IMG/VR virus record: IMGVR_UViG_3300024259_002152
Span: 248,001-312,000 of that record
Length of the DNA stretch: 64,000 nt
Strand: one strand, 5' to 3'
Shown here: positions 1-64,000 of the stretch, one piece after another
Layout of the letters: each line of letters opens with the position of its first letter
How positions within the stretch are numbered: position 1 is the stretch's first letter
Notes under the pieces: model-generated
What the model was told of the DNA's origin: nothing
What the model saw: only the letters and a program-made list of their open reading frames with translations
The model's database searches: none
Position numbers and translations under genes: made by a program

Positions 1-2
1 TA

Positions 3-467
3 TCTGATGAAATATCCATGCTTTTTGATGATTCTCCGAGTTATACAGAATCTTTAGGTGTAGATGATTCTGATATGATGATAGGAGCTTCAGATAATGA
101 TGATTTATCGACCAACGGATTATTGAAGGGGATAATTACCCCTGATGCGGGAGATGATGGAGATAGAGCTACGGTTTGTACTGTGAACGGTTCGGCAATG
201 CCTTCTTCCTCTACTCCTACTTCGAGTTCTGCTTTGAGACAAAGAAAGTCCATTACTCCTGTCAAGCAATTAGAGATAGGCGCAGGAGCATTAATACAAC
301 AACGTGTTTATGATGATCCTAAGGTATTGACTTATTGGGAAGAAAAACCTGCTGGTATGATTTATATCAATTACTGCGATGAAGAAACAAAGAAACGAAT
401 TTTAGATGCTGGTAGAAGAGCAGATGAAAAAGACGGATTTATGCAGGATATTAAAGTAGGTGGATGA
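3..467 (+). CDS. hypothetical protein, probably 5'-truncated by window edge
   Basis: Frame open from position 3 to TGA at 465-467; C-terminal GAGALIQQRVYDDP..YW segment looks conserved. Confidence 0.6.
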   Translation, partial: SDEISMLFDDSPSYTESLGVDDSDMMIGASDNDDLSTNGLLKGIITPDAGDDGDRATVCTVNGSAMPSSSTPTSSSALRQRKSITPVKQLEIGAGALIQQRVYDDPKVLTYWEEKPAGMIYINYCDEETKKRILDAGRRADEKDGFMQDIKVGG

Positions 468-494
468 TAGGGCTCAATAGAGAGAGCAGGACAT

Positions 495-534
495 AAAGGG
501 ACTATTTTTTACATAATGTGGGAATAGTCCCTTT
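495..534. terminator. bidirectional intrinsic terminator candidate
   Basis: 12-bp inverted repeat AAAGGGACTATT (495-506) / AATAGTCCCTTT (523-534) between convergent genes. Confidence 0.7.
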
Positions 535-926
535 TATATTGATACAGATTTTAAAGTTGCAAAAGTTAAAGCTCTTGAGAGATCTTTTGTTTGTATTTCA
601 TCTTTGATAAGATAGTCTTTGATACCTAGTAGCCATGCTTTTCTACCAACGGAGTAATCTTCTAATCCTGTTAAGACAATAACTGGTGTGTTCTGGTTGT
701 GTTTTTCTAGGTGCTCTAATGTAGTTTCTACTGTTTCTATCCCATCTGTTTCGGGCAATCCTAAGTCAAGGATGATAGCATCGAAAGTAGTCGAGGCCAT
801 TTTTTTAAGTCCATCTTGTAGGCAATTTGATTCATCACAAACCATTACTCTTCCGTTCATTTGTTTAAGATGATTAATGATTAGATCTCTATCTTCTTTA
901 CTGTCATCTATTATTAATATCTTCAT
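534..926 (-). CDS. stand-alone response regulator (REC domain)
   Basis: KILIIDD, IILDLGLP (phospho-Asp), VIVLTG, YLIK; ATG at 926 follows the stop of the upstream gene. Confidence 0.9.
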   Translation of the reverse strand: MKILIIDDSKEDRDLIINHLKQMNGRVMVCDESNCLQDGLKKMASTTFDAIILDLGLPETDGIETVETTLEHLEKHNQNTPVIVLTGLEDYSVGRKAWLLGIKDYLIKDEIQTKDLSRALTFATLKSVSI

Positions 927-927
927 T

Positions 928-1398
928 TTACTCAATGTCCTTTCCATCTATAAAGCAAAAATTGTTATTATTGGGCAATTCATTTGATTTAAACCAATAC
1001 TTTCCTATAAGACCAACTTTATCATATAACTCTTGAATATCAAAAGTTTTAGTGATATATGAGTTGGCATGTAATTTGTATGTTTCTTCTATGTCAGGAG
1101 GAAAATCAGAAGTGGTGAATATAATAACTGGTATTACTTTATAGGCGTCATCAGTTTTAATAATTTTTAATATTTCTTTGCCATTAATATTTGGTATATT
1201 TATATCTAAAATAATGATATGGGGAGTTGGAGCAGACTCAAAGTTGCCTTTTTTATAGAGAAAATTTAAAGCATCGCTTCCATTACTAATATTTATCACA
1301 TCTAATGAAAGATTTGGGATCTTAGATAGAGCTTGTCTAAGTAGCTCAAAATCGGCTTCATTATCCTCTATAGATAATATTGTAAATCTCTTAGCCAT
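928..1398 (-). CDS. response regulator, Rcp1-like REC domain
   Basis: ILSIEDN, ILLDINIP, IPVIIFTTS, ANSYITK. Confidence 0.9.
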   Translation of the reverse strand: MAKRFTILSIEDNEADFELLRQALSKIPNLSLDVINISNGSDALNFLYKKGNFESAPTPHIIILDINIPNINGKEILKIIKTDDAYKVIPVIIFTTSDFPPDIEETYKLHANSYITKTFDIQELYDKVGLIGKYWFKSNELPNNNNFCFIDGKDIE

Positions 1399-1473
1399 AT
1401 TTTTAGATTCCTAATTCATATGGGAACGAATACTTATAGATTTCAGTATTTTTACTTGGAATCCTTTTTTTAT

Positions 1474-1501
1474 TTGAAAGTGAAAATAAGTTGATTATAA
1501 T
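1474..1501 (+). promoter_or_regulatory. sigma70-type promoter, GTGAAA class
   Basis: TTGAAA-GTGAAAATAAGTTGAT(16)-TATAAT; architecture recurs at 18754, 20962, 24875, 33546, 39518. Confidence 0.75.
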
Positions 1502-1539
1502 GTGAAAATGAATAAAACTTATAGATATAAGGAGAAAAT

Positions 1540-2499
1540 ATGAATAAAGGTAATATTCCTGTGATAAATATTAGTGGAAAAACCATCCCTGAGGCTTGGG
1601 AAAAGGCTGTTTTGGCTGTTTGGGAGAGTGGTTCGAAAGTGAAAACCCAATATGATAAACCAGAAGATCCCCCAAGTTGTGACGCTACGGTTATTGTGAC
1701 AGTGGAGAATCCTTTTGCTGAGCCAAGAATTCATAAGAATTTTCCTGGGGGCCCAGAGGAGTTAGAATCTTATAGACAAGAGGTTGTAGAGGGCATACAT
1801 GATCATTGGATTAATCCTGAGGAGAAAAAATGGACTTATACATATCATGAGAGATTATTTAGATATACTCCTTGTGAAGATTTAAGTAAATCTGATTCTC
1901 CTCGTCCTTTTATACCTATTGACCAGATACAATATATCATAGATTATATGGCTAAATCAGGCTATACAAGACGAGCACAAGCCATTACGTGGCAGCCTAC
2001 CTGTGACCCTCAAACATATGATCCACCATGCCTACAGAGGATCTGGTGCCGTATGATGGATGATGAGGATGGTAATCCTATTTTGAATATGAATACTCAT
2101 TGGAGAAGTCGAGACTTATATAAAGCGTGGTTTATGAATGTTTATGCCCTGACTGATTTGCAAAGAATAATGGCCAAAAAAATAGGAGAAAAAATAGGAA
2201 AAACTGTCAAAGTGGGGAGATATGTAGATATAAGTGATTCTCTTCATCTTTATGGTAGTTATTTCGGGGAAATAGAACCAGAAATAAAAAAGATGAAAGA
2301 AAAACCTATATTTGCTGATAATGTAGTGGCTGATACCATGATGGTTGATTATACTCCTTCTTACTTAAAATCTATTCAAGAGAATTTAGAGCAGAGGACT
2401 TATAGTTCTGATCATTCTACTTTTGAGATAATGACAAAGGAAGCTAGGAATAATTTGCAGAAAGATCCAGATTTTTATGCTAAAGGAAGTAAGATATAA
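1540..2499 (+). CDS. thyA: thymidylate synthase-like protein (archaeal-type ThyA)
   Basis: YTYHERL, TRRA, PPCLQ catalytic Cys, WRSRD...N, SLHLY. Confidence 0.8.
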   Translation: MNKGNIPVINISGKTIPEAWEKAVLAVWESGSKVKTQYDKPEDPPSCDATVIVTVENPFAEPRIHKNFPGGPEELESYRQEVVEGIHDHWINPEEKKWTYTYHERLFRYTPCEDLSKSDSPRPFIPIDQIQYIIDYMAKSGYTRRAQAITWQPTCDPQTYDPPCLQRIWCRMMDDEDGNPILNMNTHWRSRDLYKAWFMNVYALTDLQRIMAKKIGEKIGKTVKVGRYVDISDSLHLYGSYFGEIEPEIKKMKEKPIFADNVVADTMMVDYTPSYLKSIQENLEQRTYSSDHSTFEIMTKEARNNLQKDPDFYAKGSKI

Positions 2500-2768
2500 T
2501 GGAATTTGTAGATAAAAATTTTGGTAGAGTTCTTCTTTTAGAAGAGCATGATTGTATAGCGGGAACATATTGTGGGGGGCATTCTGATAGAATGGAAAAA
2601 TGTGATATTGTTGCTATGAGGAATTTAGATACGAAAAAAGTTACAATATTTAAAAGTAGAAACACATCATCCGAAGATTGTAGAGTCAAACAGTTTGTTC
2701 TTAATTGGGGAATAGAGCAAAAAGTTTTTGAGCCAATAAAGAGTAGATTTGAGATTTTGGATTTATAA
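2499..2768 (+). CDS. hypothetical protein with C-terminal RFEILDL tag
   Basis: Ends PIKSRFEILDL; paralog of next gene. Confidence 0.8.
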   Translation: MEFVDKNFGRVLLLEEHDCIAGTYCGGHSDRMEKCDIVAMRNLDTKKVTIFKSRNTSSEDCRVKQFVLNWGIEQKVFEPIKSRFEILDL

Positions 2769-2769
2769 A

Positions 2770-3078
2770 ATGATTGAATTTGAACATGAAAAATATGGTA
2801 AAGTATTGATTTATGAAGTTGAAGACATGAAGAAAAAATCGTGTTTTTTGTCTATGGAGAATATAGAGGAAATACCTATCTCAGAATTCAATATAGAAGA
2901 ACTTCAGAAACTATCAGAAGCTTGTGTCGTTGGAGTTAGGAATATTAAGAATAGAAAGGTTGTAGTAATAAAAAATCGTTATGGACGATTAGATGATAAT
3001 GAAATAGAACAATTTATTCTTAATTATGGAATAAAAAAAGATCCAATCAACGATAGGTTTGAGATTTTGGATTTATAA
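2770..3078 (+). CDS. hypothetical protein with C-terminal RFEILDL tag
   Basis: Ends PINDRFEILDL; ATG at 2770 follows previous stop. Confidence 0.8.
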   Translation: MIEFEHEKYGKVLIYEVEDMKKKSCFLSMENIEEIPISEFNIEELQKLSEACVVGVRNIKNRKVVVIKNRYGRLDDNEIEQFILNYGIKKDPINDRFEILDL

Positions 3079-3079
3079 A

Positions 3080-3388
3080 ATGAATAGAATAGATTTATTG
3101 ATATTTGAAGATGCTCAAGAAGAAAAAGATAGAAGAGCAAAGCAAAAAGCTGACAGAGAGAAAAGACTTCAAGAAATAGAAGATAAAGGGTGTTGTGAGT
3201 GTTGTAAGCAATTTGGACGGGAGAATAGGAAAGAAATAGAATGGGTAGGGTCTATGACTCGTTATCATTGGGATATAGATAAAGATCCATTTGTAGATCC
3301 TAATAGATCATTGTTTTTATGTCCAGAATGTGCTGAAGAACATTGTAATCATATGAGCGACATGTGGCAAGCATATTATGGCGGATAG
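3080..3388 (+). CDS. hypothetical Cys-rich (putative Zn-binding) protein
   Basis: CCECC and CPEC; starts MNRIDLLIFEDA. Confidence 0.75.
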   Translation: MNRIDLLIFEDAQEEKDRRAKQKADREKRLQEIEDKGCCECCKQFGRENRKEIEWVGSMTRYHWDIDKDPFVDPNRSLFLCPECAEEHCNHMSDMWQAYYGG

Positions 3389-3707
3389 TTATAACGACAG
3401 ATTTGAGTTGTTGATTTTTGAAGATGCTATTGACTATGTAGAGAGAAAGCGCAAAGAAAAAGAAGAGCTTCATAGAAAAGCAGAACTATATAAAAGAGAG
3501 ATTGAGAAACAAGGAGTTTGTGAAGGTTGTGGTGAAAAAGGGCAGTTAAGGTGGATCAGCTATGGCGAAATATATAGTTGTTACGATTGTTTTGTTCATG
3601 ATTTAGATTGTAGGGCAAGTGTGATGGTGCCCATGAGAAGTGCCGAAAGTTTATCAGAATATCTAAGCGAAGGAGAATGGGAAGAATTGTGGGAAATGAA
3701 TAAATAA
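3378..3707 (+). CDS. hypothetical Zn-finger-like protein
   Basis: CEGC...CYDC; starts MADSYNDRFELLIFEDA. Confidence 0.75.
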   Translation: MADSYNDRFELLIFEDAIDYVERKRKEKEELHRKAELYKREIEKQGVCEGCGEKGQLRWISYGEIYSCYDCFVHDLDCRASVMVPMRSAESLSEYLSEGEWEELWEMNK

Positions 3708-3708
3708 T

Positions 3709-4734
3709 ATGTGCCTCACAAGAGAACAATTTAGAAATGGAGTATTTAATAGAGATAACAATCAATGTGTTATTTGCGGGGAATCTACGGGATTAGATGC
3801 CCACCACATAACAGAGAGAAGATTATGGGGACCATCTCAAGGATATTATTTGTCTAATGGTGCTACTTTATGTTCCAAACATCATATCGAGGCAGAACAA
3901 ACCATTCTTGGCTGTGAAGAAATTAGAAAAGCCGCAGGCATTAAAGAGATACTATTGCCAGAGCATTTATATGAAGAATATAATTACACCAAATGGGGGG
4001 ATATTGTTCTGCCAACTGGTATGAGACTAAAAGGAGAATTATTTTATGATGAATCTGTGCAAAAGATTTTAAAATCGGGAAATGTTTTAGATATTTATTC
4101 TGATTATGTGAAATATCCTAGGACAATGCATCTTCACTTTTCTTCTAAGGTTACAGAAGATGATAGAATTTTAGATGATGCTTCTTGTTTTGTCGGTAAA
4201 AGAATTATTGTAACAGAAAAGTTTGATGGAGAATGCTCAACTCTTTATGCTAATTATATGCATGCCAGATCTATTGATGGAGAGAATCATCCTTCTAGGA
4301 ATTGGTTGAAAGGTTTTCATAGTAAAATGGGATACAATATCCCTGAAGGATGGAGAGTATGCGGAGAAAATGTATATGCTAAACATACTATATATTATGA
4401 TAATTTAGATACTTATTTCTATGTTTTTTCTATATGGGATCAAAGGAATAATTGCTTGAGTTGGGACGATACTATAGAGTGGTCTCAACTCTTAGACCTT
4501 CAATTAGTTCCTGTCATATATGATGGGATTTGGGACGAAAAAATAGTCAAAGGGTTTTGTAATGACGATAAAAGAGAGGGTTTTGTTGTTAGGATAGCAG
4601 ATGGTTTTTCTTACGGAGAATTTAGAAAGTTTGTAGCTAAATATGTTAATCCTATATTTAAAGATAAATTGAACGAAGAAGATACTTATCATTGGAGATA
4701 TAGTGCTATGACACTTAATAGATTGGCAAAATGA
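3709..4734 (+). CDS. HNH-domain / ATP-dependent RNA ligase fusion
   Basis: N-term RD..CVICG..AHHI..NGATLC..HH (HNH-like); C-term KYPRT.HL, TEKFDG, EGFVVR, VAKYV nucleotidyltransferase motifs. Confidence 0.85.
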   Translation: MCLTREQFRNGVFNRDNNQCVICGESTGLDAHHITERRLWGPSQGYYLSNGATLCSKHHIEAEQTILGCEEIRKAAGIKEILLPEHLYEEYNYTKWGDIVLPTGMRLKGELFYDESVQKILKSGNVLDIYSDYVKYPRTMHLHFSSKVTEDDRILDDASCFVGKRIIVTEKFDGECSTLYANYMHARSIDGENHPSRNWLKGFHSKMGYNIPEGWRVCGENVYAKHTIYYDNLDTYFYVFSIWDQRNNCLSWDDTIEWSQLLDLQLVPVIYDGIWDEKIVKGFCNDDKREGFVVRIADGFSYGEFRKFVAKYVNPIFKDKLNEEDTYHWRYSAMTLNRLAK

Positions 4735-4988
4735 TGAAAGTAATTATGGAAATGGAGTTGGTATTTCCTTATAGAATATCTATGGGAATATTAGTAGAGT
4801 TTTGTTATTTGTGGAATACTACACTAATTTGTGGAGGAACAAGGAAAATCAAATCTATTATCTCAATGCCTTCTCACCATTTTAAACGTATTTTTGGAGT
4901 TAGTCCTGAAAAAAAAGAATATCCCGTTCCACGGGGTATGGAAAAATTTATTAGTAAGGTAGTAGTTAAAGGCACAAAGAAGAGATAA
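4731..4988 (+). CDS. hypothetical protein
   Basis: ORF overlapping upstream stop. Confidence 0.65.
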   Translation: MMKVIMEMELVFPYRISMGILVEFCYLWNTTLICGGTRKIKSIISMPSHHFKRIFGVSPEKKEYPVPRGMEKFISKVVVKGTKKR

Positions 4989-4996
4989 GGGAAATT

Positions 4997-5761
4997 GTGT
5001 TAAAACAAAATGAAGTATATTGCGGAGATTGTTGTGATTTGTTAAAGCAAATAGATGGTGGAGCAATAGATTTAATAGTCACTAGTCCGCCGTATGATGG
5101 GTTAAGGGATTATGAGGGTTATACTTTTGATTTTGAACCCATAGCAAAAGAGTTATACAGGGTGGTTAAAAATGGTGGAGTAGTCGTATGGGTTGTTGGT
5201 GATGAGGTTAAGAATGGCAGTGAGACAGGTACCAGTTTTAAACAGGCTCTTTATTTTAAAGAAATAGGATTTAACCTTCATGACACTATGATATATAAAA
5301 AGAATAGTAGCACATTTCCCGCTAGGAGAAATGGGAACAGATACTCACAGATTTTTGAATATATGTTTGTATTTAGTAAAGGCAAGCCAAAAGCCAATTT
5401 AATTTGCGATAAAATAAATAAATGGGCAGGATATACATCTTTTGATGGAAAAATTCCTGAGGTTCCCGAACTGTCCCCTCGAACTAATATATGGGAGTAT
5501 ACTACTTCTTTTAATGATAAAAATGATCATCCAGCAGTATTCCCTGAACAACTAGCAAAGGATCATATTCTAACTTGGAGCAAACAAAGCGATTTAATAT
5601 TAGATCCATTTTGTGGTAGTGGCACAACATTAAAGATGGCATATATTAATTATAGAAAATATATTGGTATTGATATTTCTCAAAGATATTGCGATATGGC
5701 TAAGTCACGGATAGAAAAGACTCGAACCCCATTAGAAATGAATATGTTTCAGGAAGAATAA
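4997..5761 (+). CDS. DNA N4/N6 methyltransferase, beta class
   Basis: TSPPY before HPAVFP and DPFCGSGT. Confidence 0.92.
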   Translation: MLKQNEVYCGDCCDLLKQIDGGAIDLIVTSPPYDGLRDYEGYTFDFEPIAKELYRVVKNGGVVVWVVGDEVKNGSETGTSFKQALYFKEIGFNLHDTMIYKKNSSTFPARRNGNRYSQIFEYMFVFSKGKPKANLICDKINKWAGYTSFDGKIPEVPELSPRTNIWEYTTSFNDKNDHPAVFPEQLAKDHILTWSKQSDLILDPFCGSGTTLKMAYINYRKYIGIDISQRYCDMAKSRIEKTRTPLEMNMFQEE

Positions 5762-5765
5762 ATAA

Positions 5766-6368
5766 ATGAAAATAAATGATCCGAACAAAATAGTTTTAGC
5801 AGTTAAAAAGAAAGATAAGTTACGGCTCGGCTGCGACTTGGACGGAGTTTTGGCGCACTGGGAAAAATCAGCAGCAAAAACTTGTGGTATTGATTATGAA
5901 GATAAACAGATTAGGGAAGAAATAAAAAATGGAAAAAGAATAGAAGAATTTGTAGGGGGAGACCCAAAGATGTGGAGTATGATAGATAAAGAGGGAGAAG
6001 AATGGTGGGAAAATTTAGAGAAACTTCCTTGGGCAGATGATCTTATTGATCTGTTGAAGAAAGAAACGAAAGATTTGTTTTTCTTAAGCTCTCCTTCAAA
6101 ATCTCCTATTTGTTATTCTGGAAAAATAAAATGGGTTTTAAAAAATTATCCCAAAATGGATAGAAGTGTATTTTTAGGGTGTAAAAAGCATCTGTTTGCT
6201 AATCCTAATATTCTGTTGGTAGATGATACAGAGAAGAAGATTAAGGAATTTAGAGATTATGGTGGACATGCTTTTAAATGGCCTTGTCCTTTAAGTATTA
6301 TTGATGGAGATTTAGATATAGAGGATGTTTTACAAGATCTAAAAGATTATCTACAAGAGATAAAATGA
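5766..6368 (+). CDS. HAD-family 5'(3')-deoxyribonucleotidase-like protein
   Basis: DLDGV, SSP, K..W, LVDD. Confidence 0.8.
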   Translation: MKINDPNKIVLAVKKKDKLRLGCDLDGVLAHWEKSAAKTCGIDYEDKQIREEIKNGKRIEEFVGGDPKMWSMIDKEGEEWWENLEKLPWADDLIDLLKKETKDLFFLSSPSKSPICYSGKIKWVLKNYPKMDRSVFLGCKKHLFANPNILLVDDTEKKIKEFRDYGGHAFKWPCPLSIIDGDLDIEDVLQDLKDYLQEIK

Positions 6369-6682
6369 AATATAAAGTTGGTGATAAGGTAAAGATAAGG
6401 ACATGGGACGATATGAGTCGTCTTTATGGAGTGACAGAATATGGGCAGATAGAAGGAACTAAAGACAAACGCTATCCTACTTGTTTTTTTAATAGGTCTA
6501 CAGAAAGAAGATTAGGACAGAACGTTTGTGATAGAATTGTAACAATAAAGAAAGTGTTCGAAAGTTATTATTATATGAGAGAAATAGGTGAGTTTTGGCA
6601 GGACTATATGATTGAATGTTTAGCAGAAGATTATAAAAAACCCGTACGAATCAAAAACCGTTTTGAGATTTTAGATTTATGA
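6365..6682 (+). CDS. hypothetical protein with C-terminal RFEILDL tag
   Basis: Starts KYKVGDKVKIR; ends IKNRFEILDL. Confidence 0.8.
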   Translation: MKYKVGDKVKIRTWDDMSRLYGVTEYGQIEGTKDKRYPTCFFNRSTERRLGQNVCDRIVTIKKVFESYYYMREIGEFWQDYMIECLAEDYKKPVRIKNRFEILDL

Positions 6683-6987
6683 AATATGTAATCAGCGGAA
6701 AAACAGACAATTACGAACTTTATCTAAAAAATAATGGATATTCTACAGGGAAACAAGCTATACATGCTCGTAAGGAATCACATATAAATTCTATTACCGA
6801 AGATGATACTATCGTATTGTTAAATGGGTGGTGGGCAAGGAGTTGGGCTAAAAGTGTTATTAGAGATATAATGAAAGCATATCCTGCAATCACTTTTGAA
6901 TATCTCGATGGAACGTTCGGTAAAAATGAAAGAAATGATTTGAAAAGTGAAAATATATCGAATAGATTTGATATATTAGATTTATGA
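6679..6987 (+). CDS. hypothetical protein with C-terminal RFDILDL tag
   Basis: Ends ISNRFDILDL. Confidence 0.8.
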   Translation: MKYVISGKTDNYELYLKNNGYSTGKQAIHARKESHINSITEDDTIVLLNGWWARSWAKSVIRDIMKAYPAITFEYLDGTFGKNERNDLKSENISNRFDILDL

Positions 6988-6995
6988 GTTTGTGA

Positions 6996-7283
6996 GTGAT
7001 AATGGCATCGGCAAAATTAAAGAATGAAGAACCCCTATTTCCTCCTGAACCAGAATTACCACGTTCTATGTGCCCTGTTTGCGGGAGTCTTGATGTCCAA
7101 ATATCTGATGGGCGAGGTTATTGTCAGAATGAATTATGTCGAGCAGAGATGACTTTTCGTATAGAAGTTGAAGCATGGCCAGATACGGAAATTTCAGAAG
7201 TAAATGGTCAAGCATTTCCTATTATAAAATATAAAGATATAGTAGGTGATATAAAAAATAGATTCAAACTCTTGGATTTATGA
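6996..7283 (+). CDS. Zn-ribbon protein with C-terminal RFKLLDL tag
   Basis: CPVC...CQNELC; ends IKNRFKLLDL. Confidence 0.75.
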   Translation: MIMASAKLKNEEPLFPPEPELPRSMCPVCGSLDVQISDGRGYCQNELCRAEMTFRIEVEAWPDTEISEVNGQAFPIIKYKDIVGDIKNRFKLLDL

Positions 7284-7293
7284 GGTTATAAAT

Positions 7294-7617
7294 ATGATAT
7301 TAGCAATTATTCCATTAATACCAGCAGCATACGTTGCGGGAGGATTAGTGGTTGGAGGGGTTGCTGGATGGTTAAAAGGTCGTAAAAAGAAGAAAAAAGA
7401 ACAAAAAGTTCAAGAAGATATTCTAAAAAAATTGGAAGATATAGAGACAGCCCAAAAAAAGCAAGAGCAGGATGTTAAAGATAATACTTTAGGAGAAGAT
7501 GAGGAAGAAGATGCAGAGTTTTCTTTTACTCTTTATCCTAAAAGAGCCAAACAATCTAAAAAAGACGATATAGTTAGTAGCGGTGGGGATGAGAGATTTG
7601 AAATTTTAGACCTTTAG
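7294..7617 (+). CDS. membrane-anchored protein with C-terminal RFEILDL tag
   Basis: Gly-rich N-terminal hydrophobic helix, basic cluster, ends DERFEILDL. Confidence 0.8.
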   Translation: MILAIIPLIPAAYVAGGLVVGGVAGWLKGRKKKKKEQKVQEDILKKLEDIETAQKKQEQDVKDNTLGEDEEEDAEFSFTLYPKRAKQSKKDDIVSSGGDERFEILDL

Positions 7618-7640
7618 AAAAAATAGAAAAGGAGATAATT

Positions 7641-7847
7641 ATGTATAATCCGTATGATAAAGATACACAACAGAAAATAGGATTAATATTCTTTATTTTT
7701 GTATTAATTTTGACAATAGCATTTGTTATTGCAAAATTAGCAGCAGTTATTACGTTCGGATGGTTGTGGGTTTTTGCTCCTATTTGGCTTCCTACGGGAT
7801 TGGGAATTCTTATGGGAATTTTGGGCATTAAACCCCCTGGGGCTTGA
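7641..7847 (+). CDS. small membrane protein
   Basis: Hydrophobic, KLA..I..GWLWVFAPIW; AGGAG RBS. Confidence 0.75.
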   Translation: MYNPYDKDTQQKIGLIFFIFVLILTIAFVIAKLAAVITFGWLWVFAPIWLPTGLGILMGILGIKPPGA

Positions 7848-7874
7848 TAATGATTTGAAAAGGAGAATTTGAAA

Positions 7875-8198
7875 ATGTTAAAAGAACTTACAGATAATAA
7901 TTTTCAACAAGAAGTAATGGATGATGGGGGAGTTGTTCTTGTTGATTTTTATGCTGAATGGTGCAGTCCTTGTAAGGTGCTAGCTAAAACGGTCGAAGAG
8001 ATAGAAGAAGATGGTAATAATAATGCTAAAATATGTAAGGCAGATATAGAAGCTAATTTTACGGCTGTTCAAGATTTAAATATAAAGAGTGTTCCTTTCA
8101 TTGTTTTGTATAAAGGGGGTAAAGTTGTTAATCAGCATGTAGGGCTTCGCTCTAAGCAAGATTTGCAAAGAGATATAAGTGAGGCTCATAATGGATGA
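7875..8198 (+). CDS. trxA: thioredoxin
   Basis: VLVDFYAEWCSPCK, SVP. Confidence 0.92.
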   Translation: MLKELTDNNFQQEVMDDGGVVLVDFYAEWCSPCKVLAKTVEEIEEDGNNNAKICKADIEANFTAVQDLNIKSVPFIVLYKGGKVVNQHVGLRSKQDLQRDISEAHNG

Positions 8199-8508
8199 GT
8201 ATCAATGGACACTAGAAAAAGCCAGAATTTTGATGGCACAAGAATTAGATATTCCACCTGATGATATTAATACTACGGCCATATATGATAGTATTTTTAG
8301 AGCGATCAGAGAATCTTGTGAAAGTGGTAAAGGAGAAATAGTTTTAACTCTTAAAAATAATGAAGAAGAAAGCGCTATTCTTAATGAAACAGGTGCAGAA
8401 ATTATTAATAGGATATTTAATGATCAACATCCTTTTAGTGACATAGCTCAAAATTATAAAGAATGGTATGTAAATTATGTCATGAATAAAATGGATGAAG
8501 GAGATTAA
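8191..8508 (+). CDS. hypothetical protein
   Basis: ORF with GAGG RBS overlapping trxA end. Confidence 0.7.
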   Translation: MDEYQWTLEKARILMAQELDIPPDDINTTAIYDSIFRAIRESCESGKGEIVLTLKNNEEESAILNETGAEIINRIFNDQHPFSDIAQNYKEWYVNYVMNKMDEGD

Positions 8509-8550
8509 TAATGTTTATTTTGCATTGTCATCCATACGGAGAGAGGAATT

Positions 8551-8823
8551 TTGATATTGACTGATTTTGAGAAACTCAAAACAAGAATACAGATAGCTCA
8601 ATCTATTGCAATTACTCCTGATGAAGTATATGTTATAGAAGAAACTAAACAAATTGAAGGCGCTCTTTATATTTTAGATAATTTTAAGGGGTATAATTTT
8701 GTATTGCAATTTAATCATATTCCAACAAGACAAGAGGTAAGAGAGCAGGTGAAAGATTTATATTTGTGCGGGGTAGAAATAGATTTTAATGAAGAAATGG
8801 ACGCTATTGAAAATAGCTATTAG
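8551..8823 (+). CDS. hypothetical protein
   Basis: ORF with GAGG RBS. Confidence 0.65.
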   Translation: MILTDFEKLKTRIQIAQSIAITPDEVYVIEETKQIEGALYILDNFKGYNFVLQFNHIPTRQEVREQVKDLYLCGVEIDFNEEMDAIENSY

Positions 8824-9101
8824 ATTTCATTGAAATGTTCTTTTCCTGACTCGTCGGTATAATTCAACAATTTGCCTGCGGTTGAATTAAAAATACCTAT
8901 TATATGTATTTTTTCAGAATGAATTAATCTATGACATTTCACACAGGCACAGACACAATTCATAGAATTGTATTTGCCTCCGTCTTTACCTTCTACTCCC
9001 CATCGGTGGACATCTAATAAAGAGTAGTTAGTTTCTCCGCATATCTGGCAACTTTTGCTTCTTTTTTTGAAGGTTTTTTTATCAACAAATGGTTTTTTCA
9101 T
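8820..9101 (-). CDS. small HNH endonuclease-like protein
   Basis: CQICG, DVHR, GGKY...N, CVKCH..IH. Confidence 0.75.
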   Translation of the reverse strand: MKKPFVDKKTFKKRSKSCQICGETNYSLLDVHRWGVEGKDGGKYNSMNCVCACVKCHRLIHSEKIHIIGIFNSTAGKLLNYTDESGKEHFNEI

Positions 9102-9181
9102 TTTTCTGCTTTAAAAGTGAAAGTAATTAACATATATTTAATCGAGTTAAGACAAAAAATAGTTTAATAAAGGAGTCAATT

Positions 9182-9625
9182 ATGACAGATTTAAACAGAG
9201 TTTATTTGAAGGGCAATTTAGTTCAGGATCCAGAGCTTAAGGACATTAGCAATAACAATAAGGTTGTTAATTTTGTTATTGCTAGCAACAGGAATTGGAA
9301 TGGACCAGAGGGACAGAAAAACGAAGAAGTCTCTTATATTGATTGTGTTGCTTATGGCAAAAGAGCCGAAACAATTGATAAGTATTTTTCTAAAGGAAGA
9401 AAGATACTCGTCGAAGGTCGTCTGAAACAGGAAAAATGGGTTGATAAAGAAACTCAAAAAAATCAGAGTAGAATTAGGGTTATTGTAGAAAATTTCCATT
9501 TTATGGATAGTAAGAAAGAAGAGGGAGATGCTTGTGTGGCAACTGGGGCCATTCCTGCCTCAGCAGGTAATACTTGTTCTAATGGTCAAGCGGGAATTGA
9601 TGATAGTGATTTTGACGCCATCTGA
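9182..9625 (+). CDS. ssb: single-stranded DNA-binding protein
   Basis: NRVYLKGNLVQDPEL, KGRKILVEGRL, acidic C-tail. Confidence 0.95.
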   Translation: MTDLNRVYLKGNLVQDPELKDISNNNKVVNFVIASNRNWNGPEGQKNEEVSYIDCVAYGKRAETIDKYFSKGRKILVEGRLKQEKWVDKETQKNQSRIRVIVENFHFMDSKKEEGDACVATGAIPASAGNTCSNGQAGIDDSDFDAI

Positions 9626-9642
9626 TTGAAAGTTTTTACATT

Positions 9643-10560
9643 ATGATTAAGTTAAAAAGAATTAAACTGCAAAATTATTGTGGTTACAAGAATTTTGAGT
9701 TAGATTTGACAGATGGTGATAATGTTAAAACTTGGGCAATGTTCTACGGCCCTAATGGAGTAGGGAAAAGTAATTTCATTAGGGCCGTAGATTTGCTCGC
9801 TAGACCAAAAGCATTTCTACAAAAGAAAAATATCTTAACATTTCGTAAGTTAAAATACCATCATGATTACATAGCTGGTGCAGAACCAATGTATGAAGAT
9901 ATTAATGATCTAATAATGGAAGGAGTTTTTCTAGTTAATGGCAAAGAGAAAAAGGTAATCTTAGAAGATAATATTAAAGGCATTATCCAAGCAGGAAGAA
10001 CTGTTGATAAGGAGAAAGGTGAAGTAAGTGGCATAAAATTGAATGAACTTGCCCCTGACGAGCAAGGAGTTATTTTTATTGATGCTGATAGCAGAAATAT
10101 GATGACGAAATTTCAGATTATTTCTTCTTTACAAGAACAGTTTTGCGATTTTGCTAAAGCAGTATATGGGTTTAATTGCTATTGTCCTAAAACAGCATCT
10201 TCTTATGATCGTGGTGTAAAATTTATCACAGATTTTGTTATTGAGAAACCAGATGGGACTAAAGTTCATTATAAGAGATTTTCTGATGGGGAAAAGAAAA
10301 TAGCTACTTTAATTTCAAGTTTGTTTAAAAGAGCGTATAAAGATAGTCCTAATAGGGAGGGAAAAGATATTCTTATTATAGATAATATTGAAATGCACAT
10401 TTATTTCAAAAGACACATGACGTTAATTGAAAAAATGCAGGAATATTTTTCTGATAAACAAATAATAGCAACAACTCATTCTCCTGTTATTATCGAGAAT
10501 ATGCATAATAAATATATGTGTGATTTGGAAGAGTTACTAATGGAGAAGATTTGTGAATAA
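9643..10560 (+). CDS. ABC-type (SbcC/AAA_15-like) ATPase
   Basis: GPNGVGKS, FSDGEK signature, LIIDNIE, TTHSP. Confidence 0.88.
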   Translation: MIKLKRIKLQNYCGYKNFELDLTDGDNVKTWAMFYGPNGVGKSNFIRAVDLLARPKAFLQKKNILTFRKLKYHHDYIAGAEPMYEDINDLIMEGVFLVNGKEKKVILEDNIKGIIQAGRTVDKEKGEVSGIKLNELAPDEQGVIFIDADSRNMMTKFQIISSLQEQFCDFAKAVYGFNCYCPKTASSYDRGVKFITDFVIEKPDGTKVHYKRFSDGEKKIATLISSLFKRAYKDSPNREGKDILIIDNIEMHIYFKRHMTLIEKMQEYFSDKQIIATTHSPVIIENMHNKYMCDLEELLMEKICE

Positions 10561-10897
10561 AATAGCAGTTATCGATTTTGACGGAACAATAACTAGTTCC
10601 TCATATCCCGATACAAAAGAACCTCAAAGAGGAATAAAAGAAGCATTAACTAAAATGCAAAGAATGGGGTATGATATCCATATTTTATCTTGTAGAACTA
10701 GCCCTGATTTGTTTCCACATCCTATTGATAGACAAGAGCAAGTTAGATTGATGAAACAATATATGGACAAATATGAACTACCATATGATCAAATACTAAA
10801 CAAAGATAAACCTATAGCTCATATTTATATAGATGATAGAGGGGTAGGTTTTAGGGGAGACTGGGACAAGGTTGTAGAAGAAATGGAGAGTATGTAA
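10553..10897 (+). CDS. small HAD-family phosphatase
   Basis: VIDFDGT, SCR, KP...YIDDR. Confidence 0.8.
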   Translation: MNKIAVIDFDGTITSSSYPDTKEPQRGIKEALTKMQRMGYDIHILSCRTSPDLFPHPIDRQEQVRLMKQYMDKYELPYDQILNKDKPIAHIYIDDRGVGFRGDWDKVVEEMESM

Positions 10898-11547
10898 TGT
10901 CGGATGCAAAAAAAGCAAAGATTTTTTTTAGAGAAGAATTATCACATATACAAAAACCAGGTATAAGAGATTTTACTTTAATGTGCTTTGAAAAATTAAC
11001 GGCATCGTATTTTTGGGATTTTACTGCCTCATCTACTCAAACACATCACCCTAAAGTAAGTAATAAAGAGCATGGTCTTGTTCTTCATACGAAATTGGCT
11101 GTTTGGTGGGGAAGACATTTAGCAGAGAGATCAAATGTTAGGAATTTAGATGTGATAGTATCTGCTCTTCTTCTCCACGATTTGCAAAAATTTGGTAAAA
11201 TATTAGATGAGAATAAAAAACCAACATTAGCAGAATATTTGGAAACACATGGTCCGTTATTGGCAGTCCAAATAGAGAATATTTATCATTCTATGAATGT
11301 GAATGATGAAATTAAAAAAGATATTAAATCAATTATTACATGTGTAGCATGGCATATGGGGAGGTGGACAAATAAGTCCTTATCTTCTTCCTGGAAAATA
11401 AAAGAAAGTGAAAAAGAAAGGATGGGGGATGAGAAGATGGTGGAAATTAGACAAGTGGAAATTGTTCAACTGGCAGATTTCGCAGCTTCGAGAAAAGTAG
11501 ATGCTAAGTTAGAAGAATTAGATAGTTATAAATTTTTAGAGGTGTGA
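10897..11547 (+). CDS. HD-domain phosphohydrolase
   Basis: GLVLHT, LLHDLQK, H, WHMGRW, LAD. Confidence 0.8.
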   Translation: MSDAKKAKIFFREELSHIQKPGIRDFTLMCFEKLTASYFWDFTASSTQTHHPKVSNKEHGLVLHTKLAVWWGRHLAERSNVRNLDVIVSALLLHDLQKFGKILDENKKPTLAEYLETHGPLLAVQIENIYHSMNVNDEIKKDIKSIITCVAWHMGRWTNKSLSSSWKIKESEKERMGDEKMVEIRQVEIVQLADFAASRKVDAKLEELDSYKFLEV

Positions 11548-11548
11548 A

Positions 11549-11788
11549 ATGAGTGAATGGAGATTACCGAAGTTAGTAAAAGATGATAATATTATTATTC
11601 AATCAAAATATGCTATAAGTAATATAGATAATATAGCGGGGATTTTAACTTGTTTATCTGTAGAGGCTAGAGGGAATGAGTTGGTATCTATGGCATTTGT
11701 TTTAACAGAATTGGCAGATGAATTGCTTAACTCTACTGCGAAGATTGACAGTCTACAGAGATGGGCAGAAAGGCAAAAAAAAGCATGA
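11549..11788 (+). CDS. hypothetical protein
   Basis: ORF with GAGG RBS. Confidence 0.65.
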   Translation: MSEWRLPKLVKDDNIIIQSKYAISNIDNIAGILTCLSVEARGNELVSMAFVLTELADELLNSTAKIDSLQRWAERQKKA

Positions 11789-12369
11789 GCAAAATAAGAA
11801 GAATAAATTTGTTTTCTGGAGCAGGCGGAGGAAAATCCATCACAGCAACCAATATTCGTGCTCAGTTGGGCTTTAAGGGTTATGATATAGAACTAGTAGA
11901 TGAGGTGATAAAAGATTGGACCTATATCCCTAGAATACCCAAAGATTGTGATAGTTTTTATTTGCAAGCGTCTCAGATTCAAAAAGAAGACATTAGATTA
12001 AGAGCAGGAGTGGATCTTATAGTAAGTGATTCTCCTTTGTTTTTGCAATATTTTTATGCATGGCATTATAAAACTCCTTTGCAGATGGCTATGCTGTCAG
12101 CAAGTATCGAGTTTGACGTGAGATATACTCCGCTAAATATTTTTATTAATCGCGAAGATGAATTTTATAATGAAACAGGTAGATATGAAACCTTAGAAGA
12201 AGCAAAACATATCGACATAGAAATAAAAAGACTCATGAGTAGGAATGCGGTTGAGTATAAAGAATTTTCTTGTTTAAATCAAGATGGGATAATCTATTAT
12301 ATAATATCAAAAATAAAAGAAGCAGATGAGCGAACTAATGGCAAATGGGTAACAAGTGAAAAAACGTAA
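11785..12369 (+). CDS. P-loop NTPase, NadR/AAA_28-like kinase
   Basis: INLFSGAGGGKS, IVSDSPL, GRYET. Confidence 0.75.
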   Translation: MSKIRRINLFSGAGGGKSITATNIRAQLGFKGYDIELVDEVIKDWTYIPRIPKDCDSFYLQASQIQKEDIRLRAGVDLIVSDSPLFLQYFYAWHYKTPLQMAMLSASIEFDVRYTPLNIFINREDEFYNETGRYETLEEAKHIDIEIKRLMSRNAVEYKEFSCLNQDGIIYYIISKIKEADERTNGKWVTSEKT

Positions 12370-13511
12370 TGTCAAAAATAGATATAATAGATAGTGAAAA
12401 ATTAAGAAAACAATTTCTACTACTACATGGAGATGCAAAGGATGTTCTGAAAGATCTTCCTGAGAATTTTGTTCATACGGTAGTGACTAGTCCTCCCTAT
12501 TGGCAATTAAGAGATTATTTTGCTAATGATCAGTTAGGTCAAGAGAGAACTCCTGAAGAATATGTGAAAAACTTAGTAGATATATGTAAAGAGATAAAAA
12601 GAGTTTTGAGGAAAGACGGCACGTTTTGGCTTAACATAGGAGATAGTTATAATAATAATTCAGGGTTTGAAAGAACAACTGATTGGAAAAGAAAAGGACG
12701 GTCGGGAGGTTCTTCTGATAAGAAAGCGTTCAAACATTCTTCTATTAAAATAAAAGATTTAGTAGGTATGCCATGGCGTGTAGCTTTTGCTTTGCAAAAT
12801 GATGGATGGTTTCTACGTTGTGATATAATTTGGCAAAAAACTAATCCTATGCCTGATGGAGCAAAGGACAGACCAACCAGAGGACATGAATATATATTTT
12901 TACTAACTAAATCTTCTAAATATTTTTATGATTACTATAGGGTATTAGAGGATACAGAAGAACAGCCAGAACAGATTCAGGGATTTGGGGCAAATGAGCA
13001 ACATGGCACTTATAGAATGGATCAGAATAGGACTTTTGAACATTATGGTAAGAGGAATAAAAGGTCAGTATGGAAAACATCTGTATCTACTTTTAAAGGT
13101 AAACATTTTGCCACCTATCCATTTCAACTTATAGAGCCTTGTATTATGGCATCCACATCTGATAAAGGGTGTTGTGTAGAATGTGGCACTCCTTGGTTTC
13201 GTAATTTTGAGAAAGAAAAAAAACCATCAGATAACCAAAAAGGATATACTTTAGAGTTGGTAGATAAAGGATGGGAACAAGGATGTGAATGTAATACTAA
13301 TGAAGTTAAACCATGTATTGTTCTAGATCCTTTTAACGGGTCAGGAACTACAGGAAACGTAGCGTTTAAATATGATCAACATTATATAGGCGTAGATACT
13401 AATAAGGAATATTTAGAAATTGCTAGAAACAATATTATAAGTAGTAAAAGAAATACTGAAGAGAATATTGTTGAAGCATCAACATTGGAGAGTTTTTTAG
13501 ATGATAATTGA
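12369..13511 (+). CDS. DNA N4/N6 methyltransferase, beta class
   Basis: TSPPYW, HFATYP, DPFNGSGTT; Cys-rich insertion. Confidence 0.92.
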   Translation: MSKIDIIDSEKLRKQFLLLHGDAKDVLKDLPENFVHTVVTSPPYWQLRDYFANDQLGQERTPEEYVKNLVDICKEIKRVLRKDGTFWLNIGDSYNNNSGFERTTDWKRKGRSGGSSDKKAFKHSSIKIKDLVGMPWRVAFALQNDGWFLRCDIIWQKTNPMPDGAKDRPTRGHEYIFLLTKSSKYFYDYYRVLEDTEEQPEQIQGFGANEQHGTYRMDQNRTFEHYGKRNKRSVWKTSVSTFKGKHFATYPFQLIEPCIMASTSDKGCCVECGTPWFRNFEKEKKPSDNQKGYTLELVDKGWEQGCECNTNEVKPCIVLDPFNGSGTTGNVAFKYDQHYIGVDTNKEYLEIARNNIISSKRNTEENIVEASTLESFLDDN

Positions 13512-14223
13512 AAAAACAGCATTAGAATCAGATTTAACCAAATTTAAGACAGGGTTACAGTTAGAAAAGTATTTTAATAACATAGCTACATTGGCAAGAA
13601 ATAAAATGATTACTGATGCTCTTGCTAATGATTTGCTTGATAAGACATATAATTATGGAGTTGAAACCGGCCTTTTCTCCAAAAAACAACAAGCGTCCTA
13701 TCGAAATAGACAGAATAGTCGTCAAAATGGTGTTCCAAGGAGTCATTTAGAATTTTTAATAGATATATATAAACGCCAGCAGAAAGAGCATGAGGCATTT
13801 TTATATTATATAGAGTCTTTGGAAAGAAAATATCCTAATGAGAAAATTTATTGGGAATATAATGGTAACGATAATTGTCAGGGTTATATTATGATTGTTA
13901 GTCTTAAGAATCGGTCTGGAGCATATATAACAGAGCCAGATTACAAAGTATATATAGGAGAAAAAATCTACTTAATTGAAGCTAAGAATTTTTTCCATCC
14001 TCCTGTTTTTAAAGTATCTAATCTTAACAATTATATAAAAGTAGGAAGTTTTGTTGTGTTTAAGTCTGGCGACAAACATTATATAACGGCCGTTGGCGGA
14101 ATTAGAAAAATATTAGAAAAACCACAGGAAAGAGTCTTTGAGCAAGCTTGTATAAGAATGTCAAAATCAGATCTTAATGAATTTGTAGAGAAAGGGTGGT
14201 TTCATGAGGTAAAGAATGCTTGA
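13501..14223 (+). CDS. putative PD-(D/E)xK nuclease
   Basis: EPDY...IEAK. Confidence 0.5.
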   Translation: MIIEKTALESDLTKFKTGLQLEKYFNNIATLARNKMITDALANDLLDKTYNYGVETGLFSKKQQASYRNRQNSRQNGVPRSHLEFLIDIYKRQQKEHEAFLYYIESLERKYPNEKIYWEYNGNDNCQGYIMIVSLKNRSGAYITEPDYKVYIGEKIYLIEAKNFFHPPVFKVSNLNNYIKVGSFVVFKSGDKHYITAVGGIRKILEKPQERVFEQACIRMSKSDLNEFVEKGWFHEVKNA

Positions 14224-14818
14224 TAAATTCGCAAAAGAACATGATTTTATATTATCAGAAGAAAATGGTTTTGATTCTCTGTATAGACCATGTAAAGATT
14301 TGTATTTTATGAATTTATGTTTTGGTGTTAATCTTAGATCAATTGATGAATCATCTAAATGTGGGTCTATGTTTGTTGCTAATGATGGATCAATGCTAAC
14401 ATCAGGATATAATAATCCTGTTCGAGGGTCAGATGATACCAATATACCGACTAGTCGTCCTGAAAAATATTTATTCATGGAGCATGGCGAGCGTAATGCG
14501 ATATATAACTCCGCTAGACATGGAATAAAATTGGAAGGTAGCACAGTGTTTATTACGGGTTTTCCTTGTTTTGACTGCTTGAGGGGGATAATTCAGGTAG
14601 GTGCTGAACGGATAGTTTATGGTCCTTTGCAAGTAGTAATGCCAGAAACACAAGAAAAAGATTTTTATAAAATATTATTGTATGGGCAGCCAATAATAAT
14701 AGAACGTTTTAAATATGATGGAGGATTGTATTTTCTTAACCCTATTGCTAAATATATGGTTAATTTAAAGAAGGCACAAGGTATTGAAGATGTTGATTTT
14801 ACGTGGAATACGTCATAA
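14216..14818 (+). CDS. dCMP deaminase
   Basis: SGYN, HGERNAI, PCFDC. Confidence 0.88.
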   Translation: MLDKFAKEHDFILSEENGFDSLYRPCKDLYFMNLCFGVNLRSIDESSKCGSMFVANDGSMLTSGYNNPVRGSDDTNIPTSRPEKYLFMEHGERNAIYNSARHGIKLEGSTVFITGFPCFDCLRGIIQVGAERIVYGPLQVVMPETQEKDFYKILLYGQPIIIERFKYDGGLYFLNPIAKYMVNLKKAQGIEDVDFTWNTS

Positions 14819-14878
14819 TAAAAGAGGATTTCTCTGCGTCGTTTTGAATATAAGTGATAACATAGTTACGGTAGGGAT

Positions 14879-15079
14879 TTGTTCAGCAATGGCGTGAGCA
14901 AATCTTTTTGTTTTAATATGTCATTATTGAAAGAATTTATCATGACTGCTAAAGTTAAAAGTTCCTTTTTAACAAAATGGATAAAAGAAATAAACAAAGC
15001 TATGGAACAGCGGAGACAAAGAAGAATTACTGCTTATAATGATAAGCAATGGGATAGGAAATTGAGGGGATTGAAATAA
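14879..15079 (+). CDS. hypothetical basic protein (start uncertain)
   Basis: Short ORF after AGGA-N17-GAAT motif. Confidence 0.5.
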   Translation: MFSNGVSKSFCFNMSLLKEFIMTAKVKSSFLTKWIKEINKAMEQRRQRRITAYNDKQWDRKLRGLK

Positions 15080-15150
15080 ATACAGGATTTTGTAGTAAAA
15101 AGTATAATTTATTAATAGATAATTGATAAACTTTTTACTAGGATACAATC

Positions 15151-16134
15151 ATGTCAAAAGATAACAGTTTTTTAAAGAACGGTAATTTTGCGCCAGGAAG
15201 ACTTTTTACAGGTTTAATCAAAGATATTCCAGATAAGAGAGACTATAAATTCTCTGATATCATGAAGCAGCAGGGAACTATAAAAACAATTAAGGTTAAA
15301 GTGTTAAAGCCAAAACCTTTAAAAAGAGGTTGTTTTAGAAAACATGGATATAAGATTCCTTTAGAAGAAGTGACAGTAGCAATCGATGTTGCTACTCCAA
15401 AACTGTTAAGCAGCTCTCCCTTTCAAATAGATCACTCTAAAAATATGTCTCTCGTAAAAGACCAGAAAAATTTAGGTACTTGCGTGGCATTTTCCGCAGC
15501 CGCGTTAAAAGAATGTCAGGAGAAAGAAGAGCATGATAGAGAGGTAGTATCTGGGAAAGAATATAACAGAGATAAAGAATATGATTATTCTGAACAATGG
15601 ATATATTGGAATTGTAAAAAGATAGATGGTTTTTCTGGGTCAGAAGGAACAACTATCAGAGACGCCATGAAAGTATTGAAGAATATTGGAGTTCCTACCG
15701 AACAAGCTTGGCCTTATACTGATGATCCTGTGAATATAGGAAAACCAGCAAGTTGGGCAAATATGATTGCTCGTTGGGCAACTATAGGGTCTTATTGGAA
15801 TGTCTCAAATTTAACAGAATTAAAAGCAGCATTAGTAGAAGGTCCTGTTATTATTGGTGTGCCTGTATTTGCAGAGTGGTGGGAACCTCCTGGTGGAGTG
15901 GTTAATTACCCATCTAATCCATCTTTAATGTATGGAGGGCATGCTATTTGTGCTGTGGGTTATGATGAAAGTAAACATTTGGTGAAGTTTAAGAATAGCT
16001 GGAGCACATATTGGGGAGAACAAGGGTATGGCTATTTGTCGTATAGATATATAGAGGATTTCTTATGGAGCGGATGGGCAGCAAGAGATATTTCTGTGAC
16101 AAGAGATATGTTAAAAGGAACAAGAGAGTTGTAA
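15151..16134 (+). CDS. papain-like (C1 family) cysteine peptidase
   Basis: DQKNLGTCVAF, GGHAICAVGY, KNSWSTYWGEQGY. Confidence 0.92.
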   Translation: MSKDNSFLKNGNFAPGRLFTGLIKDIPDKRDYKFSDIMKQQGTIKTIKVKVLKPKPLKRGCFRKHGYKIPLEEVTVAIDVATPKLLSSSPFQIDHSKNMSLVKDQKNLGTCVAFSAAALKECQEKEEHDREVVSGKEYNRDKEYDYSEQWIYWNCKKIDGFSGSEGTTIRDAMKVLKNIGVPTEQAWPYTDDPVNIGKPASWANMIARWATIGSYWNVSNLTELKAALVEGPVIIGVPVFAEWWEPPGGVVNYPSNPSLMYGGHAICAVGYDESKHLVKFKNSWSTYWGEQGYGYLSYRYIEDFLWSGWAARDISVTRDMLKGTREL

Positions 16135-16186
16135 TCCATTGTAAGATAAGAAGTTATAAAATTATCAAAAAAATAGAAAATAGTTA

Positions 16187-16214
16187 TTGACAAAGTAGAA
16201 TTTGTCGATATAAT
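16187..16214 (+). promoter_or_regulatory. consensus sigma70 promoter upstream of RNA cluster
   Basis: TTGACA(16187-92)-N16-TATAAT(16209-14); GACAAA/TTTGTC inverted repeat overlaps it. Confidence 0.8.
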
Positions 16215-16244
16215 ACTATCATTGACAAGTAAATAGAGAGAATG

Positions 16245-16458
16245 ATATGGGTTGAAGGTGTGTAGGTTATCGAAAATACTGGCCCTAAGGTTGGCATCTC
16301 AGGGAACGCTACTCGATAGAGTAGTTGGGGCGACTGAGTGAGAATACCGAGCAACCTGGATGTATTTCCAGGCTCTGCGTGCCGAATACGATACCCTTCG
16401 GGATTCGTACAGGTGGCCATAAGTGCTCCAATTCCCTATGCCCGTGACATATCCATAT
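16245..16458 (+). ncRNA. unassigned structured RNA 1 (~214 nt)
   Basis: GC-rich; 5'/3' closing helix ATATGGGT/ATCCATAT; nested helices TGGCC/GGCCA, TTGGCAT/GTGCCGA, CTCAG/CTGAG, CTACTC/GAGTAG, CCTGGA/TCCAGG; C-UUCG-G loop. Confidence 0.65.
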
Positions 16459-16462
16459 TTTT

Positions 16463-16686
16463 TAATTAATATGTTGGCTGCATGGTGTGAAAACGTTGAG
16501 AGGCGACATGCTGAAACCACATGAAAAGCTTGAACTGCTTTTTACAGAAAGTAGGTGCGGGTTTAATAAATGGTGGGTATAAAATTTGCCCAAGGGTATC
16601 GAGGGCCTTTGGTAGCCGCCGCGTACGGCAAGCCATAAATCGTAGCAAGTAGCGGGTAAAGCCAATCTTGTCCAACATGTTAATTA
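16463..16686 (+). ncRNA. unassigned structured RNA 2 (~224 nt)
   Basis: 15-bp closing helix TAATTAATATGTTGG/CCAACATGTTAATTA (one G-U); hairpins AAAAGC/GCTTTT, TGGGTA/TGCCCA, GCCG/CGGC. Confidence 0.62.
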
Positions 16687-16709
16687 TTTGTTCTTTAAAA
16701 AATAAATAT

Positions 16710-17054
16710 GGGGTCGAAAGGTTTTCGATTAGATTAGGAGAAATCAACGGCGTGTACGAGATAGTAGTTGGCTCGTTAAAAATCTACTAAAAACTGTAAT
16801 TGGCAACAATTATGCAATGGCTGCCTAAGCAAAATTAGGTTGTCTATCTTCTGATTCCTATTAGGAAGAATAGGCAAAAGCAATAGGATAGCATAAACTC
16901 TTTTTCTCAAGAGAGGTGAAGCGAAATTAATTTGGGATAGAAATGATGAACCCTGTCAATTGGGGTCAGAGTTTTGAAATTTAAATAATTGACTACACAC
17001 GTAGAAGTTGATTTTGAAATATTCTAAGACTGGGCTTCGATGCCCACGACTCCA
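16710..17054 (+). ncRNA. ssrA: tmRNA; tag (A)GNNYAMAA
   Basis: Acceptor stem GGGGTCG/CGACTCC-A with G3:U70; T arm TGGGC-TTCGAT-GCCCA; pk1 CGAG/CTCG plus TAGTAG/CTACTA; tag ORF 16802-16828. Confidence 0.93.
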
Positions 17055-17102
17055 CTTTTAAAAAAACGCCTATCAAAAAGGCATATAATAAGATAGGACA
17101 TT

Positions 17103-17363
17103 ATGGACAATAAGGCAATAGACAGACCATTTGATGAAGAAATTCTTAAACAGGCAACCTCTATGGCTCAGGATTATCATATTGTCCTTGAGGGGGATCA
17201 GAAGTCAGGATTTGTTGGGACATGGTGCGAATATCCCTCAATTATAGGAGATGGAGAAACAAAAGAAGAATGTATAGAAAGCACTAGAGAAGCTATTACT
17301 GTTGCTCTTGCCTATTTGCTAGAGACAGGGCAAGAACTTCCTAAGGTGAATGAGGAACTATGA
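17103..17363 (+). CDS. hicB: HicB-family antitoxin (orphan)
   Basis: Y.IVL....GFVG.W.EYP.IIGDGETKEECIE..REAI...L.....ELP. Confidence 0.8.
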   Translation: MDNKAIDRPFDEEILKQATSMAQDYHIVLEGDQKSGFVGTWCEYPSIIGDGETKEECIESTREAITVALAYLLETGQELPKVNEEL

Positions 17364-17689
17364 TGGTAAAAGAAGTGATTTATGGAATCGGCCCAAATCC
17401 GATGGAAGAACAATATAGAGAGGAAGATATGGAGTGTTCTTCTTTTGTTGTTTATATCTGCGATAAGAAAACATGGGAAGAGAAACATTGTTGCAGCAGT
17501 TCGGTAGATAAGGAAATTATTAAAGAACTCAAGGAAGCAGGTTTTGAAGAGGTTACGTCCGCCGTTTTTACAACCATTGCCTCATGTTATCCAAAACTTA
17601 CGATTGATGAATTAAGAAAGATGATAGAACGCCTTGGTTTTGTTCATAACGAAGATTTTGAGACATATATGATAAGCGCTTTTGAGTAA
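17360..17689 (+). CDS. hypothetical protein
   Basis: ORF coupled to hicB. Confidence 0.7.
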   Translation: MMVKEVIYGIGPNPMEEQYREEDMECSSFVVYICDKKTWEEKHCCSSSVDKEIIKELKEAGFEEVTSAVFTTIASCYPKLTIDELRKMIERLGFVHNEDFETYMISAFE

Positions 17690-17713
17690 GATCAATTATT
17701 ATAAGGGGTTGTA

Positions 17714-18142
17714 ATGAAAAAAACTATATATGTATTGTTGTGTGTTTTATGTATATTTTTTTTGTCATCATGTGCATTGTTTACGTCATCATATAATAGA
17801 AATGATAATTCATGTATTTTATCTGCCACGAATGTGGCAATTCATGATTTCGCAATTTATGAAAACGAGATATTAGATAAATGTGCGGAGCAAGGAAATA
17901 AAGATTGTAAAAAGGGAGACAAAATTGAAGAGTGGCTTTTATTTTTAGAATCGATAGAAAAATACTTTGAAGAAGGTAAGTTGGACACTATTAATACTAT
18001 TGTAAATAATATTATCAAAGATATGAAGAGATATGAGGTAGATAGTAAAATAGTTACAGATATTGAGAATATTAAAGTTGTTTTAGACTTAAAGTGTGTA
18101 GAAGGTATTAAAAAGAAAACTGTTCGTCATGCTGGAAGGTAG
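17714..18142 (+). CDS. putative lipoprotein
   Basis: MKK + hydrophobic stretch + LSSC lipobox. Confidence 0.7.
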   Translation: MKKTIYVLLCVLCIFFLSSCALFTSSYNRNDNSCILSATNVAIHDFAIYENEILDKCAEQGNKDCKKGDKIEEWLLFLESIEKYFEEGKLDTINTIVNNIIKDMKRYEVDSKIVTDIENIKVVLDLKCVEGIKKKTVRHAGR

Positions 18143-18686
18143 TGAAACAGTGGTGAAAAAAGCATTTACTCTAATTGAAATGATGGTAGTGATGTCTATT
18201 ATTAGTATGGTAGCTTCTGTGTATATGCCAACTCTTAATATTGCTCGACAACAGGCAGAATCAGTATTATGTCAGAATAATTTATCATTACGGGGCAGAA
18301 CAATAAGATCGGGTGTACAATTATCTGCAAATAATTGTCCTACTAGCGGAAAGAATTATGCTATTTTTTCTTTATCCGAAAATTTAGATAGATTGAGTTC
18401 AGAAGATGGCTTATTGTGTGATGCTGGAAATACTAGCACTGTTGAGCCGAGAATGCCATATAAAGACATTGCATATCAGAATGTTCATAATGGTATTGCT
18501 GGTTCTATGGATTATACTTTAACAGGTGGTACTAATATGTTATTAGCTGACTTTTCTGTTAAGGGAGGTAAAGGGGTATTACCCACTTATGTTGGTATTC
18601 AATACTATTACGGAGATAATACAGGTTTTATATTTTGTGCTGATTATCCAAATGTATGGCCAGATCCATGGTTCCAACCTAACTGA
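18129..18686 (+). CDS. prepilin-type N-terminal cleavage/methylation protein (DUF1559-like)
   Basis: KKAFTLIEMMVV...P.L..AR..A....CQNNL; H...GGTNMLLAD. Confidence 0.82.
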   Translation: MLEGSETVVKKAFTLIEMMVVMSIISMVASVYMPTLNIARQQAESVLCQNNLSLRGRTIRSGVQLSANNCPTSGKNYAIFSLSENLDRLSSEDGLLCDAGNTSTVEPRMPYKDIAYQNVHNGIAGSMDYTLTGGTNMLLADFSVKGGKGVLPTYVGIQYYYGDNTGFIFCADYPNVWPDPWFQPN

Positions 18687-18711
18687 ATGATTCAATCTAT
18701 TTGATTTATTT

Positions 18712-18739
18712 AACCTTGTCTTATTGGCAGGGTTTTTTT
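18712..18739 (+). terminator. intrinsic terminator
   Basis: AACCTTGTC-TTATT-GGCAGGGTT + T run. Confidence 0.7.
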
Positions 18740-18753
18740 ACGCCAAAATTATT

Positions 18754-18781
18754 TTGAAAGTGAAAGTCAATAAAGTATAAT
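18754..18781 (+). promoter_or_regulatory. sigma70-type promoter, GTGAAA class
   Basis: TTGAAA-GTGAAAGTCAATAAAG-TATAAT. Confidence 0.75.
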
Positions 18782-18812
18782 GATTACAAAGTAACTTGAT
18801 TGAACATTAGAG

Positions 18813-19364
18813 ATGAATAAAACATACCTAACAGAGCCGCAGAGAAAACTGATAACAGATAATTATCGGTTATTAAGGCATTTTATAGGTCGATCAATTA
18901 AGAACAAAGTTGTTCCGAGATATCTAGAACATGAATTTATTAGTAAAATATTGCTTAAATTCTGTATTTCTGCCTTAAAGTTTGATGAAGAATTAGGATA
19001 TAAATTTTCTACTTATGCTTATAGGGGTTTTCAATTAGGTTTAAAGGATGTTCTATCTTATGAAAATACTAGATTTGGACAAATATGTTATTTAGAAGAT
19101 GTGGAGCAATATGAGATAGAATGTGAGAAAGTTGATGAACTAAGAGATGATTTTTTTTATGATTTTATTGATAATATAGATTTGGGTTCAAGAGATAAAT
19201 CTATTATGGAGGATTATTATTATGAGGGATTGTCATTTTCTAAGATAGGGCAGAAAAAGAATTTAACAGGGGAGGCAGTTCGATTGGTTGTTGATAGGTC
19301 TTTAAATAAAATTAGACATATGGTTCACAAAAGAAGATTAAATATGGAAGATTTTTATAAGTAG
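18813..19364 (+). CDS. RNA polymerase sigma factor (sigma70 family)
   Basis: Region 2 KFDEELGYKFSTYAY; region 4 EGLSFSKIG...LTGEAVR. Confidence 0.88.
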   Translation: MNKTYLTEPQRKLITDNYRLLRHFIGRSIKNKVVPRYLEHEFISKILLKFCISALKFDEELGYKFSTYAYRGFQLGLKDVLSYENTRFGQICYLEDVEQYEIECEKVDELRDDFFYDFIDNIDLGSRDKSIMEDYYYEGLSFSKIGQKKNLTGEAVRLVVDRSLNKIRHMVHKRRLNMEDFYK

Positions 19365-19371
19365 GAATAAT

Positions 19372-19947
19372 ATGATGAAGCAAAGGGTAGTTAAATCGGA
19401 GAAATTAACTAATAATAAATGGATTAATTTATTTAAGGTCCAATATATTAACTCTAAAGAGAAAGTATGTAATTGGGTTTTCGCGTCTCGAAAAAAAGAT
19501 CCTTTCACAGATAAAAAAATAGACGCGGTAGTTCTGGTTGTCACTGTTGATACTCCTAAAGGTCGAATGCTTGTAGTGATAAAAGAATACCGAGCACCTC
19601 TTGCAGATTATGAGTATGGTTTCCCTGCTGGTCTGATAGATCCAGGAATGACAATAGCAGAAACAGTTAAAAAAGAATTAAAGGAAGAAACAGGGCTAGA
19701 TTTAGTTAGGATTATAGGAGAGAGCGGTCCAGTTTATTCTTCTGCTGGATTGTCCGATGAAGCGGTTACTATGGTATTTGTTGAAGCAGAAGGAGAAATG
19801 AATACAGATCATCAAGAAGATACTGAAGATATAGAAGTATTCCTTTATGATATAAATGATATTAGTGATTTACTAACATCTGATAAAAAAATAGGAGCCA
19901 AAGCTTGGGGAGTTTTATACTATTACTCTCAGATTGGGAAAATATAA
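19372..19947 (+). CDS. NUDIX hydrolase (ADP-ribose pyrophosphatase-like)
   Basis: FPAGLIDPG...KELKEETGL, YSSAGLSDE, EDIEV. Confidence 0.88.
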   Translation: MMKQRVVKSEKLTNNKWINLFKVQYINSKEKVCNWVFASRKKDPFTDKKIDAVVLVVTVDTPKGRMLVVIKEYRAPLADYEYGFPAGLIDPGMTIAETVKKELKEETGLDLVRIIGESGPVYSSAGLSDEAVTMVFVEAEGEMNTDHQEDTEDIEVFLYDINDISDLLTSDKKIGAKAWGVLYYYSQIGKI

Positions 19948-19952
19948 ATATT

Positions 19953-20621
19953 ATGGTTGAAGGGCAAGAATCAAGTGAAACTAAATTTACTTTTGAAGAG
20001 GTAAGGAGTCATTTATACAAGCAAGCTATTAAAGTGCATAAACGATTTTACGGAAGATATGAAATTAATGAGTTGGTTAATGAGGTGTGGGTCAAAGGAA
20101 GTATTCAAGAATTAGAAAATATAAAATATGTTTCTGCGAGAGCATATTATGATATGATTGATTATATTAGAGTGATAGAAGGTAAATGTATGACATATAA
20201 AGGTATGTCATATCGTGCTCCGAGGGCAAAAAATAATATGCATTCTAGCACAATAGATATTGGCACGCAGCAGCTTGATATTTTCTATGGATATGGAAGT
20301 CATGATCGTGATTTTTTTGATCGTCAAGAAGATACTAAGAGAAGCTATATTGATTATGTTGATGATAAAGACGAAGTAGAATATATATTATCTCATCTTT
20401 CTGAACAGCATTTAGATTTTATAAAAAAGCATTTCTTCGAAGGGTTAACTTTAAAAGAAATTGCTAAACAATTTCAAATAGCAAAACGAACAGCATGGGG
20501 TAGGCGTCATAAAATTTTAAAGAATATAAGAATGGAGCGTATGTCAATATTTCTAAGAGCAAAATATTTAAGAGAATATAGAAAAAGAAAGAGAGATTCA
20601 AATGCCTACCTATCAATATAA
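19953..20621 (+). CDS. divergent sigma factor-like protein
   Basis: RAYYDMIDYIR (region 2-like); FEGLTLKEIA HTH (region 4). Confidence 0.72.
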   Translation: MVEGQESSETKFTFEEVRSHLYKQAIKVHKRFYGRYEINELVNEVWVKGSIQELENIKYVSARAYYDMIDYIRVIEGKCMTYKGMSYRAPRAKNNMHSSTIDIGTQQLDIFYGYGSHDRDFFDRQEDTKRSYIDYVDDKDEVEYILSHLSEQHLDFIKKHFFEGLTLKEIAKQFQIAKRTAWGRRHKILKNIRMERMSIFLRAKYLREYRKRKRDSNAYLSI

Positions 20622-20868
20622 ATGCTCAGCTTGTGATTATGAGTTTGAACTTATGCAAAGCATAATAGATTCTGCTAAAAAGAAGTGTCCAACGTGTGGC
20701 AAAATGAAACTTAAAAGATTAATAGGTGCGGGTTCAGCAGTTATTTTTAAAGGTTCAGGTTTTCATTGCAATGATTATAAATCTGACAATTATAAACAAA
20801 GCGTTGAAAAGAAACCTGTTTTTAGCAATAAAACAATTAAAAAAGGTCCTGCCAAAACACAAATCTAA
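20602..20868 (+). CDS. FmdB-family zinc-ribbon protein
   Basis: MPTYQYKCSAC..FE..QSI, CPTCG, FKGSGF..NDY. Confidence 0.9.
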   Translation: MPTYQYKCSACDYEFELMQSIIDSAKKKCPTCGKMKLKRLIGAGSAVIFKGSGFHCNDYKSDNYKQSVEKKPVFSNKTIKKGPAKTQI

Positions 20869-20961
20869 TGATAAAAGTGACTTATGTTATGTTGTTATTG
20901 TGATTTTCCCATCATTGTAAGTCTTGTATTCTCAAGCAATTAAAAATCTTTATATTTTCAC

Positions 20962-20989
20962 TTGAAAGTGAAAGTGCTAATTATATAAT
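20962..20989 (+). promoter_or_regulatory. sigma70-type promoter, GTGAAA class
   Basis: TTGAAA-GTGAAAGTGCTAATTA-TATAAT. Confidence 0.75.
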
Positions 20990-21043
20990 TGTAGTCAGTT
21001 GTTAGAGTTTCAATTTATTACTTTTTTTATGGAGATCCGAAAG

Positions 21044-21718
21044 ATGAAGAACTGGAAGAAAATTACACTAGCGGTTATTGTTGCTGTGGCATTTATGTTT
21101 GCCTCAGTCGGAGAGTTGGCGGCCAGGGGGGGTAGAAGTGGTGGTGGAGGGGGTTTCAGAAGTAGTGGTAGGTCAAGATCTACAACAAGGTCAACAAGAT
21201 CAACAAGATCAACACGAAAAGCACCATCGAAAAAGTCGGCCAGTAAGGCCAGAACAAAAGCTGCTCCAAAAAGGACAGCAGCACAACAAAAATCTTATGA
21301 AGCAGCTAAGAAGAATGGCACAGCTTTTAAAAGTAAAGCAGACGCCACTAAGGCATTCAAAACAAAGAATGCAAAACAATATACTTCTAAGTATGCTGCT
21401 AAGCCTGCAACACGACCTTCTCATATCCCTCAGACAACATCGGTAAATGGTAAAAATGTTAATGTAACATATAATGTTTCACATGGAGGGTATGGATATA
21501 TGAATCCTATGGGTACATGGATGATGTATGATGCTATGACTGATGCTATTATGCTATCTGCCCTTATGAGTCGCAACAACTATCATTATGATACTATTGC
21601 TCCAGTAGGTCATAATGGAGTTCATCATCGCACTTCTGCTTTTACCTACCTTGGATTGGCACTCGTTGCTGTGGTTGTTATTCTTATCTTTGTTGCAATT
21701 TTCAAACGTGGAGTATGA
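21044..21718 (+). CDS. exported/membrane protein with Gly/Arg/Ser-rich basic region
   Basis: Signal peptide, RGGRSGGGGG and STR repeats (9-bp TCAACAAGA units), C-terminal TM helix. Confidence 0.75.
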   Translation: MKNWKKITLAVIVAVAFMFASVGELAARGGRSGGGGGFRSSGRSRSTTRSTRSTRSTRKAPSKKSASKARTKAAPKRTAAQQKSYEAAKKNGTAFKSKADATKAFKTKNAKQYTSKYAAKPATRPSHIPQTTSVNGKNVNVTYNVSHGGYGYMNPMGTWMMYDAMTDAIMLSALMSRNNYHYDTIAPVGHNGVHHRTSAFTYLGLALVAVVVILIFVAIFKRGV

Positions 21719-21721
21719 TTA

Positions 21722-22435
21722 ATGAGAACCACAGATAAAACTACATTAGCTTATTGGGAACAAATTCAGAGAGGAGATTTAATTCAACTCTCTGACGAAC
21801 AGACTATTGCTGATCTGATGGAAGATGGTTGTCAAAATATAGAGCATGGTGCAGATTTTGAGGTAACAAGAATACGGAAGATATCTGCTCAACAAGGTTC
21901 TGCTCGTTGGCTTATATTTGATATATCTCTTTCTAGTTTTCAGTGGGTTGTAGTTGTAAAATCTGTAGGTGTGGGTCTTGATGTCAAAGTTTGTTATACT
22001 CCTGATGATTTTAATGATGGTAGTCGTCAGGATATGATGGATAACGATTGTCTCTGGCTTTTTGAAAATCGTGACAATATCGATAGTTCTACACTCTCCG
22101 AACTTACTTTTGCTTCTTGTATTGAAGAAGGAGAAGATACCATTTATAGTACAAATGGGTCAGAGTTTGGAGAGTGTAGAGAATATGATGAAAAGTCATT
22201 TGCTACCATTACTGAATATCTTACAGAATCTGATGTAGAAAATCCTGAGTTGATAATTCTTGAGTTTAATAATATTGAAGAATGGTCTAATTCAGAAGAA
22301 CAAGAAGATGAAGATGATTTTGAAGAGATATCGGTAGAACATTCATCTGGTGTCACGATAGACGAAGAAAATAGTTTTATTACTTTTCTTCAGGGGTGTA
22401 GAGTGGATCTGAATGATATCAAATTGTTAAAGTAA
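21722..22435 (+). CDS. hypothetical acidic protein (possibly DUF4178/YjfK-like)
   Basis: Acidic beta-rich sequence; position in yjfI/pspA cluster. Confidence 0.55.
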   Translation: MRTTDKTTLAYWEQIQRGDLIQLSDEQTIADLMEDGCQNIEHGADFEVTRIRKISAQQGSARWLIFDISLSSFQWVVVVKSVGVGLDVKVCYTPDDFNDGSRQDMMDNDCLWLFENRDNIDSSTLSELTFASCIEEGEDTIYSTNGSEFGECREYDEKSFATITEYLTESDVENPELIILEFNNIEEWSNSEEQEDEDDFEEISVEHSSGVTIDEENSFITFLQGCRVDLNDIKLLK

Positions 22436-22482
22436 AGTGTTTTAGGATAATATTAAAAATTAATAGTTTTAGGAGTAATGTT

Positions 22483-22935
22483 GTGAATGATATTAAAAGT
22501 ATAGTAGATGTAGAGCGTATTCTTGCAGAACAGGGATATAAGGTTCAAATGAATGAAAACAGTGTTACTATTTCTGTGGGAAGTGATGCTGCTCCTTTTC
22601 CATGTCTTATTCTGATGGATGAGACTGACCTAACTGTTGTTTGTGAGGTTATGACATATGGGCAATTGATGGAGAGAATTGCTCCTGATATGAGAGAAGA
22701 TTTTTACATGACTCTCTTGGACATGAACTCTCAGACTAAGCCATACTCTTTTTCTATTCTGAGTGATATAGATGGGGAGGGAGATGAGAGAGATCAATGG
22801 CCGCTCGTGTTGATTAATAGCATTCCCGTTGGGGATATTTCTCAAGACGAATTACTTGCGGCTATGAGAGGTTTGAGTGCGGCTTTGCTAACAGCGAAGA
22901 ATATATTCGATGTAAGCCTTGTCGAATCTTTATGA
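22483..22935 (+). CDS. YjfI (DUF2170)-like protein
   Basis: LLDMN...PYSFSI segment, size, adjacency to pspA. Confidence 0.55.
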   Translation: MNDIKSIVDVERILAEQGYKVQMNENSVTISVGSDAAPFPCLILMDETDLTVVCEVMTYGQLMERIAPDMREDFYMTLLDMNSQTKPYSFSILSDIDGEGDERDQWPLVLINSIPVGDISQDELLAAMRGLSAALLTAKNIFDVSLVESL

Positions 22936-23011
22936 GATAGAGAAGATAATAAGTTAGTATTTAACTATTGTCTCAATTGCTAAACAATAATAAATTTTAA
23001 GTTAGGAGTAT

Positions 23012-23689
23012 ATGATTATGGCAAGTTTTTGGAAGATGTTCAAAAATAGTGTTAGAGAGAAGAAGGATAAAGCTGCTGAAAAAATGGCAGATCCGATTCG
23101 GGATGGCAAATTTGCTATCGAAGATTCTAAAGGAAAATTGGCAGATATACAAGGTAAGATTGCTACATATTCTGCACAGATCAAGAAGAATCAACGTGAT
23201 TATGATGCCGAGGTGGCAGAGGTTAGGAAATGGGGGAATCTTGCTAAAAAAGCAGCAGAAGCGAGTAATGAAGAAGACGTGCGTAAATGCATTACTCTTA
23301 AAACTCAGGCTCAGCAACGTGCCGATAATCTTAAGAAAATGATCACTCAAGATGAAGGCATGCTTAACAGTATGAAGAGTCAGTGGCAGACAAAGAACAA
23401 TCAAGTTAGTCAGGCTGAAAGTAATCATTCTCAGCTAGCAGTTCGCAAACAAATGGCCGAAGCGAGAAAAGAATTTGCCAAATCTTCTCAAGGTCTCGAC
23501 TCGGACAGTTGTTTTTCAGAATTGGACAAGCTTCAACAGTCGGTAGAAGCTGATGAGTGCGAGGCAGAGGCATATGAAGAAATGGCACCTACGAATGACC
23601 TCGAAGATATGTCAAGTAAGTATGGAGCTTCAGGCGATTCGGCTGTGGATGATGAAGTAGCCAAAATGATGGCTAATGCTAAAAAGTAG
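23012..23689 (+). CDS. pspA: PspA/IM30 family protein
   Basis: N-terminal amphipathic helix, ADP, long coiled coil, W..LAKKA....NE. Confidence 0.88.
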   Translation: MIMASFWKMFKNSVREKKDKAAEKMADPIRDGKFAIEDSKGKLADIQGKIATYSAQIKKNQRDYDAEVAEVRKWGNLAKKAAEASNEEDVRKCITLKTQAQQRADNLKKMITQDEGMLNSMKSQWQTKNNQVSQAESNHSQLAVRKQMAEARKEFAKSSQGLDSDSCFSELDKLQQSVEADECEAEAYEEMAPTNDLEDMSSKYGASGDSAVDDEVAKMMANAKK

Positions 23690-23714
23690 TTAATAAACTT
23701 TTAGCTATGATTGG

Positions 23715-23770
23715 AACTTCCTATGATGTATTGTGGATTGTTGTTCACCTACTCATAGGAAGTTTTTCTT
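23715..23770 (+). terminator. long hairpin / terminator between pspA and channel gene
   Basis: AACTTCCTATGA (23715-26) / TCATAGGAAGTT (23753-64) + T run. Confidence 0.55.
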
Positions 23771-23781
23771 TAAAGAGGATA

Positions 23782-24867
23782 ATGATGAAAAATATATTAA
23801 TATTTTTAGTTTTGCTTATGATCTGCAAATTCTCTTACTCGGAGAGCATATATAAAACCACTCAAATTTATGTCTCTGATATGAAGCCCTGTGTTATTGT
23901 CGAGGAGTCAGAAGATAGTCATATTCCTGTTTCTATTTCTGGTTTTGAAATAGATTTAGGAAATGAAGTTGCAAAAGACCTCATAGCACAAGACATAATT
24001 AAAGATTGGGAATTTGTTCCTATATCATGGCATAAACTAGAAGAGAATATAAAAAACGGCAATGCAGATATGGCTTGTGCTGGATTTACGATACGTTCTA
24101 AAAGAATGGACTGGGCAGATTTCTCTGTGCCTACTATGAATTCTGGTTTAGGAATAATGGTATTAAAAAATCCAGAAAAGAATTCTATATTATGTAAATT
24201 AAAAGTTCTCTATGAAGCCCTTATAATGCCCATAACCTTATTCGGATTGTTTTTGCTAGCTTTTTCTCATTTTATATGGTTGGCAGAAAAGAAAAATCCT
24301 GGGATTAATGACCACTATTTTCCAGGGATTTTTGAGTCAATATATTTTTGTATAGTTACATGTTCTACAGTTGGTTATGGAGATTATACTCCTAAAAGAT
24401 GGACAACCAAAATAGTAACAATAGCACTTATATTTTGTGGTATTATTGCTTTTTGTAATTTCACAGCTTTACTTTCTGCCGATTATACTACTGAGAAAAT
24501 TACAGGAGATATTAGATCTCCAGAGGATCTAAAAGGTAAGATTGTCCTAACTCAAAAAGGGACAACAAGTGATGATTATGCAAAAGGGTTAGGGGCTTCT
24601 AAAGTTAAGAAAGTTGATAATATAGATACCGCTTGCGACTATTTATTGCTTGGAAGAGGGGATGCTGTAGTATTTGATCATCCAGTTCTACTTAATTATG
24701 TAAAAGAGAATCCCGATAAGGTTGAATTAGTAGATGGTATTTTCGATGAACAATATTATGGGTTTGTGTTTCCTAAAGGAAGTCCTTTGAAAAGAGCAGT
24801 TGATAAATCCATCCTTAAATTATATGAAGATGGGACTTATAAACGACTTTATCAAAAGTGGTTCTAA
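23782..24867 (+). CDS. GluR0-like ligand-gated K+ channel
   Basis: Signal peptide; SGFEIDL and TIRSKR..WADFS.P (S1); TM-pore TVGYGD-TM; S2 with YGFVFPKGSPL; AGAGGA RBS. Confidence 0.9.
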   Translation: MMKNILIFLVLLMICKFSYSESIYKTTQIYVSDMKPCVIVEESEDSHIPVSISGFEIDLGNEVAKDLIAQDIIKDWEFVPISWHKLEENIKNGNADMACAGFTIRSKRMDWADFSVPTMNSGLGIMVLKNPEKNSILCKLKVLYEALIMPITLFGLFLLAFSHFIWLAEKKNPGINDHYFPGIFESIYFCIVTCSTVGYGDYTPKRWTTKIVTIALIFCGIIAFCNFTALLSADYTTEKITGDIRSPEDLKGKIVLTQKGTTSDDYAKGLGASKVKKVDNIDTACDYLLLGRGDAVVFDHPVLLNYVKENPDKVELVDGIFDEQYYGFVFPKGSPLKRAVDKSILKLYEDGTYKRLYQKWF

Positions 24868-24874
24868 AAAGCAT

Positions 24875-24902
24875 TTGAAAGTGAAAGTATTTGCCCTATA
24901 AT
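24875..24902 (+). promoter_or_regulatory. sigma70-type promoter, GTGAAA class
   Basis: TTGAAA-GTGAAAGTATTTGCCC-TATAAT. Confidence 0.75.
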
Positions 24903-24952
24903 GTATAATTAGGTGTCGTAGTTGGCTCCTATGTATATATTATAGGGTATTT

Positions 24953-25378
24953 ATGTCCTTCCAAAGCGAAATTAGAGAGATTATGAAACCATATTCATCT
25001 TATATCGGGACAATGGATTCAACACAAAGTGAATCAATAATAAATATTATTAATAATCATGACTGGGGAGTCTGCAAATCCACCAAAGAAAAAGTCCAGG
25101 GAGAAATAACAAAAGAACAAAGAAAAATGATAAAAGAAGAAATCAAAGTTTGGATGGACGATTATCTAAAAACGTCTATTAAAAAAGAAGCTGGACAACT
25201 TCTTAAAGATATAGAGAAATTGAAAGAAGAAAAAACGAGATTAGGAAAAGCTATATCTTCACTCAAACAAGAAATGAGAAAAACGAAAAAAGAAATTCAG
25301 GCAGAAGTCGCTTCTATGGAAGAGACATTAGAAGGTTATGCTAATCAGATTTTAAGATTCAATATGTTAGATCTATGA
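24953..25378 (+). CDS. coiled-coil protein with C-terminal RFNMLDL tag
   Basis: Heptad-rich; ends LRFNMLDL. Confidence 0.78.
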   Translation: MSFQSEIREIMKPYSSYIGTMDSTQSESIINIINNHDWGVCKSTKEKVQGEITKEQRKMIKEEIKVWMDDYLKTSIKKEAGQLLKDIEKLKEEKTRLGKAISSLKQEMRKTKKEIQAEVASMEETLEGYANQILRFNMLDL

Positions 25379-25920
25379 ATATAAATTTATGCAGACAATG
25401 TAATAGAATATTTTATGACAATTGTGATTATCATGGTTTTTGTTCTGTTGTGTGCTGCGTAGATTTTTCTATTGAACATGGAACAACTTTCGATGAAGCT
25501 AAACATCTTAGAGACGATAATGAGGAATTAGAAAAATTAAAATATGAGAATTGGGATTATGAATCTGATTATTATTCTGGGATGGAAAAGATTAGTGATT
25601 TAGAAGATAAGTTAGAGGAAGCTAATAGAAGGATGTCCGACCTTAACAATGAAATAACTGAGCTAAAAGGTCTGAAATGGACAGAAATAAAAAGAGAAAG
25701 AAGAAGAGAGGCAGCTCATAACGAAATAGTTATTAATAATATGGAGACAATTAAACGGCACAGTAAAGAACTAGAAGACAAAAATAATACATTGGAAAAA
25801 GAAAATCTTCTCATTCTTCACCAAAATTTAGATTTACTCAATACTATTAAAGATATGAGAAGCTATTCTGATCGTTTTCAACTAATAGAGTTTGACATAG
25901 AGCCAAATTACGATGAATAA
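25375..25920 (+). CDS. Zn-finger + coiled-coil protein
   Basis: CRQC...FCS..C; near-terminal SDRFQLIEF. Confidence 0.75.
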   Translation: MNINLCRQCNRIFYDNCDYHGFCSVVCCVDFSIEHGTTFDEAKHLRDDNEELEKLKYENWDYESDYYSGMEKISDLEDKLEEANRRMSDLNNEITELKGLKWTEIKRERRREAAHNEIVINNMETIKRHSKELEDKNNTLEKENLLILHQNLDLLNTIKDMRSYSDRFQLIEFDIEPNYDE

Positions 25921-25984
25921 AATTATTTCTCTTTAAAAGTGATTACAAAAGTGGTAGAAGAGATATTGAAAGATTAGGTAGAAT

Positions 25985-26794
25985 ATGATTTATATTAGAA
26001 AAAATGGTATATTTTATGAGAATGGTTATAACCCAGATGCCGAAGAATATATTATGACAAGGGTTGAGAGTATTGTTCCTTATCTAAATGAGACTATTCA
26101 TATTGATAGGGAAATTACTTTGGAAGATTTGTTTGATATAGTAGAGGAAGATGAGGAGATAATCAATATAATCTTTGGGTCCCATCTTGGGCATCATCCA
26201 TTGCGTCCATTTTTTGACGAAATCAAAAGAGATTGCATGATGGAAAGTCAAGAGGACTTAGATCTTATTGAATTCTCCTGGTTGGTGGAGCAGTTTGATT
26301 ATAAAAAATTCTATGAGAAGTACAAAGATAAAAGAGAACAAACGGAAGATATTTTTGGAGCTTTAAAAAAACCTGATGGTGATGAACTGAATGAAATAAG
26401 CATTTATGTAGATATTCATGGTTGGGGACCAGTTGAGTCAAAAGAAGATGAAGAATATGTAGCAAAAGATGAACCTATGGACTACACAACGTATGGAATT
26501 GAATTTACTCCCTTATACAGAATGAAGCATTTACCCATTCGACTTAATAAAGAATTTCTCATTAGGAATGATAAATATAATGATGAGAGGGAAATTATTG
26601 TTCAAGGAGTAAAGGAATTTACAGTTTTTGAGGTTTTCGGAACTCTTTTTTCCGAGATTACTTTTTTGGGATTACCAGAGGAACGAGATGAACAATGGAA
26701 AAGTGTGACGGATAGTGTAGAAGAGTATAAGGAGAAGATGGATGAAGAAGATGATGACGACGACGAAGAGAAAGAAGAAGAACAACTACAATAA
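25985..26794 (+). CDS. hypothetical acidic protein
   Basis: Long ORF with poly-D/E tail. Confidence 0.75.
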   Translation: MIYIRKNGIFYENGYNPDAEEYIMTRVESIVPYLNETIHIDREITLEDLFDIVEEDEEIINIIFGSHLGHHPLRPFFDEIKRDCMMESQEDLDLIEFSWLVEQFDYKKFYEKYKDKREQTEDIFGALKKPDGDELNEISIYVDIHGWGPVESKEDEEYVAKDEPMDYTTYGIEFTPLYRMKHLPIRLNKEFLIRNDKYNDEREIIVQGVKEFTVFEVFGTLFSEITFLGLPEERDEQWKSVTDSVEEYKEKMDEEDDDDDEEKEEEQLQ

Positions 26795-26824
26795 ATATCA
26801 TTTTTTAGGTATCGGAAGCAAATA

Positions 26825-27415
26825 ATGCAAAAGCTAGATTTTGTGAAAGAAATCCTTTTTGACGAAGAAACTGTTACGAAACGTATAAATGAAATTCGTG
26901 GTGAAATTTTATCTTATTACAAAGAAATAAAAAAACCTATATATGTTTTTTCTGTTTTGAAAGGTGGTAGATATTTCTCAAATCTTTTATTTCCCTCAGG
27001 TTTACCACAGAATAGAAGATGGATAATGCGTTATATTTCCGCGAGCAGTTATCGTAATAATGAGAAATTACCTAACAATGAAATAAAAATAGATCTGATG
27101 GGCGTTGGAATTAAGTGTTTATGGGGTGCCCATGCGTTAATTATCGATGATATATATGATACAGGTAATACTCTTAATGAGATTATTGCTCAATTTTGGA
27201 GGAATGGAGCAACTGTCAATAGTGTGGTGTTAATCAAAAGGACAGGACATCATAAGTTTGTTATTCCAATGTTATCATATGGTTTTGAAGTAACAAGTAA
27301 AGATTATTTAGTTGGTTGCGGTTTGGACTATAATGGTGGTTATCGCCAGATACCCTACATAGCCAGTATTAAGGAGATAAAAGATGCCGATAGAATTCCC
27401 AATAACAGTCAATAA
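26825..27415 (+). CDS. hpt: hypoxanthine-guanine phosphoribosyltransferase
   Basis: VLKGG, ASSY, LIIDDIYDTGNT, VGCGLDY...YR. Confidence 0.9.
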   Translation: MQKLDFVKEILFDEETVTKRINEIRGEILSYYKEIKKPIYVFSVLKGGRYFSNLLFPSGLPQNRRWIMRYISASSYRNNEKLPNNEIKIDLMGVGIKCLWGAHALIIDDIYDTGNTLNEIIAQFWRNGATVNSVVLIKRTGHHKFVIPMLSYGFEVTSKDYLVGCGLDYNGGYRQIPYIASIKEIKDADRIPNNSQ

Positions 27416-27824
27416 TATAGAATATGGACAATCAAAAACTCCTTTCGATTGTTATGAGTTAGAGCCAGATATGGTAGGCAATTTTGTAAGTATTAGACCT
27501 TGCGCAGAGGAATACGGAGATCAAACTTATCTTGGTTTGTATTTAGGGCAAGCTCACATATCGACGATGACAAGTTATAATAAAGAGAAAGGAGAATTAA
27601 AGATAGAGAGGTCTATGGCTAATCCTGCCATTTATGTTTTTGATTTGAAAAAAGTTATTTTTGGTTGTGAGTCGTGGTGGGGAAAAATAGAATCAGAAGA
27701 GCAATTGAAGGAAATAACAAATGATGATATAAATAATGTTTGGTATGTTAAAGCTCTAAAACAAATGGGAGAAAAGTCAAATGAATCGGAAACAAGAGCA
27801 ACAGATAACAAATCATCTGAATGA
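27384..27824 (+). CDS. hypothetical phage protein
   Basis: TYLGLYLG, NPAIYV, GCESWW. Confidence 0.75.
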   Translation: MPIEFPITVNNIEYGQSKTPFDCYELEPDMVGNFVSIRPCAEEYGDQTYLGLYLGQAHISTMTSYNKEKGELKIERSMANPAIYVFDLKKVIFGCESWWGKIESEEQLKEITNDDINNVWYVKALKQMGEKSNESETRATDNKSSE

Positions 27825-27978
27825 GATTAATAAAAATATAGATGTTGCAGAACAGCATTTACGTGTTGTAGATGGCGCTCCTAAATGTTTGCAAGCTGCG
27901 AGGTTTGAGATTATCTCTGCTATTGGTTTATTAAGAAGGCATAATGACGAAGAAAATAGCAAAAAGAAAACTGTATAA
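27781..27978 (+). CDS. hypothetical protein
   Basis: Short overlapping ORF. Confidence 0.55.
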   Translation: MNRKQEQQITNHLNEINKNIDVAEQHLRVVDGAPKCLQAARFEIISAIGLLRRHNDEENSKKKTV

Positions 27979-28189
27979 TATAGAATTGAAAGATAGGAGA
28001 ATAGATCCAAACAGAGAACTACCTTGGTATTCTCCTATAGAAGCAATGGCTGTAAGCAAAGCATTTGTAGAAGGGTATATAGCATGTCTTCAAAGTCATT
28101 ATCCTTCTCCCGATATTAGAGTGAAAGACTATTATTCGAAAGAAATTATTAAAGAAATAACAGGGCGGGCAGAGGTGAATGTTAGATAA
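27944..28189 (+). CDS. hypothetical protein
   Basis: Short overlapping ORF. Confidence 0.6.
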   Translation: MTKKIAKRKLYNIELKDRRIDPNRELPWYSPIEAMAVSKAFVEGYIACLQSHYPSPDIRVKDYYSKEIIKEITGRAEVNVR

Positions 28190-28190
28190 A

Positions 28191-28313
28191 ATGGATACTT
28201 ATATTTGTCAATTTTGTGGAGAAGAAAGCCCTGAGGCAGAATGGAATAGAGACGAATGTCCAAAATGTGGAAAAACGTATGATTGGATGCTAGCTCAGGA
28301 TATTGAAGAGTAA
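28191..28313 (+). CDS. 40-aa zinc-ribbon microprotein (not in ORF track)
   Basis: MDTYICQFCG...CPKCG; fills gap exactly. Confidence 0.7.
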   Translation: MDTYICQFCGEESPEAEWNRDECPKCGKTYDWMLAQDIEE

Positions 28314-28319
28314 GATAAT

Positions 28320-29261
28320 ATGGAAAAACAAATAGGATATAAAGACATTTTCCTAAAGCCTCAAAAATGTATTGTTGATAGTCGTATTTTATGCGATACT
28401 TCTGTTAAGTTAGGAAAACAGAAGTTTGATATGCCAGTGATAGCGTCTAATATGAAAAGCGTTGTAAATATTGAAACTTGTAAATTTTTTGCTAGGAATA
28501 ATTGGTTTTATATAATGCATCGTTTTGGAATTAACAGTATTGATTTTATTTTAGAAATGGATAGTGAGGGTTTATTTACCTCTATAAGCATAGGTATTAA
28601 TGATGATTCCTATAAAGAACTAGAGAGAATATATCAAGAAGGTTTATCCATCGATTATATAACAATTGATGTTGCGAATGCATGGTCGGACAAAACTCAT
28701 AGAATGGTTGATTTTATTAAAACAAAATTTCCTGAAATATTTTTAATTGTTGGAAATATAGCTACTTCTGAAGCTATAAAGGAAATACAAACATGGAATA
28801 TTGATGCGGCCAAGATTGGGATTGCTGGAGGAAAAGTTTGCCTTACAAAAAATAAGACGGGTATTCATCGAGGTATGATTAACACCATTTTAGATTGTTG
28901 TCAAGTAGCTGGCGTTCCTATCATAGCAGACGGAGGAATAGTAGAGCATGGAGATGTAGCAAAATCTTTGGCGTGCGGAGCGAGAATGGTAATGGCTGGT
29001 TCTCTTTTTTCGGGTTATGACCAGTCGGCGGGGAACATAATAGAGATAGAAGACAGAATGTATAAAGAGTATTATGGAAGTGCTTCTAAATATAATAAGA
29101 ATGAATATAAAAATGTAGAAGGTAAAAAAATATTGATTGATTATAAAGGGGATATGAATAAATTGCTTATTGAGCTTAAGGAGGACCTACAAAGCTCTAT
29201 TTCCTATACCGGAGGCAATTGCTTAAAAGATTTGAATGGTACTGAATGTTATGTAGTTTAA
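28320..29261 (+). CDS. guaC: GMP reductase
   Basis: SNMKSV, YIMHRF, KIGIAGGKVCLTK, IIADGGI, YYGSAS, VEGK, LQSSISY. Confidence 0.92.
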   Translation: MEKQIGYKDIFLKPQKCIVDSRILCDTSVKLGKQKFDMPVIASNMKSVVNIETCKFFARNNWFYIMHRFGINSIDFILEMDSEGLFTSISIGINDDSYKELERIYQEGLSIDYITIDVANAWSDKTHRMVDFIKTKFPEIFLIVGNIATSEAIKEIQTWNIDAAKIGIAGGKVCLTKNKTGIHRGMINTILDCCQVAGVPIIADGGIVEHGDVAKSLACGARMVMAGSLFSGYDQSAGNIIEIEDRMYKEYYGSASKYNKNEYKNVEGKKILIDYKGDMNKLLIELKEDLQSSISYTGGNCLKDLNGTECYVV

Positions 29262-29278
29262 TTTAAGAAAGGTTTCTA

Positions 29279-29572
29279 ATGAAAGTTAAAATTTTAAAGT
29301 TGGTAAGTGGAGATGATATTATTTCTAATGGCGAATCAAAAAATAATATGATATGTCTTAAAAATCCTGCACGGTTGATGATGTTTCCCTCAGATTCTGG
29401 AGGAATGGGAATGGGGCTAATGCCATGGAATCCCTATTCTGAACAAGAAGAATTTCATATTCATCAAGATCATGTCATAGTAGAGATTGATCCTCCCGAA
29501 GAATTACGTAATGCTTATAATGAGCAATTTGGTTCTGGAATTGTTACCCCTCCTAAAAATATTATAGTTTAA
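29279..29572 (+). CDS. conserved myovirus-type Sm-like small protein
   Basis: KLVSGDDII, LKNP, LMPW.PYS, Y...FGSGIVTP. Confidence 0.6.
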   Translation: MKVKILKLVSGDDIISNGESKNNMICLKNPARLMMFPSDSGGMGMGLMPWNPYSEQEEFHIHQDHVIVEIDPPEELRNAYNEQFGSGIVTPPKNIIV

Positions 29573-29576
29573 AATA

Positions 29577-29867
29577 ATGAGTCCAGAAAAGAAAAATGCT
29601 TTACTGATCTTAGGATTAACAGGGGCAATAGCTATCGTTGTTTCTTTATTTTTGGGAATAATTATCATTACTTTTTTCCCTCTTCTGGTAACTCTATCAT
29701 TACTTTTGTTAGGAGTATTATGTAAGTGGGGGATTGAATGGTGTATAAGAAATAGGCATATATTCAAAATAGCAGAAAGAGCCAATAAAATTAAGAAAAA
29801 GTTAAAGGTAGAGGAAGGCATTAATGTTGTTAAAGAGAGCTATAGAACACTTAAAGAAAAAAAGTAA
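29577..29867 (+). CDS. membrane protein
   Basis: Two hydrophobic segments. Confidence 0.7.
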   Translation: MSPEKKNALLILGLTGAIAIVVSLFLGIIIITFFPLLVTLSLLLLGVLCKWGIEWCIRNRHIFKIAERANKIKKKLKVEEGINVVKESYRTLKEKK

Positions 29868-30141
29868 ATCTCTTTATGCTAGGGTTGTTATCCCAAAGGG
29901 AGATTACTGTTACAAGTTAAAGAAAGTAGTTTATAGTAAAGAGCTTGAACTACCTATTTTTAAAGTTAGAAAATGTCCCTACTGGTGTTGGGATAAAAGA
30001 TATCCATCGGAGGATGTTGGGTATTGTAAATATCTTGGAGAGGGAGATAGGGATGATGGAGGGGGTGGTCTTTTATTTGACCAAATTAAAGAATGTGAGA
30101 TAAACCACTTTAAAGAAGGCGAGTCAGATTGTTATGAGTGA
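29824..30141 (+). CDS. hypothetical Cys-containing protein
   Basis: IPKGDYCY, CPYW, LLFDQIKEC. Confidence 0.7.
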   Translation: MLLKRAIEHLKKKSKSLYARVVIPKGDYCYKLKKVVYSKELELPIFKVRKCPYWCWDKRYPSEDVGYCKYLGEGDRDDGGGGLLFDQIKECEINHFKEGESDCYE

Positions 30142-31084
30142 AATTTTTGATAACGATGGAATGATTGATAGTGTATGGAATGTTTGTAATTTATTTGTGG
30201 GTGAAGGTATTAGCACTCATGTCACTTTGAATGAGTCGGCTATAAAAACAATAGCAAATAATATAGAACATGAGTTGAGTAATAAGAAAGATTATTGGTG
30301 GGGTTATCCTAAGTCTTTCGAAAAAATTAATAATGATGTTCCTTACAAAATACTATATTATGAATTGTTAGCTAGCGCTGTTAACTATCAATACTGGTAT
30401 GGTAAGCACGATATAAGACCTAACGGTGCTTGTGCTAATAAAATGTATAAGATACTTGACGATTCTGTAACTTTTATAGTAGATGAAGTTGATCCTACTT
30501 CTGGTCAAGATTTTGCCGAAGACATTACTAAGATGTTTATTCTTAATTTGTCATTAGCAAGGCTCCCTAATACAGAAAATAGAATAAAACACATAAAAGA
30601 AGTGTCCGCTTTGGTTCAAGAGCATGGTATGGATACGATTAGGCATCTTTCAGATAAAGTATCTCAGAACGATATGGGTATAGAGGAATTTCTTAATATA
30701 ATTGTTTCTAAATTGCCAGGATTTGCAGATGATCTATTTTTGAAAAGAGCTTTTCTTCTGCCTATTATGTTGTATAGAAGATTACAATGGTTCAAAGATG
30801 ATATACACACTGTCCCTGTTCCTGCTGACTACCAGATACCCAAAGTATTGGAAGATTTGGGATGCATTAGTTATAGCTACCTTCTTTCAGAGAAAATACA
30901 GGCGGGAGAATTACTACCTGCTGGCTCTTTAGAAGAGTGTGAGCTTAGGGCAGCTACGGTTATAACGTGTGCAAAATTGGCTGAATTTTCTGGTTGTAAA
31001 ATGTGTGACATAGATACTTTTCTATGGTTAAAAAGTAAAGAAATTGATAGACCATTTCATCTTACTATGACTACAAATTACTAG
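30134..31084 (+). CDS. queuosine salvage protein (Q_salvage/DUF2419, QNG1-like)
   Basis: KRAFL, ADYQIPKVL..LG, E.ELRAA, D.FLW, HLT.T..Y. Confidence 0.85.
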   Translation: MSEIFDNDGMIDSVWNVCNLFVGEGISTHVTLNESAIKTIANNIEHELSNKKDYWWGYPKSFEKINNDVPYKILYYELLASAVNYQYWYGKHDIRPNGACANKMYKILDDSVTFIVDEVDPTSGQDFAEDITKMFILNLSLARLPNTENRIKHIKEVSALVQEHGMDTIRHLSDKVSQNDMGIEEFLNIIVSKLPGFADDLFLKRAFLLPIMLYRRLQWFKDDIHTVPVPADYQIPKVLEDLGCISYSYLLSEKIQAGELLPAGSLEECELRAATVITCAKLAEFSGCKMCDIDTFLWLKSKEIDRPFHLTMTTNY

Positions 31085-31092
31085 GAGATAAA

Positions 31093-31347
31093 ATGTTTGA
31101 CTTATTAATCGGATGTAGGGCTTCACATGCGGAGACACCAGACGAAACTGGAGTTATAGTGAAGGTTGATAGTGAAGATTATGTTTGGATATTAACTAGT
31201 GAAGGACATATATCGTTTGCTAAGCATAAGAATATAAGAATTCATCTTGATGATGTTAAATTTCTACATTCATACAGTAGAAATCATAAAGCAAGACAAA
31301 AAATTATGGAAGGCATCACAAATCGTGCGGAGATTTTGGATTTATAA
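31093..31347 (+). CDS. hypothetical protein with C-terminal RAEILDL tag
   Basis: Ends ITNRAEILDL; AGGAG RBS. Confidence 0.78.
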   Translation: MFDLLIGCRASHAETPDETGVIVKVDSEDYVWILTSEGHISFAKHKNIRIHLDDVKFLHSYSRNHKARQKIMEGITNRAEILDL

Positions 31348-32722
31348 TGAGTATTATTAGGAAATTTAACATATTTTTACAATTTTCTAAAGTTTTTTAG
31401 AGGAATTTTCGATTAAATATATAATAATTAATCAGATGCTTGAACTGAACCTTAAAGTATTTAATATTATATATTTAAGAGTAATTTCTTCTTCCTTTAG
31501 TTCAGTTCAGGAATTAGATTTTACTCTTTTTTTATAAATTATGACTCTAAAAGCATTTAAATTTAGATTAGAGCCTAATTTACAACAAAAAGTTTTGATT
31601 AACAAAACTTTAGGTTGTTGTAGATTTATCTATAATCAAATGCTTAACGAAAAATAAACTAAATACAAAAATTCTGGTAAATCTTCCACTAAAACTGAAA
31701 AAGAATATAAAATAGAGTTTGATTGGTTAAAAGAAGTAGATAGTATTGCTCTTCAGCAATCTCGAATAGATCTAAAGACTGCTTATGATAATTTCTTTAG
31801 AAAAATTAAAGCAGGACAACCTACTAATCTAAGATTTAAATCCAAAAAAAATCCTAAAAACTCTTACAGAACTATAAATATTAATAATTCTATTAGAATA
31901 GCAAACAATACTATTAAACTTCCTAAGTTGGGATTTGTTAAATTTAGAAAATCAAAAGAAATATCAGGAATTATTAAATCAGTCACAATTTCTAAGAATA
32001 TCTTAAATAGATATTATATATCTGTTCTTTGTAGAACAGAGATAGAAAATTTTCCTGAATTAGATGCTAAAATAGGAATAGATGTGGGATTAAAAGATTT
32101 TTGTATTACTTCAAACAATGAATTTGTTTCTAATCCTAAATATTTAAGAACATTAGAACTTAAATTAAAGAAAGCACAAAAAATACTCAGTAAAAGAGCT
32201 AAAGGTGGTAAAAATAGATTTAAACAACAAAAGAGAGTCTTTAAGATACATGAGAAAATCAGAAATCAGAGGTTAGATTTTTTACATAAATTATCTACTA
32301 AACTAATTAACGAAAACCAAGTAATCTGTTTAGAAGATTTACAAGTAAAGAATATGGTAAAAAATCATTATTTGGCTAAAAGTATTTCAGATGCTAGTTG
32401 GAGTAAATTTATAGAATTGCTAAAATACAAAGCGGATTGGTATGGAAGAAATCTAATACAAATAGATAAATTCTTTCCTAGTTCAAAACTTTGTAGTAAT
32501 TGCGGAAGTGCCAAGAAAGATTTGACTCTAAAAGATAGAGAGTATTATTGTAGTTCTTGTGGAATTACAATTGACAGAGATTATAATGCTTCATTAAATA
32601 TTTTGAATGAAGGATTAAAAATATTAAATAGCGGTTGGGACGACCGTGATAGCTTACCAAATATACAAACACTAGTTTGTAGTTCGTAAGAATTATCCAC
32701 CTTAATGGTGGAGGAAGTTCAA
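31348..32722 (+). mobile_element. IS200/IS605-family tnpB-only (IS1341-like) element
   Basis: tnpB; right-end hairpin TCCACC-TTAAT-GGTGGA and terminal TTCAA; excision recreates a 22-nt junction found twice elsewhere. Confidence 0.75.
31541..32689 (+). pseudogene. tnpB: TnpB RNA-guided nuclease with in-frame TAA at 31655-31657
   Basis: MTLKAFKFRLEPN..GCCRFIYN start at 31541, in frame with GIDVG, LEDL, CSNCG/CSSCG, DRDYNAS; stop at codon 39. Confidence 0.85.
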
Positions 32723-32723
32723 A

Positions 32724-33563
32724 ATGGGAACAAATATTTACATTCAAAGTGATTTTATTGAACCTTATGACAATTTTCTTCATGACCCTATGGGAGAGAT
32801 TCGTTGGAAAAGACTTTCTCGCGGAGGAGGAAGTAGAAGGGAAATATTTAAACTCTTGGACAATTATGTGGCAGGTGTTTGCACATATAGAGATCATGTA
32901 GCTCCACATGGAACTGTTCAAGAGCTTTATGATAAGTATGCCGAAAGAGAAATAAATGGCATATGGAATGGTAATTGGGATAAAACTGGCATATGTTCTC
33001 CTTTGAGTGAGATAGTTGTTTATACAGATGAATATGCTCATAGAGGAGAAGGAAAGAAAATATGCAATATAGAAGACTCCATAATAGAATGTCCTGATGC
33101 TTATGCTTCTGTTTTGTTGAGAAATAATCAGGAGTATTCTATTTCTCGCAGAGAGTTATTTATAGGTAATAGACTTTGTTTATTAACTTATGTTTCATTA
33201 ACAGATGCATGGAGATCTAATTGCGGTCATGTAGTAATTATATATGAGGGTCAAAGGAAGTTTCTAGGGAGTTGCAAAATTCCATTTACTCGTCAACCAT
33301 TTACTAACAAGGTTGGTACATTTATAGAATCTCCAATGTTTGCATTTGACTATATAGAGACACCTGTTGCTAGTAGTAGTTATCCTGGTGGTCACCCTGA
33401 AAGATTCTTTGTTGATTTTAACGAAGCTCCTGGTCTTCCAGAACAAGTGGTAATTAATGACTATCTCGATGCTAGAAAAGGAGAATGTGTCGATTTTTCG
33501 GAGATTATTCCTTACGAAGATATCGCTGAAAGCATTGAAAAAACTTTGAAAAGTGAAAATTAA
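32724..33563 (+). CDS. hypothetical protein, possible ATP-grasp fold
   Basis: H.GEGK, WRSN, FAFDY, VDFNEAPG. Confidence 0.5.
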   Translation: MGTNIYIQSDFIEPYDNFLHDPMGEIRWKRLSRGGGSRREIFKLLDNYVAGVCTYRDHVAPHGTVQELYDKYAEREINGIWNGNWDKTGICSPLSEIVVYTDEYAHRGEGKKICNIEDSIIECPDAYASVLLRNNQEYSISRRELFIGNRLCLLTYVSLTDAWRSNCGHVVIIYEGQRKFLGSCKIPFTRQPFTNKVGTFIESPMFAFDYIETPVASSSYPGGHPERFFVDFNEAPGLPEQVVINDYLDARKGECVDFSEIIPYEDIAESIEKTLKSEN

Positions 33564-33584
33564 TTACTATAATAAGGATATTAA

Positions 33585-35180
33585 GTGAGTAAAAAACGAA
33601 GACATTTTTCCGATATCATAGGAATCGACGCTTTTAACGTAATAATAGAAAAAGCTATTAACTCATCAAAAAGGAATAATATGAAAAACGGTCCCGTCAC
33701 TTCTCCAGTAAAATATGGTCAAAACGGAAATGTATCAATACAATCGAAAGTCTCTAAAGATACAGACTTTCTGGATGATTTTCCCGAAGATGCTCAACCA
33801 GAAGTTTGTTCGGACTCTTGCGGGTATGGGGTCAGTCAAGAAGAAAAAGATAGACGATTGGATGAAAATTTAGCAAAGGTTAAATTTGCAGATCAAATTA
33901 AAATAGATTTCATTCCTTCTATTGATTATAGAATACTTTGTAGATTTCTAGGTGTTACTACTGTCAATGAGATAACAAATCATCCTTTTCAATCTCAACC
34001 TCTTATTACTCTTATATTGATGGAGAGTATCGATGGGTTCATGAGACAAGAGGGATATGATATGGTTGGAGAATTGAATTTCGATGATCATGGTAATTCT
34101 ATCCCTCCCGAAAAAAATCCCTGGAACATTAAAGGCAAAGAAACAACTTTTACTATCACTGGTTTTTTATTCTTCGAAAAAATAAAGGGCCAAAAAACAG
34201 ATAATGTTGCTTTCTTTTTGTTCGCGGATTTGGAAAGAGGAGGAGCCTCTATTACCTGCTACAGTACTGATACCAATAAGTCTAAAGATATTGTTAAAGA
34301 CCTACAACAATATGCAAAGAAGAATAACTGTTTAAGAGGAGCTAAACTCAAAGATGTGAATATGATTACAGCGTCATTTTCAGAAGTAGATATAGTCGAA
34401 GATTTTACATGGAACAATTATTACTATTCAGATGAGATCAAAGACCTGTTCCAATTAGAGGTATTTGATTTTATCACTAATGTGGAAAAATATAACGAAT
34501 GTGGTATTAATAAAAGAGGTATCATTCTGCATGGCAGACCAGGATGTGGAAAAACAACTATTGGTAATATTATTTGCAACATGACTCCCAAAAACACGGT
34601 AATCTGGATTACTCCTGAAATATTGTCAGAGAATAATTATAGAGCCATGTCTTCCATAAAAGCTCTTTATAAATTGGCAGATTTCCTTTCTCCTTGTATT
34701 ATTATGTTGGAAGATTTAGATCTATTTAGTCAGGATAGAGATATGGGTGGAGATGTGCTGTCTTTGGGGGCGTTGATGAATATTCTTGATGGTGTTAATA
34801 CTATATCAAATTCCGTTACTATTGGCACTACTAATAGGTTAAAATCGATTGAAACTGCTCTGAGAAATAGACCTGGGAGATTTGATAGAATAGTTGAAAT
34901 AGAATCTCTTTCTACGGAGCTTAGAATTAAAATGCTCAAAGAAAGATTAGATGAATGGAAAGTTTCTCAGGCAACTCTAGATTATATTGTTGGTCAAACT
35001 AAAGATTGGACTGGAGCAGAGGTGCAAGAATTTATTAATAGTTTGAATCTAAAACATATAAGTAGTAAGAGAAAAATCAGGAAGATGGACCAGGCATGGG
35101 CAGAAGAAATTATAGCAACTCTTAGTAATTTTGGAGTGGGAGACGCTAGCTCTGGTTTTGGTTTTAGCAAAAAAGATTAA
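33585..35180 (+). CDS. AAA+ ATPase
   Basis: GRPGCGKT, MLEDLD, TTN, NRPGRFDR. Confidence 0.9.
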   Translation: MSKKRRHFSDIIGIDAFNVIIEKAINSSKRNNMKNGPVTSPVKYGQNGNVSIQSKVSKDTDFLDDFPEDAQPEVCSDSCGYGVSQEEKDRRLDENLAKVKFADQIKIDFIPSIDYRILCRFLGVTTVNEITNHPFQSQPLITLILMESIDGFMRQEGYDMVGELNFDDHGNSIPPEKNPWNIKGKETTFTITGFLFFEKIKGQKTDNVAFFLFADLERGGASITCYSTDTNKSKDIVKDLQQYAKKNNCLRGAKLKDVNMITASFSEVDIVEDFTWNNYYYSDEIKDLFQLEVFDFITNVEKYNECGINKRGIILHGRPGCGKTTIGNIICNMTPKNTVIWITPEILSENNYRAMSSIKALYKLADFLSPCIIMLEDLDLFSQDRDMGGDVLSLGALMNILDGVNTISNSVTIGTTNRLKSIETALRNRPGRFDRIVEIESLSTELRIKMLKERLDEWKVSQATLDYIVGQTKDWTGAEVQEFINSLNLKHISSKRKIRKMDQAWAEEIIATLSNFGVGDASSGFGFSKKD

Positions 35181-35231
35181 AGTTTAAAAGTGAAAATGAC
35201 GATATAACATATGGGTGTTATATTTATACTC

Positions 35232-35269
35232 TCCTAACTCCTTGTTATAAGGGGAGTTAGGATTTTTTT
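35232..35269 (+). terminator. intrinsic terminator candidate
   Basis: TCCTAACTCC...GGAGTTAGGA + T run. Confidence 0.65.
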
Positions 35270-35300
35270 CAAAAATATAGAGAAAAATTATATTTTCTAT

Positions 35301-35328
35301 TTGACTGCAAAGTAGAAAACAGTATAAT
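35301..35328 (+). promoter_or_regulatory. sigma70-type promoter of Ro60 gene
   Basis: TTGACT-N16-TATAAT with AAAGTAGAA in spacer; near-identical block at 56862-56890. Confidence 0.7.
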
Positions 35329-35386
35329 TGCCAAAGTAGAATTCAATATATCTAAATAATTAGGTTGATTTATAAGGAGAACAACA

Positions 35387-37114
35387 ATGGCTAAGTATGC
35401 AAATCATGTAGCGAATCCAAAGACTTCACAAACAAAGAAGGCAAAGAGTACTCAGGTAAAAGGCAGAGCGGGTGGGTATGTTTTCAAGGTCGATGACTGG
35501 ACAAGGCTGAACCGTTTCCTAATCATTGGTAGTGAGAAGGGTTCTTACTATGCCTCTGATCGTGAGTTGACTATGGAGAATTACGACTGCATCCTGAATT
35601 GTTTGAAGTTGGATGCAAAGCGTACTGTCGATACTATTGTAGAGATTAGTGATCAGGGTCGTGCCATTAAGAATGATCCAGCTATCTTTGCATTGGCGGT
35701 ATGCAGTGTTCATGGCGACGAAAAGACCAAAGCATATGCTAATCTAGTTATGCCTAAGGTTGCTCGTTTCTCTACTGCTTTCTTCTCATGGGTTGATTCT
35801 ATCAACACATTGAAGGAAGGTCGTAAGGGTAAGGGTCTGTTAAGAGCCATTGGAAGATGGTATACAGAAAAAGATGCTGTGAAGTTGGCATACCAGATTT
35901 GTAAGTACCCAGGTCGTTCAATAGGTGGCCAAAGATGGACTCACGGGGACGTTTTGCGTCTTGCAAGGATCTCTCCATCTAAGGATGGCAGACCTTCTAG
36001 AAATGGTAGGGCACTAACGATTCCTTCAGAGGACCATGCTACTGTTTTTCATTACGCAACACATGGTATCACAACTGCTGCGACTCTTGCTCAAAGAGAA
36101 AAAGATGCTAAAGCTACTGGTAAGACCCAGGAAGCTCCTGGTATCTCTGTAAAGCAGTATAAAGCTTTGAAGGATAGTAAGCTTAAGTATATCTGGGCAC
36201 ATGAGCAATGTAAGGTTGCGACTAAGAATAGTGAAGTAGTTTCATTAATTAAAAACTACAATCTTACAAGAGAATCTGTCCCTCCACAGTTTAGAAATGA
36301 ATTGTTGGTGCAAAAGGCCCTGCTGCCAGGGATGCCTATGACTGCTTTGATCCGAAATTTGGGAAGCATGACTTCTTCAGGTCTTTTGAAGCCATTGGCT
36401 GATGAGACTTCATTAGTAATCGACAAGATTACAAATGAGGAAATACTGAAGAAGAGTCGTATTCATCCTATGACACTTATGCTGGCATTGAAGACTTACA
36501 GCAGTGGTAGTGGCATGAGGACTACTTGGAAGCCTGTAGGAGCTATCAAAGATGCTATGGAAGATGCTTTCTACAAAGCGTTCAACTATGTTGAGCCAAC
36601 TGGAAAGAAATTTCTTTACGGTATTGATGTTAGTGGTTCTATGGGTTGGTCAGAAGTTAATGGTATGCAAGCACGCGAAGCTGCCGCAGTCGTAGCAATG
36701 ACGTGTGCAAGAACCGAGAAGAACTATGATCTTATGGCTTTTGGTCATGCATTCGTGCCACTTAACATTACCGCTAAGGATAGTTTGGATACTGTGGTTA
36801 GACGAACTGCTAATTTGAATTTTGGCGGAACTGATTGTGCATTACCTATGAAGTATGCAATGAAAAATGGTCTGGATGTTGATGTGTTTGTTGTTCTAAC
36901 GGACAGCGAGACATGGTTTGGTGATATTCATCCATTTGAAGCATTGAAGCAGTATCGCAAGAAGTTCAATAAGAACGCCAAGCTTGCCGTGTTGGCATTT
37001 ACAAGCAATGGCTTTACAATAGCCGACCCAAGCGATGCGGGAATGATGGATATTGTTGGTTTGGATTCTAATGTGCCGAAGGTATTATCTGAATTCGCGG
37101 CAAATAGACTTTAA
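35387..37114 (+). CDS. Ro60/TROVE-domain RNA-binding protein (Rsr-like)
   Basis: AGGYVF..DDW.RL.RFL..GSE.G.YY, MPMTALIRNLG.MT, RIHP, vWA MIDAS DVSGSM, GGTDCALPM, TDSETW. Confidence 0.95.
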   Translation: MAKYANHVANPKTSQTKKAKSTQVKGRAGGYVFKVDDWTRLNRFLIIGSEKGSYYASDRELTMENYDCILNCLKLDAKRTVDTIVEISDQGRAIKNDPAIFALAVCSVHGDEKTKAYANLVMPKVARFSTAFFSWVDSINTLKEGRKGKGLLRAIGRWYTEKDAVKLAYQICKYPGRSIGGQRWTHGDVLRLARISPSKDGRPSRNGRALTIPSEDHATVFHYATHGITTAATLAQREKDAKATGKTQEAPGISVKQYKALKDSKLKYIWAHEQCKVATKNSEVVSLIKNYNLTRESVPPQFRNELLVQKALLPGMPMTALIRNLGSMTSSGLLKPLADETSLVIDKITNEEILKKSRIHPMTLMLALKTYSSGSGMRTTWKPVGAIKDAMEDAFYKAFNYVEPTGKKFLYGIDVSGSMGWSEVNGMQAREAAAVVAMTCARTEKNYDLMAFGHAFVPLNITAKDSLDTVVRRTANLNFGGTDCALPMKYAMKNGLDVDVFVVLTDSETWFGDIHPFEALKQYRKKFNKNAKLAVLAFTSNGFTIADPSDAGMMDIVGLDSNVPKVLSEFAANRL

Positions 37115-37123
37115 TTCCTTTCG

Positions 37124-37156
37124 AGGCAATGGAGCAACCCTCCATTGCCTTTTTTC
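37124..37156 (+). terminator. intrinsic terminator
   Basis: AGGCAATGGAG-CAACC-CTCCATTGCCT + T run. Confidence 0.85.
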
Positions 37157-37208
37157 TTATAAACTGATATTGTCATGGAAGATTATTTTTTATTGTAAGG
37201 AGTATTTC

Positions 37209-37790
37209 ATGTCCCTACAGGATCAGAATCGGATGTTGTATATTTTGCATAAAGATGGAGTAAGTAGACAACACATATCGGCTATAATGAAAGATCTAAA
37301 AACATCAGGGATATTCGATGAACCAGAGGATTTAGAAGGAGTCGCTGAGGAAGATTGGGAGTTAATAGAAGAACAGGCATTTTGGGTATTTGAAAGTGAT
37401 GTGTCAAATAAAGAAAAAATAAATGCTTTAAGGACAATTAAACAGAAACAAGAAGAAATAGAACAAACGAGAATGTCACAATATTTTATGGAGCAAGAAA
37501 GAAGGGTGTTGGCTAAACGCCAAGAGCTTATAGCAGCAGGACTTATAAAACCTGAACCTGTTACTTATTCCCCTCATATGCACATGAGAAGCACTACCAG
37601 ATATGGTAGAACTCCTCTTCATGAAGCAGTAGCTATGAGAGATCTTCGTTTGGTAAGAAAACATCTTCAAAGCGGGAAATACCTTGATAAAGTGGACAAT
37701 AACGGTCATACTGCTATGGAAATGGCTTATTATGAGGGCTATACTGAAGCTTTATCTTTGTTTAAAAAGTATGCAAAAGCCCAAAAATGA
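37209..37790 (+). CDS. ankyrin-repeat protein
   Basis: GRTPLHEAV, DNNGHTAMEMA; AAGGAG RBS. Confidence 0.8.
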   Translation: MSLQDQNRMLYILHKDGVSRQHISAIMKDLKTSGIFDEPEDLEGVAEEDWELIEEQAFWVFESDVSNKEKINALRTIKQKQEEIEQTRMSQYFMEQERRVLAKRQELIAAGLIKPEPVTYSPHMHMRSTTRYGRTPLHEAVAMRDLRLVRKHLQSGKYLDKVDNNGHTAMEMAYYEGYTEALSLFKKYAKAQK

Positions 37791-37800
37791 ATTAATTGAA

Positions 37801-37897
37801 AAATTCCAGACAATGAGTTTTTCAGAATAGTAGCAGTAGAAAGTGTGTTTTTTGAACGATAAAGTGGTTTTTTGACAAGAAACGGAGATTTGCGATG
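37801..37897 (+). repeat. TTCCAGACAA element copy 1 (long ~95-bp form)
   Basis: Core at 37804; similarity to 53275-53370 runs to the ATG. Confidence 0.85.
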
Positions 37898-38197
37898 GAA
37901 GTTAGAATTGGTAGAAGAGTATATAATGTTGAGTTTCCTACCGAGGCCCAAAAGCCCAAATACGGGGCAAGGAAACGGACTATGGCCCTGGTAAAAACGC
38001 ATTGCGTAATCACAAGCAGCACAAACATGAGTATGGTTAGAGCATCAGCTAGCCAGAATTACCGCGACGAATTGAACTGGCAAACAGGTCGTAAATTTGC
38101 TCTGAAACGAGCTTTGGCCAAAGCAAGAATCAAAAAGGAATCCCGTACTGTTTTTTGGAATAGATTTAAGGAAGAATACCCTATTAAGGGTAAGTGA
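37895..38197 (+). CDS. hypothetical basic protein
   Basis: GRKFALKRAL; GGAG RBS. Confidence 0.75.
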   Translation: MEVRIGRRVYNVEFPTEAQKPKYGARKRTMALVKTHCVITSSTNMSMVRASASQNYRDELNWQTGRKFALKRALAKARIKKESRTVFWNRFKEEYPIKGK

Positions 38198-38224
38198 AGA
38201 ACATATAACAAATTAATATACAAC

Positions 38225-38256
38225 AAGGATGTAAGTGTTTAACTTGCATCCTTTTT
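38225..38256 (+). terminator. intrinsic terminator
   Basis: AAGGATGTAAGT...ACTTGCATCCTT + T run. Confidence 0.7.
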
Positions 38257-38280
38257 GTCCATAAAAAAAAGGGGGTTGAA

Positions 38281-39492
38281 ATGGAACATATGATGAAAGA
38301 GTTATTAAATATTGGAATAGAACATCCTGCTCGTGTAATGGAATTTACCGAGTTGACTCAAGGATTGTTCGCGGAAGTTGCTGATGGTAATGTAAGCGTT
38401 ACTTATCATCCAGAATTTCCACATCTTGCTCTGTTTAAATATACTCAAGATTGCGTTACGGAGAGAAAATGGAACAAATTTTCTCTTATGGCTAGAGGTC
38501 TAATATTAGATCTTCAAGATAAAAAAGTTGTTGCAGTTAGTTTTACAAAATTTTTCAACTACGGAGAAATTGAAGAAGGCTCTCGATCTATCATAGAGCC
38601 AGATTTTCTTGTTACAGAGAAAATGGACGGCTCATTAGGCATAATGTACTTTTTTGCTGATCAATTCAGGTTCGCGACAGCAGGTTCATTTATATCGGAA
38701 CAGGCTCAATGGGCAGATCAATGGGCAAAGGAGCATATAGCCATTGATAAATTAGATAAGACAAGCACTTATCTGTTTGAAATAATTTATCATGAGAATA
38801 AAATTGTGGTTCATTACAATTTTGAAGGACTGGTTTTATTAAGCATATTTAATTCTTATGGATTAGAGTGTAATTATGAGCAAATTAAGTGGGAAGCGTC
38901 ATATATGGGAACTCGGTATGTGAAGCAATATAACTTTGAAGATATGGAAACCATAGTCAATACTGCTAAAACTTTAGATAGCAATAATGAGGGTTATGTC
39001 ATACGCTTCAAAAGCGGAATACGTTTAAAAATTAAAGGCGATGAGTATGTCCGCGTGCATAGACTAATTTCTCAAGTCACACCTCTTGCTATATGGGAAT
39101 CTATGGTTAATGGTGACGACTTAGAAGGGATAAAAAAAGATTTGCCAGAAGAGATGGAAAAAGACTTTGATACTATAAGAGCAATTTTTAATGCAAAATT
39201 AGAAGCTTTTATAAAAGAGGTAGAAAGTCTTTGTGAGCGAACTAAATCTATGTCAGATAAGGAATTAGGCATATATATGCAACAGGGTCTTGTGGCATTC
39301 GGAAACACAGTTTTTAAAGATTCTTTTAAATTTATTTTCCATATGAGAAAGAATAAATTCTATGAATCTCTTAACGATGTGCCATCGTATGGTCGTAGAA
39401 GAATTTTTGCTGCATTTAGACCAAAAGCTAATATATTGGAAGGATATAAGCCTTCGTCAGTAGTTAATAGATTCGCCAATATGGACAACTAA
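38281..39492 (+). CDS. T4 Rnl1-like RNA ligase
   Basis: ARGLI, KFFN, TEKMDGS, FEII, EGYV, LKIK..EY. Confidence 0.9.
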   Translation: MEHMMKELLNIGIEHPARVMEFTELTQGLFAEVADGNVSVTYHPEFPHLALFKYTQDCVTERKWNKFSLMARGLILDLQDKKVVAVSFTKFFNYGEIEEGSRSIIEPDFLVTEKMDGSLGIMYFFADQFRFATAGSFISEQAQWADQWAKEHIAIDKLDKTSTYLFEIIYHENKIVVHYNFEGLVLLSIFNSYGLECNYEQIKWEASYMGTRYVKQYNFEDMETIVNTAKTLDSNNEGYVIRFKSGIRLKIKGDEYVRVHRLISQVTPLAIWESMVNGDDLEGIKKDLPEEMEKDFDTIRAIFNAKLEAFIKEVESLCERTKSMSDKELGIYMQQGLVAFGNTVFKDSFKFIFHMRKNKFYESLNDVPSYGRRRIFAAFRPKANILEGYKPSSVVNRFANMDN

Positions 39493-39545
39493 CTAAATCA
39501 CTTTCCAAAAAACTGATTTGTAAGTGAAAGTGATTTAGTTATAAT
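39490..39545 (+). promoter_or_regulatory. GTGAAA-class promoter embedded in 16-bp inverted repeat
   Basis: TAACTAAATCACTTTC / GAAAGTGATTTAGTTA; TTGTAA-N16-TATAAT. Confidence 0.65.
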
Positions 39546-39582
39546 TCACCTAGTAATATTAGTTGTTTATTTAGGTGTATTT

Positions 39583-40017
39583 ATGAAAAGTGAATATGGG
39601 TGCTATGTTTTAATGTTGTCGTATATTGATGAAAATTGGATGGATATAGGAGGTAATATTTATCCAACAGAAGGTTTTATAGTAGCTAAAAATTTTACGA
39701 GAGATATTGATGTCAGATTTGGATTGAATGGAATTCTATGGGGTAAAACTTGCTATTTTCCATATGAAAAAATAGATAAGGGACACTGGGCAGTAGTAAA
39801 AATAGAATTAACTGAAGATTTAATACAAACTGATTATCGTTATAATCGTTATAAATTTTCTAATGGATTTGTAGTTTATACTGGTAGTCTGAGGTTTGCT
39901 GCTGATTACATCCTTGAACATAAAAATGATTCTGATTTTGGAGAAGAAGGAGGATGGTTGCAGCCAGAAGAGATAGCAGGATCTCAACAATGGATGCAAG
40001 ACCATGCTCTTGTATAA
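39583..40017 (+). CDS. hypothetical protein
   Basis: ORF downstream of promoter. Confidence 0.7.
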   Translation: MKSEYGCYVLMLSYIDENWMDIGGNIYPTEGFIVAKNFTRDIDVRFGLNGILWGKTCYFPYEKIDKGHWAVVKIELTEDLIQTDYRYNRYKFSNGFVVYTGSLRFAADYILEHKNDSDFGEEGGWLQPEEIAGSQQWMQDHALV

Positions 40018-40058
40018 GAATAAGTTTAATATTTAATTAAGAAAAATAGGGAAGCATT

Positions 40059-40847
40059 ATGATAGGTTCCATAATAGGCGATGTAATTGGTTCTCCTTAT
40101 GAGGGGAGAAGGATGAATTTCTTTGATTATGATTTCCCTCTCTTTAATGAAAGATCTACATTTACAGATGATACTATACTAACTGTTGCTACAGCTAAAG
40201 CTATACTTGAAGATATTCCTTACAAAGATGTTTATCTTGAGTTTGGTAGAAAGTATAAACGTAAGGGTTATGGTGGAGCTTTTGAAGCATGGTTATGTTC
40301 TGATGATCCTCAACCTTATGATAGTTGGGGAAATGGTTCTGCTATGAGGGTGGGCCCTATAGGTTTTTATTTTGACGAAGATGATGAAATCTTAAAAGAA
40401 GCAAAAGCAAGTTCAGAAGTAACTCATAATCATCCACATGGAATAGACGGTGCTCAAGCAATAGCTTTAGCTATTCATCATGCTAAAATAGGAGACAGCA
40501 AAGAACAGATAAAAAAAATTGTTTTTGCTGTGACTGGTTATTATGATTTGAATAAAACTGTAGATGATTATAGAAAGAATTATAAGTTTGATACTAGTTG
40601 TAAAGTAACTGTTCCCCAAGCATTAACTGCCTTCTTTGAATCTGATAGTTTTGAAGATTGTATTAGAAAGGCAGTTTTAATGGGGGGAGATACAGATACG
40701 CTGGCGTGTATAGCAGGGTCAGTAGCAGAAGCATATTATAAGATTATTCCTAATAATATTAGCATGAAAGCTTTAGAAAAACTACCTGTAGAATTTTCAA
40801 TTATAATAAATCGTTTTTATAGGGAAGTTTTAGAAGGAAATATATGA
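40059..40847 (+). CDS. ADP-ribosylglycohydrolase (DraG/ARH family)
   Basis: GD..GS.YE, FTDDT, GNGSAMR, VTHNH, GGDTDT. Confidence 0.92.
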   Translation: MIGSIIGDVIGSPYEGRRMNFFDYDFPLFNERSTFTDDTILTVATAKAILEDIPYKDVYLEFGRKYKRKGYGGAFEAWLCSDDPQPYDSWGNGSAMRVGPIGFYFDEDDEILKEAKASSEVTHNHPHGIDGAQAIALAIHHAKIGDSKEQIKKIVFAVTGYYDLNKTVDDYRKNYKFDTSCKVTVPQALTAFFESDSFEDCIRKAVLMGGDTDTLACIAGSVAEAYYKIIPNNISMKALEKLPVEFSIIINRFYREVLEGNI

Positions 40848-41539
40848 TGCTGATTACTGTCATTGCAGATATGCATGGAAATTTGAAGTTTAAAGTTCCA
40901 GAAACGGATTTGCTTTTGATAGCGGGAGATATATGTCCAGCTTCTCATGATCGTTATATATCTATTGGTATGCAAAGAACATGGTTGGAAAACAAATTTA
41001 AAAAATGGATTTATGAACAACCTGTTGATCATGCTATTGCTATAGCTGGAAACCATTGTTGGATATGGGAATGTGCTGAAAGTGAAGTTCCTATATGGTT
41101 TCCTAAAAATTGTGTCGATAAAGAAATGGTGGAGGATAATAAGATTGAATATATAGAGGACTTTTTAGTTTTCTATAAGGATTTAAAAATATATGGGACT
41201 CCTGTTCAGCTTTCTTTTAATAATTGGGCTTTTAATCGGGAAGAAGAATCACTACAAAAGTATTGGGATAATATCCCTGAAGGACTAGATATACTTCTTC
41301 TACATAGTCCTCCATATGGAATATTAGACCAAACTCATCATCCTAAATATCCTTCTAAGCGTATAGGTAGTAAAAGTTTGTTAAAAAGAATAAAACAGGT
41401 TAAACCTAAACTGGTAGTTTTTGGTCATAATCATGGAGACCATGGGGTGGTTGAAGAAGATGGTATTAAGTATATTAATGCTTCTTTAATTGACGAGCAT
41501 TATAAAATGGTAAGAAAACCGATTGTTATAGAAATATAA
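40844..41539 (+). CDS. calcineurin-like metallophosphoesterase
   Basis: D.HG, AGD, GNH, HSPP, FGHNH. Confidence 0.9.
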   Translation: MMLITVIADMHGNLKFKVPETDLLLIAGDICPASHDRYISIGMQRTWLENKFKKWIYEQPVDHAIAIAGNHCWIWECAESEVPIWFPKNCVDKEMVEDNKIEYIEDFLVFYKDLKIYGTPVQLSFNNWAFNREEESLQKYWDNIPEGLDILLLHSPPYGILDQTHHPKYPSKRIGSKSLLKRIKQVKPKLVVFGHNHGDHGVVEEDGIKYINASLIDEHYKMVRKPIVIEI

Positions 41540-41620
41540 CACTTAAAGGATATTTATAGGTATTTTAAGAATTATAATAATTATAGATATTTGATTTTAC
41601 TAGGATTATAAAAAAGACAA

Positions 41621-44401
41621 ATGAGAATAGCTGATATATACCAGACTGTAGCTGATAATATAAATAGCGCTCAGGATAGAGGTGGGGATATAGTGTCTTA
41701 TGTTGATCAGATGATGACAGACATTAATGATTCTGAGATACCTACTAATGACACAAACAAGAAAACACTAGAAAGTCAAATTAATGCGACTTCCCACCTT
41801 CTCATTTTAAAGAATAATACCTATACTGTTGAAGTGCTAAATTTTGTCCGAGAGTTACAAAAATATGTAACGGAAGAGTATGGTTCAATAAATACTTTTT
41901 TAAGAGATCATGGCATACTAGTGGGAGTTACTTTTGCTGATATATCTAAAACTGTAGGATATCCAATCGATGCAGATAATATCGTTGTAGATTATGGGTG
42001 CGATTTTTATGTGTCTAATAGTGGTAATGATTCAAATGATGGACGCACTGCGGCAACCGCATGGGCTACTCTTGATAAAGTTAGTAGCGTTCTTACTGAT
42101 GCTACATTGAGTGTGGATAATGCAATTAGTGCTGGTGATATTGTTGGTTTTCGTACAGATGATATTTTTGTTGGAACATTAGATACTTCTGAAGTTGACG
42201 GTAGTTCTGGAAATCCTATTACTTTTACTTCATATGGGACGGGAAATAAACCAGTAATTACTGGTAAGATTACTTTAGGAGATAATTGGGTTCATCATTC
42301 TGGTAATATTTGGAGATATGATGTTTCATCTTTGTCTGCCACTCATGTTAGATATTTATTGTTGGATGGTGTCGATCAAACAATGTCTCAATCAGAAGTG
42401 GGATATGCAGACAATGCGACATATAGTTCTTTCCAAGACTATAATTTAAGCTTTAATCCAAGCTTTAATCCTAGTGTAGATCCCGATTATAATCCTAGCG
42501 ATTATGACAGTATTTATGTGGGTGCTGAAGTATTGATGAGAACAACAATTTTTACATGGGATATACGAACTGTTACAGATTATGATCCTTATTCGGGGAC
42601 AATATGTTTTGCACCAACTGTAAGTTATATTCTGGGAACAACAGGATCTTCTAAGGGGGGTTATTTCTTTCAGAATTCTTTATATATTTTGGAACAAAAT
42701 GAGATTCAGGGGGAATGGGTAAATGAAGGTGATTATATTTATTATTATTCAATAACTGATCCTTATGATTTAGGAACCATTGAAGTAAGTTCAGTAGATA
42801 CTTTAATGGAAATTGAAAATTCAGAATATATAACTGTTAATAATCTAAAGTTTATGTATGCTAATGATTATGCCATATTAGGGGATGGAGCCAATTATAA
42901 AAATATAAATAATTGTCATTTTGAGCAATGTAACACTGGTATTTTTGAGGCAATCACAGGTTCATCAAATTCAATAATAGATAATAATATTTTTACAGAT
43001 ATGGGTAGCATTGCTATTCATCAACGTGATTCAGTTGATGTGACAATTACAAATAATACTATTACTAATATCGGTTTGACAATTGGCAGGATGGCTTATG
43101 TAGAAGATTCTAATACTTGGAATCCTAATATGTGGTATTCGGGTATACATTGTATAGATGCGTCAGGAGGATTGATTAAATATAATAATATTACAAATGT
43201 TGGTTATATAGGATTTAATTTCACCAGACCTACCGATCAAGTGCTTATACAATATAACTATATGAAAAATCCTTGTTTTTTACTCGTCGATGGTGGATCA
43301 TTTTATTCTTATAGTAATGCTCAACCTACTGTAACTTCAAATATTAATCAAATAACCTATAGAAATAATATTGCCGAGTATGATGATTATGATAATGTAG
43401 ATCGTTTGATTGGACTTGAAGGTTCTACTTATGAGGAAAGTTCTGCCGGAGTTGTTGGTCTATTTAAAGATGGATATCTAAGAGCTGCTAATTATTATGA
43501 TAATTTTGCATTTGGTTTTTTCTTTGCTATTAGAAGCAATGCTTCGATGTATTCTGTGTGGTCAGGAAATATTGGAGTAGATAAATATTACATTTCTGGA
43601 ACTGCTAGATCTTTTTATATGGCTGATGCGGCTTCAGTATTTTGGGTTAATAATATTTGTGAAAATAATGTTTTTGTTTCTAATTATGTAGGTAGTTCTA
43701 GAGTGGGTTTGGTATATGATGATCAATTAATTGCTGCTAGTGGCAATTCATTTGATTATAATAAGATGTTAAATCCATTTACTATACTTCCAGAACGTAT
43801 TTCTACTTTGCCAAGCTTCAACTATTTAACAATAGAAGAATGGAAAGCATATGATGCAGTAGGACCTCATGAAACTTCTAATGTATTTTTGTATTCTATA
43901 TCTGGACTATCTTCTGAGTCCGAATTTATCTGGTATGCTACTAATCCTACAAAATCAACAGTTAGTGTCAGTTTCCCTGCTGGCTATCGTTACTATACTG
44001 TTGATGGAGACGCAGTTACAAGTGATACCCTATCTTTATATGAAGGTAAGGTTTATTACAGGACTATAGATGAAGGAATGCCTCAGGCTAGTAGTGTTAC
44101 TATAAGTGAAAATATAAGCGCTAATCCTTCTAGCGGTGGAGTTTATGATGCTTCTTATGATTATAACCATGCCGAAGGGAATACTGAATCAGGTTCTACT
44201 TATCAGTGGTATCGTTCAATAGATGGGACTGTTGAAGCGAGAGTAACAATTTCAGGTGCGAATAGCTTATCATATGACACAACTAGTATGGATATCGATC
44301 AATATGTCTTATTTGGTGTGACACCAAAATCTGCTGCTGGAGCGGGAAGTTTAGTTACCGGAGTGGAAAGATTTAGCAATACCATGTCTGTAGTTTGGTA
44401 A
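41621..44401 (+). CDS. large protein with right-handed parallel beta-helix (pectin-lyase-like) repeats
   Basis: YVSNSGNDSNDG...AWATL.K, PITFTSYGTG.KP, repeated I.NN.I; C-terminal YQWYR Ig-like domain. Confidence 0.8.
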   Translation: MRIADIYQTVADNINSAQDRGGDIVSYVDQMMTDINDSEIPTNDTNKKTLESQINATSHLLILKNNTYTVEVLNFVRELQKYVTEEYGSINTFLRDHGILVGVTFADISKTVGYPIDADNIVVDYGCDFYVSNSGNDSNDGRTAATAWATLDKVSSVLTDATLSVDNAISAGDIVGFRTDDIFVGTLDTSEVDGSSGNPITFTSYGTGNKPVITGKITLGDNWVHHSGNIWRYDVSSLSATHVRYLLLDGVDQTMSQSEVGYADNATYSSFQDYNLSFNPSFNPSVDPDYNPSDYDSIYVGAEVLMRTTIFTWDIRTVTDYDPYSGTICFAPTVSYILGTTGSSKGGYFFQNSLYILEQNEIQGEWVNEGDYIYYYSITDPYDLGTIEVSSVDTLMEIENSEYITVNNLKFMYANDYAILGDGANYKNINNCHFEQCNTGIFEAITGSSNSIIDNNIFTDMGSIAIHQRDSVDVTITNNTITNIGLTIGRMAYVEDSNTWNPNMWYSGIHCIDASGGLIKYNNITNVGYIGFNFTRPTDQVLIQYNYMKNPCFLLVDGGSFYSYSNAQPTVTSNINQITYRNNIAEYDDYDNVDRLIGLEGSTYEESSAGVVGLFKDGYLRAANYYDNFAFGFFFAIRSNASMYSVWSGNIGVDKYYISGTARSFYMADAASVFWVNNICENNVFVSNYVGSSRVGLVYDDQLIAASGNSFDYNKMLNPFTILPERISTLPSFNYLTIEEWKAYDAVGPHETSNVFLYSISGLSSESEFIWYATNPTKSTVSVSFPAGYRYYTVDGDAVTSDTLSLYEGKVYYRTIDEGMPQASSVTISENISANPSSGGVYDASYDYNHAEGNTESGSTYQWYRSIDGTVEARVTISGANSLSYDTTSMDIDQYVLFGVTPKSAAGAGSLVTGVERFSNTMSVVW

Positions 44402-44438
44402 TTTGTATTTAAGAAAGCGTAAACTATCTATTAATATT

Positions 44439-44999
44439 ATGGAATACAGAGAAAAAATAAAAAGAGAAAAACAAATGATAGATAGTTGGGAAGAGATGGA
44501 AACCAGCAAACAACAACTGTCCCAACTTTTACTCAATCAAAGACAATTAGGTCCACAAGATTTTATTCTTTTTTTTCAGTGTATGATCTTGGTTGTAGAA
44601 AATGTGGAAATACATAAAGAAGAGATAGAAGATTCTCCAGATAGATTAGAAGTAGAGAATACAGATGAAAAATTTTATAATATTTTTGGTCCTTTATCAG
44701 AGAATGTGGAGAAACTTTGCGGTAAAGAAATAATTGGAGAGATAGAATATTTTCTTATGTCAATGGACGATTCTAAGACTATAAACGAAAGATTCGATGC
44801 TATTGAGAAAATAAGGATGTCGGCATGGAAGAATATGTCTAATAAAAAAGATGAGATTGTAGAGTTGTTAGAAAGATATCCCAAGGATATATGTGCTGAT
44901 GATTTTATGCTTATTTTTAAATGTATCTCTATGATATTACTAGAGTTAGATATGAAAAACCAAGAGAGGCAAATGCTGAAAAAGCTCAAATTTGAGTAA
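44439..44999 (+). CDS. hypothetical helical protein
   Basis: Internal duplicated DF.L.F.C segment. Confidence 0.65.
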   Translation: MEYREKIKREKQMIDSWEEMETSKQQLSQLLLNQRQLGPQDFILFFQCMILVVENVEIHKEEIEDSPDRLEVENTDEKFYNIFGPLSENVEKLCGKEIIGEIEYFLMSMDDSKTINERFDAIEKIRMSAWKNMSNKKDEIVELLERYPKDICADDFMLIFKCISMILLELDMKNQERQMLKKLKFE

Positions 45000-45042
45000 A
45001 ATTCCAGACAATGAATTTTTCAAACATATAGGTAGAAATGTG
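44998..45042 (+). repeat. TTCCAGACAA element copy 2
   Basis: Core TTCCAGACAATG at 45002, right after stop codon. Confidence 0.8.
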
Positions 45043-45069
45043 TCGTTATAACAATTATAGGAGTATAAG

Positions 45070-45480
45070 ATGTATAGAAAGATGTCTCGACGAGGGGAAA
45101 TTGATGGATTCTGGCTATTCATGATCTTGATTTTTGCCATAATTCCAGCTATAAAATATTTTGCAGGAGATGACAAAGTAGAAGAACCAGAAGGTGCAGC
45201 CCCTACGGTTAAAATAATTGACAATAAGGGCGTTATTCTATCTGTCAGAGATAATAGGACAACTGCTCCTATTAATAGTCAAGTTAAAATACCTCTCCCA
45301 AAAGATGCGGTATATACTATTAATAGAATTTCCCCAGATGATAAAGATCCAGAGATTTTGCCTGTTGTTTTTTCGACTGGATATCTTATAACTTCTTTCG
45401 ATAAGAGGGGAACATGGGAAATAAATATGTATGATGAGAATGATTTGTTAGTTGAGTGGATTAGAGTAACTGTTTATTAG
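45070..45480 (+). CDS. membrane-anchored hypothetical protein
   Basis: N-terminal TM; AGGAG RBS. Confidence 0.7.
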   Translation: MYRKMSRRGEIDGFWLFMILIFAIIPAIKYFAGDDKVEEPEGAAPTVKIIDNKGVILSVRDNRTTAPINSQVKIPLPKDAVYTINRISPDDKDPEILPVVFSTGYLITSFDKRGTWEINMYDENDLLVEWIRVTVY

Positions 45481-45488
45481 AAAGCAAA

Positions 45489-45986
45489 ATGATGTTAAAA
45501 AATAAAGCTGAAAAAGATATTAAAAAAATGTGGGCTTTAATCCAAAAGGATTCAGAAGCCTTAGGCTATTATTTATCAACAGGGAAGTTTATGGACGGAG
45601 TAAATGAACAAGATATTTTTATGATGATGGTGGTTTGTCTAAAAATTGTAGTGGGTGAGTTGTATGTCAATACCGAAAAATATGAGAAATATCCAGCAAA
45701 GCATTATACAGAAGATGAGTTTGTGAATATGGTGATCGATTCTATCGGAAAAAAATTGCCCGACAAAAATGATTTTGATGGGACTATCGCACATATAAAG
45801 AGTATAAAATCTCTTATGTGGGGTTACGCAAAATATAACTGTGAGAATTATCTTAAATTATATATGGCATTTAATCAGCATGATACAGGAAATTGTACTT
45901 TTGGTCATCTTAAGTCATGTGCTGCCATAGTCCTTGTGGAATGTATTTTAAGAAGAACTCAAAAAAATAGGAATATCTGTTTGTAG
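45489..45986 (+). CDS. hypothetical protein
   Basis: ORF in operon. Confidence 0.7.
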   Translation: MMLKNKAEKDIKKMWALIQKDSEALGYYLSTGKFMDGVNEQDIFMMMVVCLKIVVGELYVNTEKYEKYPAKHYTEDEFVNMVIDSIGKKLPDKNDFDGTIAHIKSIKSLMWGYAKYNCENYLKLYMAFNQHDTGNCTFGHLKSCAAIVLVECILRRTQKNRNICL

Positions 45987-46037
45987 AAGAGTACTGGTAA
46001 AAGTTATCAAAAACATAAAAAATCTTTGGAAAAACAC

Positions 46038-46433
46038 ATGAGTAAATTAAAAATTGGAATAGATATAGATAATACCATTGACGCGTCTAAAACAAGTGTT
46101 AATTTTTTCTCTTTGTTTACTAATGCTATAAGGCATGTTGCCCAAATTTATATTATCACCAACAGAGATCCTGGAGAAGATAGTAGGGCAGACACTATGT
46201 CGGAGCTAGATATGTTTGGTATTTATTATGATGAGTTGATTATAACTGCTGAAAAATCTCAACACATTCTGCAATTAGGTGTTGATGTTTATTTTGATGA
46301 TACGGATGAATATTTTCTAGATCTTCCTGAGTCCGTTGCTGTATTTAAAATCAGAGAGTTTGGTAATTTTGATTTTAAAGAACATAAATGGCTGTATGGA
46401 GATAAGACGGGTATCAATATTGACAAGAAATAA
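46038..46433 (+). CDS. HAD-superfamily protein
   Basis: IGIDIDNT, ITNR, K, YFDD. Confidence 0.75.
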   Translation: MSKLKIGIDIDNTIDASKTSVNFFSLFTNAIRHVAQIYIITNRDPGEDSRADTMSELDMFGIYYDELIITAEKSQHILQLGVDVYFDDTDEYFLDLPESVAVFKIREFGNFDFKEHKWLYGDKTGINIDKK

Positions 46434-46471
46434 ACAGAAGGAAAGTGGAGCGTTTTTCAGAATATAACTTT

Positions 46472-47050
46472 ATGAACTGGTATAAACGAGCAAATTTACA
46501 AACTACTCTTCCATATTTCCAAGAATTTGAAGATATGGGGGAGTATACTCCAAATGAAGAAAGTATCAATAAAGTTCTGGAGAACCAGTTTGGAGCCACC
46601 ATTGTCTCAGATATTGGGCAAGGAGATTCGGGAGTGGCTTATCTTCTATCTAATGGAGATATTTTAAAAATCACCACTAATACTCAAGAGGGTCAAGTAG
46701 CAGATTATCTATGGGAGCATCCTAATCCCAATGTGGTGGAGTATAAATTAGTTTGGAAAGAAGGGGACCTTTATTATATTGTGATGGATAATATCCAGAC
46801 TATGGCGAGTGATTATATTTCAGATGATTTTAATCATATTGCCGAAATTTTAGAGACAAATCAGTGCTATAAGCCCCAGTGTGCTTATTCCATCGTCCAA
46901 AATGATAATACTCTTGATGCTTCGATCAAGTATCAAATTTTATCATATTTATCCTCTTTGATGGAAATCCCAATTCCAATATTTGATTTTTTAAACGAAA
47001 ATAATGTTGGTATAAAAGATGGAAAACTCATATTCTTTGATATAACATAA
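46472..47050 (+). CDS. protein kinase-like fold protein
   Basis: IGQGDSGVAY, ILKIT...E, YIVMD, D....NVG, FFD. Confidence 0.7.
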   Translation: MNWYKRANLQTTLPYFQEFEDMGEYTPNEESINKVLENQFGATIVSDIGQGDSGVAYLLSNGDILKITTNTQEGQVADYLWEHPNPNVVEYKLVWKEGDLYYIVMDNIQTMASDYISDDFNHIAEILETNQCYKPQCAYSIVQNDNTLDASIKYQILSYLSSLMEIPIPIFDFLNENNVGIKDGKLIFFDIT

Positions 47051-47125
47051 TTGAAAAGTGATTATATTTCCTTTATTCTAATACTATCTGTATGAATGGA
47101 CGATATATTAGAAAAAGGATAATAT

Positions 47126-48193
47126 ATGAAAATAGAAGATGTTGGTAATAGCTCTTTTAAATGTAAATTATTGTTAGGGAATGCTAAAAATGTTTTGCAA
47201 GATATCCCTGAAAATACTTTTCATATGGCAGTGACAAGTCCTCCTTATTGGGACCAAAGAGACTATAACGTAGATGGTCAATTAGGTCAAGAAAATAGCC
47301 CTGAAGAGTATGTAGAGAATTTAGTCGCTATCTGTAGAGAAGTAAGAAGAGTTATTAGGGAAGATGGCACTTTTTGGCTTAATATCGGAGACGGTTATTG
47401 TAAGAAAACTATTAAATCTTCAAATCTTAAACAAAAAGATTTAGTAGGTATACCGTGGATGGTTGCGTTTGCTCTTAGGCAAGATGGGTGGTATTTACGA
47501 AGTGATATTATTTGGAAAAAAACAAATCCTATGCCCGAGAGTGTAAGAACAAGACCTTCTAAATCTTATGAACATTTATTTCTTTTCTCCAAATCGGAAA
47601 ATTATTTCTATGATGCAGAAGCTATAGCAGAGCCACAGAAAGAGATTTCTGTTAAAAGAGCTTATTCTAAAAATAGAGTAGAAAAGAGAAAAGATTATCA
47701 AAATGATAATTATGCTATTAGTGGTAAGTCCCAAGATAAAACATATAGAAAGATGAGAAAAATATTAGACGAGATGGGAGAAGATGAGGTCATCACGTGT
47801 AATAAAAAAGATGTTTGGGAAATAGCTACTGCCGACAATAAGGTTAAACATTTTGCCATCTATCCAAGAGAATTAGTTAAGCCTTGCATTTTGGCAGGTA
47901 GTTCTTCGAAAGGTTGTTGTCCAAAATGCCAATCTCCATGGATTATGGAAAAGGGAAAAAATTGGGAACCAAGTTGTAATTGTGGAGAAACAGAAGTAAA
48001 AGAATGTATTGTTCTAGATCCTTTCAATGGGTCAGGAACTACAGGAATGATATGTAGAGAATATGGTAGAAAGTATGTAGGAATAGATATTAGTGAGGAA
48101 TATTTATCTTATGCAAGAGATGCTTTGATAGGAGAGAGGAGAGCAGAAATGGCAGAAGAAGTAGATTCTATTCAACAACTTAAAGTTTTGTAA
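47126..48193 (+). CDS. DNA N4/N6 methyltransferase, beta class (paralog of 12369-13511)
   Basis: TSPPYW, HFAIYP, DPFNGSGTT. Confidence 0.92.
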   Translation: MKIEDVGNSSFKCKLLLGNAKNVLQDIPENTFHMAVTSPPYWDQRDYNVDGQLGQENSPEEYVENLVAICREVRRVIREDGTFWLNIGDGYCKKTIKSSNLKQKDLVGIPWMVAFALRQDGWYLRSDIIWKKTNPMPESVRTRPSKSYEHLFLFSKSENYFYDAEAIAEPQKEISVKRAYSKNRVEKRKDYQNDNYAISGKSQDKTYRKMRKILDEMGEDEVITCNKKDVWEIATADNKVKHFAIYPRELVKPCILAGSSSKGCCPKCQSPWIMEKGKNWEPSCNCGETEVKECIVLDPFNGSGTTGMICREYGRKYVGIDISEEYLSYARDALIGERRAEMAEEVDSIQQLKVL

Positions 48194-48230
48194 AATAAGA
48201 ACTTACAGAAATCTTACAATTTAGGAGTGA

Positions 48231-48283
48231 AAAATTCCAGACAACGCTTTTCTTAAAATTATAGCATAGAAAGTGTGTTTTTG
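48231..48283 (+). repeat. TTCCAGACAA element copy 3
   Basis: AAAATTCCAGACAACGCTTTTCTTAAAATTATAGCATAGAAAGTGTGTTTT. Confidence 0.85.
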
Positions 48284-48312
48284 AAGAAAGTATAGATATA
48301 GAAAGGGCTGTT

Positions 48313-49002
48313 ATGGTAGTTAAATTGACTCATCCATTTTTGATGGAATGTATTGATCCTAAGGGTCTTTTAAGGAATAACCTTAAAAGCAAATCTATGA
48401 CATTCTCCATGTTTTCTGGCCGACTTAGAAAGCAAGCTACAAAGTATGCGACAGGTGGGGATGGTAAAGTAAACGAAGATAAAGAAAATAAATACAAAGG
48501 TAATGGGTTTGAGTTATTCTGTGAGATATTTGTAAGAATATTTGGTTTTGATATGCTGGTTTCAATAAATCCCGATTCTTATGAAATAGTTGCTGATGGT
48601 GATGATACAGGAGTTGATGGAATAGGAATAGGTAACAATGGAAAAATTCATACCTTACAAGCCAAGTTTTGTATCGGCACAGAAGAATTAACAGCTAATA
48701 GGCAACATCTTACAAATTTCACTTCTGCATCTATGCTTAGGTATAATGTTAATAAAGATGAAGTATGCAATCTTAATAGGCCTGGGATAAAAAGTAAAAT
48801 TAATATGACGATCATGCATACTGGTAAGGGTATTAATCATTATACTGAGAATGATATGCTTTGTGGGCTTATCAGAGAGATAGGTTTAAAGGATATCAAA
48901 AATAAAGTAGATGGTAATAATATTTTTTGGGAATGTTTTAGGAAATCATGGGACAAACATCTTACAGAACTTATGAAGAAAAAGAGAAATGATGAAAAAT
49001 AG
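48313..49002 (+). CDS. restriction endonuclease-like (PD-(D/E)xK / Mrr-type) protein
   Basis: G..FE.F, DTGVDGIG, LQAKF. Confidence 0.7.
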   Translation: MVVKLTHPFLMECIDPKGLLRNNLKSKSMTFSMFSGRLRKQATKYATGGDGKVNEDKENKYKGNGFELFCEIFVRIFGFDMLVSINPDSYEIVADGDDTGVDGIGIGNNGKIHTLQAKFCIGTEELTANRQHLTNFTSASMLRYNVNKDEVCNLNRPGIKSKINMTIMHTGKGINHYTENDMLCGLIREIGLKDIKNKVDGNNIFWECFRKSWDKHLTELMKKKRNDEK

Positions 49003-50743
49003 ATATTTGTATCCATATCAAGAATTGCTTATTGAAAAAAGTTTAGACCCATCTATGGAAAAAGGCAGAATAATATTACCTACTGCTTCTGGTAAGGGTG
49101 TTATTTGCAGAGATATCATACGCAGAATGATTATATCTTCTGAAAATAAACTCAATCAGTTTCTGGGGGCTATTTTCACTCCTCGTCTTCTTTTAAATAA
49201 ACAGTGGACAAATGATTGTAGGGAATATTTTGAAAAAATAGATAGACCTTATAATTTTGCTCTTGTTGGTTCTTTAGGATTTAATAAGGAAGAAGCGATA
49301 TCTATTGAAGAGGCGTTATATTTCATATCAGGAGTTGGGGTTGATGCTCCCTGTCATGCTAAAACAGCTAAAGATTTAAAAGAGTTTGTAGAAAGCAACA
49401 GGACAAAAGGTGTTAATACAATTGTAATTTCTACTTATCACTCTAATAGAATTGTTAGAGCCTCAGGACTGGTTTTTGATTGTGCTGTGTATGATGAAGC
49501 TCACTACCTGCCTGGCAGAGAGCCTCAGGCAGGAGCTACAAGAGCTATTGATGAATTGTTTGAAGCAACAGAAGTGTTAACAAAGAAAAAAATATTTACT
49601 ACTGCTACAGAAAAACTTGGAGATGATCTGTTTGATATTGAAGAGGATAATATAGAGTATAATGGCAGAGGTATGGAAAATGAAGATATTTATGGTGCTG
49701 AGATATTTGGATGGATAGATAAAAAAACAGGACGACATAGACGTGTTTCTCCAAGAGATTTAATTGAATTCGGCTCAATATTGGAACCTAGAGTTTATGT
49801 TATTACAGATAATGACATAGACAAATATGAGCTTGATAGTCTTAGCGATGTTCCTAAAATAACTCCTGATCAGCCTCTGGGGCAACGTCAGGCAGAAGAA
49901 GTAGCTAAGGTTACTTTTATATCTTTTGAGGGCCATAAAAAAGAACTTAAAAAAGAGTCTGATTTTCCTGAGAAAATTGGGGCTAAGATGATGGTTGTTT
50001 GTGATGGTTTTAAAGAACTCGAGGGAATTAGAAACTCAAAAGAACTGCAAAATTTTAGGAGTAAAAATCCTAAGGTGAAATTATATTTTATTAGTTCTGA
50101 TTCTGATGGAGGCATATATATTCATGGGCAAGAAAAACAAAATTACAGTAATAAATCTAAAAAAGATTTTTTAGATGCTCTGAATAATTTGAGTTCTGAA
50201 GAAGATGCTATAATTTACCATATTGATATCCTTACTTGCGGAATTGATGTCCCTTCATTAACAGGTGTTTTATTCTTTAAAGAATGCAAGTTAATAAAAT
50301 TGCTTCAAAATATAGGTAGGGGTTCAAGACTTCATATCGAAGATAGAATAAGATGGGAAAATGGAGAGATCGAACCTGGAGGAAAAGGGTATATTAAACC
50401 TAGTTTTCATGTTTTACTCCCAATACTCAAACAGGACACTGAAGATTTTGTTAATAAATTTGTCAAAATAATAAATAGAATGAGGGATAATTATGGTTTT
50501 AAGGCTTATGAATTCTTACATATTGGGGCCACCAAAGAGCCTGGTGGAAAAGTGCCTATTGAAATTGCTGGACTAAAAACTCCTTTAAGTCAACTGAAAG
50601 ATAAAGCTGGTAGAGTCTATTATGAGTGGATAGAAGATAAAAGGATTAAAAGAGAAGAAAGAAAAATACAGGAAGAGATAGATAATCTTAAAAGATGGGT
50701 AGAGAATGGAGAATGGGATAAAATTGCAGAATATAAGAAATAA
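48989..50743 (+). CDS. superfamily II helicase (Res/ISP-like)
   Basis: PTASGK, STYHS, DEAH, TAT, GIDVP, QNIGRGSR. Confidence 0.88.
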   Translation: MMKNRYLYPYQELLIEKSLDPSMEKGRIILPTASGKGVICRDIIRRMIISSENKLNQFLGAIFTPRLLLNKQWTNDCREYFEKIDRPYNFALVGSLGFNKEEAISIEEALYFISGVGVDAPCHAKTAKDLKEFVESNRTKGVNTIVISTYHSNRIVRASGLVFDCAVYDEAHYLPGREPQAGATRAIDELFEATEVLTKKKIFTTATEKLGDDLFDIEEDNIEYNGRGMENEDIYGAEIFGWIDKKTGRHRRVSPRDLIEFGSILEPRVYVITDNDIDKYELDSLSDVPKITPDQPLGQRQAEEVAKVTFISFEGHKKELKKESDFPEKIGAKMMVVCDGFKELEGIRNSKELQNFRSKNPKVKLYFISSDSDGGIYIHGQEKQNYSNKSKKDFLDALNNLSSEEDAIIYHIDILTCGIDVPSLTGVLFFKECKLIKLLQNIGRGSRLHIEDRIRWENGEIEPGGKGYIKPSFHVLLPILKQDTEDFVNKFVKIINRMRDNYGFKAYEFLHIGATKEPGGKVPIEIAGLKTPLSQLKDKAGRVYYEWIEDKRIKREERKIQEEIDNLKRWVENGEWDKIAEYKK

Positions 50744-50747
50744 CTCT

Positions 50748-50770
50748 TTCCAGGCGATGAGATTTTCAGT
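50748..50770 (+). repeat. TTCCAGACAA element copy 4 (degenerate)
   Basis: TTCCAGGCGATGAGATTTTCA just after stop. Confidence 0.5.
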
Positions 50771-50811
50771 TTAGTAAAGTGTAAATGATGTTATAAATAT
50801 AAGGAAGCAAG

Positions 50812-51999
50812 ATGGAGCTTACTGAAAAGTTAAAGAAAGAAGCTGTAAGGGGACTTATTAAAGAGATATGCAAAGAAGATGGCTCTATACAAAATGTCCA
50901 TACTCCTTATTCTCTTTGTGAAGATATAATAGAAAAGGCAGTTGATTATATTGAAGATTTAGAGAATAAAAGTATTCTTGTTATGTTTAACCTTGAATTT
51001 ATTGATAGTCTTATTGACTTGGGTATAGATCCTAAGAATATAACTTTTATGTCAGATTCAGAACAAAGAAGAGGTTTGGCAGAAAATTTTTATGAAGTTG
51101 AAGCTATTGAATTTAAATTATCAGATTTAAATGGAGATAATATAATGGGTAAACAATTCGACCATGTGATTGGTAATCCTCCTTATCATAAAAAAGGAAA
51201 TGAAAAAGACACAAAGACGCAAGCGATATGGCCATCATTTGTTGATTTGTCTTTACAGTATTGTAAGGATGATGGGCATTTGTGTTTTGTGCATCCATCA
51301 GGGTGGAGAGGAAATGGAATGTATAAAAAAATAGGTAGGTTGATGAAATCAAAGCAGATAGAATATTTAGAAATTCATGATGAAAAAGATGGGATGAAAG
51401 TATTCGATGCTGAGACAAGATATGATTGGTATGTTTTGCAAAATAAATATAATGAAGATGTTACCGAAATTAAAGACCAAATAGGGAAAATCTCTAAAAT
51501 AAATATAAGAGACATGGAGATAATTCCTAATTTTAACATTATAGATGTTCAGAATCTCATTGCTAAAGATGGGGAGGAAAAGGTTACCGTTCTGTCAGAT
51601 TCTACATATCATACTCAATCTGGTGTTAAAAAAGGGTTTATGAGCGAAACAGAAACAAAGACACATAAATATCCGTGTGTGTATGTGGTTAACTCTGTGG
51701 GAGAAATGCAATTATGGTATTCTTCTGTAAAAAAAGGACATTTTGGGACAACCAAGCTTATATTTTCTAATGGCAGAATATCTTCTGCTAATTATTTTGT
51801 AGATCAAAATGGAGAATACGGTTTGACTCAATTTTCTTATGGGATTATAGACAGTATCGAGAATTTGAGAGATATATATAAAGCAATGAGAACTAAAGAA
51901 TTTAAAAATTTAATGGAGGCATGTTCGATAGGAATGCTTACTATTAATAAAGATGTTTTAAAAACATTCCGTAAAGATTTTTGGAAGGAGTTTGTATAA
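50812..51999 (+). CDS. Eco57I-like N6-adenine methyltransferase domain + target recognition region
   Basis: FDHVIGNPPY, W..FV, GHLCFVHPSGW; no clear FxGxG motif. Confidence 0.8.
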   Translation: MELTEKLKKEAVRGLIKEICKEDGSIQNVHTPYSLCEDIIEKAVDYIEDLENKSILVMFNLEFIDSLIDLGIDPKNITFMSDSEQRRGLAENFYEVEAIEFKLSDLNGDNIMGKQFDHVIGNPPYHKKGNEKDTKTQAIWPSFVDLSLQYCKDDGHLCFVHPSGWRGNGMYKKIGRLMKSKQIEYLEIHDEKDGMKVFDAETRYDWYVLQNKYNEDVTEIKDQIGKISKINIRDMEIIPNFNIIDVQNLIAKDGEEKVTVLSDSTYHTQSGVKKGFMSETETKTHKYPCVYVVNSVGEMQLWYSSVKKGHFGTTKLIFSNGRISSANYFVDQNGEYGLTQFSYGIIDSIENLRDIYKAMRTKEFKNLMEACSIGMLTINKDVLKTFRKDFWKEFV

Positions 52000-52604
52000 T
52001 GGTGAAAGAAATAACAAATACAGAACAAGTTTTAAAGAATGAGGAAAGAAGAAAAAAAGAGCAGAAGCAAACCGCAGAAGTATTCACACCTGATTCATTA
52101 GTGAATGAAATGTTAGATAAATTGCCTGAGGAATCGTGGAAAGAGAGGAAAACTTTTATAGACCCTGCTTGTGGTAATGGTAATTTTTTAGTTCATATAT
52201 TAAATAGAAAATTAAAAAGAGGCCATGATTCAGTTGGAGCTTTAAAATCTATTTATGGGCTTGATATTGAACAGAGTAATATTTTTGAATGTAGATTAAG
52301 ACTTTTAAAAATTGTTAGTTTGCAAGAAGAACTAACTGAAGAACATCTTAAAGCAGTTACTATAAATATTAAATATTTAAATAGTAAAAAGTGGCCTAAT
52401 GGTTCTCTTGACTATGATATGGAATTTAGAAATAATGCTAATCTTCAAACTATTAAAGAATGGTTAGAAGATATTAAAAAAAATGGTCTCGATCATGTGG
52501 CTATACCTGATAATATTGAATACACTATCGCAACCCCAGCTTTGGAAAATGGGAAAATATCAAACAGGAATGTAGAAAGTATTGATATGTTTGGAGATGA
52601 TTAA
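51999..52604 (+). CDS. SAM-binding N6 methylase-like subunit
   Basis: EVFTP..LV.EML, DPACGNGNFL, IYGLDI; no NPPY. Confidence 0.8.
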   Translation: MVKEITNTEQVLKNEERRKKEQKQTAEVFTPDSLVNEMLDKLPEESWKERKTFIDPACGNGNFLVHILNRKLKRGHDSVGALKSIYGLDIEQSNIFECRLRLLKIVSLQEELTEEHLKAVTINIKYLNSKKWPNGSLDYDMEFRNNANLQTIKEWLEDIKKNGLDHVAIPDNIEYTIATPALENGKISNRNVESIDMFGDD

Positions 52605-52698
52605 AAATTCCAGACAACGCTTTTCTTAAAATAGTAGCATAGAAAGTGTGTTTTTCAACTAGAACAGTGTTTTTTAAAGAAACGAAGGCGCAAAAATG
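52604..52698 (+). repeat. TTCCAGACAA element copy 5 (long form)
   Basis: Core at 52608, abutting stop codon. Confidence 0.85.
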
Positions 52699-53016
52699 GC
52701 ATTAGAAGTTACAATTATTCCCATCAAATGGCAAAAATTAGATGACAATATCCCTACTCTTAACTGTCCTGTTTGTGGAAAAGAGTGGGAACAAGAAGGA
52801 GGATATCCAGTAACTCCTTGTGAGCATCTAAAGTTTCGTTATCTAGAGGGAATTAATGTTGAATACTTCGGAGACTGGGATCATAACAATTTTGATTTGG
52901 ATGAAGTTTTGAAGGGCAAAATAACTGATCAGATTAGTGTTATATATCTATTTGAAGGGACCTCTATGTCTTGCGGTCCCGTTTTTACGAGTATTTACTA
53001 TGGCGTAAAAGAGTAA
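52696..53016 (+). CDS. hypothetical protein (CPVC..PCEH)
   Basis: Putative Zn-binding residues. Confidence 0.7.
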   Translation: MALEVTIIPIKWQKLDDNIPTLNCPVCGKEWEQEGGYPVTPCEHLKFRYLEGINVEYFGDWDHNNFDLDEVLKGKITDQISVIYLFEGTSMSCGPVFTSIYYGVKE

Positions 53017-53025
53017 TATTTCGTA

Positions 53026-53062
53026 AAAATTCCAGACAACGCTTTTTTCAGGGTTGTAAGAT
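53026..53062 (+). repeat. TTCCAGACAA element copy 6 (short form)
   Basis: Core at 53030. Confidence 0.8.
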
Positions 53063-53275
53063 ATGAAAAAGTTAATTGAAGCATTACAAATATTGTTGAA
53101 ATATGGTAATCCTGCTTATCCTACTCATTGCGAACATGATGTATTGATTATTTGTGGAATAGAACCTAAGAATGTCTCTCAAGAAGATATTGAGAAATTG
53201 GGTGAATTAGGATTTATTATTAGTAAAGAATACGGGACCGAGTCTTTCAGTTCATTTCGATATGGATCTGCATAA
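53063..53275 (+). CDS. hypothetical phage protein
   Basis: LIEALQI.LKY, PTHCEHD. Confidence 0.75.
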   Translation: MKKLIEALQILLKYGNPAYPTHCEHDVLIICGIEPKNVSQEDIEKLGELGFIISKEYGTESFSSFRYGSA

Positions 53276-53370
53276 AATTCCAGACAACGCTTTTCTCAGA
53301 ATTATAGCATAGAAAGTGTGTTTTTTTAACAATAGAGTGGTTTTTAACAAGAAACGGAGATGTAGCGATG
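53274..53370 (+). repeat. TTCCAGACAA element copy 7 (long form)
   Basis: Core at 53278, abutting stop codon. Confidence 0.85.
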
Positions 53371-53823
53371 AACGATGCAAAAAAGAAGTCGATTTTGGAC
53401 AAGTATGAGAGTTGGGAAAGTGTTCCTGCCGCTATTAAGGCATGGATTACTACGGATGCCATAAAAGAGGGTAAAAACCCTGTTATGGTTCGGGCTGGCT
53501 ACAAAGCAGCATTCAAGAGAATCCAGAACAATACCACTTTTACCATCGTGAGAGAAGATGGTGGGTATCTGGGCGGCTGTGTGAGTTCGATTCCTCTTCA
53601 TCATGTCATTAAGGCAAGAAGTGAACAGATGCTCACGGACAAGATTGGAAGAATCTATGAGGACATCCTGGAAGGTAGTAATAAGGATTCCAAGGGATAT
53701 TGGAAGGCAATGTCTTTGAAAAAAGAGAATATTACTTCTCTAGTCGAAGATTTAGAAGCTATTACTGTTGATGGTGTCGAACTCCAAATCATCAGCGATC
53801 CTGAGCATGTAGAGATCCTCTAA
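53368..53823 (+). CDS. hypothetical protein
   Basis: GGAG RBS; higher GC. Confidence 0.75.
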   Translation: MNDAKKKSILDKYESWESVPAAIKAWITTDAIKEGKNPVMVRAGYKAAFKRIQNNTTFTIVREDGGYLGGCVSSIPLHHVIKARSEQMLTDKIGRIYEDILEGSNKDSKGYWKAMSLKKENITSLVEDLEAITVDGVELQIISDPEHVEIL

Positions 53824-53890
53824 CGTATAAGAGAATATGGATCAGCGTCTTAAACAACTATAAAAATAAAGTAGACGCTACCCTAGATCA

Positions 53891-53921
53891 AAGGCACAAG
53901 CTAATAACTTGTGCCTTTTTT
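53891..53921 (+). terminator. intrinsic terminator
   Basis: AAGGCACAAG...CTTGTGCCTT + T run, directly before repeat copy 8. Confidence 0.8.
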
Positions 53922-53926
53922 CATTT

Positions 53927-53960
53927 TTCCAGACAACGCTTTTCTCAAAGTTGTATAATA
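53927..53960 (+). repeat. TTCCAGACAA element copy 8
   Basis: CAGACA-N18-TATAAT. Confidence 0.8.
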
Positions 53961-53989
53961 AATGTGCTAATAAAGGTTGATAGAAAAGT

Positions 53990-54241
53990 ATGGAACAAAG
54001 TTATTTTTTAAGTAAATTAAAGACTCATATAGATAGAACGGCCAATGCTCATGACCCTCAAATCACCGCCAATGCTATTTATTTTATAACTAAACAATAT
54101 CCTGTAAGTGTAATCAGCAAAGAAGCTTACAGAGAAACCCTTAAGAAGATAAGAACTCATTTAGTAGAGAATTTTGGGTGGAAGATGACTGAGGTTCATA
54201 GATGTGTTTGTATCCTACATAGATTGATGAAAATATTTTAA
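53990..54241 (+). CDS. hypothetical protein
   Basis: ORF after repeat. Confidence 0.65.
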   Translation: MEQSYFLSKLKTHIDRTANAHDPQITANAIYFITKQYPVSVISKEAYRETLKKIRTHLVENFGWKMTEVHRCVCILHRLMKIF

Positions 54242-54250
54242 AAAAACATC

Positions 54251-54279
54251 TTGACATGAAAGTGGAAGAAGGGTAAAAT
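54251..54279 (+). promoter_or_regulatory. sigma70 promoter
   Basis: TTGACA-N17-TAAAAT with TGAAAGTG in spacer. Confidence 0.65.
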
Positions 54280-54286
54280 AGACATT

Positions 54287-54523
54287 ATGACATGGAAATC
54301 TATAAAAGGTGTAAAACCCCCTTCTTTGAAAAGAGTATGGATATCCTATTATATAGATGGGATTTTAACTAAACAATATCAAACTTATGCTAAAGCTGTA
54401 GGAAAAGATCCTCATGGAGATATTTTTTGGCATGATTTTATGACTGGCAAAGTTCTTGATAATAGTAGAATTACAGTGTCTCATTGGATGGCAATTCCTG
54501 ATAATCCAATTCTTAATTTATGA
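54287..54523 (+). CDS. DUF551-like phage protein
   Basis: W.SI...P ... VSHWMAIP..P. Confidence 0.65.
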   Translation: MTWKSIKGVKPPSLKRVWISYYIDGILTKQYQTYAKAVGKDPHGDIFWHDFMTGKVLDNSRITVSHWMAIPDNPILNL

Positions 54524-54570
54524 TGATTAGTAGTCGTAACTCACAATATTTTTTTGAAAGGTTTGGTATC

Positions 54571-55854
54571 ATGGCGAAGAGTAGTAAATCACGTAGGAAA
54601 AAAGGCGGGTCTGCCCCTGTAACTCCTAGGCAGACAATTGTTCACGAAATCTCTCAAGCAACTAATGAGACAATCGTTCCCGAAAAAATGAGAACCCCAA
54701 AAATCTCTCATTTTTTTATCGATGTCGTGAAGAAAGTTCAAAAAGGGGTGGCTTATTATTCGGGGGATATGAGTTTGGCTGAGTTAGCAGCTTTGACTCA
54801 TGTGGATAATTACGATGGGGAGTGTGCGGATGTGGCAGGTAAGGGTCAAAGAGCATTGTGCGAAACGAGAGGTAAGCAATTTATGAATTTTATTGCTGAC
54901 CGAGACAATCTATGTTTTATGGAGATCCTTCTTAATGAACGTGAAAAAGAGATAACATTCACGTCTCTAAAACAAATGGGAATTTCTGTTCCTCAATATG
55001 ACAAATTGTCAGCTATGCATGGGGTTCTTGAGATTCCTATTTCTGTTAGATTGTATGTCTATGATGGGCAAACAAGACGGTTTGGTTATTTAAGTTTGCT
55101 TCATTTTGATCTAGACATGTTGGGAACAGATGCTTATAAGAGTTTTAAACATATGAGAGTTCCTTTCTGTTTATGTCAGGTATCTGCTGGTCAAGAAACA
55201 ACTTTGTTTCTTCATCACAATAAGCAAACTTCAGTGCCTAATGATCATAAGGCAATGGTTTCTTGGCATGCAAATAAATCATCAAGTCAGGTAAAGACTG
55301 ATAGTTATTCCGAGAAAACACGTTCCGTCATTGCTGGTATGACATTCATGATGGATAGAGATAGAACTAATCCATGGTATGGAAGAATTGGTATGCCCGA
55401 TCTTCCTAAGGAAGAAAATAAGCTACGCTTGGGAACACAGGGCAGCTTTAATACAGGACTGAAACGTTTTGTTGGATGGTTGAATAACCAATATTGGAGT
55501 CCTGAAACTTCTTACGAGGAAAAGAGTCAGGACTTGAAAGAAATATGCACCGTATTCTGGAGATCAGTGCAAAAAGTTTGCCCCAAGATATGGAGAACTC
55601 CTGAAGATTATATTCAGTTAAAATCTTTTGGAATTGCAACTTTAAGTTTGCTGATGCATACTCTGTATATCGATTTTTTCGATAGAGATATCGAATGGAC
55701 TATTGATAACATTCATAAGCATTTGAAGAAGAGTAAAATTATTACAACTCCTAAAATGTGGGAATGTGGCGGAGAACTCTCCAAAAGGGGAGGTAATTAC
55801 AAATCTCTTCAATCTCTTGAGCGGGATATATATGACCAGATCAGAAGGAATTAG
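54571..55854 (+). CDS. DGQHR-domain (DndB/ParB-like) protein
   Basis: GQRAL...R, YDGQTR, E..LF...N. Confidence 0.75.
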   Translation: MAKSSKSRRKKGGSAPVTPRQTIVHEISQATNETIVPEKMRTPKISHFFIDVVKKVQKGVAYYSGDMSLAELAALTHVDNYDGECADVAGKGQRALCETRGKQFMNFIADRDNLCFMEILLNEREKEITFTSLKQMGISVPQYDKLSAMHGVLEIPISVRLYVYDGQTRRFGYLSLLHFDLDMLGTDAYKSFKHMRVPFCLCQVSAGQETTLFLHHNKQTSVPNDHKAMVSWHANKSSSQVKTDSYSEKTRSVIAGMTFMMDRDRTNPWYGRIGMPDLPKEENKLRLGTQGSFNTGLKRFVGWLNNQYWSPETSYEEKSQDLKEICTVFWRSVQKVCPKIWRTPEDYIQLKSFGIATLSLLMHTLYIDFFDRDIEWTIDNIHKHLKKSKIITTPKMWECGGELSKRGGNYKSLQSLERDIYDQIRRN

Positions 55855-55861
55855 AAGCTAC

Positions 55862-55895
55862 GGGGAGTGGTTAATATCCACTCCCCTTCTTTTTT
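55862..55895 (+). terminator. intrinsic terminator
   Basis: GGGGAGTGG-TTAATAT-CCACTCCCC + T run, directly before repeat copy 9. Confidence 0.8.
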
Positions 55896-55930
55896 CCAGA
55901 CAATGAGTTTCTCAAAATGGTGATATATAA
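55894..55930 (+). repeat. TTCCAGACAA element copy 9
   Basis: TTCCAGACAATGAGTTTCTCAAAAT. Confidence 0.8.
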
Positions 55931-56062
55931 ATGTTAATTCTGATAAACTTATTTTCGAGGAGATAAAGATGCCAAGAAATCGGACAATCTTATGGGAGCA
56001 ATAACAGATCGTCTTGATGGTGTTCCTTCTATTTTTAATGAATTTGAATTGGAAAAAAAGTA

Positions 56063-56380
56063 ATGGTAGAGCCAATTAAACCTAGAGAACTCACATCGTT
56101 ACCTAATCAAGTTCGATTATTGCCTAATGAAGTCATAGAAGCTTTTAATGAGTTAATAGTGGAAAAGTGGGATGGCAGTTCTTCTGTTATTTTGCAAATT
56201 GAGGCAATATCAAAAATTTTAAGAAAATTTAAATTTCAAGGGCTTACTAGGCAACAAATATTTAGAAGAAGATATCTGGAGATAGAGGGCATTTTTAGAA
56301 AAGTGGGTTGGAAAGTAACTTATAGTAGACCCTCTCATAGTCAAGATCCTTTTGAACCATTTTTCAAGTTTGAAAAGTAA
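56063..56380 (+). CDS. hypothetical phage protein
   Basis: P.EVIEAFNELI, FRKVGWKVTY..P. Confidence 0.75.
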   Translation: MVEPIKPRELTSLPNQVRLLPNEVIEAFNELIVEKWDGSSSVILQIEAISKILRKFKFQGLTRQQIFRRRYLEIEGIFRKVGWKVTYSRPSHSQDPFEPFFKFEK

Positions 56381-56435
56381 GTAAAAAAGTTATGAATTGG
56401 AAATACGAAGTAAAACTGAATGGTAGGAGAATATA

Positions 56436-56795
56436 ATGTTATTGTCTAGTAAGATAAGATGGTCGATGCTATCTGTATTGGCTTTTGTTGTTGGTATAAT
56501 AATCACTGTCCAATGGATAGGAACAGAGCATGGGATGAGAGTATGGGACTTATTTAAAAGACCTGATGTGGTAGAAAAGATTGTAGAAGTAGAAACTATA
56601 AAAGTTATAACTATCTCCGATGACTCAACAATACAAATCATTAATCAAGAGTATAGAGATGCTCTTCTACAAATTTCTGCGGTAACTTTTAATAATGATA
56701 GATATGGTGAAAATACATATAACACTATGCACCAATATGCTATAACAGCCCTGGCGATACCAAAAACTTTGGATAGAGAAAAAAATAAAGAATAG
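56436..56795 (+). CDS. membrane-anchored hypothetical protein
   Basis: N-terminal TM. Confidence 0.7.
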   Translation: MLLSSKIRWSMLSVLAFVVGIIITVQWIGTEHGMRVWDLFKRPDVVEKIVEVETIKVITISDDSTIQIINQEYRDALLQISAVTFNNDRYGENTYNTMHQYAITALAIPKTLDREKNKE

Positions 56796-56928
56796 TCATA
56801 TCTTCTTATTCTTCATAGGGTTATAGAAATCTAATTATTTTTATTTTCTCTATTGCAAATAAAAGTAGAATACAGTATAATTGTCAAAGTGAAAGTCGGA
56901 AGTAGTAATCTTATTGAAAGGATATGTG

Positions 56929-57318
56929 ATGAGAGTTAAAGGATGGATTTTGTTGGTGCTTATAGTTTTATTGTGTTGCTTTTGTGTTTATACTTATAAA
57001 CTCAGGACAGCTTTTAATGTTGATAAGCAAGATGCTCAAATAGAAGTATCTGATTATCAGTTAGAAGTTGTTCAGTATGCTCTTTCTTTATTCCCTCAAA
57101 AGGATAAAGGCGACATCTTTTTCAATTCCATAGGAAATGAATATCCTGATTTTAAGGAAGATGAAAGACTTTGCGAAATCTTGGGATATCAAAAAACTCC
57201 AGCAGAAATAGAGCAAAATAAAGCAGAACAAGAGGCAGAAGATAAAAAGGGAATTCCCGATACAACAGTAGCTAAAGTTATGGATAACATTCTTACCATC
57301 GAAATTGAGGAGGAGTAA
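56929..57318 (+). CDS. membrane-anchored hypothetical protein
   Basis: N-terminal TM; promoter at 56853-56881. Confidence 0.7.
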   Translation: MRVKGWILLVLIVLLCCFCVYTYKLRTAFNVDKQDAQIEVSDYQLEVVQYALSLFPQKDKGDIFFNSIGNEYPDFKEDERLCEILGYQKTPAEIEQNKAEQEAEDKKGIPDTTVAKVMDNILTIEIEEE

Positions 57319-57323
57319 TAATT

Positions 57324-58388
57324 ATGATGCTTGGTATTTCAAACAGTAGTTTCCATTATAAATATTATGAGTTACTTCGCAAAATGTGGGCGTTGGACCC
57401 ACAAGATGATCGACAATTAAGTCTTTGTGTGTATTCTCAATTTATATTCTGGATGACAATTGTAACTACCATTTGCTCCCCTCTTATATTGATGGGATGG
57501 CTTATCTTGAAGTCAGGGAGACTATTTTATAAGGCATGTTCATGGACAAAGATAGGAAGAGTCATCACCGATGGCTTAGATTGGTTGTGTGGTCTTGGAG
57601 ATAAAATTGACGAGAGATCTAATAATATGATAAAATCTCCTGCGGTTTATCTCGTTGCTACGACACTGCAAGTATTATGTGTTGTAATAGTTGTTTTTCT
57701 TGTTGTTCTGCTTTTAAGCATAGGAATTACAGCATTTGTGCGAATTTTTATGAATATCCCAGAATATCTTGGAGGATTTCTTTCTTGTATAGCATTGGGT
57801 ATTTTTTATATCTTTTGCGGTTTGGGATGGTGCATTTGTCAAATGTTTTCAGGTATATGGATTGGTCTGAAATGGTTAGGAATGATTGCGGTAATGTATG
57901 CCACAACTGTTATATTTGTGGCGTTTATGGTAGCTTTGGCTGCTGCTGTTACATTAGTAGTAATTAAAATATCTTTGTGTTTTGAGCGTGTGCGACAATT
58001 TTTAGGGTTTAGAATTAATGGTTTTCGTGAAGCCAGAATATCTGCCCAAAAACGTAAAACAGAATTAGAGAAGCTTCGCCAACAAAGACAAGCGGAGCTA
58101 GAAGAAATACGTAGGAAAAAAGAGATTGGGGAAATTCCTCTTACTGGTTGGGAGCAAGTCCTTGCAAGTATTGGTGAGATGTTCTGTAAATTTGGAACAT
58201 GGCTCAGGAGGTCAGCGGTCAGCAAAACTACTCAAGTTAAGGGTGGCTCTGTGAAAGTTTTAGGCGTATTCGGCATTCTCTGGAATGTCGTTATATCTCT
58301 TTATCATGGAGTTTGTCCACTTCTGCAAGTTGTTGATGATAAGGATATTGATTATCAGGAATTACCATCCACAAAGAAAGAAGCATGA
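57324..58388 (+). CDS. multi-pass membrane protein
   Basis: Several hydrophobic helices plus coiled coil; GAGGAG RBS. Confidence 0.75.
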   Translation: MMLGISNSSFHYKYYELLRKMWALDPQDDRQLSLCVYSQFIFWMTIVTTICSPLILMGWLILKSGRLFYKACSWTKIGRVITDGLDWLCGLGDKIDERSNNMIKSPAVYLVATTLQVLCVVIVVFLVVLLLSIGITAFVRIFMNIPEYLGGFLSCIALGIFYIFCGLGWCICQMFSGIWIGLKWLGMIAVMYATTVIFVAFMVALAAAVTLVVIKISLCFERVRQFLGFRINGFREARISAQKRKTELEKLRQQRQAELEEIRRKKEIGEIPLTGWEQVLASIGEMFCKFGTWLRRSAVSKTTQVKGGSVKVLGVFGILWNVVISLYHGVCPLLQVVDDKDIDYQELPSTKKEA

Positions 58389-58591
58389 TGGAATTGTTGC
58401 TGTTATGGCCGATACTTGGGATATTAGGATTTGCTCTATATTGTAGCAATCCTAATACTAGACCTAAAAAATGGTATCTTCTAATGATTGCTTTTTGCAC
58501 TCATACTTTCTTTGGTTTAATCGGTTTATTCTATGGTTTTGTGTGTTTCTCAGGAAGAAAATATAAACCCAGAGGAATCCGTAATGACTAG
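58385..58591 (+). CDS. small membrane protein
   Basis: Two hydrophobic segments. Confidence 0.6.
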   Translation: MMELLLLWPILGILGFALYCSNPNTRPKKWYLLMIAFCTHTFFGLIGLFYGFVCFSGRKYKPRGIRND

Positions 58592-58754
58592 TTGCAAATA
58601 TTGTAGTTCTAGAATAGATGACTTTGCTTTTGTGTGTCCTTTCTGCATGAGAAAACAACCCGATCAGATTGTGGTCTCGAATCTTAATAGAAAATTCGTA
58701 ATATGGATAGTTATTATAGCTGTTCTTTTTGGGGTTATTGTTCTTTGTTTTTAA
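58584..58754 (+). CDS. zinc-ribbon + TM small protein
   Basis: CKYC...CPFC and C-terminal TM. Confidence 0.65.
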   Translation: MTSCKYCSSRIDDFAFVCPFCMRKQPDQIVVSNLNRKFVIWIVIIAVLFGVIVLCF

Positions 58755-58772
58755 TAAAAGGTAAAAATAGCG

Positions 58773-59168
58773 ATGAGTAAAAGTGGTAAAATAACAATAG
58801 CTTCCTTTTTTTGTCTTACAGTGATTGCAATACTATATGGAATCGGTAGTTTCGTTCCGTCAGAGGCTGAAGCCGCAAGAAAAGACGCACCCACATGGAT
58901 ACTTCGAAGATCAGGTAAGATTATGGATATAGACCCTCTTTTTGGGGATTATAGTAATATTTTGGGTATTATGATCCATTTTGATAAGGAAAATTGGATT
59001 TGCGTATACGATGCAATATGGGATATCAAGCATCGAGGACCTTGGCCAAATATCGGAGAAGAAGGTTCTTTGTATACGGAAAAAGAGAGAAAGGAACGTC
59101 CTTGGAAATTGAGGTGGAAGTGGGTAGAAGGAACAGCCCCTAAAAGAATACATCTAGATGAAAACTAA
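58773..59168 (+). CDS. exported hypothetical protein (paralog A)
   Basis: MSKSGKITI signal; shares KI.D.DPL, HFD, WP.IG..GSLY, KWKWV with next gene. Confidence 0.75.
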   Translation: MSKSGKITIASFFCLTVIAILYGIGSFVPSEAEAARKDAPTWILRRSGKIMDIDPLFGDYSNILGIMIHFDKENWICVYDAIWDIKHRGPWPNIGEEGSLYTEKERKERPWKLRWKWVEGTAPKRIHLDEN

Positions 59169-59229
59169 ACATTGACCCGAATAACGCAATTTCTTTTTTA
59201 GAAGTTGTTAATGAAAGGTAGAAATAGCG

Positions 59230-59835
59230 ATGAGTAAAAGTGGTAAAATAACAATTGGATTTCTTTTCAGCTTTATGCTAATTGCAGTTGTATTAGGTGG
59301 TATTGTTGCCTCCAATGCTAAAGCTGCAAAAGATGGAGAATGGGAATTATGGACTTCAGCAAAAATTATAGATGTAGATCCTCTTTATTCTATAGGAGGT
59401 TTTGGCATGATGGCTCATTTTGACAACATGGCATGGGCGGTAATATGGCGACAGGATATTGTAGGGAAATGGCCAGCTATAGGACAAACAGGGTCTCTTT
59501 ATAAGAAAGGAAGCGAAGATAAAACAAAATGGAAATGGGTAAGAAAAAAACTCTCGAAAAAAATCAAAGCCAAAGTTAAACGCAAAACAAAGCATGATCC
59601 AAATAATGTAATTTCATTACCTCCCCAAATAATATTACCAGAAAATACAGAATGGGAGAGAGCCTCTACTACTCCTGAAATAGATAAAATCGTAGTAGTA
59701 AGATTCGATGATGGTAGAACTTCTACGGCTTATATTAATAATGATAAAGAGTGGAAGTTAGACATAGAAAGAAATAAATATCGCGGAGGCAAAACTATTA
59801 ATAATGTCAAAGAATGGAAAGATATAGGTATCTAA
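59230..59835 (+). CDS. exported hypothetical protein (paralog B)
   Basis: Paralog of 58773-59168 with extra C-terminal domain. Confidence 0.75.
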   Translation: MSKSGKITIGFLFSFMLIAVVLGGIVASNAKAAKDGEWELWTSAKIIDVDPLYSIGGFGMMAHFDNMAWAVIWRQDIVGKWPAIGQTGSLYKKGSEDKTKWKWVRKKLSKKIKAKVKRKTKHDPNNVISLPPQIILPENTEWERASTTPEIDKIVVVRFDDGRTSTAYINNDKEWKLDIERNKYRGGKTINNVKEWKDIGI

Positions 59836-59836
59836 A

Positions 59837-60211
59837 ATGGAGAATAATCTTAAACAAACAAGACAGAAACTTAATAACGAAGCAGAGCACCTTAAACAAG
59901 TAAGGCAAAAACTCAATACGGAAATAGAGCAACTTAACCAAAATCTTCGTGAAAAAGAATATCTATTAAACGCTATAGATAAAAAATGTTCTCATATGTG
60001 GGGAGAAACCATCCCTGATCACATTGAACATAAAGCACATACAATCCCAGGAGATCCTCCAGGAACGATGGGTGTAGATTGGAGGGGTCCAATTAATGTT
60101 CCTGCAAAAACAGAAGAACGTTGGAAACGTATTTGTAAAATATGCGGCAAAATCGAATATAGTAAAGAAACTACAGAACAAGTAATTCATGCTCCTAAAT
60201 TTTCGACATGA
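59837..60211 (+). CDS. hypothetical protein (coiled coil + C/H motif)
   Basis: Duplicated LKQ.RQKLN; CSH..CKIC. Confidence 0.7.
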   Translation: MENNLKQTRQKLNNEAEHLKQVRQKLNTEIEQLNQNLREKEYLLNAIDKKCSHMWGETIPDHIEHKAHTIPGDPPGTMGVDWRGPINVPAKTEERWKRICKICGKIEYSKETTEQVIHAPKFST

Positions 60212-60405
60212 TAAAATTAGAAAATCTAACTGATAAAAACGTTGGCAGAGAAGTTATTTATACTTCTGCAAAAGGAAAAGAAGAACATGGAAAAATAACT
60301 TCCTGGAATTCTAAATTTATCTTTGTTGATTATGGAAATAATTGTGGCAGAGGAACTGCTACTTCTCCTGAAGATTTAACATTTACATATGAAGTAAAAA
60401 GATGA
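60208..60405 (+). CDS. hypothetical protein
   Basis: G.ITSWN..FIFVDY. Confidence 0.7.
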   Translation: MIKLENLTDKNVGREVIYTSAKGKEEHGKITSWNSKFIFVDYGNNCGRGTATSPEDLTFTYEVKR

Positions 60406-60408
60406 TCT

Positions 60409-60612
60409 ATGAAATATTTTAAAGACATATATGACTTATGCAAAGGCTTCATTACAACAATAATCATTTATGGGATACTATTGGGAATAGTAATAATTCC
60501 AATTCTATTTATCGAATCCTTTAATTCTAACAATAAGGATAATGCTTCTGAAAATTCTGAAAATAAATCTTCAAAAATAATAATTGCAAAAGAAAATAAA
60601 ATATCATCATGA
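60409..60612 (+). CDS. small membrane protein
   Basis: Single TM. Confidence 0.55.
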   Translation: MKYFKDIYDLCKGFITTIIIYGILLGIVIIPILFIESFNSNNKDNASENSENKSSKIIIAKENKISS

Positions 60613-60848
60613 AAAATAAAAAAGCATTTTTTAGTCCTTGTCAATGGGTGAGATTTTGTGCAAAATTATCTCTATGTGTGTTTCTATTTTTAATGTCTTT
60701 AGGTATAGTTGACTGCAATGTAAGAATGATAAAGCATCGCTATAAAACAGTAAAAGATACTGACGAAAAGGCAATAGTAGATGTTCAAAAAAAAGAAACT
60801 ACTGAAAATTCTTATACAGGTATAAATTATAATCCTTTGCAAAAGTAG
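60609..60848 (+). CDS. small membrane protein
   Basis: Single TM. Confidence 0.55.
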   Translation: MKNKKAFFSPCQWVRFCAKLSLCVFLFLMSLGIVDCNVRMIKHRYKTVKDTDEKAIVDVQKKETTENSYTGINYNPLQK

Positions 60849-60857
60849 AATATTATC

Positions 60858-61367
60858 ATGAGTATACCTTTTTATAGATATGTTGAATATTTGGATGATG
60901 GACACAGCCTCTATCAATGTCTTCAATGTGGCACAAAAATAGATGTGGGAGAATGGTTTGAACCTAATTTTTGTTGGGATTGTGGAGTAAAATTTAAGGG
61001 TATGATACTTCGTAAACAAACTGATTATATTTCTCTTCCCATAACTAATGAATTGTGGTTTCAAATTGAGTCGGGTTATGATTGGGGAGAAGGAGAGGGT
61101 GTCCATTGGGGACCAACTTGGAGAGGACATCATAATGCTCATCAAGCAATAAAATATTTAAAAAAAGCACGAGAGGAAAGAGAAGAAGAGAATAAAAGAA
61201 TTATAAAACAAACAGGGAAGGAAGGATATAAATTTAGGGTAACTGCCCAAATAAAAGAGAAATCTCATGGTGCTGTCATTATTGATACTGCTAAGTATTA
61301 TAAAAAAACAGGAAAAAAGTTTGATAAGAAAATACGAGAAAGGCATATGAATGGCAATAAAAGATGA
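60858..61367 (+). CDS. zinc-ribbon hypothetical protein
   Basis: CLQC...CWDC. Confidence 0.7.
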   Translation: MSIPFYRYVEYLDDGHSLYQCLQCGTKIDVGEWFEPNFCWDCGVKFKGMILRKQTDYISLPITNELWFQIESGYDWGEGEGVHWGPTWRGHHNAHQAIKYLKKAREEREEENKRIIKQTGKEGYKFRVTAQIKEKSHGAVIIDTAKYYKKTGKKFDKKIRERHMNGNKR

Positions 61368-61656
61368 AATTATAAGGATATATGAAAGACCAGTTATTGC
61401 TCATCCTGGTGGCGCTGTAGTGCATATGGGAGATTGTCATATCTATGATTCTTGGCTGGGAATATGCACATGTGGTTTACATCATTTGCTACAACAAGCA
61501 GGGAGCGAAGTTGCCCAGGAAGTTTATCCTCGTTTCCAAGAAGAAAAAACAAATGAGAGTTTTGTTGTATATCTTTTGCAAGAATTTCGTGATGGTAATC
61601 TTTACGTTAAAAATAAGGGAAAATTCGTCCAAGTTGAAACAAAAGAGGTTTATTAA
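61351..61656 (+). CDS. hypothetical protein
   Basis: H.GDC...ICTCG. Confidence 0.7.
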   Translation: MAIKDEIIRIYERPVIAHPGGAVVHMGDCHIYDSWLGICTCGLHHLLQQAGSEVAQEVYPRFQEEKTNESFVVYLLQEFRDGNLYVKNKGKFVQVETKEVY

Positions 61657-61962
61657 GTGGAAGTAAAAGAAAAGAAAATAGAGAAAGAAGATAAGGTGGA
61701 AAAGAACAGTACTGACGAAAGAGAACAATTAGAGTCTATTACTTCTTTTCTCCGCGAATCTATTCCTGCCCCCGAAGGGAGTATAATTGATGTAAAGCAT
61801 CTTTGGGGGAAATTTTATAGGATTAATTATTGGAGAGAAGATAAAATACGAGCAGAAAGTAAATTAAATAGTGACATTTCTATGAACAGAGTAATAGAAT
61901 CAAAATTTGTTCGAGTAGAGATAGTCATAGATGGCTATATTTTTGAGGATTATGATGCCTAA
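61657..61962 (+). CDS. hypothetical protein
   Basis: V.HLW...YRINYW...S.FV. Confidence 0.65.
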   Translation: MEVKEKKIEKEDKVEKNSTDEREQLESITSFLRESIPAPEGSIIDVKHLWGKFYRINYWREDKIRAESKLNSDISMNRVIESKFVRVEIVIDGYIFEDYDA

Positions 61963-62404
61963 AAAAACGCCCCTAAAAAATGAAACAGCAAAAGCATGGG
62001 ACAAAAGCGTAAAAAGAGCCATGGCTGTCCTAGAAAAAACAGCAAAGAAGCGAGCGTTTGATTGCTCCCATACTGCTGATGGAAAAATCTTAAAAATAGG
62101 ACTGAAGGTTTATAGTATCGATGATCCCACTATTCAATTGGTTATTTCGAATATTGAAGATGAGATTACTCGTAGAGGAAAAAGAGTAACCCTAACTAGT
62201 AAAGAACAACAATCTTCTAAACAATATTGTAGTAAATTATTTGTTAATCAGGCAAAAGCTGTTGATGCTTGTATTATAGATATAGAACAAGCACGACGTG
62301 CTATACTTAGGGACGCTCAAGAATCCCTCGATAGGTTAGATGCTGACAATATGCTTAAAAAATTAAAAAGGCAACGTAAAAAATTAGAAAAAACGAAAGG
62401 TTAA
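61952..62404 (+). CDS. hypothetical protein
   Basis: ORF with GAGG RBS. Confidence 0.65.
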   Translation: MMPKKTPLKNETAKAWDKSVKRAMAVLEKTAKKRAFDCSHTADGKILKIGLKVYSIDDPTIQLVISNIEDEITRRGKRVTLTSKEQQSSKQYCSKLFVNQAKAVDACIIDIEQARRAILRDAQESLDRLDADNMLKKLKRQRKKLEKTKG

Positions 62405-62406
62405 CA

Positions 62407-62697
62407 ATGAAAGATCAAATGATAATTAATGAATTTTTAGCAAAAATCAGGGATGCAAAGCTTAATCAGCCAGAAGCAATTGCTATGGCAGGTATGTTTA
62501 TTGCAGCGGCTATTGATAGACAGACAGAATTGCAAAAAATAAGTCTTGAAATACAAATGAAAATGTCTGGCTCGGCTACTGATATGTTTGAGAAAATGAG
62601 TAGATCAGTAGATAATATGAACGAAGGGGACGAATGGAAAAACGGTCGAGATGATGATGATGGTTATGACTCTAACACGGGTTCATTTGAATGTTGA
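62407..62697 (+). CDS. hypothetical protein
   Basis: ORF in operon. Confidence 0.65.
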   Translation: MKDQMIINEFLAKIRDAKLNQPEAIAMAGMFIAAAIDRQTELQKISLEIQMKMSGSATDMFEKMSRSVDNMNEGDEWKNGRDDDDGYDSNTGSFEC

Positions 62698-62812
62698 TAT
62701 GGAAAAATATAATCTTTCAATACTAACTGTGATAGCCATACTGGTAGCAATCTGGGCAATTATGATTATAGATATTTTTGCTTAAACGATAAAAATATTA
62801 AGGAGTAACATT

Positions 62813-63043
62813 ATGATTATAGGTTCGTGTCATACTAATTTAGACGATTACGATAGGGAAGAATGGCCTACACAATTTGTTGCTGTTCCAAGAGAAGGAG
62901 AATGGGTAGAGTCTAAAAATAGAAAAATTCTTAAGGTTGTTAAAGTTACACATGTTGTGGTGAAAAAAAATATTTATGGCGGAGAATGTGAACAAGGTTA
63001 TCCGCAAATACGAGTAGAATTGCACAAACCATCAGGTGGGTAG
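62813..63043 (+). CDS. hypothetical protein
   Basis: AAGGAG RBS; WP..F.AVPR.GE. Confidence 0.7.
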   Translation: MIIGSCHTNLDDYDREEWPTQFVAVPREGEWVESKNRKILKVVKVTHVVVKKNIYGGECEQGYPQIRVELHKPSGG

Positions 63044-63055
63044 AAAGGATGAATA

Positions 63056-63319
63056 ATGGGTAGGTGGATAGATACATTAAAAAAATTGCCAGAATCAAAG
63101 TCATTTTGGGCATTATATATGGTGGGCTTTGGAATCTGTCTTTCTTTGGCTTTAATCTCTGATATTATCCCCGAGGAAAGTAGAGATGAATGGGGACGTA
63201 CCTCTTGCGCTTATCCTATATTTCAGGTGGCTTTAGTATTAATTGCGAGTGTTCATTTTCTCGCGGCAGTGGTATTTTTGGTAGCATTTATAGTGGATAA
63301 AATAGAAAATATACCCTAA
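63056..63319 (+). CDS. small membrane protein
   Basis: Two TM helices. Confidence 0.65.
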   Translation: MGRWIDTLKKLPESKSFWALYMVGFGICLSLALISDIIPEESRDEWGRTSCAYPIFQVALVLIASVHFLAAVVFLVAFIVDKIENIP

Positions 63320-63591
63320 TGGAAGTAAAAGTAAAATTAATTGTTCCTGATGGTTTGCATATGAGGCCATCTATGATGGTTGCTGATTTGGCTAATACTT
63401 TTGAGAGCCAGATTGAAATAAGCAAAAATGGAATAAAAGTAGATGGTAAAAGCATTATGGATTTAACTATGCTCGCAGCAGTGGTGAACGAAGAATTAAC
63501 AATCACTGCTAAAGGAAAAGATGAGCAAGAAGCTATAATAGCTCTTGAAAAATTAATTAGTAGTGATTTTGATAACTATTTAGAGAAATAA
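63319..63591 (+). CDS. ptsH: HPr phosphocarrier protein
   Basis: GLHMRPS (His15), VDGKSIM (Ser46), G.DE..A. Confidence 0.92.
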   Translation: MEVKVKLIVPDGLHMRPSMMVADLANTFESQIEISKNGIKVDGKSIMDLTMLAAVVNEELTITAKGKDEQEAIIALEKLISSDFDNYLEK

Positions 63592-63608
63592 GAATGGGAG
63601 AATAAATA

Positions 63609-63875
63609 ATGGGCGAAGGAACGAAAATAACTAAGGAAGAAATGTTAATAGAAGAGATACGGAATGTAGTAGCTAATTTTGAAAAAGACTCCGCAATAGC
63701 TAAAGGAATAGCCAGGGATAGGGCTGAGAGAGTTGCTGAACTTATAAGTTCTACCAGCGAAGAAGGGATAAAAAAAAGAGACTCAGCACACATGGACTTT
63801 CAACGTTGGAGAGAAAGGTCAGAAGTTTTTGCACAAGCGGCAAAAGAATTAAAAAAGATACTAATACCACATTAA
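63609..63875 (+). CDS. hypothetical protein
   Basis: Helical ORF. Confidence 0.65.
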   Translation: MGEGTKITKEEMLIEEIRNVVANFEKDSAIAKGIARDRAERVAELISSTSEEGIKKRDSAHMDFQRWRERSEVFAQAAKELKKILIPH

Positions 63876-63890
63876 GTAAGGATATAAAAA

Positions 63891-64000
63891 ATGTATGAAA
63901 AATTTACCGATAGGGCAAAAAGGGTATTAGCACTAGCCAATCAAACTGCACAAGGATGGAACCACGAGTATATTGGGACTGAACATATTCTTATGGGTTT
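63891..64000 (+). CDS. Clp protease N-terminal domain protein (ClpC-like), 3'-truncated by window
   Basis: [36 protein letters not shown]. Confidence 0.85.

Follow-up and report, generated by a model that had tools for sequence, protein, structure and literature searches.

Why would a phage carry five adjacent genes that include one for PspA and one for a potassium channel, and is this set a phage feature at all? These questions are raised by a locus in a window of 64,000 nucleotides (the whole stretch of DNA analyzed here), which covers positions 248,001 to 312,000 of a linear IMG/VR virus record of 350,866 bp with a CheckV completeness of about 73%. The initial annotation had described the locus as a phage-borne membrane-stress module. 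The window also contains many anti-restriction-type genes, including several DNA methyltransferases.

Viral setting and operon layout

The five genes (g1 to g5) are co-oriented on the plus strand, as first described, between two exact copies of a promoter motif. They are separated by gaps of 3, 47, 76 and 92 nt, and an AGGAG-type ribosome-binding site precedes every start. The upstream promoter (20962..20989, plus strand) is formed by the 14-mer TTGAAAGTGAAAGT and, 8 nt further on, TATAAT; from its sequence, it may be read as a sigma-70-type promoter, TTGAAA-N16-TATAAT. The downstream copy, of the same class (24875..24902, plus strand), opens the next transcription unit and is the 3' boundary of the module. 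The exact 14-mer with TATAAT at this distance occurs at 18754, 20962 and 24875.

When up to two mismatches were allowed, TTGAAAGTGAAAGT was found 29 times on the plus strand of the whole record and never on the minus strand, against an expectation of about 7.6 per strand in Markov-1 simulations. A TATAAT-like hexamer (at least 5/6) was present at the correct spacing in 18 of these 29 copies. The flanking promoters had originally been classed by the hexamer GTGAAA, which on its own was at chance level (47 observed versus 50 expected). Therefore, only the longer motif is considered real, and in that form the promoters at both ends of the module were upheld. The motif was also found directly 3' of g5 in three related contigs (L002, L007 and L008), and in L008 g1 is likewise preceded by an exact copy.

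An alternative explanation is that the module does not belong to a phage, the contig being a fragment of a cellular genome or a chimera of viral DNA and a bacterial operon. It would suit this explanation that the record is linear and about 73% complete, and that the Terminase_6N and Terminase_6C models found no match in it or in its complete relatives. Nevertheless, we regard it as hardly credible. The sequence comes from the IMG/VR virus set and contains a tail-tube gene (Phage_tube_2, G000 34473-35213), and its complete relatives, of 461-548 kb, have terminal repeats, so that the cellular chromosome considered in the initial annotation was not what was found. Moreover, nearly all genes of the record lie on one strand and the motif that flanks the module is strand-specific across the genome; the GC content of the module resembles that of the remainder of the window; the position and the neighbors of the module are identical in the three related contigs, one of them rated 100% complete; and contigs carrying this stretch were present in at least 24 seawater DNA runs.

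The proteins encoded by g1 to g5

The first gene, g1 (21044..21718, plus strand), encodes a very basic membrane protein of 224 aa (pI 10.95). Its start is most likely the ATG at 21044, preceded by GGAG; the ORF tool had instead given the TTG at 20999, which was rejected as being only ten bases past the -10 hexamer. A signal or anchor segment at the N-terminus and a transmembrane segment at the C-terminus agree with the basic exported protein first proposed. Between them are a low-complexity tract rich in Gly, Ser, Arg and Lys, encoded with a 9-bp repeat at 21183-21214, and a conserved block (KPATRPSHIPQ ... GGYGY ... MYDAM). No family match was obtained in Pfam, PHROG or NCBIfam, and a word search returned 58 members of the family.

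The product of g2 (21722..22435, plus strand; 237 aa) is acidic, as had been noted (pI 4.05), and beta-rich. No model was matched in Pfam, NCBIfam or PHROG, and a profile search recovered 513 cluster representatives. The AF2 model (pLDDT 84) had E. coli YjfK as its top fold match in Swiss-Prot (E 4e-5), followed by Rv2597, and in the ESM Atlas it matched DUF4178 (TM 0.55/0.68) and DUF2491, the YjfK family (TM 0.59/0.61). With these moderate fold matches (TM about 0.5-0.6), g2 probably encodes a YjfK/DUF4178-like cytoplasmic protein. Natural g1::g2 fusions were found in about 25 representatives of 50%-identity clusters, and therefore the two proteins were taken to form one unit. Two of the fusions were inspected, and both sit in operons with the order DUF350, fusion, g3-like gene and PspA; one of these operons also has a GluR0-like channel.

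An acidic protein of 150 aa with a chaperone-like fold of the CesT/Tir-YbjN-YjfI type is encoded by g3 (22483..22935, plus strand). The best Swiss-Prot fold match of its AF2 model (pLDDT 84) was E. coli YjfI (TM 0.72/0.80, E 7e-6), then YbjN and type III secretion chaperones, and PDB 8q8o was also among the matches (TM 0.61-0.67). By sequence, the DUF2170 model gave no match even at E <= 10, nor did any Pfam, NCBIfam or PHROG model, and hhalign against the single E. coli sequences of YjfI, YjfK and YjfM found nothing for g1 to g3. Consequently, g2 and g3 are tied to the Yjf families by their predicted folds and gene context. The "YjfI-like" label given earlier to g3 thus holds for the fold and not for the sequence, and it is at the level of fold that these neighbors are related to Yjf families.

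The PspA assignment of g4 (23012..23689, plus strand; 225 aa) was borne out by Pfam PF04012 (E 2e-17, 63.9 bits over a cut-off of 33.9, profile positions 5-218 of 220). No second PspA is present in the record, and g4 showed no pairwise similarity to E. coli YjfJ. PspA/IM30 is a relative of ESCRT-III, and it might bud or shape internal membranes or vesicles that a very large phage would need in order to replicate or assemble. The full-length alignment of g4 to solved Vipp1/PspA chains and assemblies would be in line with this, as would the remodeling and fusion of membranes by PspA/Vipp1 in vitro (cited in PMC10948618 and in 10.64898/2026.10.24.761521). We consider such a role very unlikely, since no other membrane-compartment genes adjoin the module, the operon was taken whole from bacteria lacking such a compartment, and the partner set of a CesT-like adaptor, a DUF4178-like protein and a channel fits envelope-stress operons (PMC11237479).

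The last gene, g5 (23782..24867, plus strand; 361 aa), most likely starts at the ATG at 23782 after AGAGGA, consistent with the lengths of its relatives; the longest ORF runs from 23707. The order of its parts is signal peptide, S1 lobe, M1, P-loop with TVGYGD, M2 and S2 lobe, and the Pfam models SBP_bac_3, Ion_trans_2, Lig_chan and Lig_chan-Glu_bd were matched. The best PDB match was 2pyy, the ligand-binding core of a bacterial iGluR, and AMPA receptors could be aligned over the pore region. No other Ion_trans_2 gene is present in the record. The potassium channel named in the initial annotation is thus supported and refined: g5 is a predicted ligand-gated K+ channel of the GluR0 type (prokaryotic ionotropic glutamate receptor-like), not a plain K+ channel.

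Distribution and proposed function

The genes g1 to g5 are present in identical order in L002, L007 (297,710 bp) and L008 (547,943 bp, 100% complete), with identities of 45-82%, the highest being those of PspA (73-82%). The NUDIX, sigma-like and Zn-ribbon genes upstream and genes downstream are also common to the record and these contigs. In addition, six further IMG/VR contigs of 34-53% GC (three of them complete genomes and two with terminal repeats) carry the arrangement g1-g2-(g3)-PspA, in some cases together with a GluR0-like channel. In the search of viral databases proposed with the initial annotation, the order g1-g2-g3-PspA came up in no fewer than nine other viral contigs. The same order is present in Pirellulaceae, where a Kv-like channel follows, Spartobacteria and Gracilibacteria, and a doubled, 8-TM DUF350 gene lies upstream in each bacterial case checked. 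As had been noted, neither DUF350 nor glutathionylspermidine synthase was found anywhere in the record, and DUF350 is also missing from the complete L008. Since this phage clade does without the DUF350 gene that accompanies every checked bacterial locus, the system may work differently in it or need a DUF350 protein of the host.

The gene identities, the folds, the operon structure, the g1-g2 fusions and the conservation of the module across both phages and bacteria point to a phage-carried copy of a bacterial PspA-centered envelope-maintenance operon, which would serve the membrane and ion homeostasis of the host (probability about 0.6). From them we infer how the products might interact physically, how the channel might be gated, when the operon might be expressed and what the phage might gain. 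Transcription would proceed from the sigma-70-like phage promoter. The exported polycationic domain and anchor of g1, together with cytoplasmic g2, would form a transmembrane unit that reports or marks the state of the envelope, and g3 would be a CesT/YjfI-type adaptor holding PspA or delivering it to this unit. PspA would then polymerize at the inner face of the stressed membrane and stop ion leakage, while the channel, gated by a periplasmic amino acid, would tune K+ flux and thereby membrane potential and turgor. In this way, the host inner membrane could be kept sealed and energized during the long infection that a genome of about 480-550 kb entails.

The same components would also serve for counter-defense, the role suggested in the initial annotation, in which PspA plugs the lesions made by membrane-depolarizing abortive-infection effectors and the channel resets the potential, allowing the phage to complete its cycle in hosts with pore-forming defenses. 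PspA is a classic responder to the loss of proton-motive force (cited in PMC10948618), and the anti-restriction-type genes and methyltransferases of the window show that the phage invests against host defenses. However, nothing ties the module to any defense system, and free-living bacteria widely carry the same operon, as an envelope operon of the housekeeping type. This proposal, which we judge unlikely, is a special case of envelope maintenance and not a separate mechanism.

Alternatively, the channel could be the effector, as in the analogous case of the chlorovirus Kcv channel. A controlled depolarization would alter potential and turgor and block the entry of competitor DNA or reprogram transport, with PspA and its partners limiting the collateral damage. 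A channel accompanies the module both in the G000 clade and in G003, two divergent phage clades (38% identity across the full length), which favors this take-over or superinfection exclusion. The linkage also persists when the channel type varies, GluR0-like in phages but Kv-like in Pirellulaceae, and this suggests a central role of ion flux in the module. By contrast, several phage and bacterial versions with g1 to g3 and PspA have no adjacent channel (L023-L025, L018, L019), among close relatives it is PspA, and not the channel, that is conserved best, and neither virion association nor an early-injection signal is known. We therefore hold this role to be quite improbable, and envelope maintenance remains our preferred reading.

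Comparison with known systems

The E. coli cluster yjfI-yjfJ-yjfK-yjfL-yjfM-yjfC, of the kind cited in the initial annotation, corresponds to the "third group" of Ravi et al. (2024), in which a K+ channel is common (PMC11237479). It shares with the module the YjfI-like (g3) and YjfK-like (g2) folds, a PspA-family protein (g4) and a linked K+ channel. However, its gene order differs; the module lacks DUF350, DUF1190 (g1 versus YjfM was not significant) and the ATP-grasp/GSP synthetase; no sequence similarity to E. coli YjfI, YjfJ or YjfK was detectable in the module; and the predicted ligand-binding domain is extracellular in g5 but intracellular in the channel of the third group.

In the bac cluster of P. 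aeruginosa, a CesT-fold gene (BacA, DUF2170, PDB 8q8o) also lies directly upstream of a PspA-like gene (BacB), as g3 does of g4, and BacA, of the YjfI family, interacts with BacB (cited as unpublished in PMC10948618). The other partners differ, sigma-54-type regulation has been proposed for bac, and BacA falls within Pfam DUF2170 whereas g3 falls outside. As for the channel, g5 has the S1-M1-P-M2-S2 layout and the TVGYGD filter in common with GluR0 of Synechocystis and other prokaryotic iGluR K+ channels, and its conserved ligand-contact Arg (TIRSKR stretch) and DAVVFD motif align to 2pyy. GluR0 conducts K+ and aids the response of Synechocystis to KCl upshock (PMC13099474); unlike it, g5 is phage-encoded, in an operon with PspA, and known here from its sequence.

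In phages, PspA genes beside membrane proteins have been reported as frequent in huge phages (Yuan & Chen, bioRxiv 2026-10-24, 10.64898/2026.10.24.761521), from an IMG/VR set that reaches 548 kb, the size of L008. The main cases in the accessible part of that preprint are human-gut phages with Ca2+-ATPase or SPFH neighbors, whereas the module studied here is marine. That part does not describe YjfI-like or YjfK/DUF4178-like partners, the g1 family and its fusions or a bacterial operon counterpart, and a GluR0 type is not assigned to the channel there.

Ravi et al. (2024) described the CesT/Tir-PspA dyad and its operon classes (PMC11237479), and among known systems the module comes closest to their DUF350/DUF4178/CesT-PspA class, and not to the E. 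coli yjf cluster; direct relatives of this class were found in Pirellulaceae, Spartobacteria and Gracilibacteria. Their "second group" comprises an 8-TM YjfL/DUF350 protein, a Ctha_1186-type lipoprotein, DUF4178, CesT/Tir, PspA and a 7TM-spermidine-synthase (PMC11237479). Unlike this group, the phage clade has no DUF350, no polyamine synthase was found at the inspected loci, the phage module has a GluR0-type channel, and g1 to g3 are outside Pfam models. Phage-borne PspA and bacterial operons of this kind had both been described before. The core logic is the same in the second group and the module, with a membrane protein that is exported or lipoprotein-like, a cytoplasmic DUF4178-like protein rich in beta structure, and PspA; a CesT-like gene lies immediately upstream of pspA in both, and the sequence relatives of g1 to g4 in Pirellulaceae, Spartobacteria and metagenome contigs stand behind a doubled DUF350.

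Organization and promoters of the five-gene module

The module comprised five genes on the + strand (g1 to g5, 21044-24867), separated by gaps of 3, 47, 76 and 92 nt, and every start was preceded by an AGGAG-type ribosome-binding site. The start of g1 was set at the ATG at 21044, because the alternative TTG at 20999 lies only ten bases past the -10 hexamer, and that of g5 at the ATG at 23782, since AGAGGA precedes it and the resulting length fits the 362-aa homologue of a close phage relative (L002). No intrinsic terminator-like sites were found on the + strand within the module.

Exact copies of TTGAAAGTGAAAGT-N8-TATAAT, readable as the sigma-70-type promoter TTGAAA-N16-TATAAT, flanked the module at 20962 and 24875, and a third exact copy was located at 18754. 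When the whole record was searched for the TTGAAAGTGAAAGT motif with up to 2 mismatches, 29 copies were detected, all of them on the + strand, compared with about 7.6 per strand in Markov-1 simulations; a TATAAT-like hexamer was correctly spaced in 18 of the 29. Members of this class in the window, all on the + strand, include those at 1474, 9111, 18754, 20962, 24875 and 39518. The TTGAAAGTGAAAGT motif directly 3' of g5 was kept in all three close phage relatives (L002, L007 and L008), and that 5' of g1 in L008. The conserved GTGAAAGT part falls within the promoter spacer, and it could be a regulator site. The initial annotation had described five co-oriented genes between two GTGAAA-class promoters. 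The genes and the flanking copies were recovered, whereas the bare GTGAAA hexamer was discarded as a promoter class, as it showed no enrichment and the motif proved real only as the 14-mer with its -10 hexamer. The sigma-70-like promoter suggests that the host RNA polymerase transcribes the module, and this transcription is possibly early.

Just upstream, and also on the + strand, two sigma-70 region 4 proteins (18813-19364 and 19905-20621) are followed by an FmdB-type zinc-ribbon protein (20602-20868), and a NUDIX hydrolase is encoded at 19372-19947; the sigma-70 region 4, FmdB-type and NUDIX neighbours were kept in related phages. Downstream, the + strand carries nucleotide-salvage genes for a phosphoribosyltransferase (26825-27415), an IMPDH/GMP-reductase-family protein (28320-29261) and a queuosine salvage protein (30134-31084).

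Predicted proteins of the module

The identification of g4 as PspA was confirmed, since the protein matched Pfam PF04012 with 63.9 bits (cut-off 33.9), the profile being covered almost completely (positions 5-218 of 220), a match also obtained on the genomic DNA. The NCBIfam PspA and LiaH models matched as well, but below their equivalog cut-offs, and BLASTP found no similarity to E. coli YjfJ. The N-terminus consists of MASFWKMFKNSV, a charged stretch and then ADP. Residues 15-221 aligned to residues 12-215 of solved Vipp1/PspA chains (8qbw and 6zvr; E 2e-8), and, judging from this sequence alignment, the protein fits the ESCRT-III-like helical hairpin architecture of those structures. Internal membrane remodelling was considered as one rival explanation of the module.

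The g3 gene ends at 22935, directly 5' of g4, which starts at 23012, as in the CesT/Tir-PspA dyad, and every phage or bacterial locus with both genes retained this adjacency. Its earlier description as YjfI-like was borne out by the fold and by the adjacency to pspA, though not by the DUF2170 model (PF09938), which gave no match to the g3 protein at E ≤ 0.1 and none in the whole record at E ≤ 10. The model of g3, obtained from 18 homologues (pLDDT 84), shows the elements H-E-E-E-H-H-E-E-H. Its best fold match among 550,129 Swiss-Prot models was E. coli YjfI (TM 0.72/0.80), followed by YbjN, Rv0487 and type III secretion chaperones, and its PDB fold matches were YbjN, DR_1245, CesT, ExsC and the DUF2170 protein PA14_16140. 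By predicted fold, g3 is thus placed in the YjfI/CesT-Tir/YbjN chaperone-like superfamily. A structure-based binding test with two g3 chains and g4 scored 0.45, the best control reaching 0.32, a result that weighs neither way.

Profile alignment of g3 with the single E. coli YjfI by hhalign gave a probability of only 0.15, that of g2 with E. coli YjfK found nothing, and that of g1 with E. coli YjfM (DUF1190) was not significant. These blanks do not outweigh the fold matches, because all three targets were single E. coli sequences and therefore weak ones. No family was assigned to g1, g2 or g3, or to their bacterial orthologues, by Pfam, PHROGs or NCBIfam; they constitute three protein families missed by the current models.

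For g2, the DUF2491 (PF10679) and DUF4178 (PF13785) Pfam models matched neither the protein nor its bacterial orthologues, and a weak DUF4178 match (E 0.0044) was observed in one of 53 representatives of the g2 family. The best Swiss-Prot fold match of the predicted model (pLDDT 84) was E. coli YjfK, a DUF2491 protein (E 4e-5, TM 0.48/0.51), followed by Rv2597, which we take to be a DUF4178 protein, and aq_1347. The ESM Atlas returned DUF4178 (TM 0.55/0.68) and DUF2491 (TM 0.59/0.61) folds, all of these being moderate TM values, and no solved structure having the g2 fold was found in the PDB search. Judging from these models, g2 adopts a putative beta-rich fold of the YjfK/DUF4178 type. The family is large, as a search with the g2 profile at E ≤ 1e-3 collected 513 cluster representatives (50% identity). 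For g2, a feature search of the ESM Atlas yielded nothing usable, and for g1 it yielded only clusters without a name, one of them a Bacteroidota cluster at 0.92.

The g1 protein (224 aa, pI 10.95) has an N-terminal signal/anchor segment, a low-complexity tract rich in Gly, Ser, Arg and Lys, and a C-terminal transmembrane segment, together with a strongly conserved block (KPATRPSHIPQ ... GGYGY ... MYDAM). Natural g1::g2 fusions were detected in about 25 of the 150 g2-family representatives listed. One inspected fusion sits in the order DUF350, fusion, g3-sized gene and PspA. In L028, a short JGI metagenome contig (3300001419), a GluR0-like channel (2359-3441) is followed by a 183-aa gene, DUF350, a g1::g2 fusion and a g3-sized gene; the pairing of this channel type with the module is therefore not restricted to the studied phage and its three close relatives. 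On sequence grounds, the fusions show that g1 and g2 would act as one unit, and they fix the predicted position of the g1 C-terminus and of g2 as cytoplasmic.

The last gene, g5, had been annotated as a K+ channel. This identity was upheld by the selectivity filter TVGYGD in its translation and by Ion_trans_2, and the type could be refined to GluR0-like, with ligand-binding lobes. In the 386-aa longest ORF, SBP_bac_3 occupies residues 76-386 and is split by Ion_trans_2 (206-256) and Lig_chan (175-278), a Lig_chan-Glu_bd domain being present as well. Apart from a signal peptide, only two hydrophobic segments were found, on either side of the P-loop, so that S1 and S2 lobes are split by an M1-P-M2 pore with no further transmembrane segment. 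The best PDB match was the ligand-binding core of a bacterial iGluR (2pyy), and AMPA receptors aligned over the pore region. Both the DAVVFD motif and the Arg of the TIRSKR stretch were conserved when g5 was aligned to 2pyy; from iGluR and binding-protein structures, we take this Arg to be the alpha-carboxylate contact and the acidic residue of DAVVFD to be the alpha-amino contact. Thus, g5 is predicted to be a prokaryotic ligand-gated K+ channel of the ionotropic glutamate receptor type. The GluR0 channel of Synechocystis conducts K+ and aids the response to KCl upshock (PMC13099474). Channel-driven host take-over or exclusion was considered as a second rival explanation of the module.

Phage origin and relatives of the module

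The record, of which the window covers bases 248,001-312,000, is a single IMG/VR virus contig of 350,866 bp with a CheckV completeness of 73%. GC is about 33% across the window, the module included, and nearly all window ORFs of at least 100 aa lie on the + strand. A Phage_tube_2 tail-tube gene was located at 34,473-35,213 of the whole record, and Phage_tube_2 was also present in two other genomes, G001 and the viral contig G003; Terminase_6N and Terminase_6C gave no match in these three genomes, nor did Terminase_6N in a further one (G002). The structural gene, the near single-strand layout, the strand-specific promoter motif and the IMG/VR and CheckV classification are those of a tailed huge phage, and the window, which encodes among others sigma-factor-like proteins, a helicase and an AAA ATPase, has a gene content typical for phages of very large size. 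A non-phage artefact was considered as another rival explanation. The contig is not a cellular chromosome, a possibility raised by the initial annotation, given the virus record, the tail-tube gene and the close viral relatives, one of them rated 100% complete. Contigs of at least 24 DNA runs from seawater or other marine samples carried the stretch wholly or partly, and the phage is therefore a marine one; no RNA-seq run was listed.

Several other features were located on the + strand of the window. A full-length tmRNA (16710-17057) scored 124.7 bits with Rfam RF00023, whose gathering score is 47, although ARAGORN reported neither tRNA nor tmRNA. A Ro60/TROVE protein with a vWA domain (35387-37114) and a T4 Rnl1-type RNA ligase (38281-39492) are encoded, and no Y-RNA-like families were detected at the Rfam threshold. 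Two N6/N4 DNA methyltransferases (12369-13511 and 47126-48193), an Eco57I-type methylase (50812-51999) and a DndB-like protein (54520-55854) represent a heavy outlay on DNA modification. A papain-family (Peptidase_C1) cysteine protease is encoded at 15151-16134. Adjacent ORFs of exactly 109 aa each were observed at 2749-3707 (starts 2749, 3059 and 3378) and 7869-8508 (starts 7869 and 8179), with another starting at 17360; these runs are possibly tandem paralogues.

Regarding the host, a putative lipoprotein with a signal segment ending in LSSC (17714-18142) is followed by a protein whose N-terminus carries a prepilin-type methylation motif (18129-18686; PF07963). The mature start of the latter resembles DUF1559-type pseudopilins, which are common in Planctomycetota and other PVC bacteria, and this protein is a possible hint to the host. 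Gracilibacteria, considered because of a GC of 31% and the shared module, were not supported as host, as that lineage reads TGA as Gly, whereas table 11 leaves the ORFs of the phage open.

The distribution of the module in viral databases agreed with a phage-borne element. All five genes were found in the same order in three contigs, L002 (43 kb) and the IMG/VR contigs L007 (297,710 bp) and L008 (547,943 bp, rated 100% complete), with 45-82% identity and PspA as the best conserved protein. Six further IMG/VR contigs of 52-461 kb and 34-53% GC, three of them complete and two with terminal repeats, carried g1-g2-(g3)-PspA. Among the viral contigs, G003 (460,978 bp) has a GluR0-like channel and no DUF350, G004 and G005 have a doubled DUF350 gene beside g1, and the complete huge phage L023 (IMGVR_UViG_3300000976_000008, 408,349 bp) has the order doubled DUF350, g1, g2, g3 and PspA. 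In GenBank phages, no DNA match to the module and no similar PspA were found, and channel matches were only partial, in the S2 lobe.

In bacteria, the order g1-g2-g3-PspA was observed in Pirellulaceae and in one MAG each of Spartobacteria and Gracilibacteria, with 26-51% identity to the phage proteins. The Pirellulaceae module is followed by a Kv-like Ion_trans channel; in Spirochaetia MAGs, g1-g2 is accompanied by a channel gene transcribed divergently. A protein with two DUF350 domains was encoded immediately 5' of g1 in all the bacterial loci checked upstream (L003, L004, L009, L016, L017 and L018), and DUF350 was also present in L028 and in another such locus, L029.

For g1, g2 and g4, small trees were computed on HSP fragments obtained by tblastn, with rows shorter than 100 aa excluded. 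The studied phage and its three close relatives grouped with G003 (support 83/86 for g2 and 91/91 for g4), and G004 grouped with Pirellulaceae (83/91, 93/91 and 99/99 in the small trees), so the phage copies do not all stem from one capture. In L023, g1, g2 and PspA clustered with Pirellulaceae in all three trees, suggesting that its host is a planctomycete and that it captured the module independently.

Proposed function and comparison with known systems

The identity and phage origin of the module are supported, with corrections in detail. In the proposed mechanism, g1-g2 would be a transmembrane sensor or anchor and g3 an adaptor for PspA, which would seal the stressed membrane, and the channel would tune K+ flux on sensing a periplasmic amino acid. 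The gain to the phage would be a host membrane that stays energised through a long infection. A rival explanation of the same genes is a specific counter-defence against pore-forming abortive infection.

A bolder reading, to which we give roughly one chance in five, goes further and regards g1-g2 as a so far unnamed transmembrane partner of PspA systems, part of a self-contained circuit for leak sensing and repair that several huge-phage lineages would have captured repeatedly. In this circuit, g1-g2 would supply an exported polycationic domain as sensor, a segment that anchors it in the membrane and a DUF4178-like domain in the cytoplasm, joined by the CesT-like adaptor and a K+ channel gated by an amino acid; if, for example, cytoplasmic glutamate leaked to the periplasm, the channel could open and PspA would meanwhile close the lesion. 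If true, the host would stay energised long enough for genomes of about half a megabase to be replicated.

PspA was named after phage stress, and the phages' own use of it is only now coming to notice. The locus makes it testable whether a YjfI/CesT-like protein is an adaptor of PspA, what the role of DUF4178/YjfK-like proteins is, and whether large phages actively maintain the host membrane potential. Its most useful products are a compact, well-bounded five-gene test system with clear bacterial counterparts, the g1::g2 "Rosetta-stone" fusion that ties together two uncharacterised proteins, and three families absent from the family libraries, g2 alone having more than 500 cluster representatives.

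The CesT/Tir-PspA dyad was defined by Ravi et al. (2024; PMC11237479), who saw that YjfI/DUF2170 is CesT-like and sorted the operons into classes. One of these contains an 8-TM DUF350, a "Ctha_1186" lipoprotein, DUF4178, CesT/Tir, PspA and a 7TM-spermidine synthase, and the E. coli-type class a K+ channel, a 4-TM DUF350, DUF1190, DUF2491 and an ATP-grasp ligase. The core of the phage module matches the first class, and its channel theme is borrowed from the second. Unlike the first class, the studied phage, its three close relatives and G003 have no DUF350, and the module carries no polyamine enzyme; unlike that of the E. coli-type class, the channel has an extracellular ligand-binding domain. 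As the initial annotation had noted, DUF350 and glutathionylspermidine synthase (GSP_synth) are not evident: both were absent across the whole record by model search, DUF350 also in a complete relative. The module differs accordingly from E. coli yjfIJKLMC, with no DUF350 (YjfL), no GSP-synthetase-like ATP-grasp protein (YjfC) and a g1 not significantly similar to YjfM/DUF1190. The precomputed Pfam lists for five bacterial or metagenome loci (L003-L005, L028 and L029) contained no spermidine synthase. The bac cluster of P. aeruginosa is another studied DUF2170-PspA pair, for which an unpublished BacA-BacB interaction is cited (PMC10948618). On the phage side, a preprint of 24 October 2026 (10.64898/2026.10.24.761521) counts 189 pspA genes in 184 huge phages and 667 IMG/VR genomes, the largest of 548 kb; the text consulted does not describe Yjf-like partners or a g1-g2 unit. 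The module combines two kinds of system that have already been described, the bacterial CesT-PspA operons and phage-borne PspA.

Follow-up and report, generated by a model that had tools for sequence, protein, structure and literature searches.

The window that we analysed is a 64-kb stretch (64,000 nucleotides) of a 351-kb marine huge phage record from IMG/VR. Five consecutive genes on its + strand, between 20999 and 24867, encode in this order a membrane protein, an unknown protein, a YbjN/CesT-like protein, a PspA-family protein and, fifth and last, an ion channel of the GluR0 type. A promoter-like motif, TTGAAAGTGAAAGT-N8-TATAAT (20962..20989, + strand), precedes the first gene and is the proposed start of the unit. 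Exact + strand copies of this motif are found at 1474, 18754, 20962, 24875 and 33546, and the pattern TTGAAA-N16-TATAAT has 12 matches (up to one mismatch), where 3.4 are expected. There is no copy between 20962 and 24875, that is, none inside the unit. We place the end of the unit at the next copy (24875..24902, +), which lies 8 nt past the channel stop. Three related loci (L086, L002 and L003) have the motif in this position as well, and in L002 it also precedes the homologue of the first gene. This layout makes the channel gene the apparent last member of a single five-gene transcription unit, which would extend from the 20962 motif to the 24875 motif. An alternative genetic code for the unit was considered and is unneeded, the unit being open under table 11.

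The first gene, ORF239 (20999..21718, +), probably starts at the ATG at 21044 (MKNWKK). Its product has an N-terminal signal or anchor, a basic Ser/Arg-rich stretch, a conserved C-terminal domain and a C-terminal TM helix. Its homologues precede the channel gene in L086, L002, L003, L088, L090, L092, L093 and L167-L169. No Pfam or NCBIfam family matched ORF239, and no Pfam family matched ORF237 (21722..22435, +), an acidic protein that is conserved within the block. Relaxed-threshold Pfam, NCBIfam, PHROGs and Atlas searches gave no reliable match by which to name either protein; the Atlas lead for ORF237, DUF4178, is weak (TM 0.40). The third gene, ORF150 (22483..22935, +), lies immediately 5' of pspA and encodes a small protein similar to YbjN, CesT-Tir and YjfI (DUF2170). 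Its structure matches Atlas clusters of YbjN, CesT_Tir_1 and YjfI/DUF2170 (TM 0.72-0.82, feature score 0.91). The Pfam match to CesT_Tir_1 is weak, occurring in two of five orthologues with a best E of 0.055. The fourth gene (23012..23689, +) encodes a PspA/IM30-family protein of 225 aa, which matches PF04012 with an E of 2.1e-17 (63.9 bits, cut-off 33.9); the NCBIfam PspA and LiaH matches stay under their cut-offs. The protein is 82% identical to its L086 orthologue, with a dN/dS of 0.06. Its stop codon, TAG at 23687-23689, is genuine, because orthologues end at the same position with TAA.

The channel gene spans 23782..24867 (+) and encodes 361 aa, with a TAA stop codon at 24865-24867. In the list of open reading frames it appears as 23707..24867 (+) with 386 aa, and the earlier note let the gene begin at 23715. 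This position is the left arm of an inverted repeat, and the gene begins later. Orthologues begin with MKK immediately 3' of the ribosome-binding site, which in the window reads AAGAGGA (23773..23779, +). Hence, on the sequence comparison, the true start is the ATG at 23782 (or 23785).

From this start the protein runs through a predicted signal peptide (aa 1-22, 23782-23847), the S1 lobe (aa 23-135, 23848-24186), the helix M1 (aa 136-168, 24187-24285), a pore helix and filter (aa 179-201, 24316-24384), the helix M2 (aa 207-237, 24400-24492) and the S2 lobe (aa 238-361, 24493-24864), all on the + strand. The K+ selectivity filter, TVGYGD, occupies aa 196-201 (24367-24384, +). On inspection of the N-terminus, aa 1-20 are hydrophobic, residue 3 is Lys, and a small-residue site, SYS|E, follows, at which orthologues have AxA|E. 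In Pfam searches SBP_bac_3 matches (E 6.8e-23) in two parts that flank an Ion_trans_2 match (aa 181-231, E 2.3e-13); the Lig_chan-Glu_bd and Lig_chan models match likewise. The secondary structure of the AlphaFold2 model agrees with a ligand-binding domain split in the order S1-M1-P-M2-S2. According to hydropathy and DSSP, 136-168 and 207-237 are the only long hydrophobic helices. The protein has no amino-terminal domain and no TM helix after S2, with which the chain ends at aa 361. The domain matches, the K+ filter and the two TM helices bear out the S1-TM-TVGYGD-TM-S2 part of the layout described in the earlier note, which places a signal peptide ahead of it.

The closest solved relative by sequence is the ligand-binding core of Nostoc GluR0 (2pyy, E 7.7e-30 in a PDB search), followed by GlnH-type binding proteins and AMPA receptors. 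Among binding-protein families GlnH scores best, far under its cut-off. The AlphaFold2 model has a pLDDT of 92.3 and a pTM of 0.79, and its top Foldseek matches are LBD-TMD chains of AMPA receptors (E 1e-20).

An alignment of 113 homologues shows where the protein is constrained. Seven residues are invariant (G54, R108, T196, V197, G198, G200 and D299). In the filter, position 199 is Y in 110 homologues and F in three, and D201 is D in 112 of the 113; TVGYGD is present in 116 of 120 matches. T103 is T or S in every homologue; the same holds for T261 in 110 homologues, and F55 is aromatic (F or Y) in 110. Position 60 is Gly in the phage channel, compared to Trp in 96 of the 113. The ligand contacts were mapped by alignment to GlnBP G68/T70/R75/D157, which makes R108 the contact of the ligand's alpha-carboxylate and D299 that of its alpha-amino group. 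We take the contacts mapped in this way to be equivalent to R485/E705 of GluA2. The ligand pocket, for which a check by structure prediction had been proposed, has conserved contacts in the homologue alignment, invariant R108 and D299 among them.

Four copies of aa 132-242 are predicted by ESMFold2 to form a pore-domain tetramer with an ipSAE of 0.74 (best of three controls 0.00), a score that may stem from the model's memory of solved K+ channels. Among proteins of known structure, 21 of 30 that were solved as pairs of one chain attain the ipSAE mark, compared to 0 of 23 that were solved as single chains. The runs have at least 94% of their contacts in common, the partner pLDDT is at least 75, and the contacts map to the filter, the pore helix and M2. 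The dN/dS of the channel gene is about 0.13 against the L086 orthologue, a rough value at a dS of about 1; by this comparison the gene is under purifying selection. In each in silico feature, including the ligand contacts and the predicted tetrameric pore, the earlier reading of the gene as a prokaryotic glutamate receptor (GluR0) is upheld.

The names given to related genes point to a different possibility, namely that the protein has ceased to conduct ions and instead senses or binds amino acids while tethered to the membrane. Source annotations call the channel homologues 'ABC-type amino acid transport substrate-binding protein', and a 2026 preprint names the same kind of gene 'transporter substrate-binding protein'. 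However, a protein that does not conduct would hardly be expected to keep filter residues that are invariant or nearly so in 113 homologues, to have a gene under apparent purifying selection, or to yield a confidently predicted pore tetramer with contacts at the filter. Neither an ABC permease nor an ATPase was found among the surrounding genes checked. We consider this possibility extremely improbable.

As a GluR0-type channel, the phage protein adds a new, virus-borne member to a known family. It shares with GluR0 of Synechocystis PCC 6803 (slr1257) and Nostoc punctiforme (2pyy) the order S1-M1-P-M2-S2, in the phage protein behind a putative signal peptide, the TXVGYG filter and the conserved Arg and Asp ligand contacts. 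Like them it lacks both an amino-terminal domain and a third TM helix, having two TM helices only. Unlike them it sits in a PspA operon and on a huge phage. Among the matches listed, it is about 26% identical to the cyanobacterial homologues (L013 and L020), from which it is separated on a different tree branch. In Synechocystis, GluR0 is active as a K+ channel of inverted topology; it rescues K+-uptake-deficient E. coli by complementation and influences cell volume during KCl stress (PMC13099474). In a survey from 2010 the combination of a glutamate-binding domain with a K+ filter was found in bacteria only (PMC2950845).

The K+ channels of viruses are built differently. Kcv channels, which come from eukaryotic viruses, have <100 aa and consist of a bare pore module (PMC12332018), and the earlier remark that characterised viral K+ channels such as Kcv are minimal and lack ligand-binding domains agrees with this literature. 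Like Kcv and other miniature K+ channels of algal viruses, the phage channel is virus-encoded and has a canonical filter. Unlike them it is 361 aa long, comes from a bacteriophage and combines a split, predicted extracellular ligand-binding domain with an inverted pore topology. Hence, it is not a member of the Kcv type, which consists of the pore only, is under about 125 aa long and has no sensor. An engineered protein is also comparable: GluATCV* is a fusion of an AMPA-receptor ligand-binding domain with the viral K+ pore of ATCV-1 (PMC6385376). Both proteins place a glutamate-receptor clamshell on a minimal two-TM K+ pore in a viral context. GluATCV* is synthetic; the phage channel occurs in nature, descends from bacterial GluR0 and has been conserved by selection.

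Between pspA and the channel gene lies a stem-loop (23713..23766, +; RNAfold) with perfect 12-nt arms at 23715-23726 and 23753-23764, 26 nt apart, and a small inner stem. A T-run, TTTTTCTTT (23763..23771, +), overlaps the 3' arm and continues past it. The perfect 12-bp inverted repeat and T run reported ahead of the ribosome-binding site of the channel are thus confirmed. The hairpin has a dG of -25.2 kcal/mol (z = -5.55), none of 200 shuffles folds as stably, and on the + strand it is the most stable hairpin-plus-T-run of the entire window. It begins 23 nt past the pspA stop and ends 15 nt short of the channel ATG. Because it follows the pspA stop at this distance, we regard it as foremost a terminator-like element of pspA. 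A stem-loop with a U-run downstream of a stop codon is the layout of an intrinsic (Rho-independent) terminator. For a strong terminator of this kind the AT-rich stem and the long 26-nt loop are atypical, and a consensus terminator scan did not list the hairpin. Rfam has no family at this position; its two weak chance matches both lie within coding sequence.

At least eight further loci, among them huge-phage contigs and a bacterial genome bin, contain the five-gene block. The block is conserved in L086, L002, L003, L088, L167, L168 and L169, and in L170 it was recognised by gene lengths and Pfam. Seven of these eight loci have a stable hairpin and U-run between pspA and the channel gene. In L086, L002, L003, L088, L167 and L168 the sequence of the element is unrelated to that in the window, and L169 has longer hairpins at this junction. 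The channels of the loci that keep the hairpin have 35-77% identity. Since hairpins of unrelated sequence occupy the same junction in other loci, the junction hairpin exceeds chance. A 2.2-kb read comparison returned only identical DNA contigs in four runs and one diverged relative over pspA, with no variation for stem covariation.

Judging from its sequence context, the hairpin plausibly limits the dosage of the channel. This reading is strengthened because the hairpin is kept at the junction in distant relatives, and because the phage promoter motif is absent from the interior of the unit. Alternatively, the hairpin could be a full pspA terminator or a 5'-UTR stabiliser, and the channel gene could have its own unrecognised promoter, in which case dosage would not be limited. 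The promoter would lie upstream of or within the hairpin and might be read, for example, by a phage sigma factor. Just upstream of the unit the phage encodes two sigma-70 region 4 proteins (18813-19364 and 19905-20621), and therefore promoters unlike the TTGAAAGTGAAAGT motif must exist. Two other hairpin-plus-T-run elements of the window, at 38252 and 53043, also lie 21-28 nt ahead of the next start codon, which suggests that gene spacing is generally compact. However, the hairpin lies just 15 nt from the ATG; a promoter would have to be upstream, and its transcripts would still cross the hairpin and the U-run. An own promoter also fits poorly with a hairpin that is kept in seven loci despite replaced sequence. 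Furthermore, in four phages the next gene has a strong motif right after the channel stop, and the channel fits as the tail of the unit. Overall, a separately transcribed channel seems unlikely to us, and we prefer the hairpin as a limit on channel dosage.

The presence of the block in bacterial genome bins raises the question of whether the window itself is cellular. If the contig were bacterial or mis-binned, then the channel would be an ordinary bacterial GluR0. The Pfam models Terminase_6N, Terminase_6C and tail sheath have no match in the 351-kb, 73%-complete record, which would fit such an origin. Most properties of the record argue against it. IMG/VR lists it as a virus, with a CheckV completeness of 73%; its 31 tRNAs form one cluster, and 349 of its 400 ORFs lie on one strand. 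The record has strong matches to phage families (phrog_8638, 1.7e-128; phrog_13226, 2.9e-125) and to a phage DNA polymerase (2.5e-130), and it also encodes RNA ligases and several DNA methyltransferases. Relatives are found on IMG/VR contigs of up to 548 kb. We therefore give a cellular origin of the contig next to no credence and treat the record as a huge phage. A gut Lak-phage origin, prompted by a 380-bp megablast match of 71% within a methyltransferase gene, was rejected because all 24 runs with this DNA are seawater or marine metagenomes. Contigs from four further seawater runs match the sequence exactly.

In eight of nine IMG/VR loci that hold a full-length channel, a PspA HMM match lies at most about 3.5 kb upstream of it. 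The same pairing occurs in bacterial chromosomal settings, in L169/L170 (a genome of roughly 6 Mb) and in L172, where it lies beside DNA pol III delta', iPGM and RRF. These cellular pairings overturned the idea that the linkage to PspA is phage-specific, to which a count of 0 of 80 GTDB loci among the matches listed had pointed. Because bacterial genomes contain the same pairing, the channel is not a viral invention. A tblastn search of 50,697 deposited phage records found no full-length homologue of the channel. Three partial matches in deposited phages cover at most aa 212-361 and never S1 or the pore.

Related operons have been described in bacteria. One group of CesT/Tir-PspA operons (YjfI-YjfJ type) includes a K+ channel (Ravi et al. 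2024, PMC11237479). The unit in the window resembles these operons in the YbjN/CesT-like gene immediately 5' of pspA and in the K+ channel within the operon. Unlike them it is phage-borne, and whereas their channel has an intracellular ligand, the phage channel has a predicted extracellular amino-acid-binding clamshell. The companions of the polyamine group (ATP-grasp, DUF1190, DUF2491 and DUF350) were found neither in the unit nor in the preceding unit of the window; DUF350 (YjfL family) is present in L168-L170. In huge phages, PspA adjoins membrane proteins (Yuan & Chen, bioRxiv 10.64898/2026.10.24.761521). The gene beside phage PspA was noted in the same preprint, not as a channel: the words 'potassium', 'glutamate' and 'GluR' each occur 0 times in its text, and its neighbourhood section mentions neither the five-gene block nor the junction hairpin.

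Taken together, the locus most likely encodes a working amino-acid-gated K+ channel that would be made at a lower level than PspA. We put the probability at roughly 60% for the joint reading, in which a functional GluR0-type phage channel ends a PspA unit, the hairpin is a partial terminator and the unit has a role in membrane and K+ homeostasis. The channel carried by this marine huge phage would be tetrameric, K+-selective and of the GluR0 type. As in other members of the family, the signal peptide would export the two-lobed S1/S2 clamshell to the periplasm, where it would bind a free L-amino acid via R108 (alpha-carboxylate), D299 (alpha-amino), Thr103 and Thr261/262. Closing of the clamshell would then pull M1 and M2 and open the TVGYGD pore. 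The hairpin and U-run may act as a partial intrinsic terminator, as a stabiliser of the 3' end of the pspA message, or as both. Scaffold-forming PspA would then be abundant and the potentially harmful channel scarce. PspA would keep the inner membrane of the host sealed through a long infection cycle, and the channel would be a gated K+ path that, with amino acids present outside the cell, helps the phage to re-establish or adjust turgor, membrane potential and the K+ level of the cytoplasm. We infer this physiological role from the gene neighbours and a single cyanobacterial study; it suggests that the phage manages the membrane and the potassium balance of its host.

A real channel could also act against the cell or against rival phages instead of serving homeostasis. 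Amino acids outside the cell, for example from lysed neighbours, would open it, and the resulting shift in potential and turgor could cause superinfection exclusion or tune the timing of lysis. Such a role would parallel that of chlorovirus Kcv, for which a depolarising role has been proposed. All the evidence for the channel fits this use equally well, and the pairing with PspA could shield the cell from the phage's own channel. The predicted outward-facing ligand-binding domain, a topology shown for Synechocystis GluR0 (PMC13099474), is compatible with it too; with this domain facing outward, the signal for the channel would have to be extracellular. However, the PspA-channel pairing is also found in bacterial chromosomes (L169/L170 and L172), where phage competition fits less well. 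Furthermore, the effect of a K+ channel is to hold the potential near E_K rather than to collapse it. We think that a weapon of this kind is improbable and favour the role in homeostasis.

A bolder reading appears doubtful to us, and we mention it as a speculation. Huge phages might carry a portable 'membrane-state controller', in which PspA and its YbjN/CesT-like partner seal and remodel the inner membrane of the host, the gated channel reads extracellular amino acids, and the hairpin is a conserved set-point for the ratio of PspA to channel. If this were true, then an extracellular pool, such as glutamate from lysed neighbours, would change membrane potential and turgor. This change would tune the length or the outcome of infection, and the unit would be a viral, chemically gated electrical signalling device.

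To our knowledge, the viral K+ channels characterised so far all come from algal viruses and consist of a bare pore. As far as literature and database searches show, a GluR0-type channel that occurs naturally in bacteriophages and is gated by a ligand would be the first virus-encoded channel with a sensor domain. The novelty is tempered: the channel belongs to a well-known protein family, bacteria carry the module too, and the gene beside phage PspA is already in a preprint. The fixed partnership with PspA and a YbjN/CesT-like protein, in phages and in some bacteria, suggests that ESCRT-III-like membrane repair and K+ flux are functionally linked. Being short (361 aa) and modelled with confidence, the phage protein could also be a compact template for the study or engineering of iGluR gating.

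Downstream of the channel gene, a 20-nt imperfect inverted repeat (24894..24947, +; 85% complementary) overlaps the -10 of the motif at 24875 and stops 5 nt short of the ATG of the next gene.

The protein has the layout of a GluR0-type channel, as the earlier note had read from the sequence. An SBP_bac_3 domain (Pfam, 6.8e-23) is split by Ion_trans_2 (2.3e-13), Lig_chan-Glu_bd and Lig_chan also match, and hydropathy shows a signal-like N-terminal segment and two transmembrane helices. Among solved structures, the Nostoc GluR0 ligand-binding core 2pyy is closest in sequence (7.7e-30), ahead of GlnH-type binding proteins and AMPA receptors. GlnH is also the top-scoring NCBIfam binding-protein family, but its score is far under the cut-off. 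The AlphaFold2 model, with 113 homologues as input, has a pLDDT of 92.3, and its top Foldseek matches are AMPA receptor LBD-TMD chains (E 1e-20).

The gene is listed as a frame at 23707..24867 on the + strand. Because every channel orthologue begins with MKK right behind a ribosome-binding site, and because the first 25 codons of the listed frame traverse an inverted repeat, the gene runs from ATG 23782 (or 23785) to TAA 24865-24867 and encodes 361 aa under translation table 11. Reading the sequence places the pspA stop codon TAG at 23687-23689, the ribosome-binding site AAGAGGA at 23773-23779 and the channel ATG at 23782.

Across the 113-sequence alignment G54, R108, T196, V197, G198, G200 and D299 are invariant. 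T103 is conserved as T or S throughout and T261 in 110 sequences, and F55 is aromatic in 110. Residues G101, T103, R108 and D299 align with G68, T70, R75 and D157 of GlnBP, which we take to be among the residues that hold the alpha-carboxylate and alpha-amino groups of the ligand; R108 and D299 are presumably also equivalent to R485 and E705 of GluA2. Position 60 (23959-23961) is Gly, where 96 of the 113 homologues, the closest relatives included, have Trp (IDLW to IDLG). Compared with the 77%-identical orthologue in the related locus L086, dN/dS is about 0.13, a rough figure since dS is near 1.

The pore domain (aa 132-242) is predicted to assemble as four copies, with an ipSAE of 0.74 versus 0.00 for the best of three controls. 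Of 30 proteins solved as one-chain pairs, 21 reach the mark used for this score; of 23 solved as single chains, none does. In the predicted tetramer at least 94% of contacts agree between runs, partner pLDDT is at least 75, and the contacts involve the filter, the pore helix and M2. The prediction shows a likeness to K+ channels, short of proof of assembly. The earlier note had named a degenerate ligand pocket as one outcome that would speak against its reading; judged from the model and the alignment, pocket and pore alike are intact.

The channel belongs to a known family; what is new is the viral setting. The GluR0 type itself has been known since 1999, and in a 2010 survey the combination of a glutamate-binding domain and a K+ filter was confined to bacteria (PMC2950845). 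Those viral K+ channels that have been characterised are miniature pores (PMC12332018), in agreement with the earlier note, which had called them minimal, and an engineered fusion of a glutamate-binding domain and a viral pore is on record (PMC6385376). The literature searched (phage GluR0, jumbo-phage potassium channels and related topics) contained no description of a phage GluR0, nor of the conserved operon and its junction hairpin. A 2026 preprint by Yuan and Chen noticed the gene, its channel nature unrecognised (bioRxiv 10.64898/2026.10.24.761521).

Four genes lie upstream of the channel on the same strand. ORF239 has a signal or anchor, a basic low-complexity stretch, a conserved domain and a C-terminal transmembrane helix; ORF237 is an acidic protein. 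The Atlas model of ORF150 matches YbjN, CesT_Tir_1 and YjfI/DUF2170 clusters (TM 0.72-0.82), and its sequence matches Pfam CesT_Tir_1 weakly. The fourth is a PspA/IM30 gene (PF04012, 2.1e-17). A promoter-like motif, TTGAAAGTGAAAGT-N8-TATAAT, stands at 20962, shortly ahead of ORF239. The next copy is at 24875, 8 nt past the channel stop, and there is none between the two. Hence these copies bound a five-gene unit with the channel last. The pattern occurs 12 times in the window, where 3.4 matches would be expected; exact copies on the + strand are at 1474, 18754, 20962, 24875 and 33546, and one with a single mismatch is at 39518 (+). The copy after the channel stop is also kept in three related loci, L086, L002 and L003, and L002 has a copy ahead of its ORF239 homologue (L086:5094; L002:2182, 6092; L003:5107). 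The motif recurs ahead of gene blocks and across related phages. It looks like the phage group's own early promoter or one of host-sigma70 type, and could be used to map the transcription units of this group.

Around the unit we observed several further features. A 20-nt imperfect inverted repeat (24894-24947) lies over the -10 of the post-channel motif, 5 nt ahead of the next ATG, and could be a channel terminator or an operator. The adjacent upstream unit encodes two sigma-70 region 4 proteins (18813-19364 and 19905-20621), possibly phage sigma factors, with a NUDIX hydrolase (19372-19947) between them and a Zn-ribbon protein (20602-20868) behind; the HTH-NUDIX-Zn-ribbon order is the same in L003. 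At 18129-18686 a 185-aa protein carries a prokaryotic N-terminal methylation motif (a type IV pilin-like signal). A phosphoribosyltransferase-domain protein (PF00156, 6.8e-08) at 26825-27415, 2 kb past the channel, may be a nucleotide-salvage auxiliary gene.

Between pspA and the channel, the 12-bp inverted repeat and T run that the earlier note had placed ahead of the ribosome-binding site are both confirmed: perfect 12-nt arms at 23715-23726 and 23753-23764 and the T-run TTTTTCTTT, read at 23763-23771. RNAfold widens the stem to 23713-23766 (dG -25.2 kcal/mol, z -5.55), and none of 200 shuffles folds as well. It is the strongest of 15 hairpin-plus-T-run elements with dG <= -12 on the + strand of the window; the gene models place eight of the 15 between genes. 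In seven loci, the window included, the pspA-channel junction has a stable stem-loop with a U-run behind it. The dG is -19.7 kcal/mol in L086, -25.5 in L003, -29.5 in L088, -22.0 in L167 and -18.4 in L168, and in L002 the hairpin is visible in the predicted fold. Stem sequences are similar between the window and L086 only and unrelated among the other loci. At this junction, structure has been kept rather than sequence. In L169, from bacterial genome bin G001, the spacer (4519-5001) is 482 nt long and contains several very long, near-perfect REP-like hairpins, compared with the single compact hairpin of the phages.

With the stem just 15 nt ahead of the start codon, any channel transcript must pass the hairpin. 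The element may be a leaky intrinsic terminator, or it may stabilise the 3' end of the pspA message. In both cases more PspA than channel would be expected, which would suit a scaffold-forming protein and a channel needed in few copies. This excess is a prediction, and an AT-rich stem with a long loop is unusual in a strong intrinsic terminator.

By tblastn the whole block is found in L086 (298 kb), L002 (548 kb), L003, L088 (186 kb), L167 (114 kb), L168 and L169, and in L170 gene lengths and Pfam pattern match it. Channel identity across block-bearing loci falls from 77% to 35%. A phage-PspA HMM matches within about 3.5 kb upstream in eight of nine IMG/VR loci with a full-length channel; in the ninth, L093, an ORF239 homologue lies directly upstream in place of PspA. 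Among the matches listed, none of 80 GTDB species-genome loci has PspA near the channel homologue, and the cellular homologues L005, L166, L171 and L173 are without it. L169 sits in a genome of about 6 Mb and shares with L170 the order DUF350-x-x-YbjN-like-PspA-channel, then a TPR/CHAT protein. In L172, PspA-76aa-channel adjoins DNA pol III delta', iPGM and RRF. As L169, L170 and L172 show the pairing, PspA-channel is a bacterial module, carried by huge phages too. In a quick maximum-likelihood tree all ten viral rows lie across a branch (SH-aLRT 91) from the 30 GTDB rows. The tree is unrooted, with origin known for a minority of rows, and its viral side includes unlabelled metagenomic rows, some from cellular settings. 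Hence that side is mixed rather than purely viral, and the tree supports no claim on the direction of transfer.

We read the five genes as a putative membrane-maintenance unit. Proteins of the PspA family act on the inner membrane, which they stabilise and remodel. Ravi et al. described CesT/Tir-PspA operons, one group with a K+ channel and intracellular ligand sensing (PMC11237479), and Yuan and Chen found PspA in 184 huge phages, mostly adjoining membrane proteins (bioRxiv 10.64898/2026.10.24.761521). The GluR0 of Synechocystis is active as a K+ channel and lets deficient E. coli take up K+; its topology is inverted, and it influences cell volume following a KCl shock (PMC13099474). In the phage unit, PspA would keep the membrane tight together with its YbjN/CesT-like partner, and the channel would open a K+ path in response to amino acids outside the cell, helping to set K+ content, turgor and potential through a long infection. 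Less probably, the channel has a more antagonistic role, in which amino acids from lysed neighbours would drive exclusion or the timing of lysis.

The IMG/VR record is 350,866 bp (estimated 73% complete; the window is bases 248001-312000), with 33% G+C and 349 of 400 ORFs of at least 100 aa on the + strand. GC skew stays positive across all 2-kb bins of 1-64000, and strand asymmetry is very strong over 64 kb or more. The record has strong matches to phage families (phrog_8638, 1.7e-128; phrog_13226, 2.9e-125; phage DNA polymerase, 2.5e-130), and window genes include RNA ligases, DNA methyltransferases and a helicase. No terminase or sheath model of Pfam matches the record, as can be expected of a partial genome from a divergent huge phage. 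The window has three DNA methyltransferase genes in a 40-kb span (12369-13511, 47126-48193, 50812-51999). The first contains the sole stretch that shares DNA similarity with Prevotella Lak phages (71% over 380 bp); this weak match is a short conserved methyltransferase piece and does not point to such a phage. An RNA-repair/tRNA toolkit comprises two RNA ligase-like genes, an RNA-binding protein (phrog_850), a tRNA nucleotidyltransferase and a tRNA cluster (window 3709-4734, 35387-37114, 38281-39492; G000:C1:232035-234548, 327905-338016). The 31 tRNA genes form a single 10-kb cluster, one with an odd two-base anticodon call.

All runs containing the window DNA are seawater or marine metagenomes, and four further runs have contigs identical across 22900-25100. 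In the seawater run X2, an 8.3-kb contig matches part of pspA (23058-23197) with 23 differences and 4 gaps, and skips most of the channel S2 half (24395-24859), with 460 other letters there instead. These differences indicate a diverged relative in the same water.

What the first reader, a model, noticed from the sequence alone, without database searches (positions are those of the whole stretch)
37801..55930. Nine-copy intergenic TTCCAGACAA(C/T)G element marking gene-cassette boundaries
Seen: cores at 37804, 45002, 48235, 50748 (degenerate), 52608, 53030, 53278, 53927 and 55894, all co-oriented, mostly within about 15 nt of a stop codon or directly after a terminator, and found only in the right half. 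Consensus AAAATTCCAGACAACGCTTTTCTyAAAATwrTAGCATAGAAAGTGTGTTTT. Three copies (37801, 52604, 53274) extend to about 95 bp through the RBS to the ATG. CAGACA-N18-TA.... reads as a promoter (TATAAT in copy 8). They bracket variable-looking cargo such as the RM cassette and single small genes. Inference: an early-promoter/leader module that doubles as a homology arm for cassette shuffling, analogous to T4-type PeSL elements.
Basis: partly seen in the sequence, partly recalled or inferred. Interest (0 to 1): 0.75.

Follow-up and report, generated by a model that had tools for sequence, protein, structure and literature searches.

The report
Phage-specific promoter box in a marine megaphage
The repeated TTCCAGACAA element is real and is best read as the upstream box of a phage-specific promoter class that switches on a long block of accessory genes in an uncultured marine giant phage; the idea that it also drives gene-cassette shuffling has only weak support.

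Summary
There are 8 exact copies of TTCCAGACAAYG plus one 2-mismatch copy in the window, all on the + strand and all intergenic (0.37 expected by chance). The window lies in a 350,866-bp IMG/VR viral contig. Genome-wide there are 19 exact and about 6 near copies, all on the + strand, all in the last 65 kb, each 33-190 nt upstream of a start codon. The architecture is box (10 bp), 17 bp with a T- or A-tract, TAnnnT, then a purine. It is conserved in collinear relatives: about 55 sites in a 298-kb contig and about 33 in a complete 548-kb genome. Other lineages keep the architecture at orthologous positions but use different boxes. Twenty ORFs start with ATG directly after the TAnnnT and have no Shine-Dalgarno sequence. 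This implies leaderless mRNAs and a start site abutting the hexamer, which is not canonical sigma-70 geometry. The box also forms conserved inverted-repeat operators around a sigma-70-type promoter upstream of a conserved 239-aa gene. Best reading: a factor-dependent phage promoter regulon. PeSL membership fails, because there is no sigma-70 -35 element and no integral stem-loop. Shuffling evidence is suggestive only. No transcript data could be found.

The parts
37804..37836 (+). Box copy 1 (TTCCAGACAA, N17, TAGCAG). It sits 14 nt after a stop codon. Its leader runs to ATG 37895.
   Evidence: The box is present at the orthologous position in G001 (197430) and L160 (1165).
45002..45034 (+). 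Box copy 2, 3 nt after a stop codon, upstream of the 136-aa gene (ATG 45070).
   Evidence: Orthologous boxes in G001 (205279) and L160 (7267).
48235..48267 (+). Box copy 3 (hexamer TAGCAT), after the N6/N4 methylase gene. It heads the RM-like cassette.
   Evidence: Orthologous box in L160 (11073), followed there by unrelated cargo.
50748..50780 (+). Variant box copy 4 (TTCCAGGCGA, N17, TAAAGT), upstream of the Eco57I-like methylase gene (ATG 50812).
   Evidence: It is the only box of this type in the genome. The same box type is the standard one in lineages L246 and L247.
52608..52640 (+). Box copy 5 (TAGCAT), 4 nt after a stop codon, with the extended leader to ATG 52696.
53030..53062 (+). 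Box copy 6 (TAAGAT). It is followed directly by ATG 53063 of a 70-aa ORF with no Shine-Dalgarno sequence (leaderless type).
53278..53310 (+). Box copy 7 (TAGCAT), with the extended leader to ATG 53368.
   Evidence: Orthologous box in G001 (221547).
53927..53959 (+). Box copy 8 (TATAAT), directly behind a terminator hairpin.
   Evidence: Orthologous box in G001 (222886).
55894..55926 (+). Box copy 9 (TGATAT, or TATATA two nt later), directly behind a terminator hairpin.
   Evidence: Orthologous box in G001 (224619).
37837..37894 (+). Shared 5' leader after copy 1 (GAAAGTGTGTTTTTT...AGTGGTTTTT...AACGGAG). Paralogous leaders lie at 52641-52695 and 53311-53367.
   Evidence: (family D8). The leaders alone are 74-88% alike within the genome and 64-68% alike to their positional orthologues. 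No significant RNA structure was found.
53890..53918 (+). Intrinsic terminator abutting copy 8.
   Evidence: z = -2.98
55862..55886 (+). Intrinsic terminator abutting copy 9.
   Evidence: z = -4.52
48313..52604 (+). RM-like cargo between copies 3 and 5: a 229-aa protein, a ResIII helicase, an Eco57I-type methylase and a 201-aa protein.
   Evidence: for Pfam families. Absent from G001, G004, L160, L164 and L167. Present as a unit in another lineage with a different box.
53063..53275 (+). Leaderless 70-aa ORF driven by copy 6.
39518..39545 (+). Second promoter class inside the span (class A: TTGTAAGTGAAAGT...TATAAT), shown for contrast. Another lies at 56853-56881.
   Evidence: (D6, D15)

Best explanation
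The element is the upstream box of a phage-specific promoter class. A 10-bp box (TTCCAGACAA here) is followed by 17 bp containing a T- or A-tract, then a TAnnnT hexamer and a purine. It directs rightward transcription of some 25 or more units in one contiguous accessory-gene block of an uncultured marine giant phage. That block holds small unknown genes, DNA methylases, an RM-like cassette, an RNA ligase and tRNA genes. I infer that the box is read by a fast-evolving phage-encoded DNA-binding specificity factor working with the host RNA polymerase, not by the host sigma factor alone. I also infer that transcription starts at or within a few nucleotides of the base right after the hexamer, so that many genes are made as leaderless mRNAs. 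The same box, as inverted repeats, forms operators on both sides of a canonical sigma-70-type promoter in front of a conserved 239-aa gene. This suggests a switch in which an early product shuts its own promoter and turns on the box regulon. Shown: the sequence architecture, its distribution, its conservation, the lineage-specific box types and the ATG placement. Inferred: promoter activity, the start site, the timing and the identity of the factor.
For: (1) Counts and placement. There are 8 exact copies in the window against 0.37 expected. Genome-wide there are 19 exact and about 6 near copies, all on the + strand and all within 285.8-349.6 kb. All are intergenic and lie 33-190 nt upstream of a + strand ATG. 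Together with a second motif, it is the most enriched intergenic word.
(2) Geometry. TAnnnT starts at offset 27 in 13 of 19 (G000), 38 of 47 (G001) and 26 of 30 (G004) sites, with a purine at offset 33.
(3) Conservation. Collinear relatives at 30-86% protein identity have about 55 sites (G001, 197-284 kb) and about 33 sites (G004, complete at 548 kb, 155-227 kb), all on the gene strand.
(4) Lineage-specific boxes at orthologous positions with the same architecture: AACCAGTCGC, TACCAGAGAA, ATCCAGACAG, TTCCAGGTAA, TTCCAGGCGT and CTGAAGCGAA. The canonical TTGxAAAGTGA...TAnnAT class stays the same across lineages.
(5) Leaderless ORFs. Twenty ORFs in three genomes start with ATG exactly at offset 33, with no Shine-Dalgarno sequence and no alternative start. 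One is a radical-SAM enzyme whose CxxxCxxC motif lies at residues 15-22. More such cases occur in L243 and L247. In G004 some Shine-Dalgarno sequences begin 4-5 nt after the hexamer.
(6) Operator arrangement. Inverted and direct half-sites lie 28 bp apart, and two such units lie 92 bp apart around a TTGCAA-N17-TAnnAT promoter. This holds in at least 10 lineages, each using its own box type.
(7) Polymerase and factor searches. No phage RNA polymerase, MotA or AsiA homologue was detected. Three sigma-like ORFs exist. The 239-aa protein is a conserved core gene whose confident model gives only weak matches, all to winged-helix DNA-binding domains.
Against: There is no transcript evidence. No RNA run could be listed, so promoter activity and the start site rest on sequence logic alone. 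The box-N17/18-TAnnnT layout, often with TG before the hexamer, also fits an ordinary sigma-70-family promoter with an odd -35 element. That reading conflicts with the leaderless ATG placement, and I cannot resolve the conflict. The factor is not identified. The fold matches of the 239-aa protein are below significance (Foldseek E > 0.9; VIA Z at most 5.1). Its putative recognition helix does not map simply onto box type. The complex prediction was not run by the tool. The phage contig is only about 73% complete, so a polymerase or factor gene could be missing from it. However, the complete relative G004 also shows none.
Confidence: 0.72

Rival explanations
1. PeSL-like mobile regulatory cassette. 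The repeats are primarily, or also, substrates for homologous recombination that inserts, deletes and swaps gene cassettes.
For: Cargo next to conserved boxes differs between relatives. The RM-like cassette at 48313-52604 and the 106-aa and 70-aa genes are unique to this genome, and unrelated cargo follows the orthologous box in L160. Promoter-leader copies 37804 and 53278 are 87% alike but only 73% like their positional orthologues, which points to concerted evolution. Copy 50748 carries a box type otherwise found only in other lineages. Contigs from two other samples join 53921, through a foreign-type box, to 50758 (table 5c). In G004, box junctions are enriched for cassette edges (OR 2.9-3.6, p = 0.003-0.02).
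Against: In this genome, box junctions are not enriched for synteny edges (OR 0.96, p = 1 against G001; OR 1.17 against G004). Two of the four large indel sites in the span have no box: the 926-aa beta-helix gene and the stretch at 46-47 kb. The available relatives are too diverged (30-86% protein identity) to resolve events. The joints seen in reads have only 23-28 nt on one side and fall in repeats, so they are unreliable. The foreign box at 50748 shows a cassette arriving with its own promoter, not a swap between resident repeats. The shared core is only 12 bp in most copies, which is short for homologous recombination.
Confidence: 0.25
2. Ordinary host sigma-70/sigma-A early promoters with a degenerate -35 (CAGACA), 18 bp of spacer and a TAnnnT -10, needing no phage factor.
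For: The spacing and the TAnnnT hexamer fit. A TG is often present before the hexamer in this genome. Copy 8 scores as CAGACA-18-TATAAT.
Against: The sigma-70 scan finds 1 of 9 copies and shows no overall enrichment. The conserved part is a 10-12-mer lacking TTG. The box differs between lineages that presumably infect similar hosts, while the canonical class A promoters do not. ATG directly after the hexamer in 20 or more genes is incompatible with a start site 6-8 nt downstream of a -10 element. The box also occurs as inverted-repeat operators.
Confidence: 0.1
3. Promoters of a phage-encoded sigma factor. One of the three sigma-like ORFs would read the box as its -35 element and TAnnnT as its -10.
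For: Sigma-like ORFs lie at window 18813-19364 (regions 2 and 4), window 19905-20621 (region 4) and genome 225484-226203. The first is preceded by a class A promoter. The two-block layout with a 17-bp spacer resembles a sigma-type promoter.
Against: The same start-site problem applies as for host sigma. The symmetric inverted-repeat operators conserved in at least 10 lineages suggest a free DNA-binding protein rather than a sigma subunit. The box also sits upstream of complete sigma-70-type promoters in some sites.
Confidence: 0.2
4. DNA sites for a replication or partition protein (iterons), or an RNA-level signal (processing or translation site), rather than promoters.
For: The 239-aa gene with the box-rich upstream region is followed by a DnaB/RecA-like ATPase. 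Its weak fold matches include Orc1/Cdc6 winged-helix domains. The ATG abutting the hexamer could in principle mark an RNA cleavage site.
Against: Dozens of single, oriented boxes lie at a fixed distance from a hexamer and from start codons, only on the gene strand and only between genes. That pattern fits transcription signals. There is no conserved RNA structure.
Confidence: 0.06

Closest known systems
T4-type PeSL elements (promoter-early stem-loops; Arbiol et al. 2010, PMC2839356; Comeau et al. 2014, PMC4122927)
   Same: Both are short repeated regulatory modules lying between a stop codon and the next Shine-Dalgarno/ATG. Both are concentrated in a plastic region rich in small unknown genes, co-oriented with the genes, and sometimes joined to a terminator. 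There are hints of exchange between copies.
   Different: PeSLs match the host sigma-70 consensus and contain an integral stem-loop. Here the -35 region is a phage-specific box. Only about 10% of copies have an adjacent hairpin. Neither box-bounded indels nor mini-circles could be shown.
T4 middle promoters (MotA box at -30 plus TAnnnT, with MotA/AsiA sigma appropriation); from general knowledge
   Same: A phage-specific upstream box replaces the -35 element and is combined with a TAnnnT element. It drives a defined regulon, and the activator is presumably made from an early host-type promoter.
   Different: The box sequence is different. The spacing to the hexamer is 17 bp rather than 11-13 bp. 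The inferred start site abuts the hexamer. No MotA (MotCF) or AsiA homologue was found. The box also serves as an inverted-repeat operator.
phi29 p4 early-to-late switch; from general knowledge
   Same: A small phage DNA-binding protein would bind repeats around early promoters to repress them and would activate promoters lacking a -35 element.
   Different: There is no sequence or detected fold relation. Here the regulon has 25-55 promoters rather than one, and nothing has been shown experimentally.
SPO1 host-takeover module / T5 pre-early region (dense promoter clusters at one genome end); from general knowledge
   Same: A dense array of short transcription units with near-identical promoters, confined to one end-proximal block of small accessory genes.
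   Different: Those use canonical host sigma promoters. Here the box is non-canonical and lineage-specific.

Membership tests
PeSL (T4-type promoter-early stem-loop) | Promoter identical or close to the host sigma-70 consensus (-35 TTGACA, -10 TATAAT, AT-rich upstream) | tested here: not met
   The consensus scan finds only copy 8 (CAGACA-18-TATAAT) and shows no enrichment over shuffles. The conserved block is TTCCAGACAA with no TTG.
PeSL (T4-type promoter-early stem-loop) | Integral stem-loop acting as terminator or attenuator within or overlapping the promoter | tested here: not met
   Seven of 9 copies show no significant structure (z from -1.0 to +1.6). Two have a separate upstream terminator. 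Terminator-like hairpins precede 2 of 19, 3 of 47 and 4 of 30 sites in the three genomes.
PeSL (T4-type promoter-early stem-loop) | Intergenic position, from the stop codon of one gene to the Shine-Dalgarno/ATG of the next, concentrated in hyperplastic regions upstream of ORFans | tested here: met
   all copies are intergenic. The block is rich in genes without orthologues in the relatives.
PeSL (T4-type promoter-early stem-loop) | Indels or replacements between close relatives that end in the elements | tested here: inconclusive
   OR 0.96 (p = 1) for this genome and OR up to 3.6 (p = 0.003) for G004. The relatives are too diverged. Individual cases point both ways.
PeSL (T4-type promoter-early stem-loop) | Mini-circles or deletions formed by recombination between neighbouring elements | tested here: inconclusive
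   Joints 53944/53946/53957 to 55891/55894 were seen in contigs of three runs. However, they have only 23-28 nt on one side and lie within the repeat itself. This is not reliable.
T4 MotA-dependent middle promoters | MotA box (a/t)(a/t)(a/t)TGCTTtA centred near -30 | tested here: not met
   The box here is TTCCAGACAA. The MotA consensus is quoted from general knowledge.
T4 MotA-dependent middle promoters | MotA and AsiA proteins encoded by the phage | tested here: not met
   No MotCF (PF09158) or AsiA (PF09010) match was found in G000, G001 or the complete G004. A distant analogue is not excluded.
Canonical sigma-70-family promoter | Start site 6-8 nt downstream of the -10 hexamer | tested here: not met
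   This rests on inference only. Twenty ORFs have ATG immediately after the hexamer and no Shine-Dalgarno sequence. No transcript data were available.
Promoter (any class) | Primary transcript 5' ends at the sites | not testable with these tools
   No RNA run could be listed for this sequence.

The most novel reading that the evidence does not exclude
The box is the recognition site of a rapidly diversifying phage-encoded transcription factor. The candidate is the conserved 239-aa protein, which gives only weak winged-helix-like fold matches. The factor would loop and shut its own sigma-70-type early promoter through inverted-repeat operators. It would also activate a regulon of 25-55 promoters that initiate directly 3' of a TAnnnT element, producing many leaderless mRNAs. 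That initiation geometry has not been described for bacterial RNA polymerase. Co-occurring marine megaphage lineages carry at least seven box specificities. This may insulate their regulons from each other, and accessory cassettes may move between lineages together with, or at, these boxes.
Probability: 0.25. Interest if true: 0.75.

Novelty: new variant of a known kind. Interest (0 to 1): 0.5.

Why it matters
Transcription programmes of uncultured giant phages (350-550 kb) are essentially unknown. This element gives a sequence-level map of one regulon. It covers where the units start, which genes belong together, and the fact that many are leaderless. It also gives a concrete candidate switch region. 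The lineage-specific box types supply a natural covariation data set for finding the specificity factor. They also provide a marker for tracing which accessory cassettes were imported from other lineages, such as methylases and RM-like genes. If the start-site geometry is confirmed, it would point to an unusual way of redirecting the host polymerase. If it is not confirmed, the finding reduces to an ordinary, though new, phage promoter consensus.

Tried and rejected
- Near and distant DNA searches of the phage collection found no relative.
- An exact-pattern scan of IMG/VR for the box gave only single chance hits.
- RNA runs: none was listed, so no start-site mapping was possible.
- Reads and contigs from four seawater runs were laid on 50700-56699. 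Coverage was 3-7x and fragmentary. Joints fell inside the repeats with short sides, so they are not usable as evidence of deletions or circles.
- The junction sequence from that call was not found in IMG/VR.
- Phage RNA polymerase: no Pfam match for Rpb2_6, Rpb1_2 or the T7-type enzyme. For the T7-type model nothing matched in the control genomes either, so that one search is uninformative. No DxDGD motif was found in a plausible ORF. The giant ORFs are adhesin-like.
It counts as no evidence.
- A simple one-residue code between the putative recognition helix of the 239-aa protein and the box type does not hold. Lys goes with ACAA, GTAA and AAGA, and Asp goes with GCGT and TCGC. This is a lead only.
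- The leaders have no Rfam family and no significant fold, so an RNA-element reading was dropped.
- A mobile-element (MITE-like) reading was dropped, because there are no terminal inverted repeats or target duplications and the strand and gene-start coupling is strict.

Full report
**Observation.** The pattern TTCCAGACAAYG occurs exactly eight times in the window, at 37804, 45002, 48235, 52608, 53030, 53278, 53927 and 55894. All eight are on the + strand, against 0.37 expected from shuffles. The ninth, 'degenerate' copy at 50748 reads TTCCAGGCGATG and has the same downstream layout. All nine are intergenic. They lie 3-42 nt after a stop codon, or directly after strong terminator hairpins at 53890-53918 and 55862-55886. 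They lie 33-169 nt before the next + strand ATG. Three copies (37804, 52608, 53278) share 80-87% identity over about 95 nt, up to the start codon. The proteins they precede are not detectably related.

**Context.** The window is bases 248,001-312,000 of a 350,866-bp IMG/VR viral contig. The contig has 33% G+C and about 92% of its ORFs are on one strand. CheckV estimates about 73% completeness. It was assembled from seawater and is present in many seawater runs. Genome-wide the box occurs 19 times exactly, plus about 6 near copies. Every one is on the + strand and every one lies between 285,804 and 349,559, the last 65 kb. The contig ends inside this block. The collinear relative G001 continues for a further 27 kb, and the first 14 kb of that stretch still carry boxes. 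Among intergenic words the box is one of two outstanding families. The other family (class A) is TTGAAAGTGAAAGT-N8/9-TATAAT. This is a canonical -35/-10 pair at 17-bp spacing, with about 30 sites spread over the rest of the genome.

**Architecture and conservation.**
- Aligning all copies gives box (offsets 0-9), 17 bp holding a T- or A-tract at offsets 14-19, TAnnnT at offsets 27-32, and a purine at offset 33.
- Protein searches found collinear relatives. G001 is 297,710 bp and G004 is 547,943 bp and rated complete. Shorter contigs were also found.
- G001 has about 55 sites between 197 and 284 kb. G004 has about 33 between 155 and 227 kb. All are on the gene strand and have the same architecture.
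- Several window copies have boxes at orthologous positions in G001 and in L160.
- Other relatives with the same gene order carry a different box at those positions: AACCAGTCGC in L164 and TACCAGAGAA in L167.
- Further lineages use ATCCAGACAG, TTCCAGGTAA, TTCCAGGCGT or CTGAAGCGAA. All are followed by the same tract-plus-hexamer layout.
- The class A promoter sequence does not change between these lineages.
- A signal that diversifies by lineage next to one that stays constant argues that the box is read by a phage-encoded factor and class A by conserved host machinery.

**Start site.**
- In 20 cases across three genomes an ORF of 48-283 aa begins with ATG exactly at offset 33, the base after the hexamer. 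One of these is in the window, at 53063-53275.
- These ORFs have no Shine-Dalgarno sequence and no alternative start. They include signal-peptide-like N-termini and a radical-SAM protein whose cluster motif lies at residues 15-22.
- More examples occur in other lineages.
- Other offsets are almost empty.
- In G004 several Shine-Dalgarno sequences begin only 4-5 nt after the hexamer.
- All other genes of these phages use strong GGAG-type sites, so the 20 ORFs are best explained as leaderless mRNAs. Transcription must therefore start at or just before offset 33.
- That places the TAnnnT at about -6 to -1, not at -12 to -7. The element is therefore not a canonical sigma-70-type promoter, despite its -35/-10-like spacing.
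- I could not test this. No RNA run was listed.
- No phage RNA polymerase was detected in G000, G001 or the complete G004. Host polymerase redirected by phage proteins is the default assumption. Three sigma-like ORFs exist. No MotA or AsiA homologue was found.

**A switch region.**
- Outside the window, at genome 324,066-324,201, the box occurs twice inverted and twice direct. These copies surround a TTGCAA-N17-TAAAAT promoter upstream of a 239-aa gene.
- The same arrangement is found in G001, G004 and nine further lineages. Inverted and direct half-sites lie 28 bp apart, and two units lie 92 bp apart, one on each side of the promoter. Each lineage uses its own box type.
- The symmetry argues for a free DNA-binding protein rather than a sigma subunit. 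It suggests repression of an early promoter by the same factor that activates the box promoters.
- The 239-aa protein is a conserved core gene with more than 200 homologues and no Pfam family.
- Its model is confident (pLDDT 87). Fold matches are weak but consistently winged-helix DNA-binding domains: Foldseek E > 0.9 and VIA Z at most 5.1.
- It is a candidate for the factor and no more than that. Its putative recognition helix varies between lineages without a simple code, and the complex prediction was not run.

**Cassette shuffling.**

Points in favour:
- The RM-like cassette at 48313-52604 and the 106-aa and 70-aa genes between copies are absent from every relative examined.
- The orthologous box in L160 is followed by 9 kb of unrelated genes.
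- Promoter-leader copies within this genome are more alike than positional orthologues, 87% against 73%.
- Copy 50748 is the only box of the TTCCAGGCG type in this genome. It matches the standard box of lineages L246 and L247. The methylase sub-cassette therefore probably arrived with its own promoter.
- A similar RM-like cassette exists in a lineage with yet another box.
- Contigs from two other samples join 53921, through a foreign-type box, to 50758.

Points against:
- Box-bearing junctions in this genome are no more often cassette edges than box-free ones. The odds ratios are 0.96 and 1.17. They reach 2.9-3.6 only when G004 is the reference.
- Two of the four large replacement sites in the span lack a box.
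- The relatives are far too diverged for a PeSL-type analysis.
- The read joints are unreliable.

The shuffling idea remains possible as a side effect but is not demonstrated.

**Comparison with known systems.**
- PeSLs are defined by a sigma-70 consensus promoter, an integral stem-loop and indels bounded by the elements (PMC2839356). Here the first two features are not met and the third is inconclusive.
- Functionally the element is closest to activator-dependent phage promoter classes such as T4 middle promoters, and to phi29-type early/late switches. It shares neither sequence nor detectable protein homology with them.
- No paper in the searchable library mentions the box in a phage context.

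**Verdict.** This is a real, extensive and conserved phage promoter-type signal. It is ordinary in kind. It is new in its consensus, in its lineage-specific diversification, in its operator use and in its inferred leaderless start geometry.

Noticed in passing
window 1472-1503, 9110-9139, 18752-18783, 20962-20990, 24873-24904, 33550 region, 39516-39547, 56853-56897: A second promoter family: TTGAAAGTGAAAGT-N8/9-TATAAT. It is a canonical -35/-10 pair with a conserved AAGTGAAAGT spacer. About 30 sites occur genome-wide, and the sequence is invariant across lineages that differ in the other box.
   Followed up: partly
window 18813-19364 and 19905-20621 (also genome 225484-226203): Three phage ORFs with weak to moderate sigma-70 region 2 and/or region 4 matches. 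The first lies just downstream of a class A promoter, with a NUDIX hydrolase gene between the two window copies.
   Followed up: partly
L146:11850-12250 (genome 323,850-324,250, outside the window): A 400-bp intergenic region holding two inverted/direct box pairs that flank a sigma-70-type promoter, plus a GTTCCACGTGGAAC palindrome. It lies upstream of a conserved operon: the 239-aa protein, a 188-aa protein with a weak zinc-ribbon match, and a DnaB/RecA-like ATPase. It could also be a replication origin.
   Followed up: partly
window 35387-37114 and 38281-39492: A Ro60/TROVE plus vWA protein and a T4 Rnl1-type RNA ligase lie side by side and are conserved at 58-84% identity in all relatives. 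This looks like an RNA repair or quality-control module in a phage.
   Followed up: no
window 12433-13415 vs 47181-48106: Two paralogous N6/N4 DNA methylase genes lie 34.7 kb apart, with DNA segments 75-91% identical.
   Followed up: no
window 41621-44401: A 926-aa right-handed beta-helix protein (depolymerase or tail-spike-like) is unique to this genome. It replaces shorter unrelated cargo in the relatives, and there is no box on its left side.
   Followed up: partly
window 54520-55854: A DndB-like (DNA-sulfur-modification-associated) protein conserved in G001 and G004. It is bracketed by box copies 8 and 9.
   Followed up: no
genome 245,585-245,613 and 246,248-246,271 (about 2 kb left of the window): Two neighbouring genes share a 5' leader made of tandem TAGTT(T) pentamer repeats followed by AAGGAGTTACAAATG.
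   Followed up: no
genome 37,800-92,427 (outside the window): A run of giant ORFs of 1,000-2,221 aa with Laminin_G_3, fn3 and Kelch/beta-propeller domains. They are probably fibre or adhesin proteins. A 3,047-aa relative lies next to the RM-like cassette in another lineage (L257).
   Followed up: partly
window 2730-2773, 3040-3083, 6644-6687, 6949-6992 and 58747-58836 / 59204-59293: Small families of paralogous gene ends and starts: repeated ...TTTGAGATTTTGGATTTATAAAATGA 3' ends, and two tandem genes with 78% identical 5' parts.
   Followed up: no
L246:2490-2500 and L247:3790-3800 regions (upstream of their 239-aa genes): Lineages whose own box is TTCCAGGCGT also carry one inverted TTTCCAGACAA, this window's box type, about 211-214 nt upstream of the 239-aa gene. 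This hints that more than one box specificity may act at the switch region.
   Followed up: no
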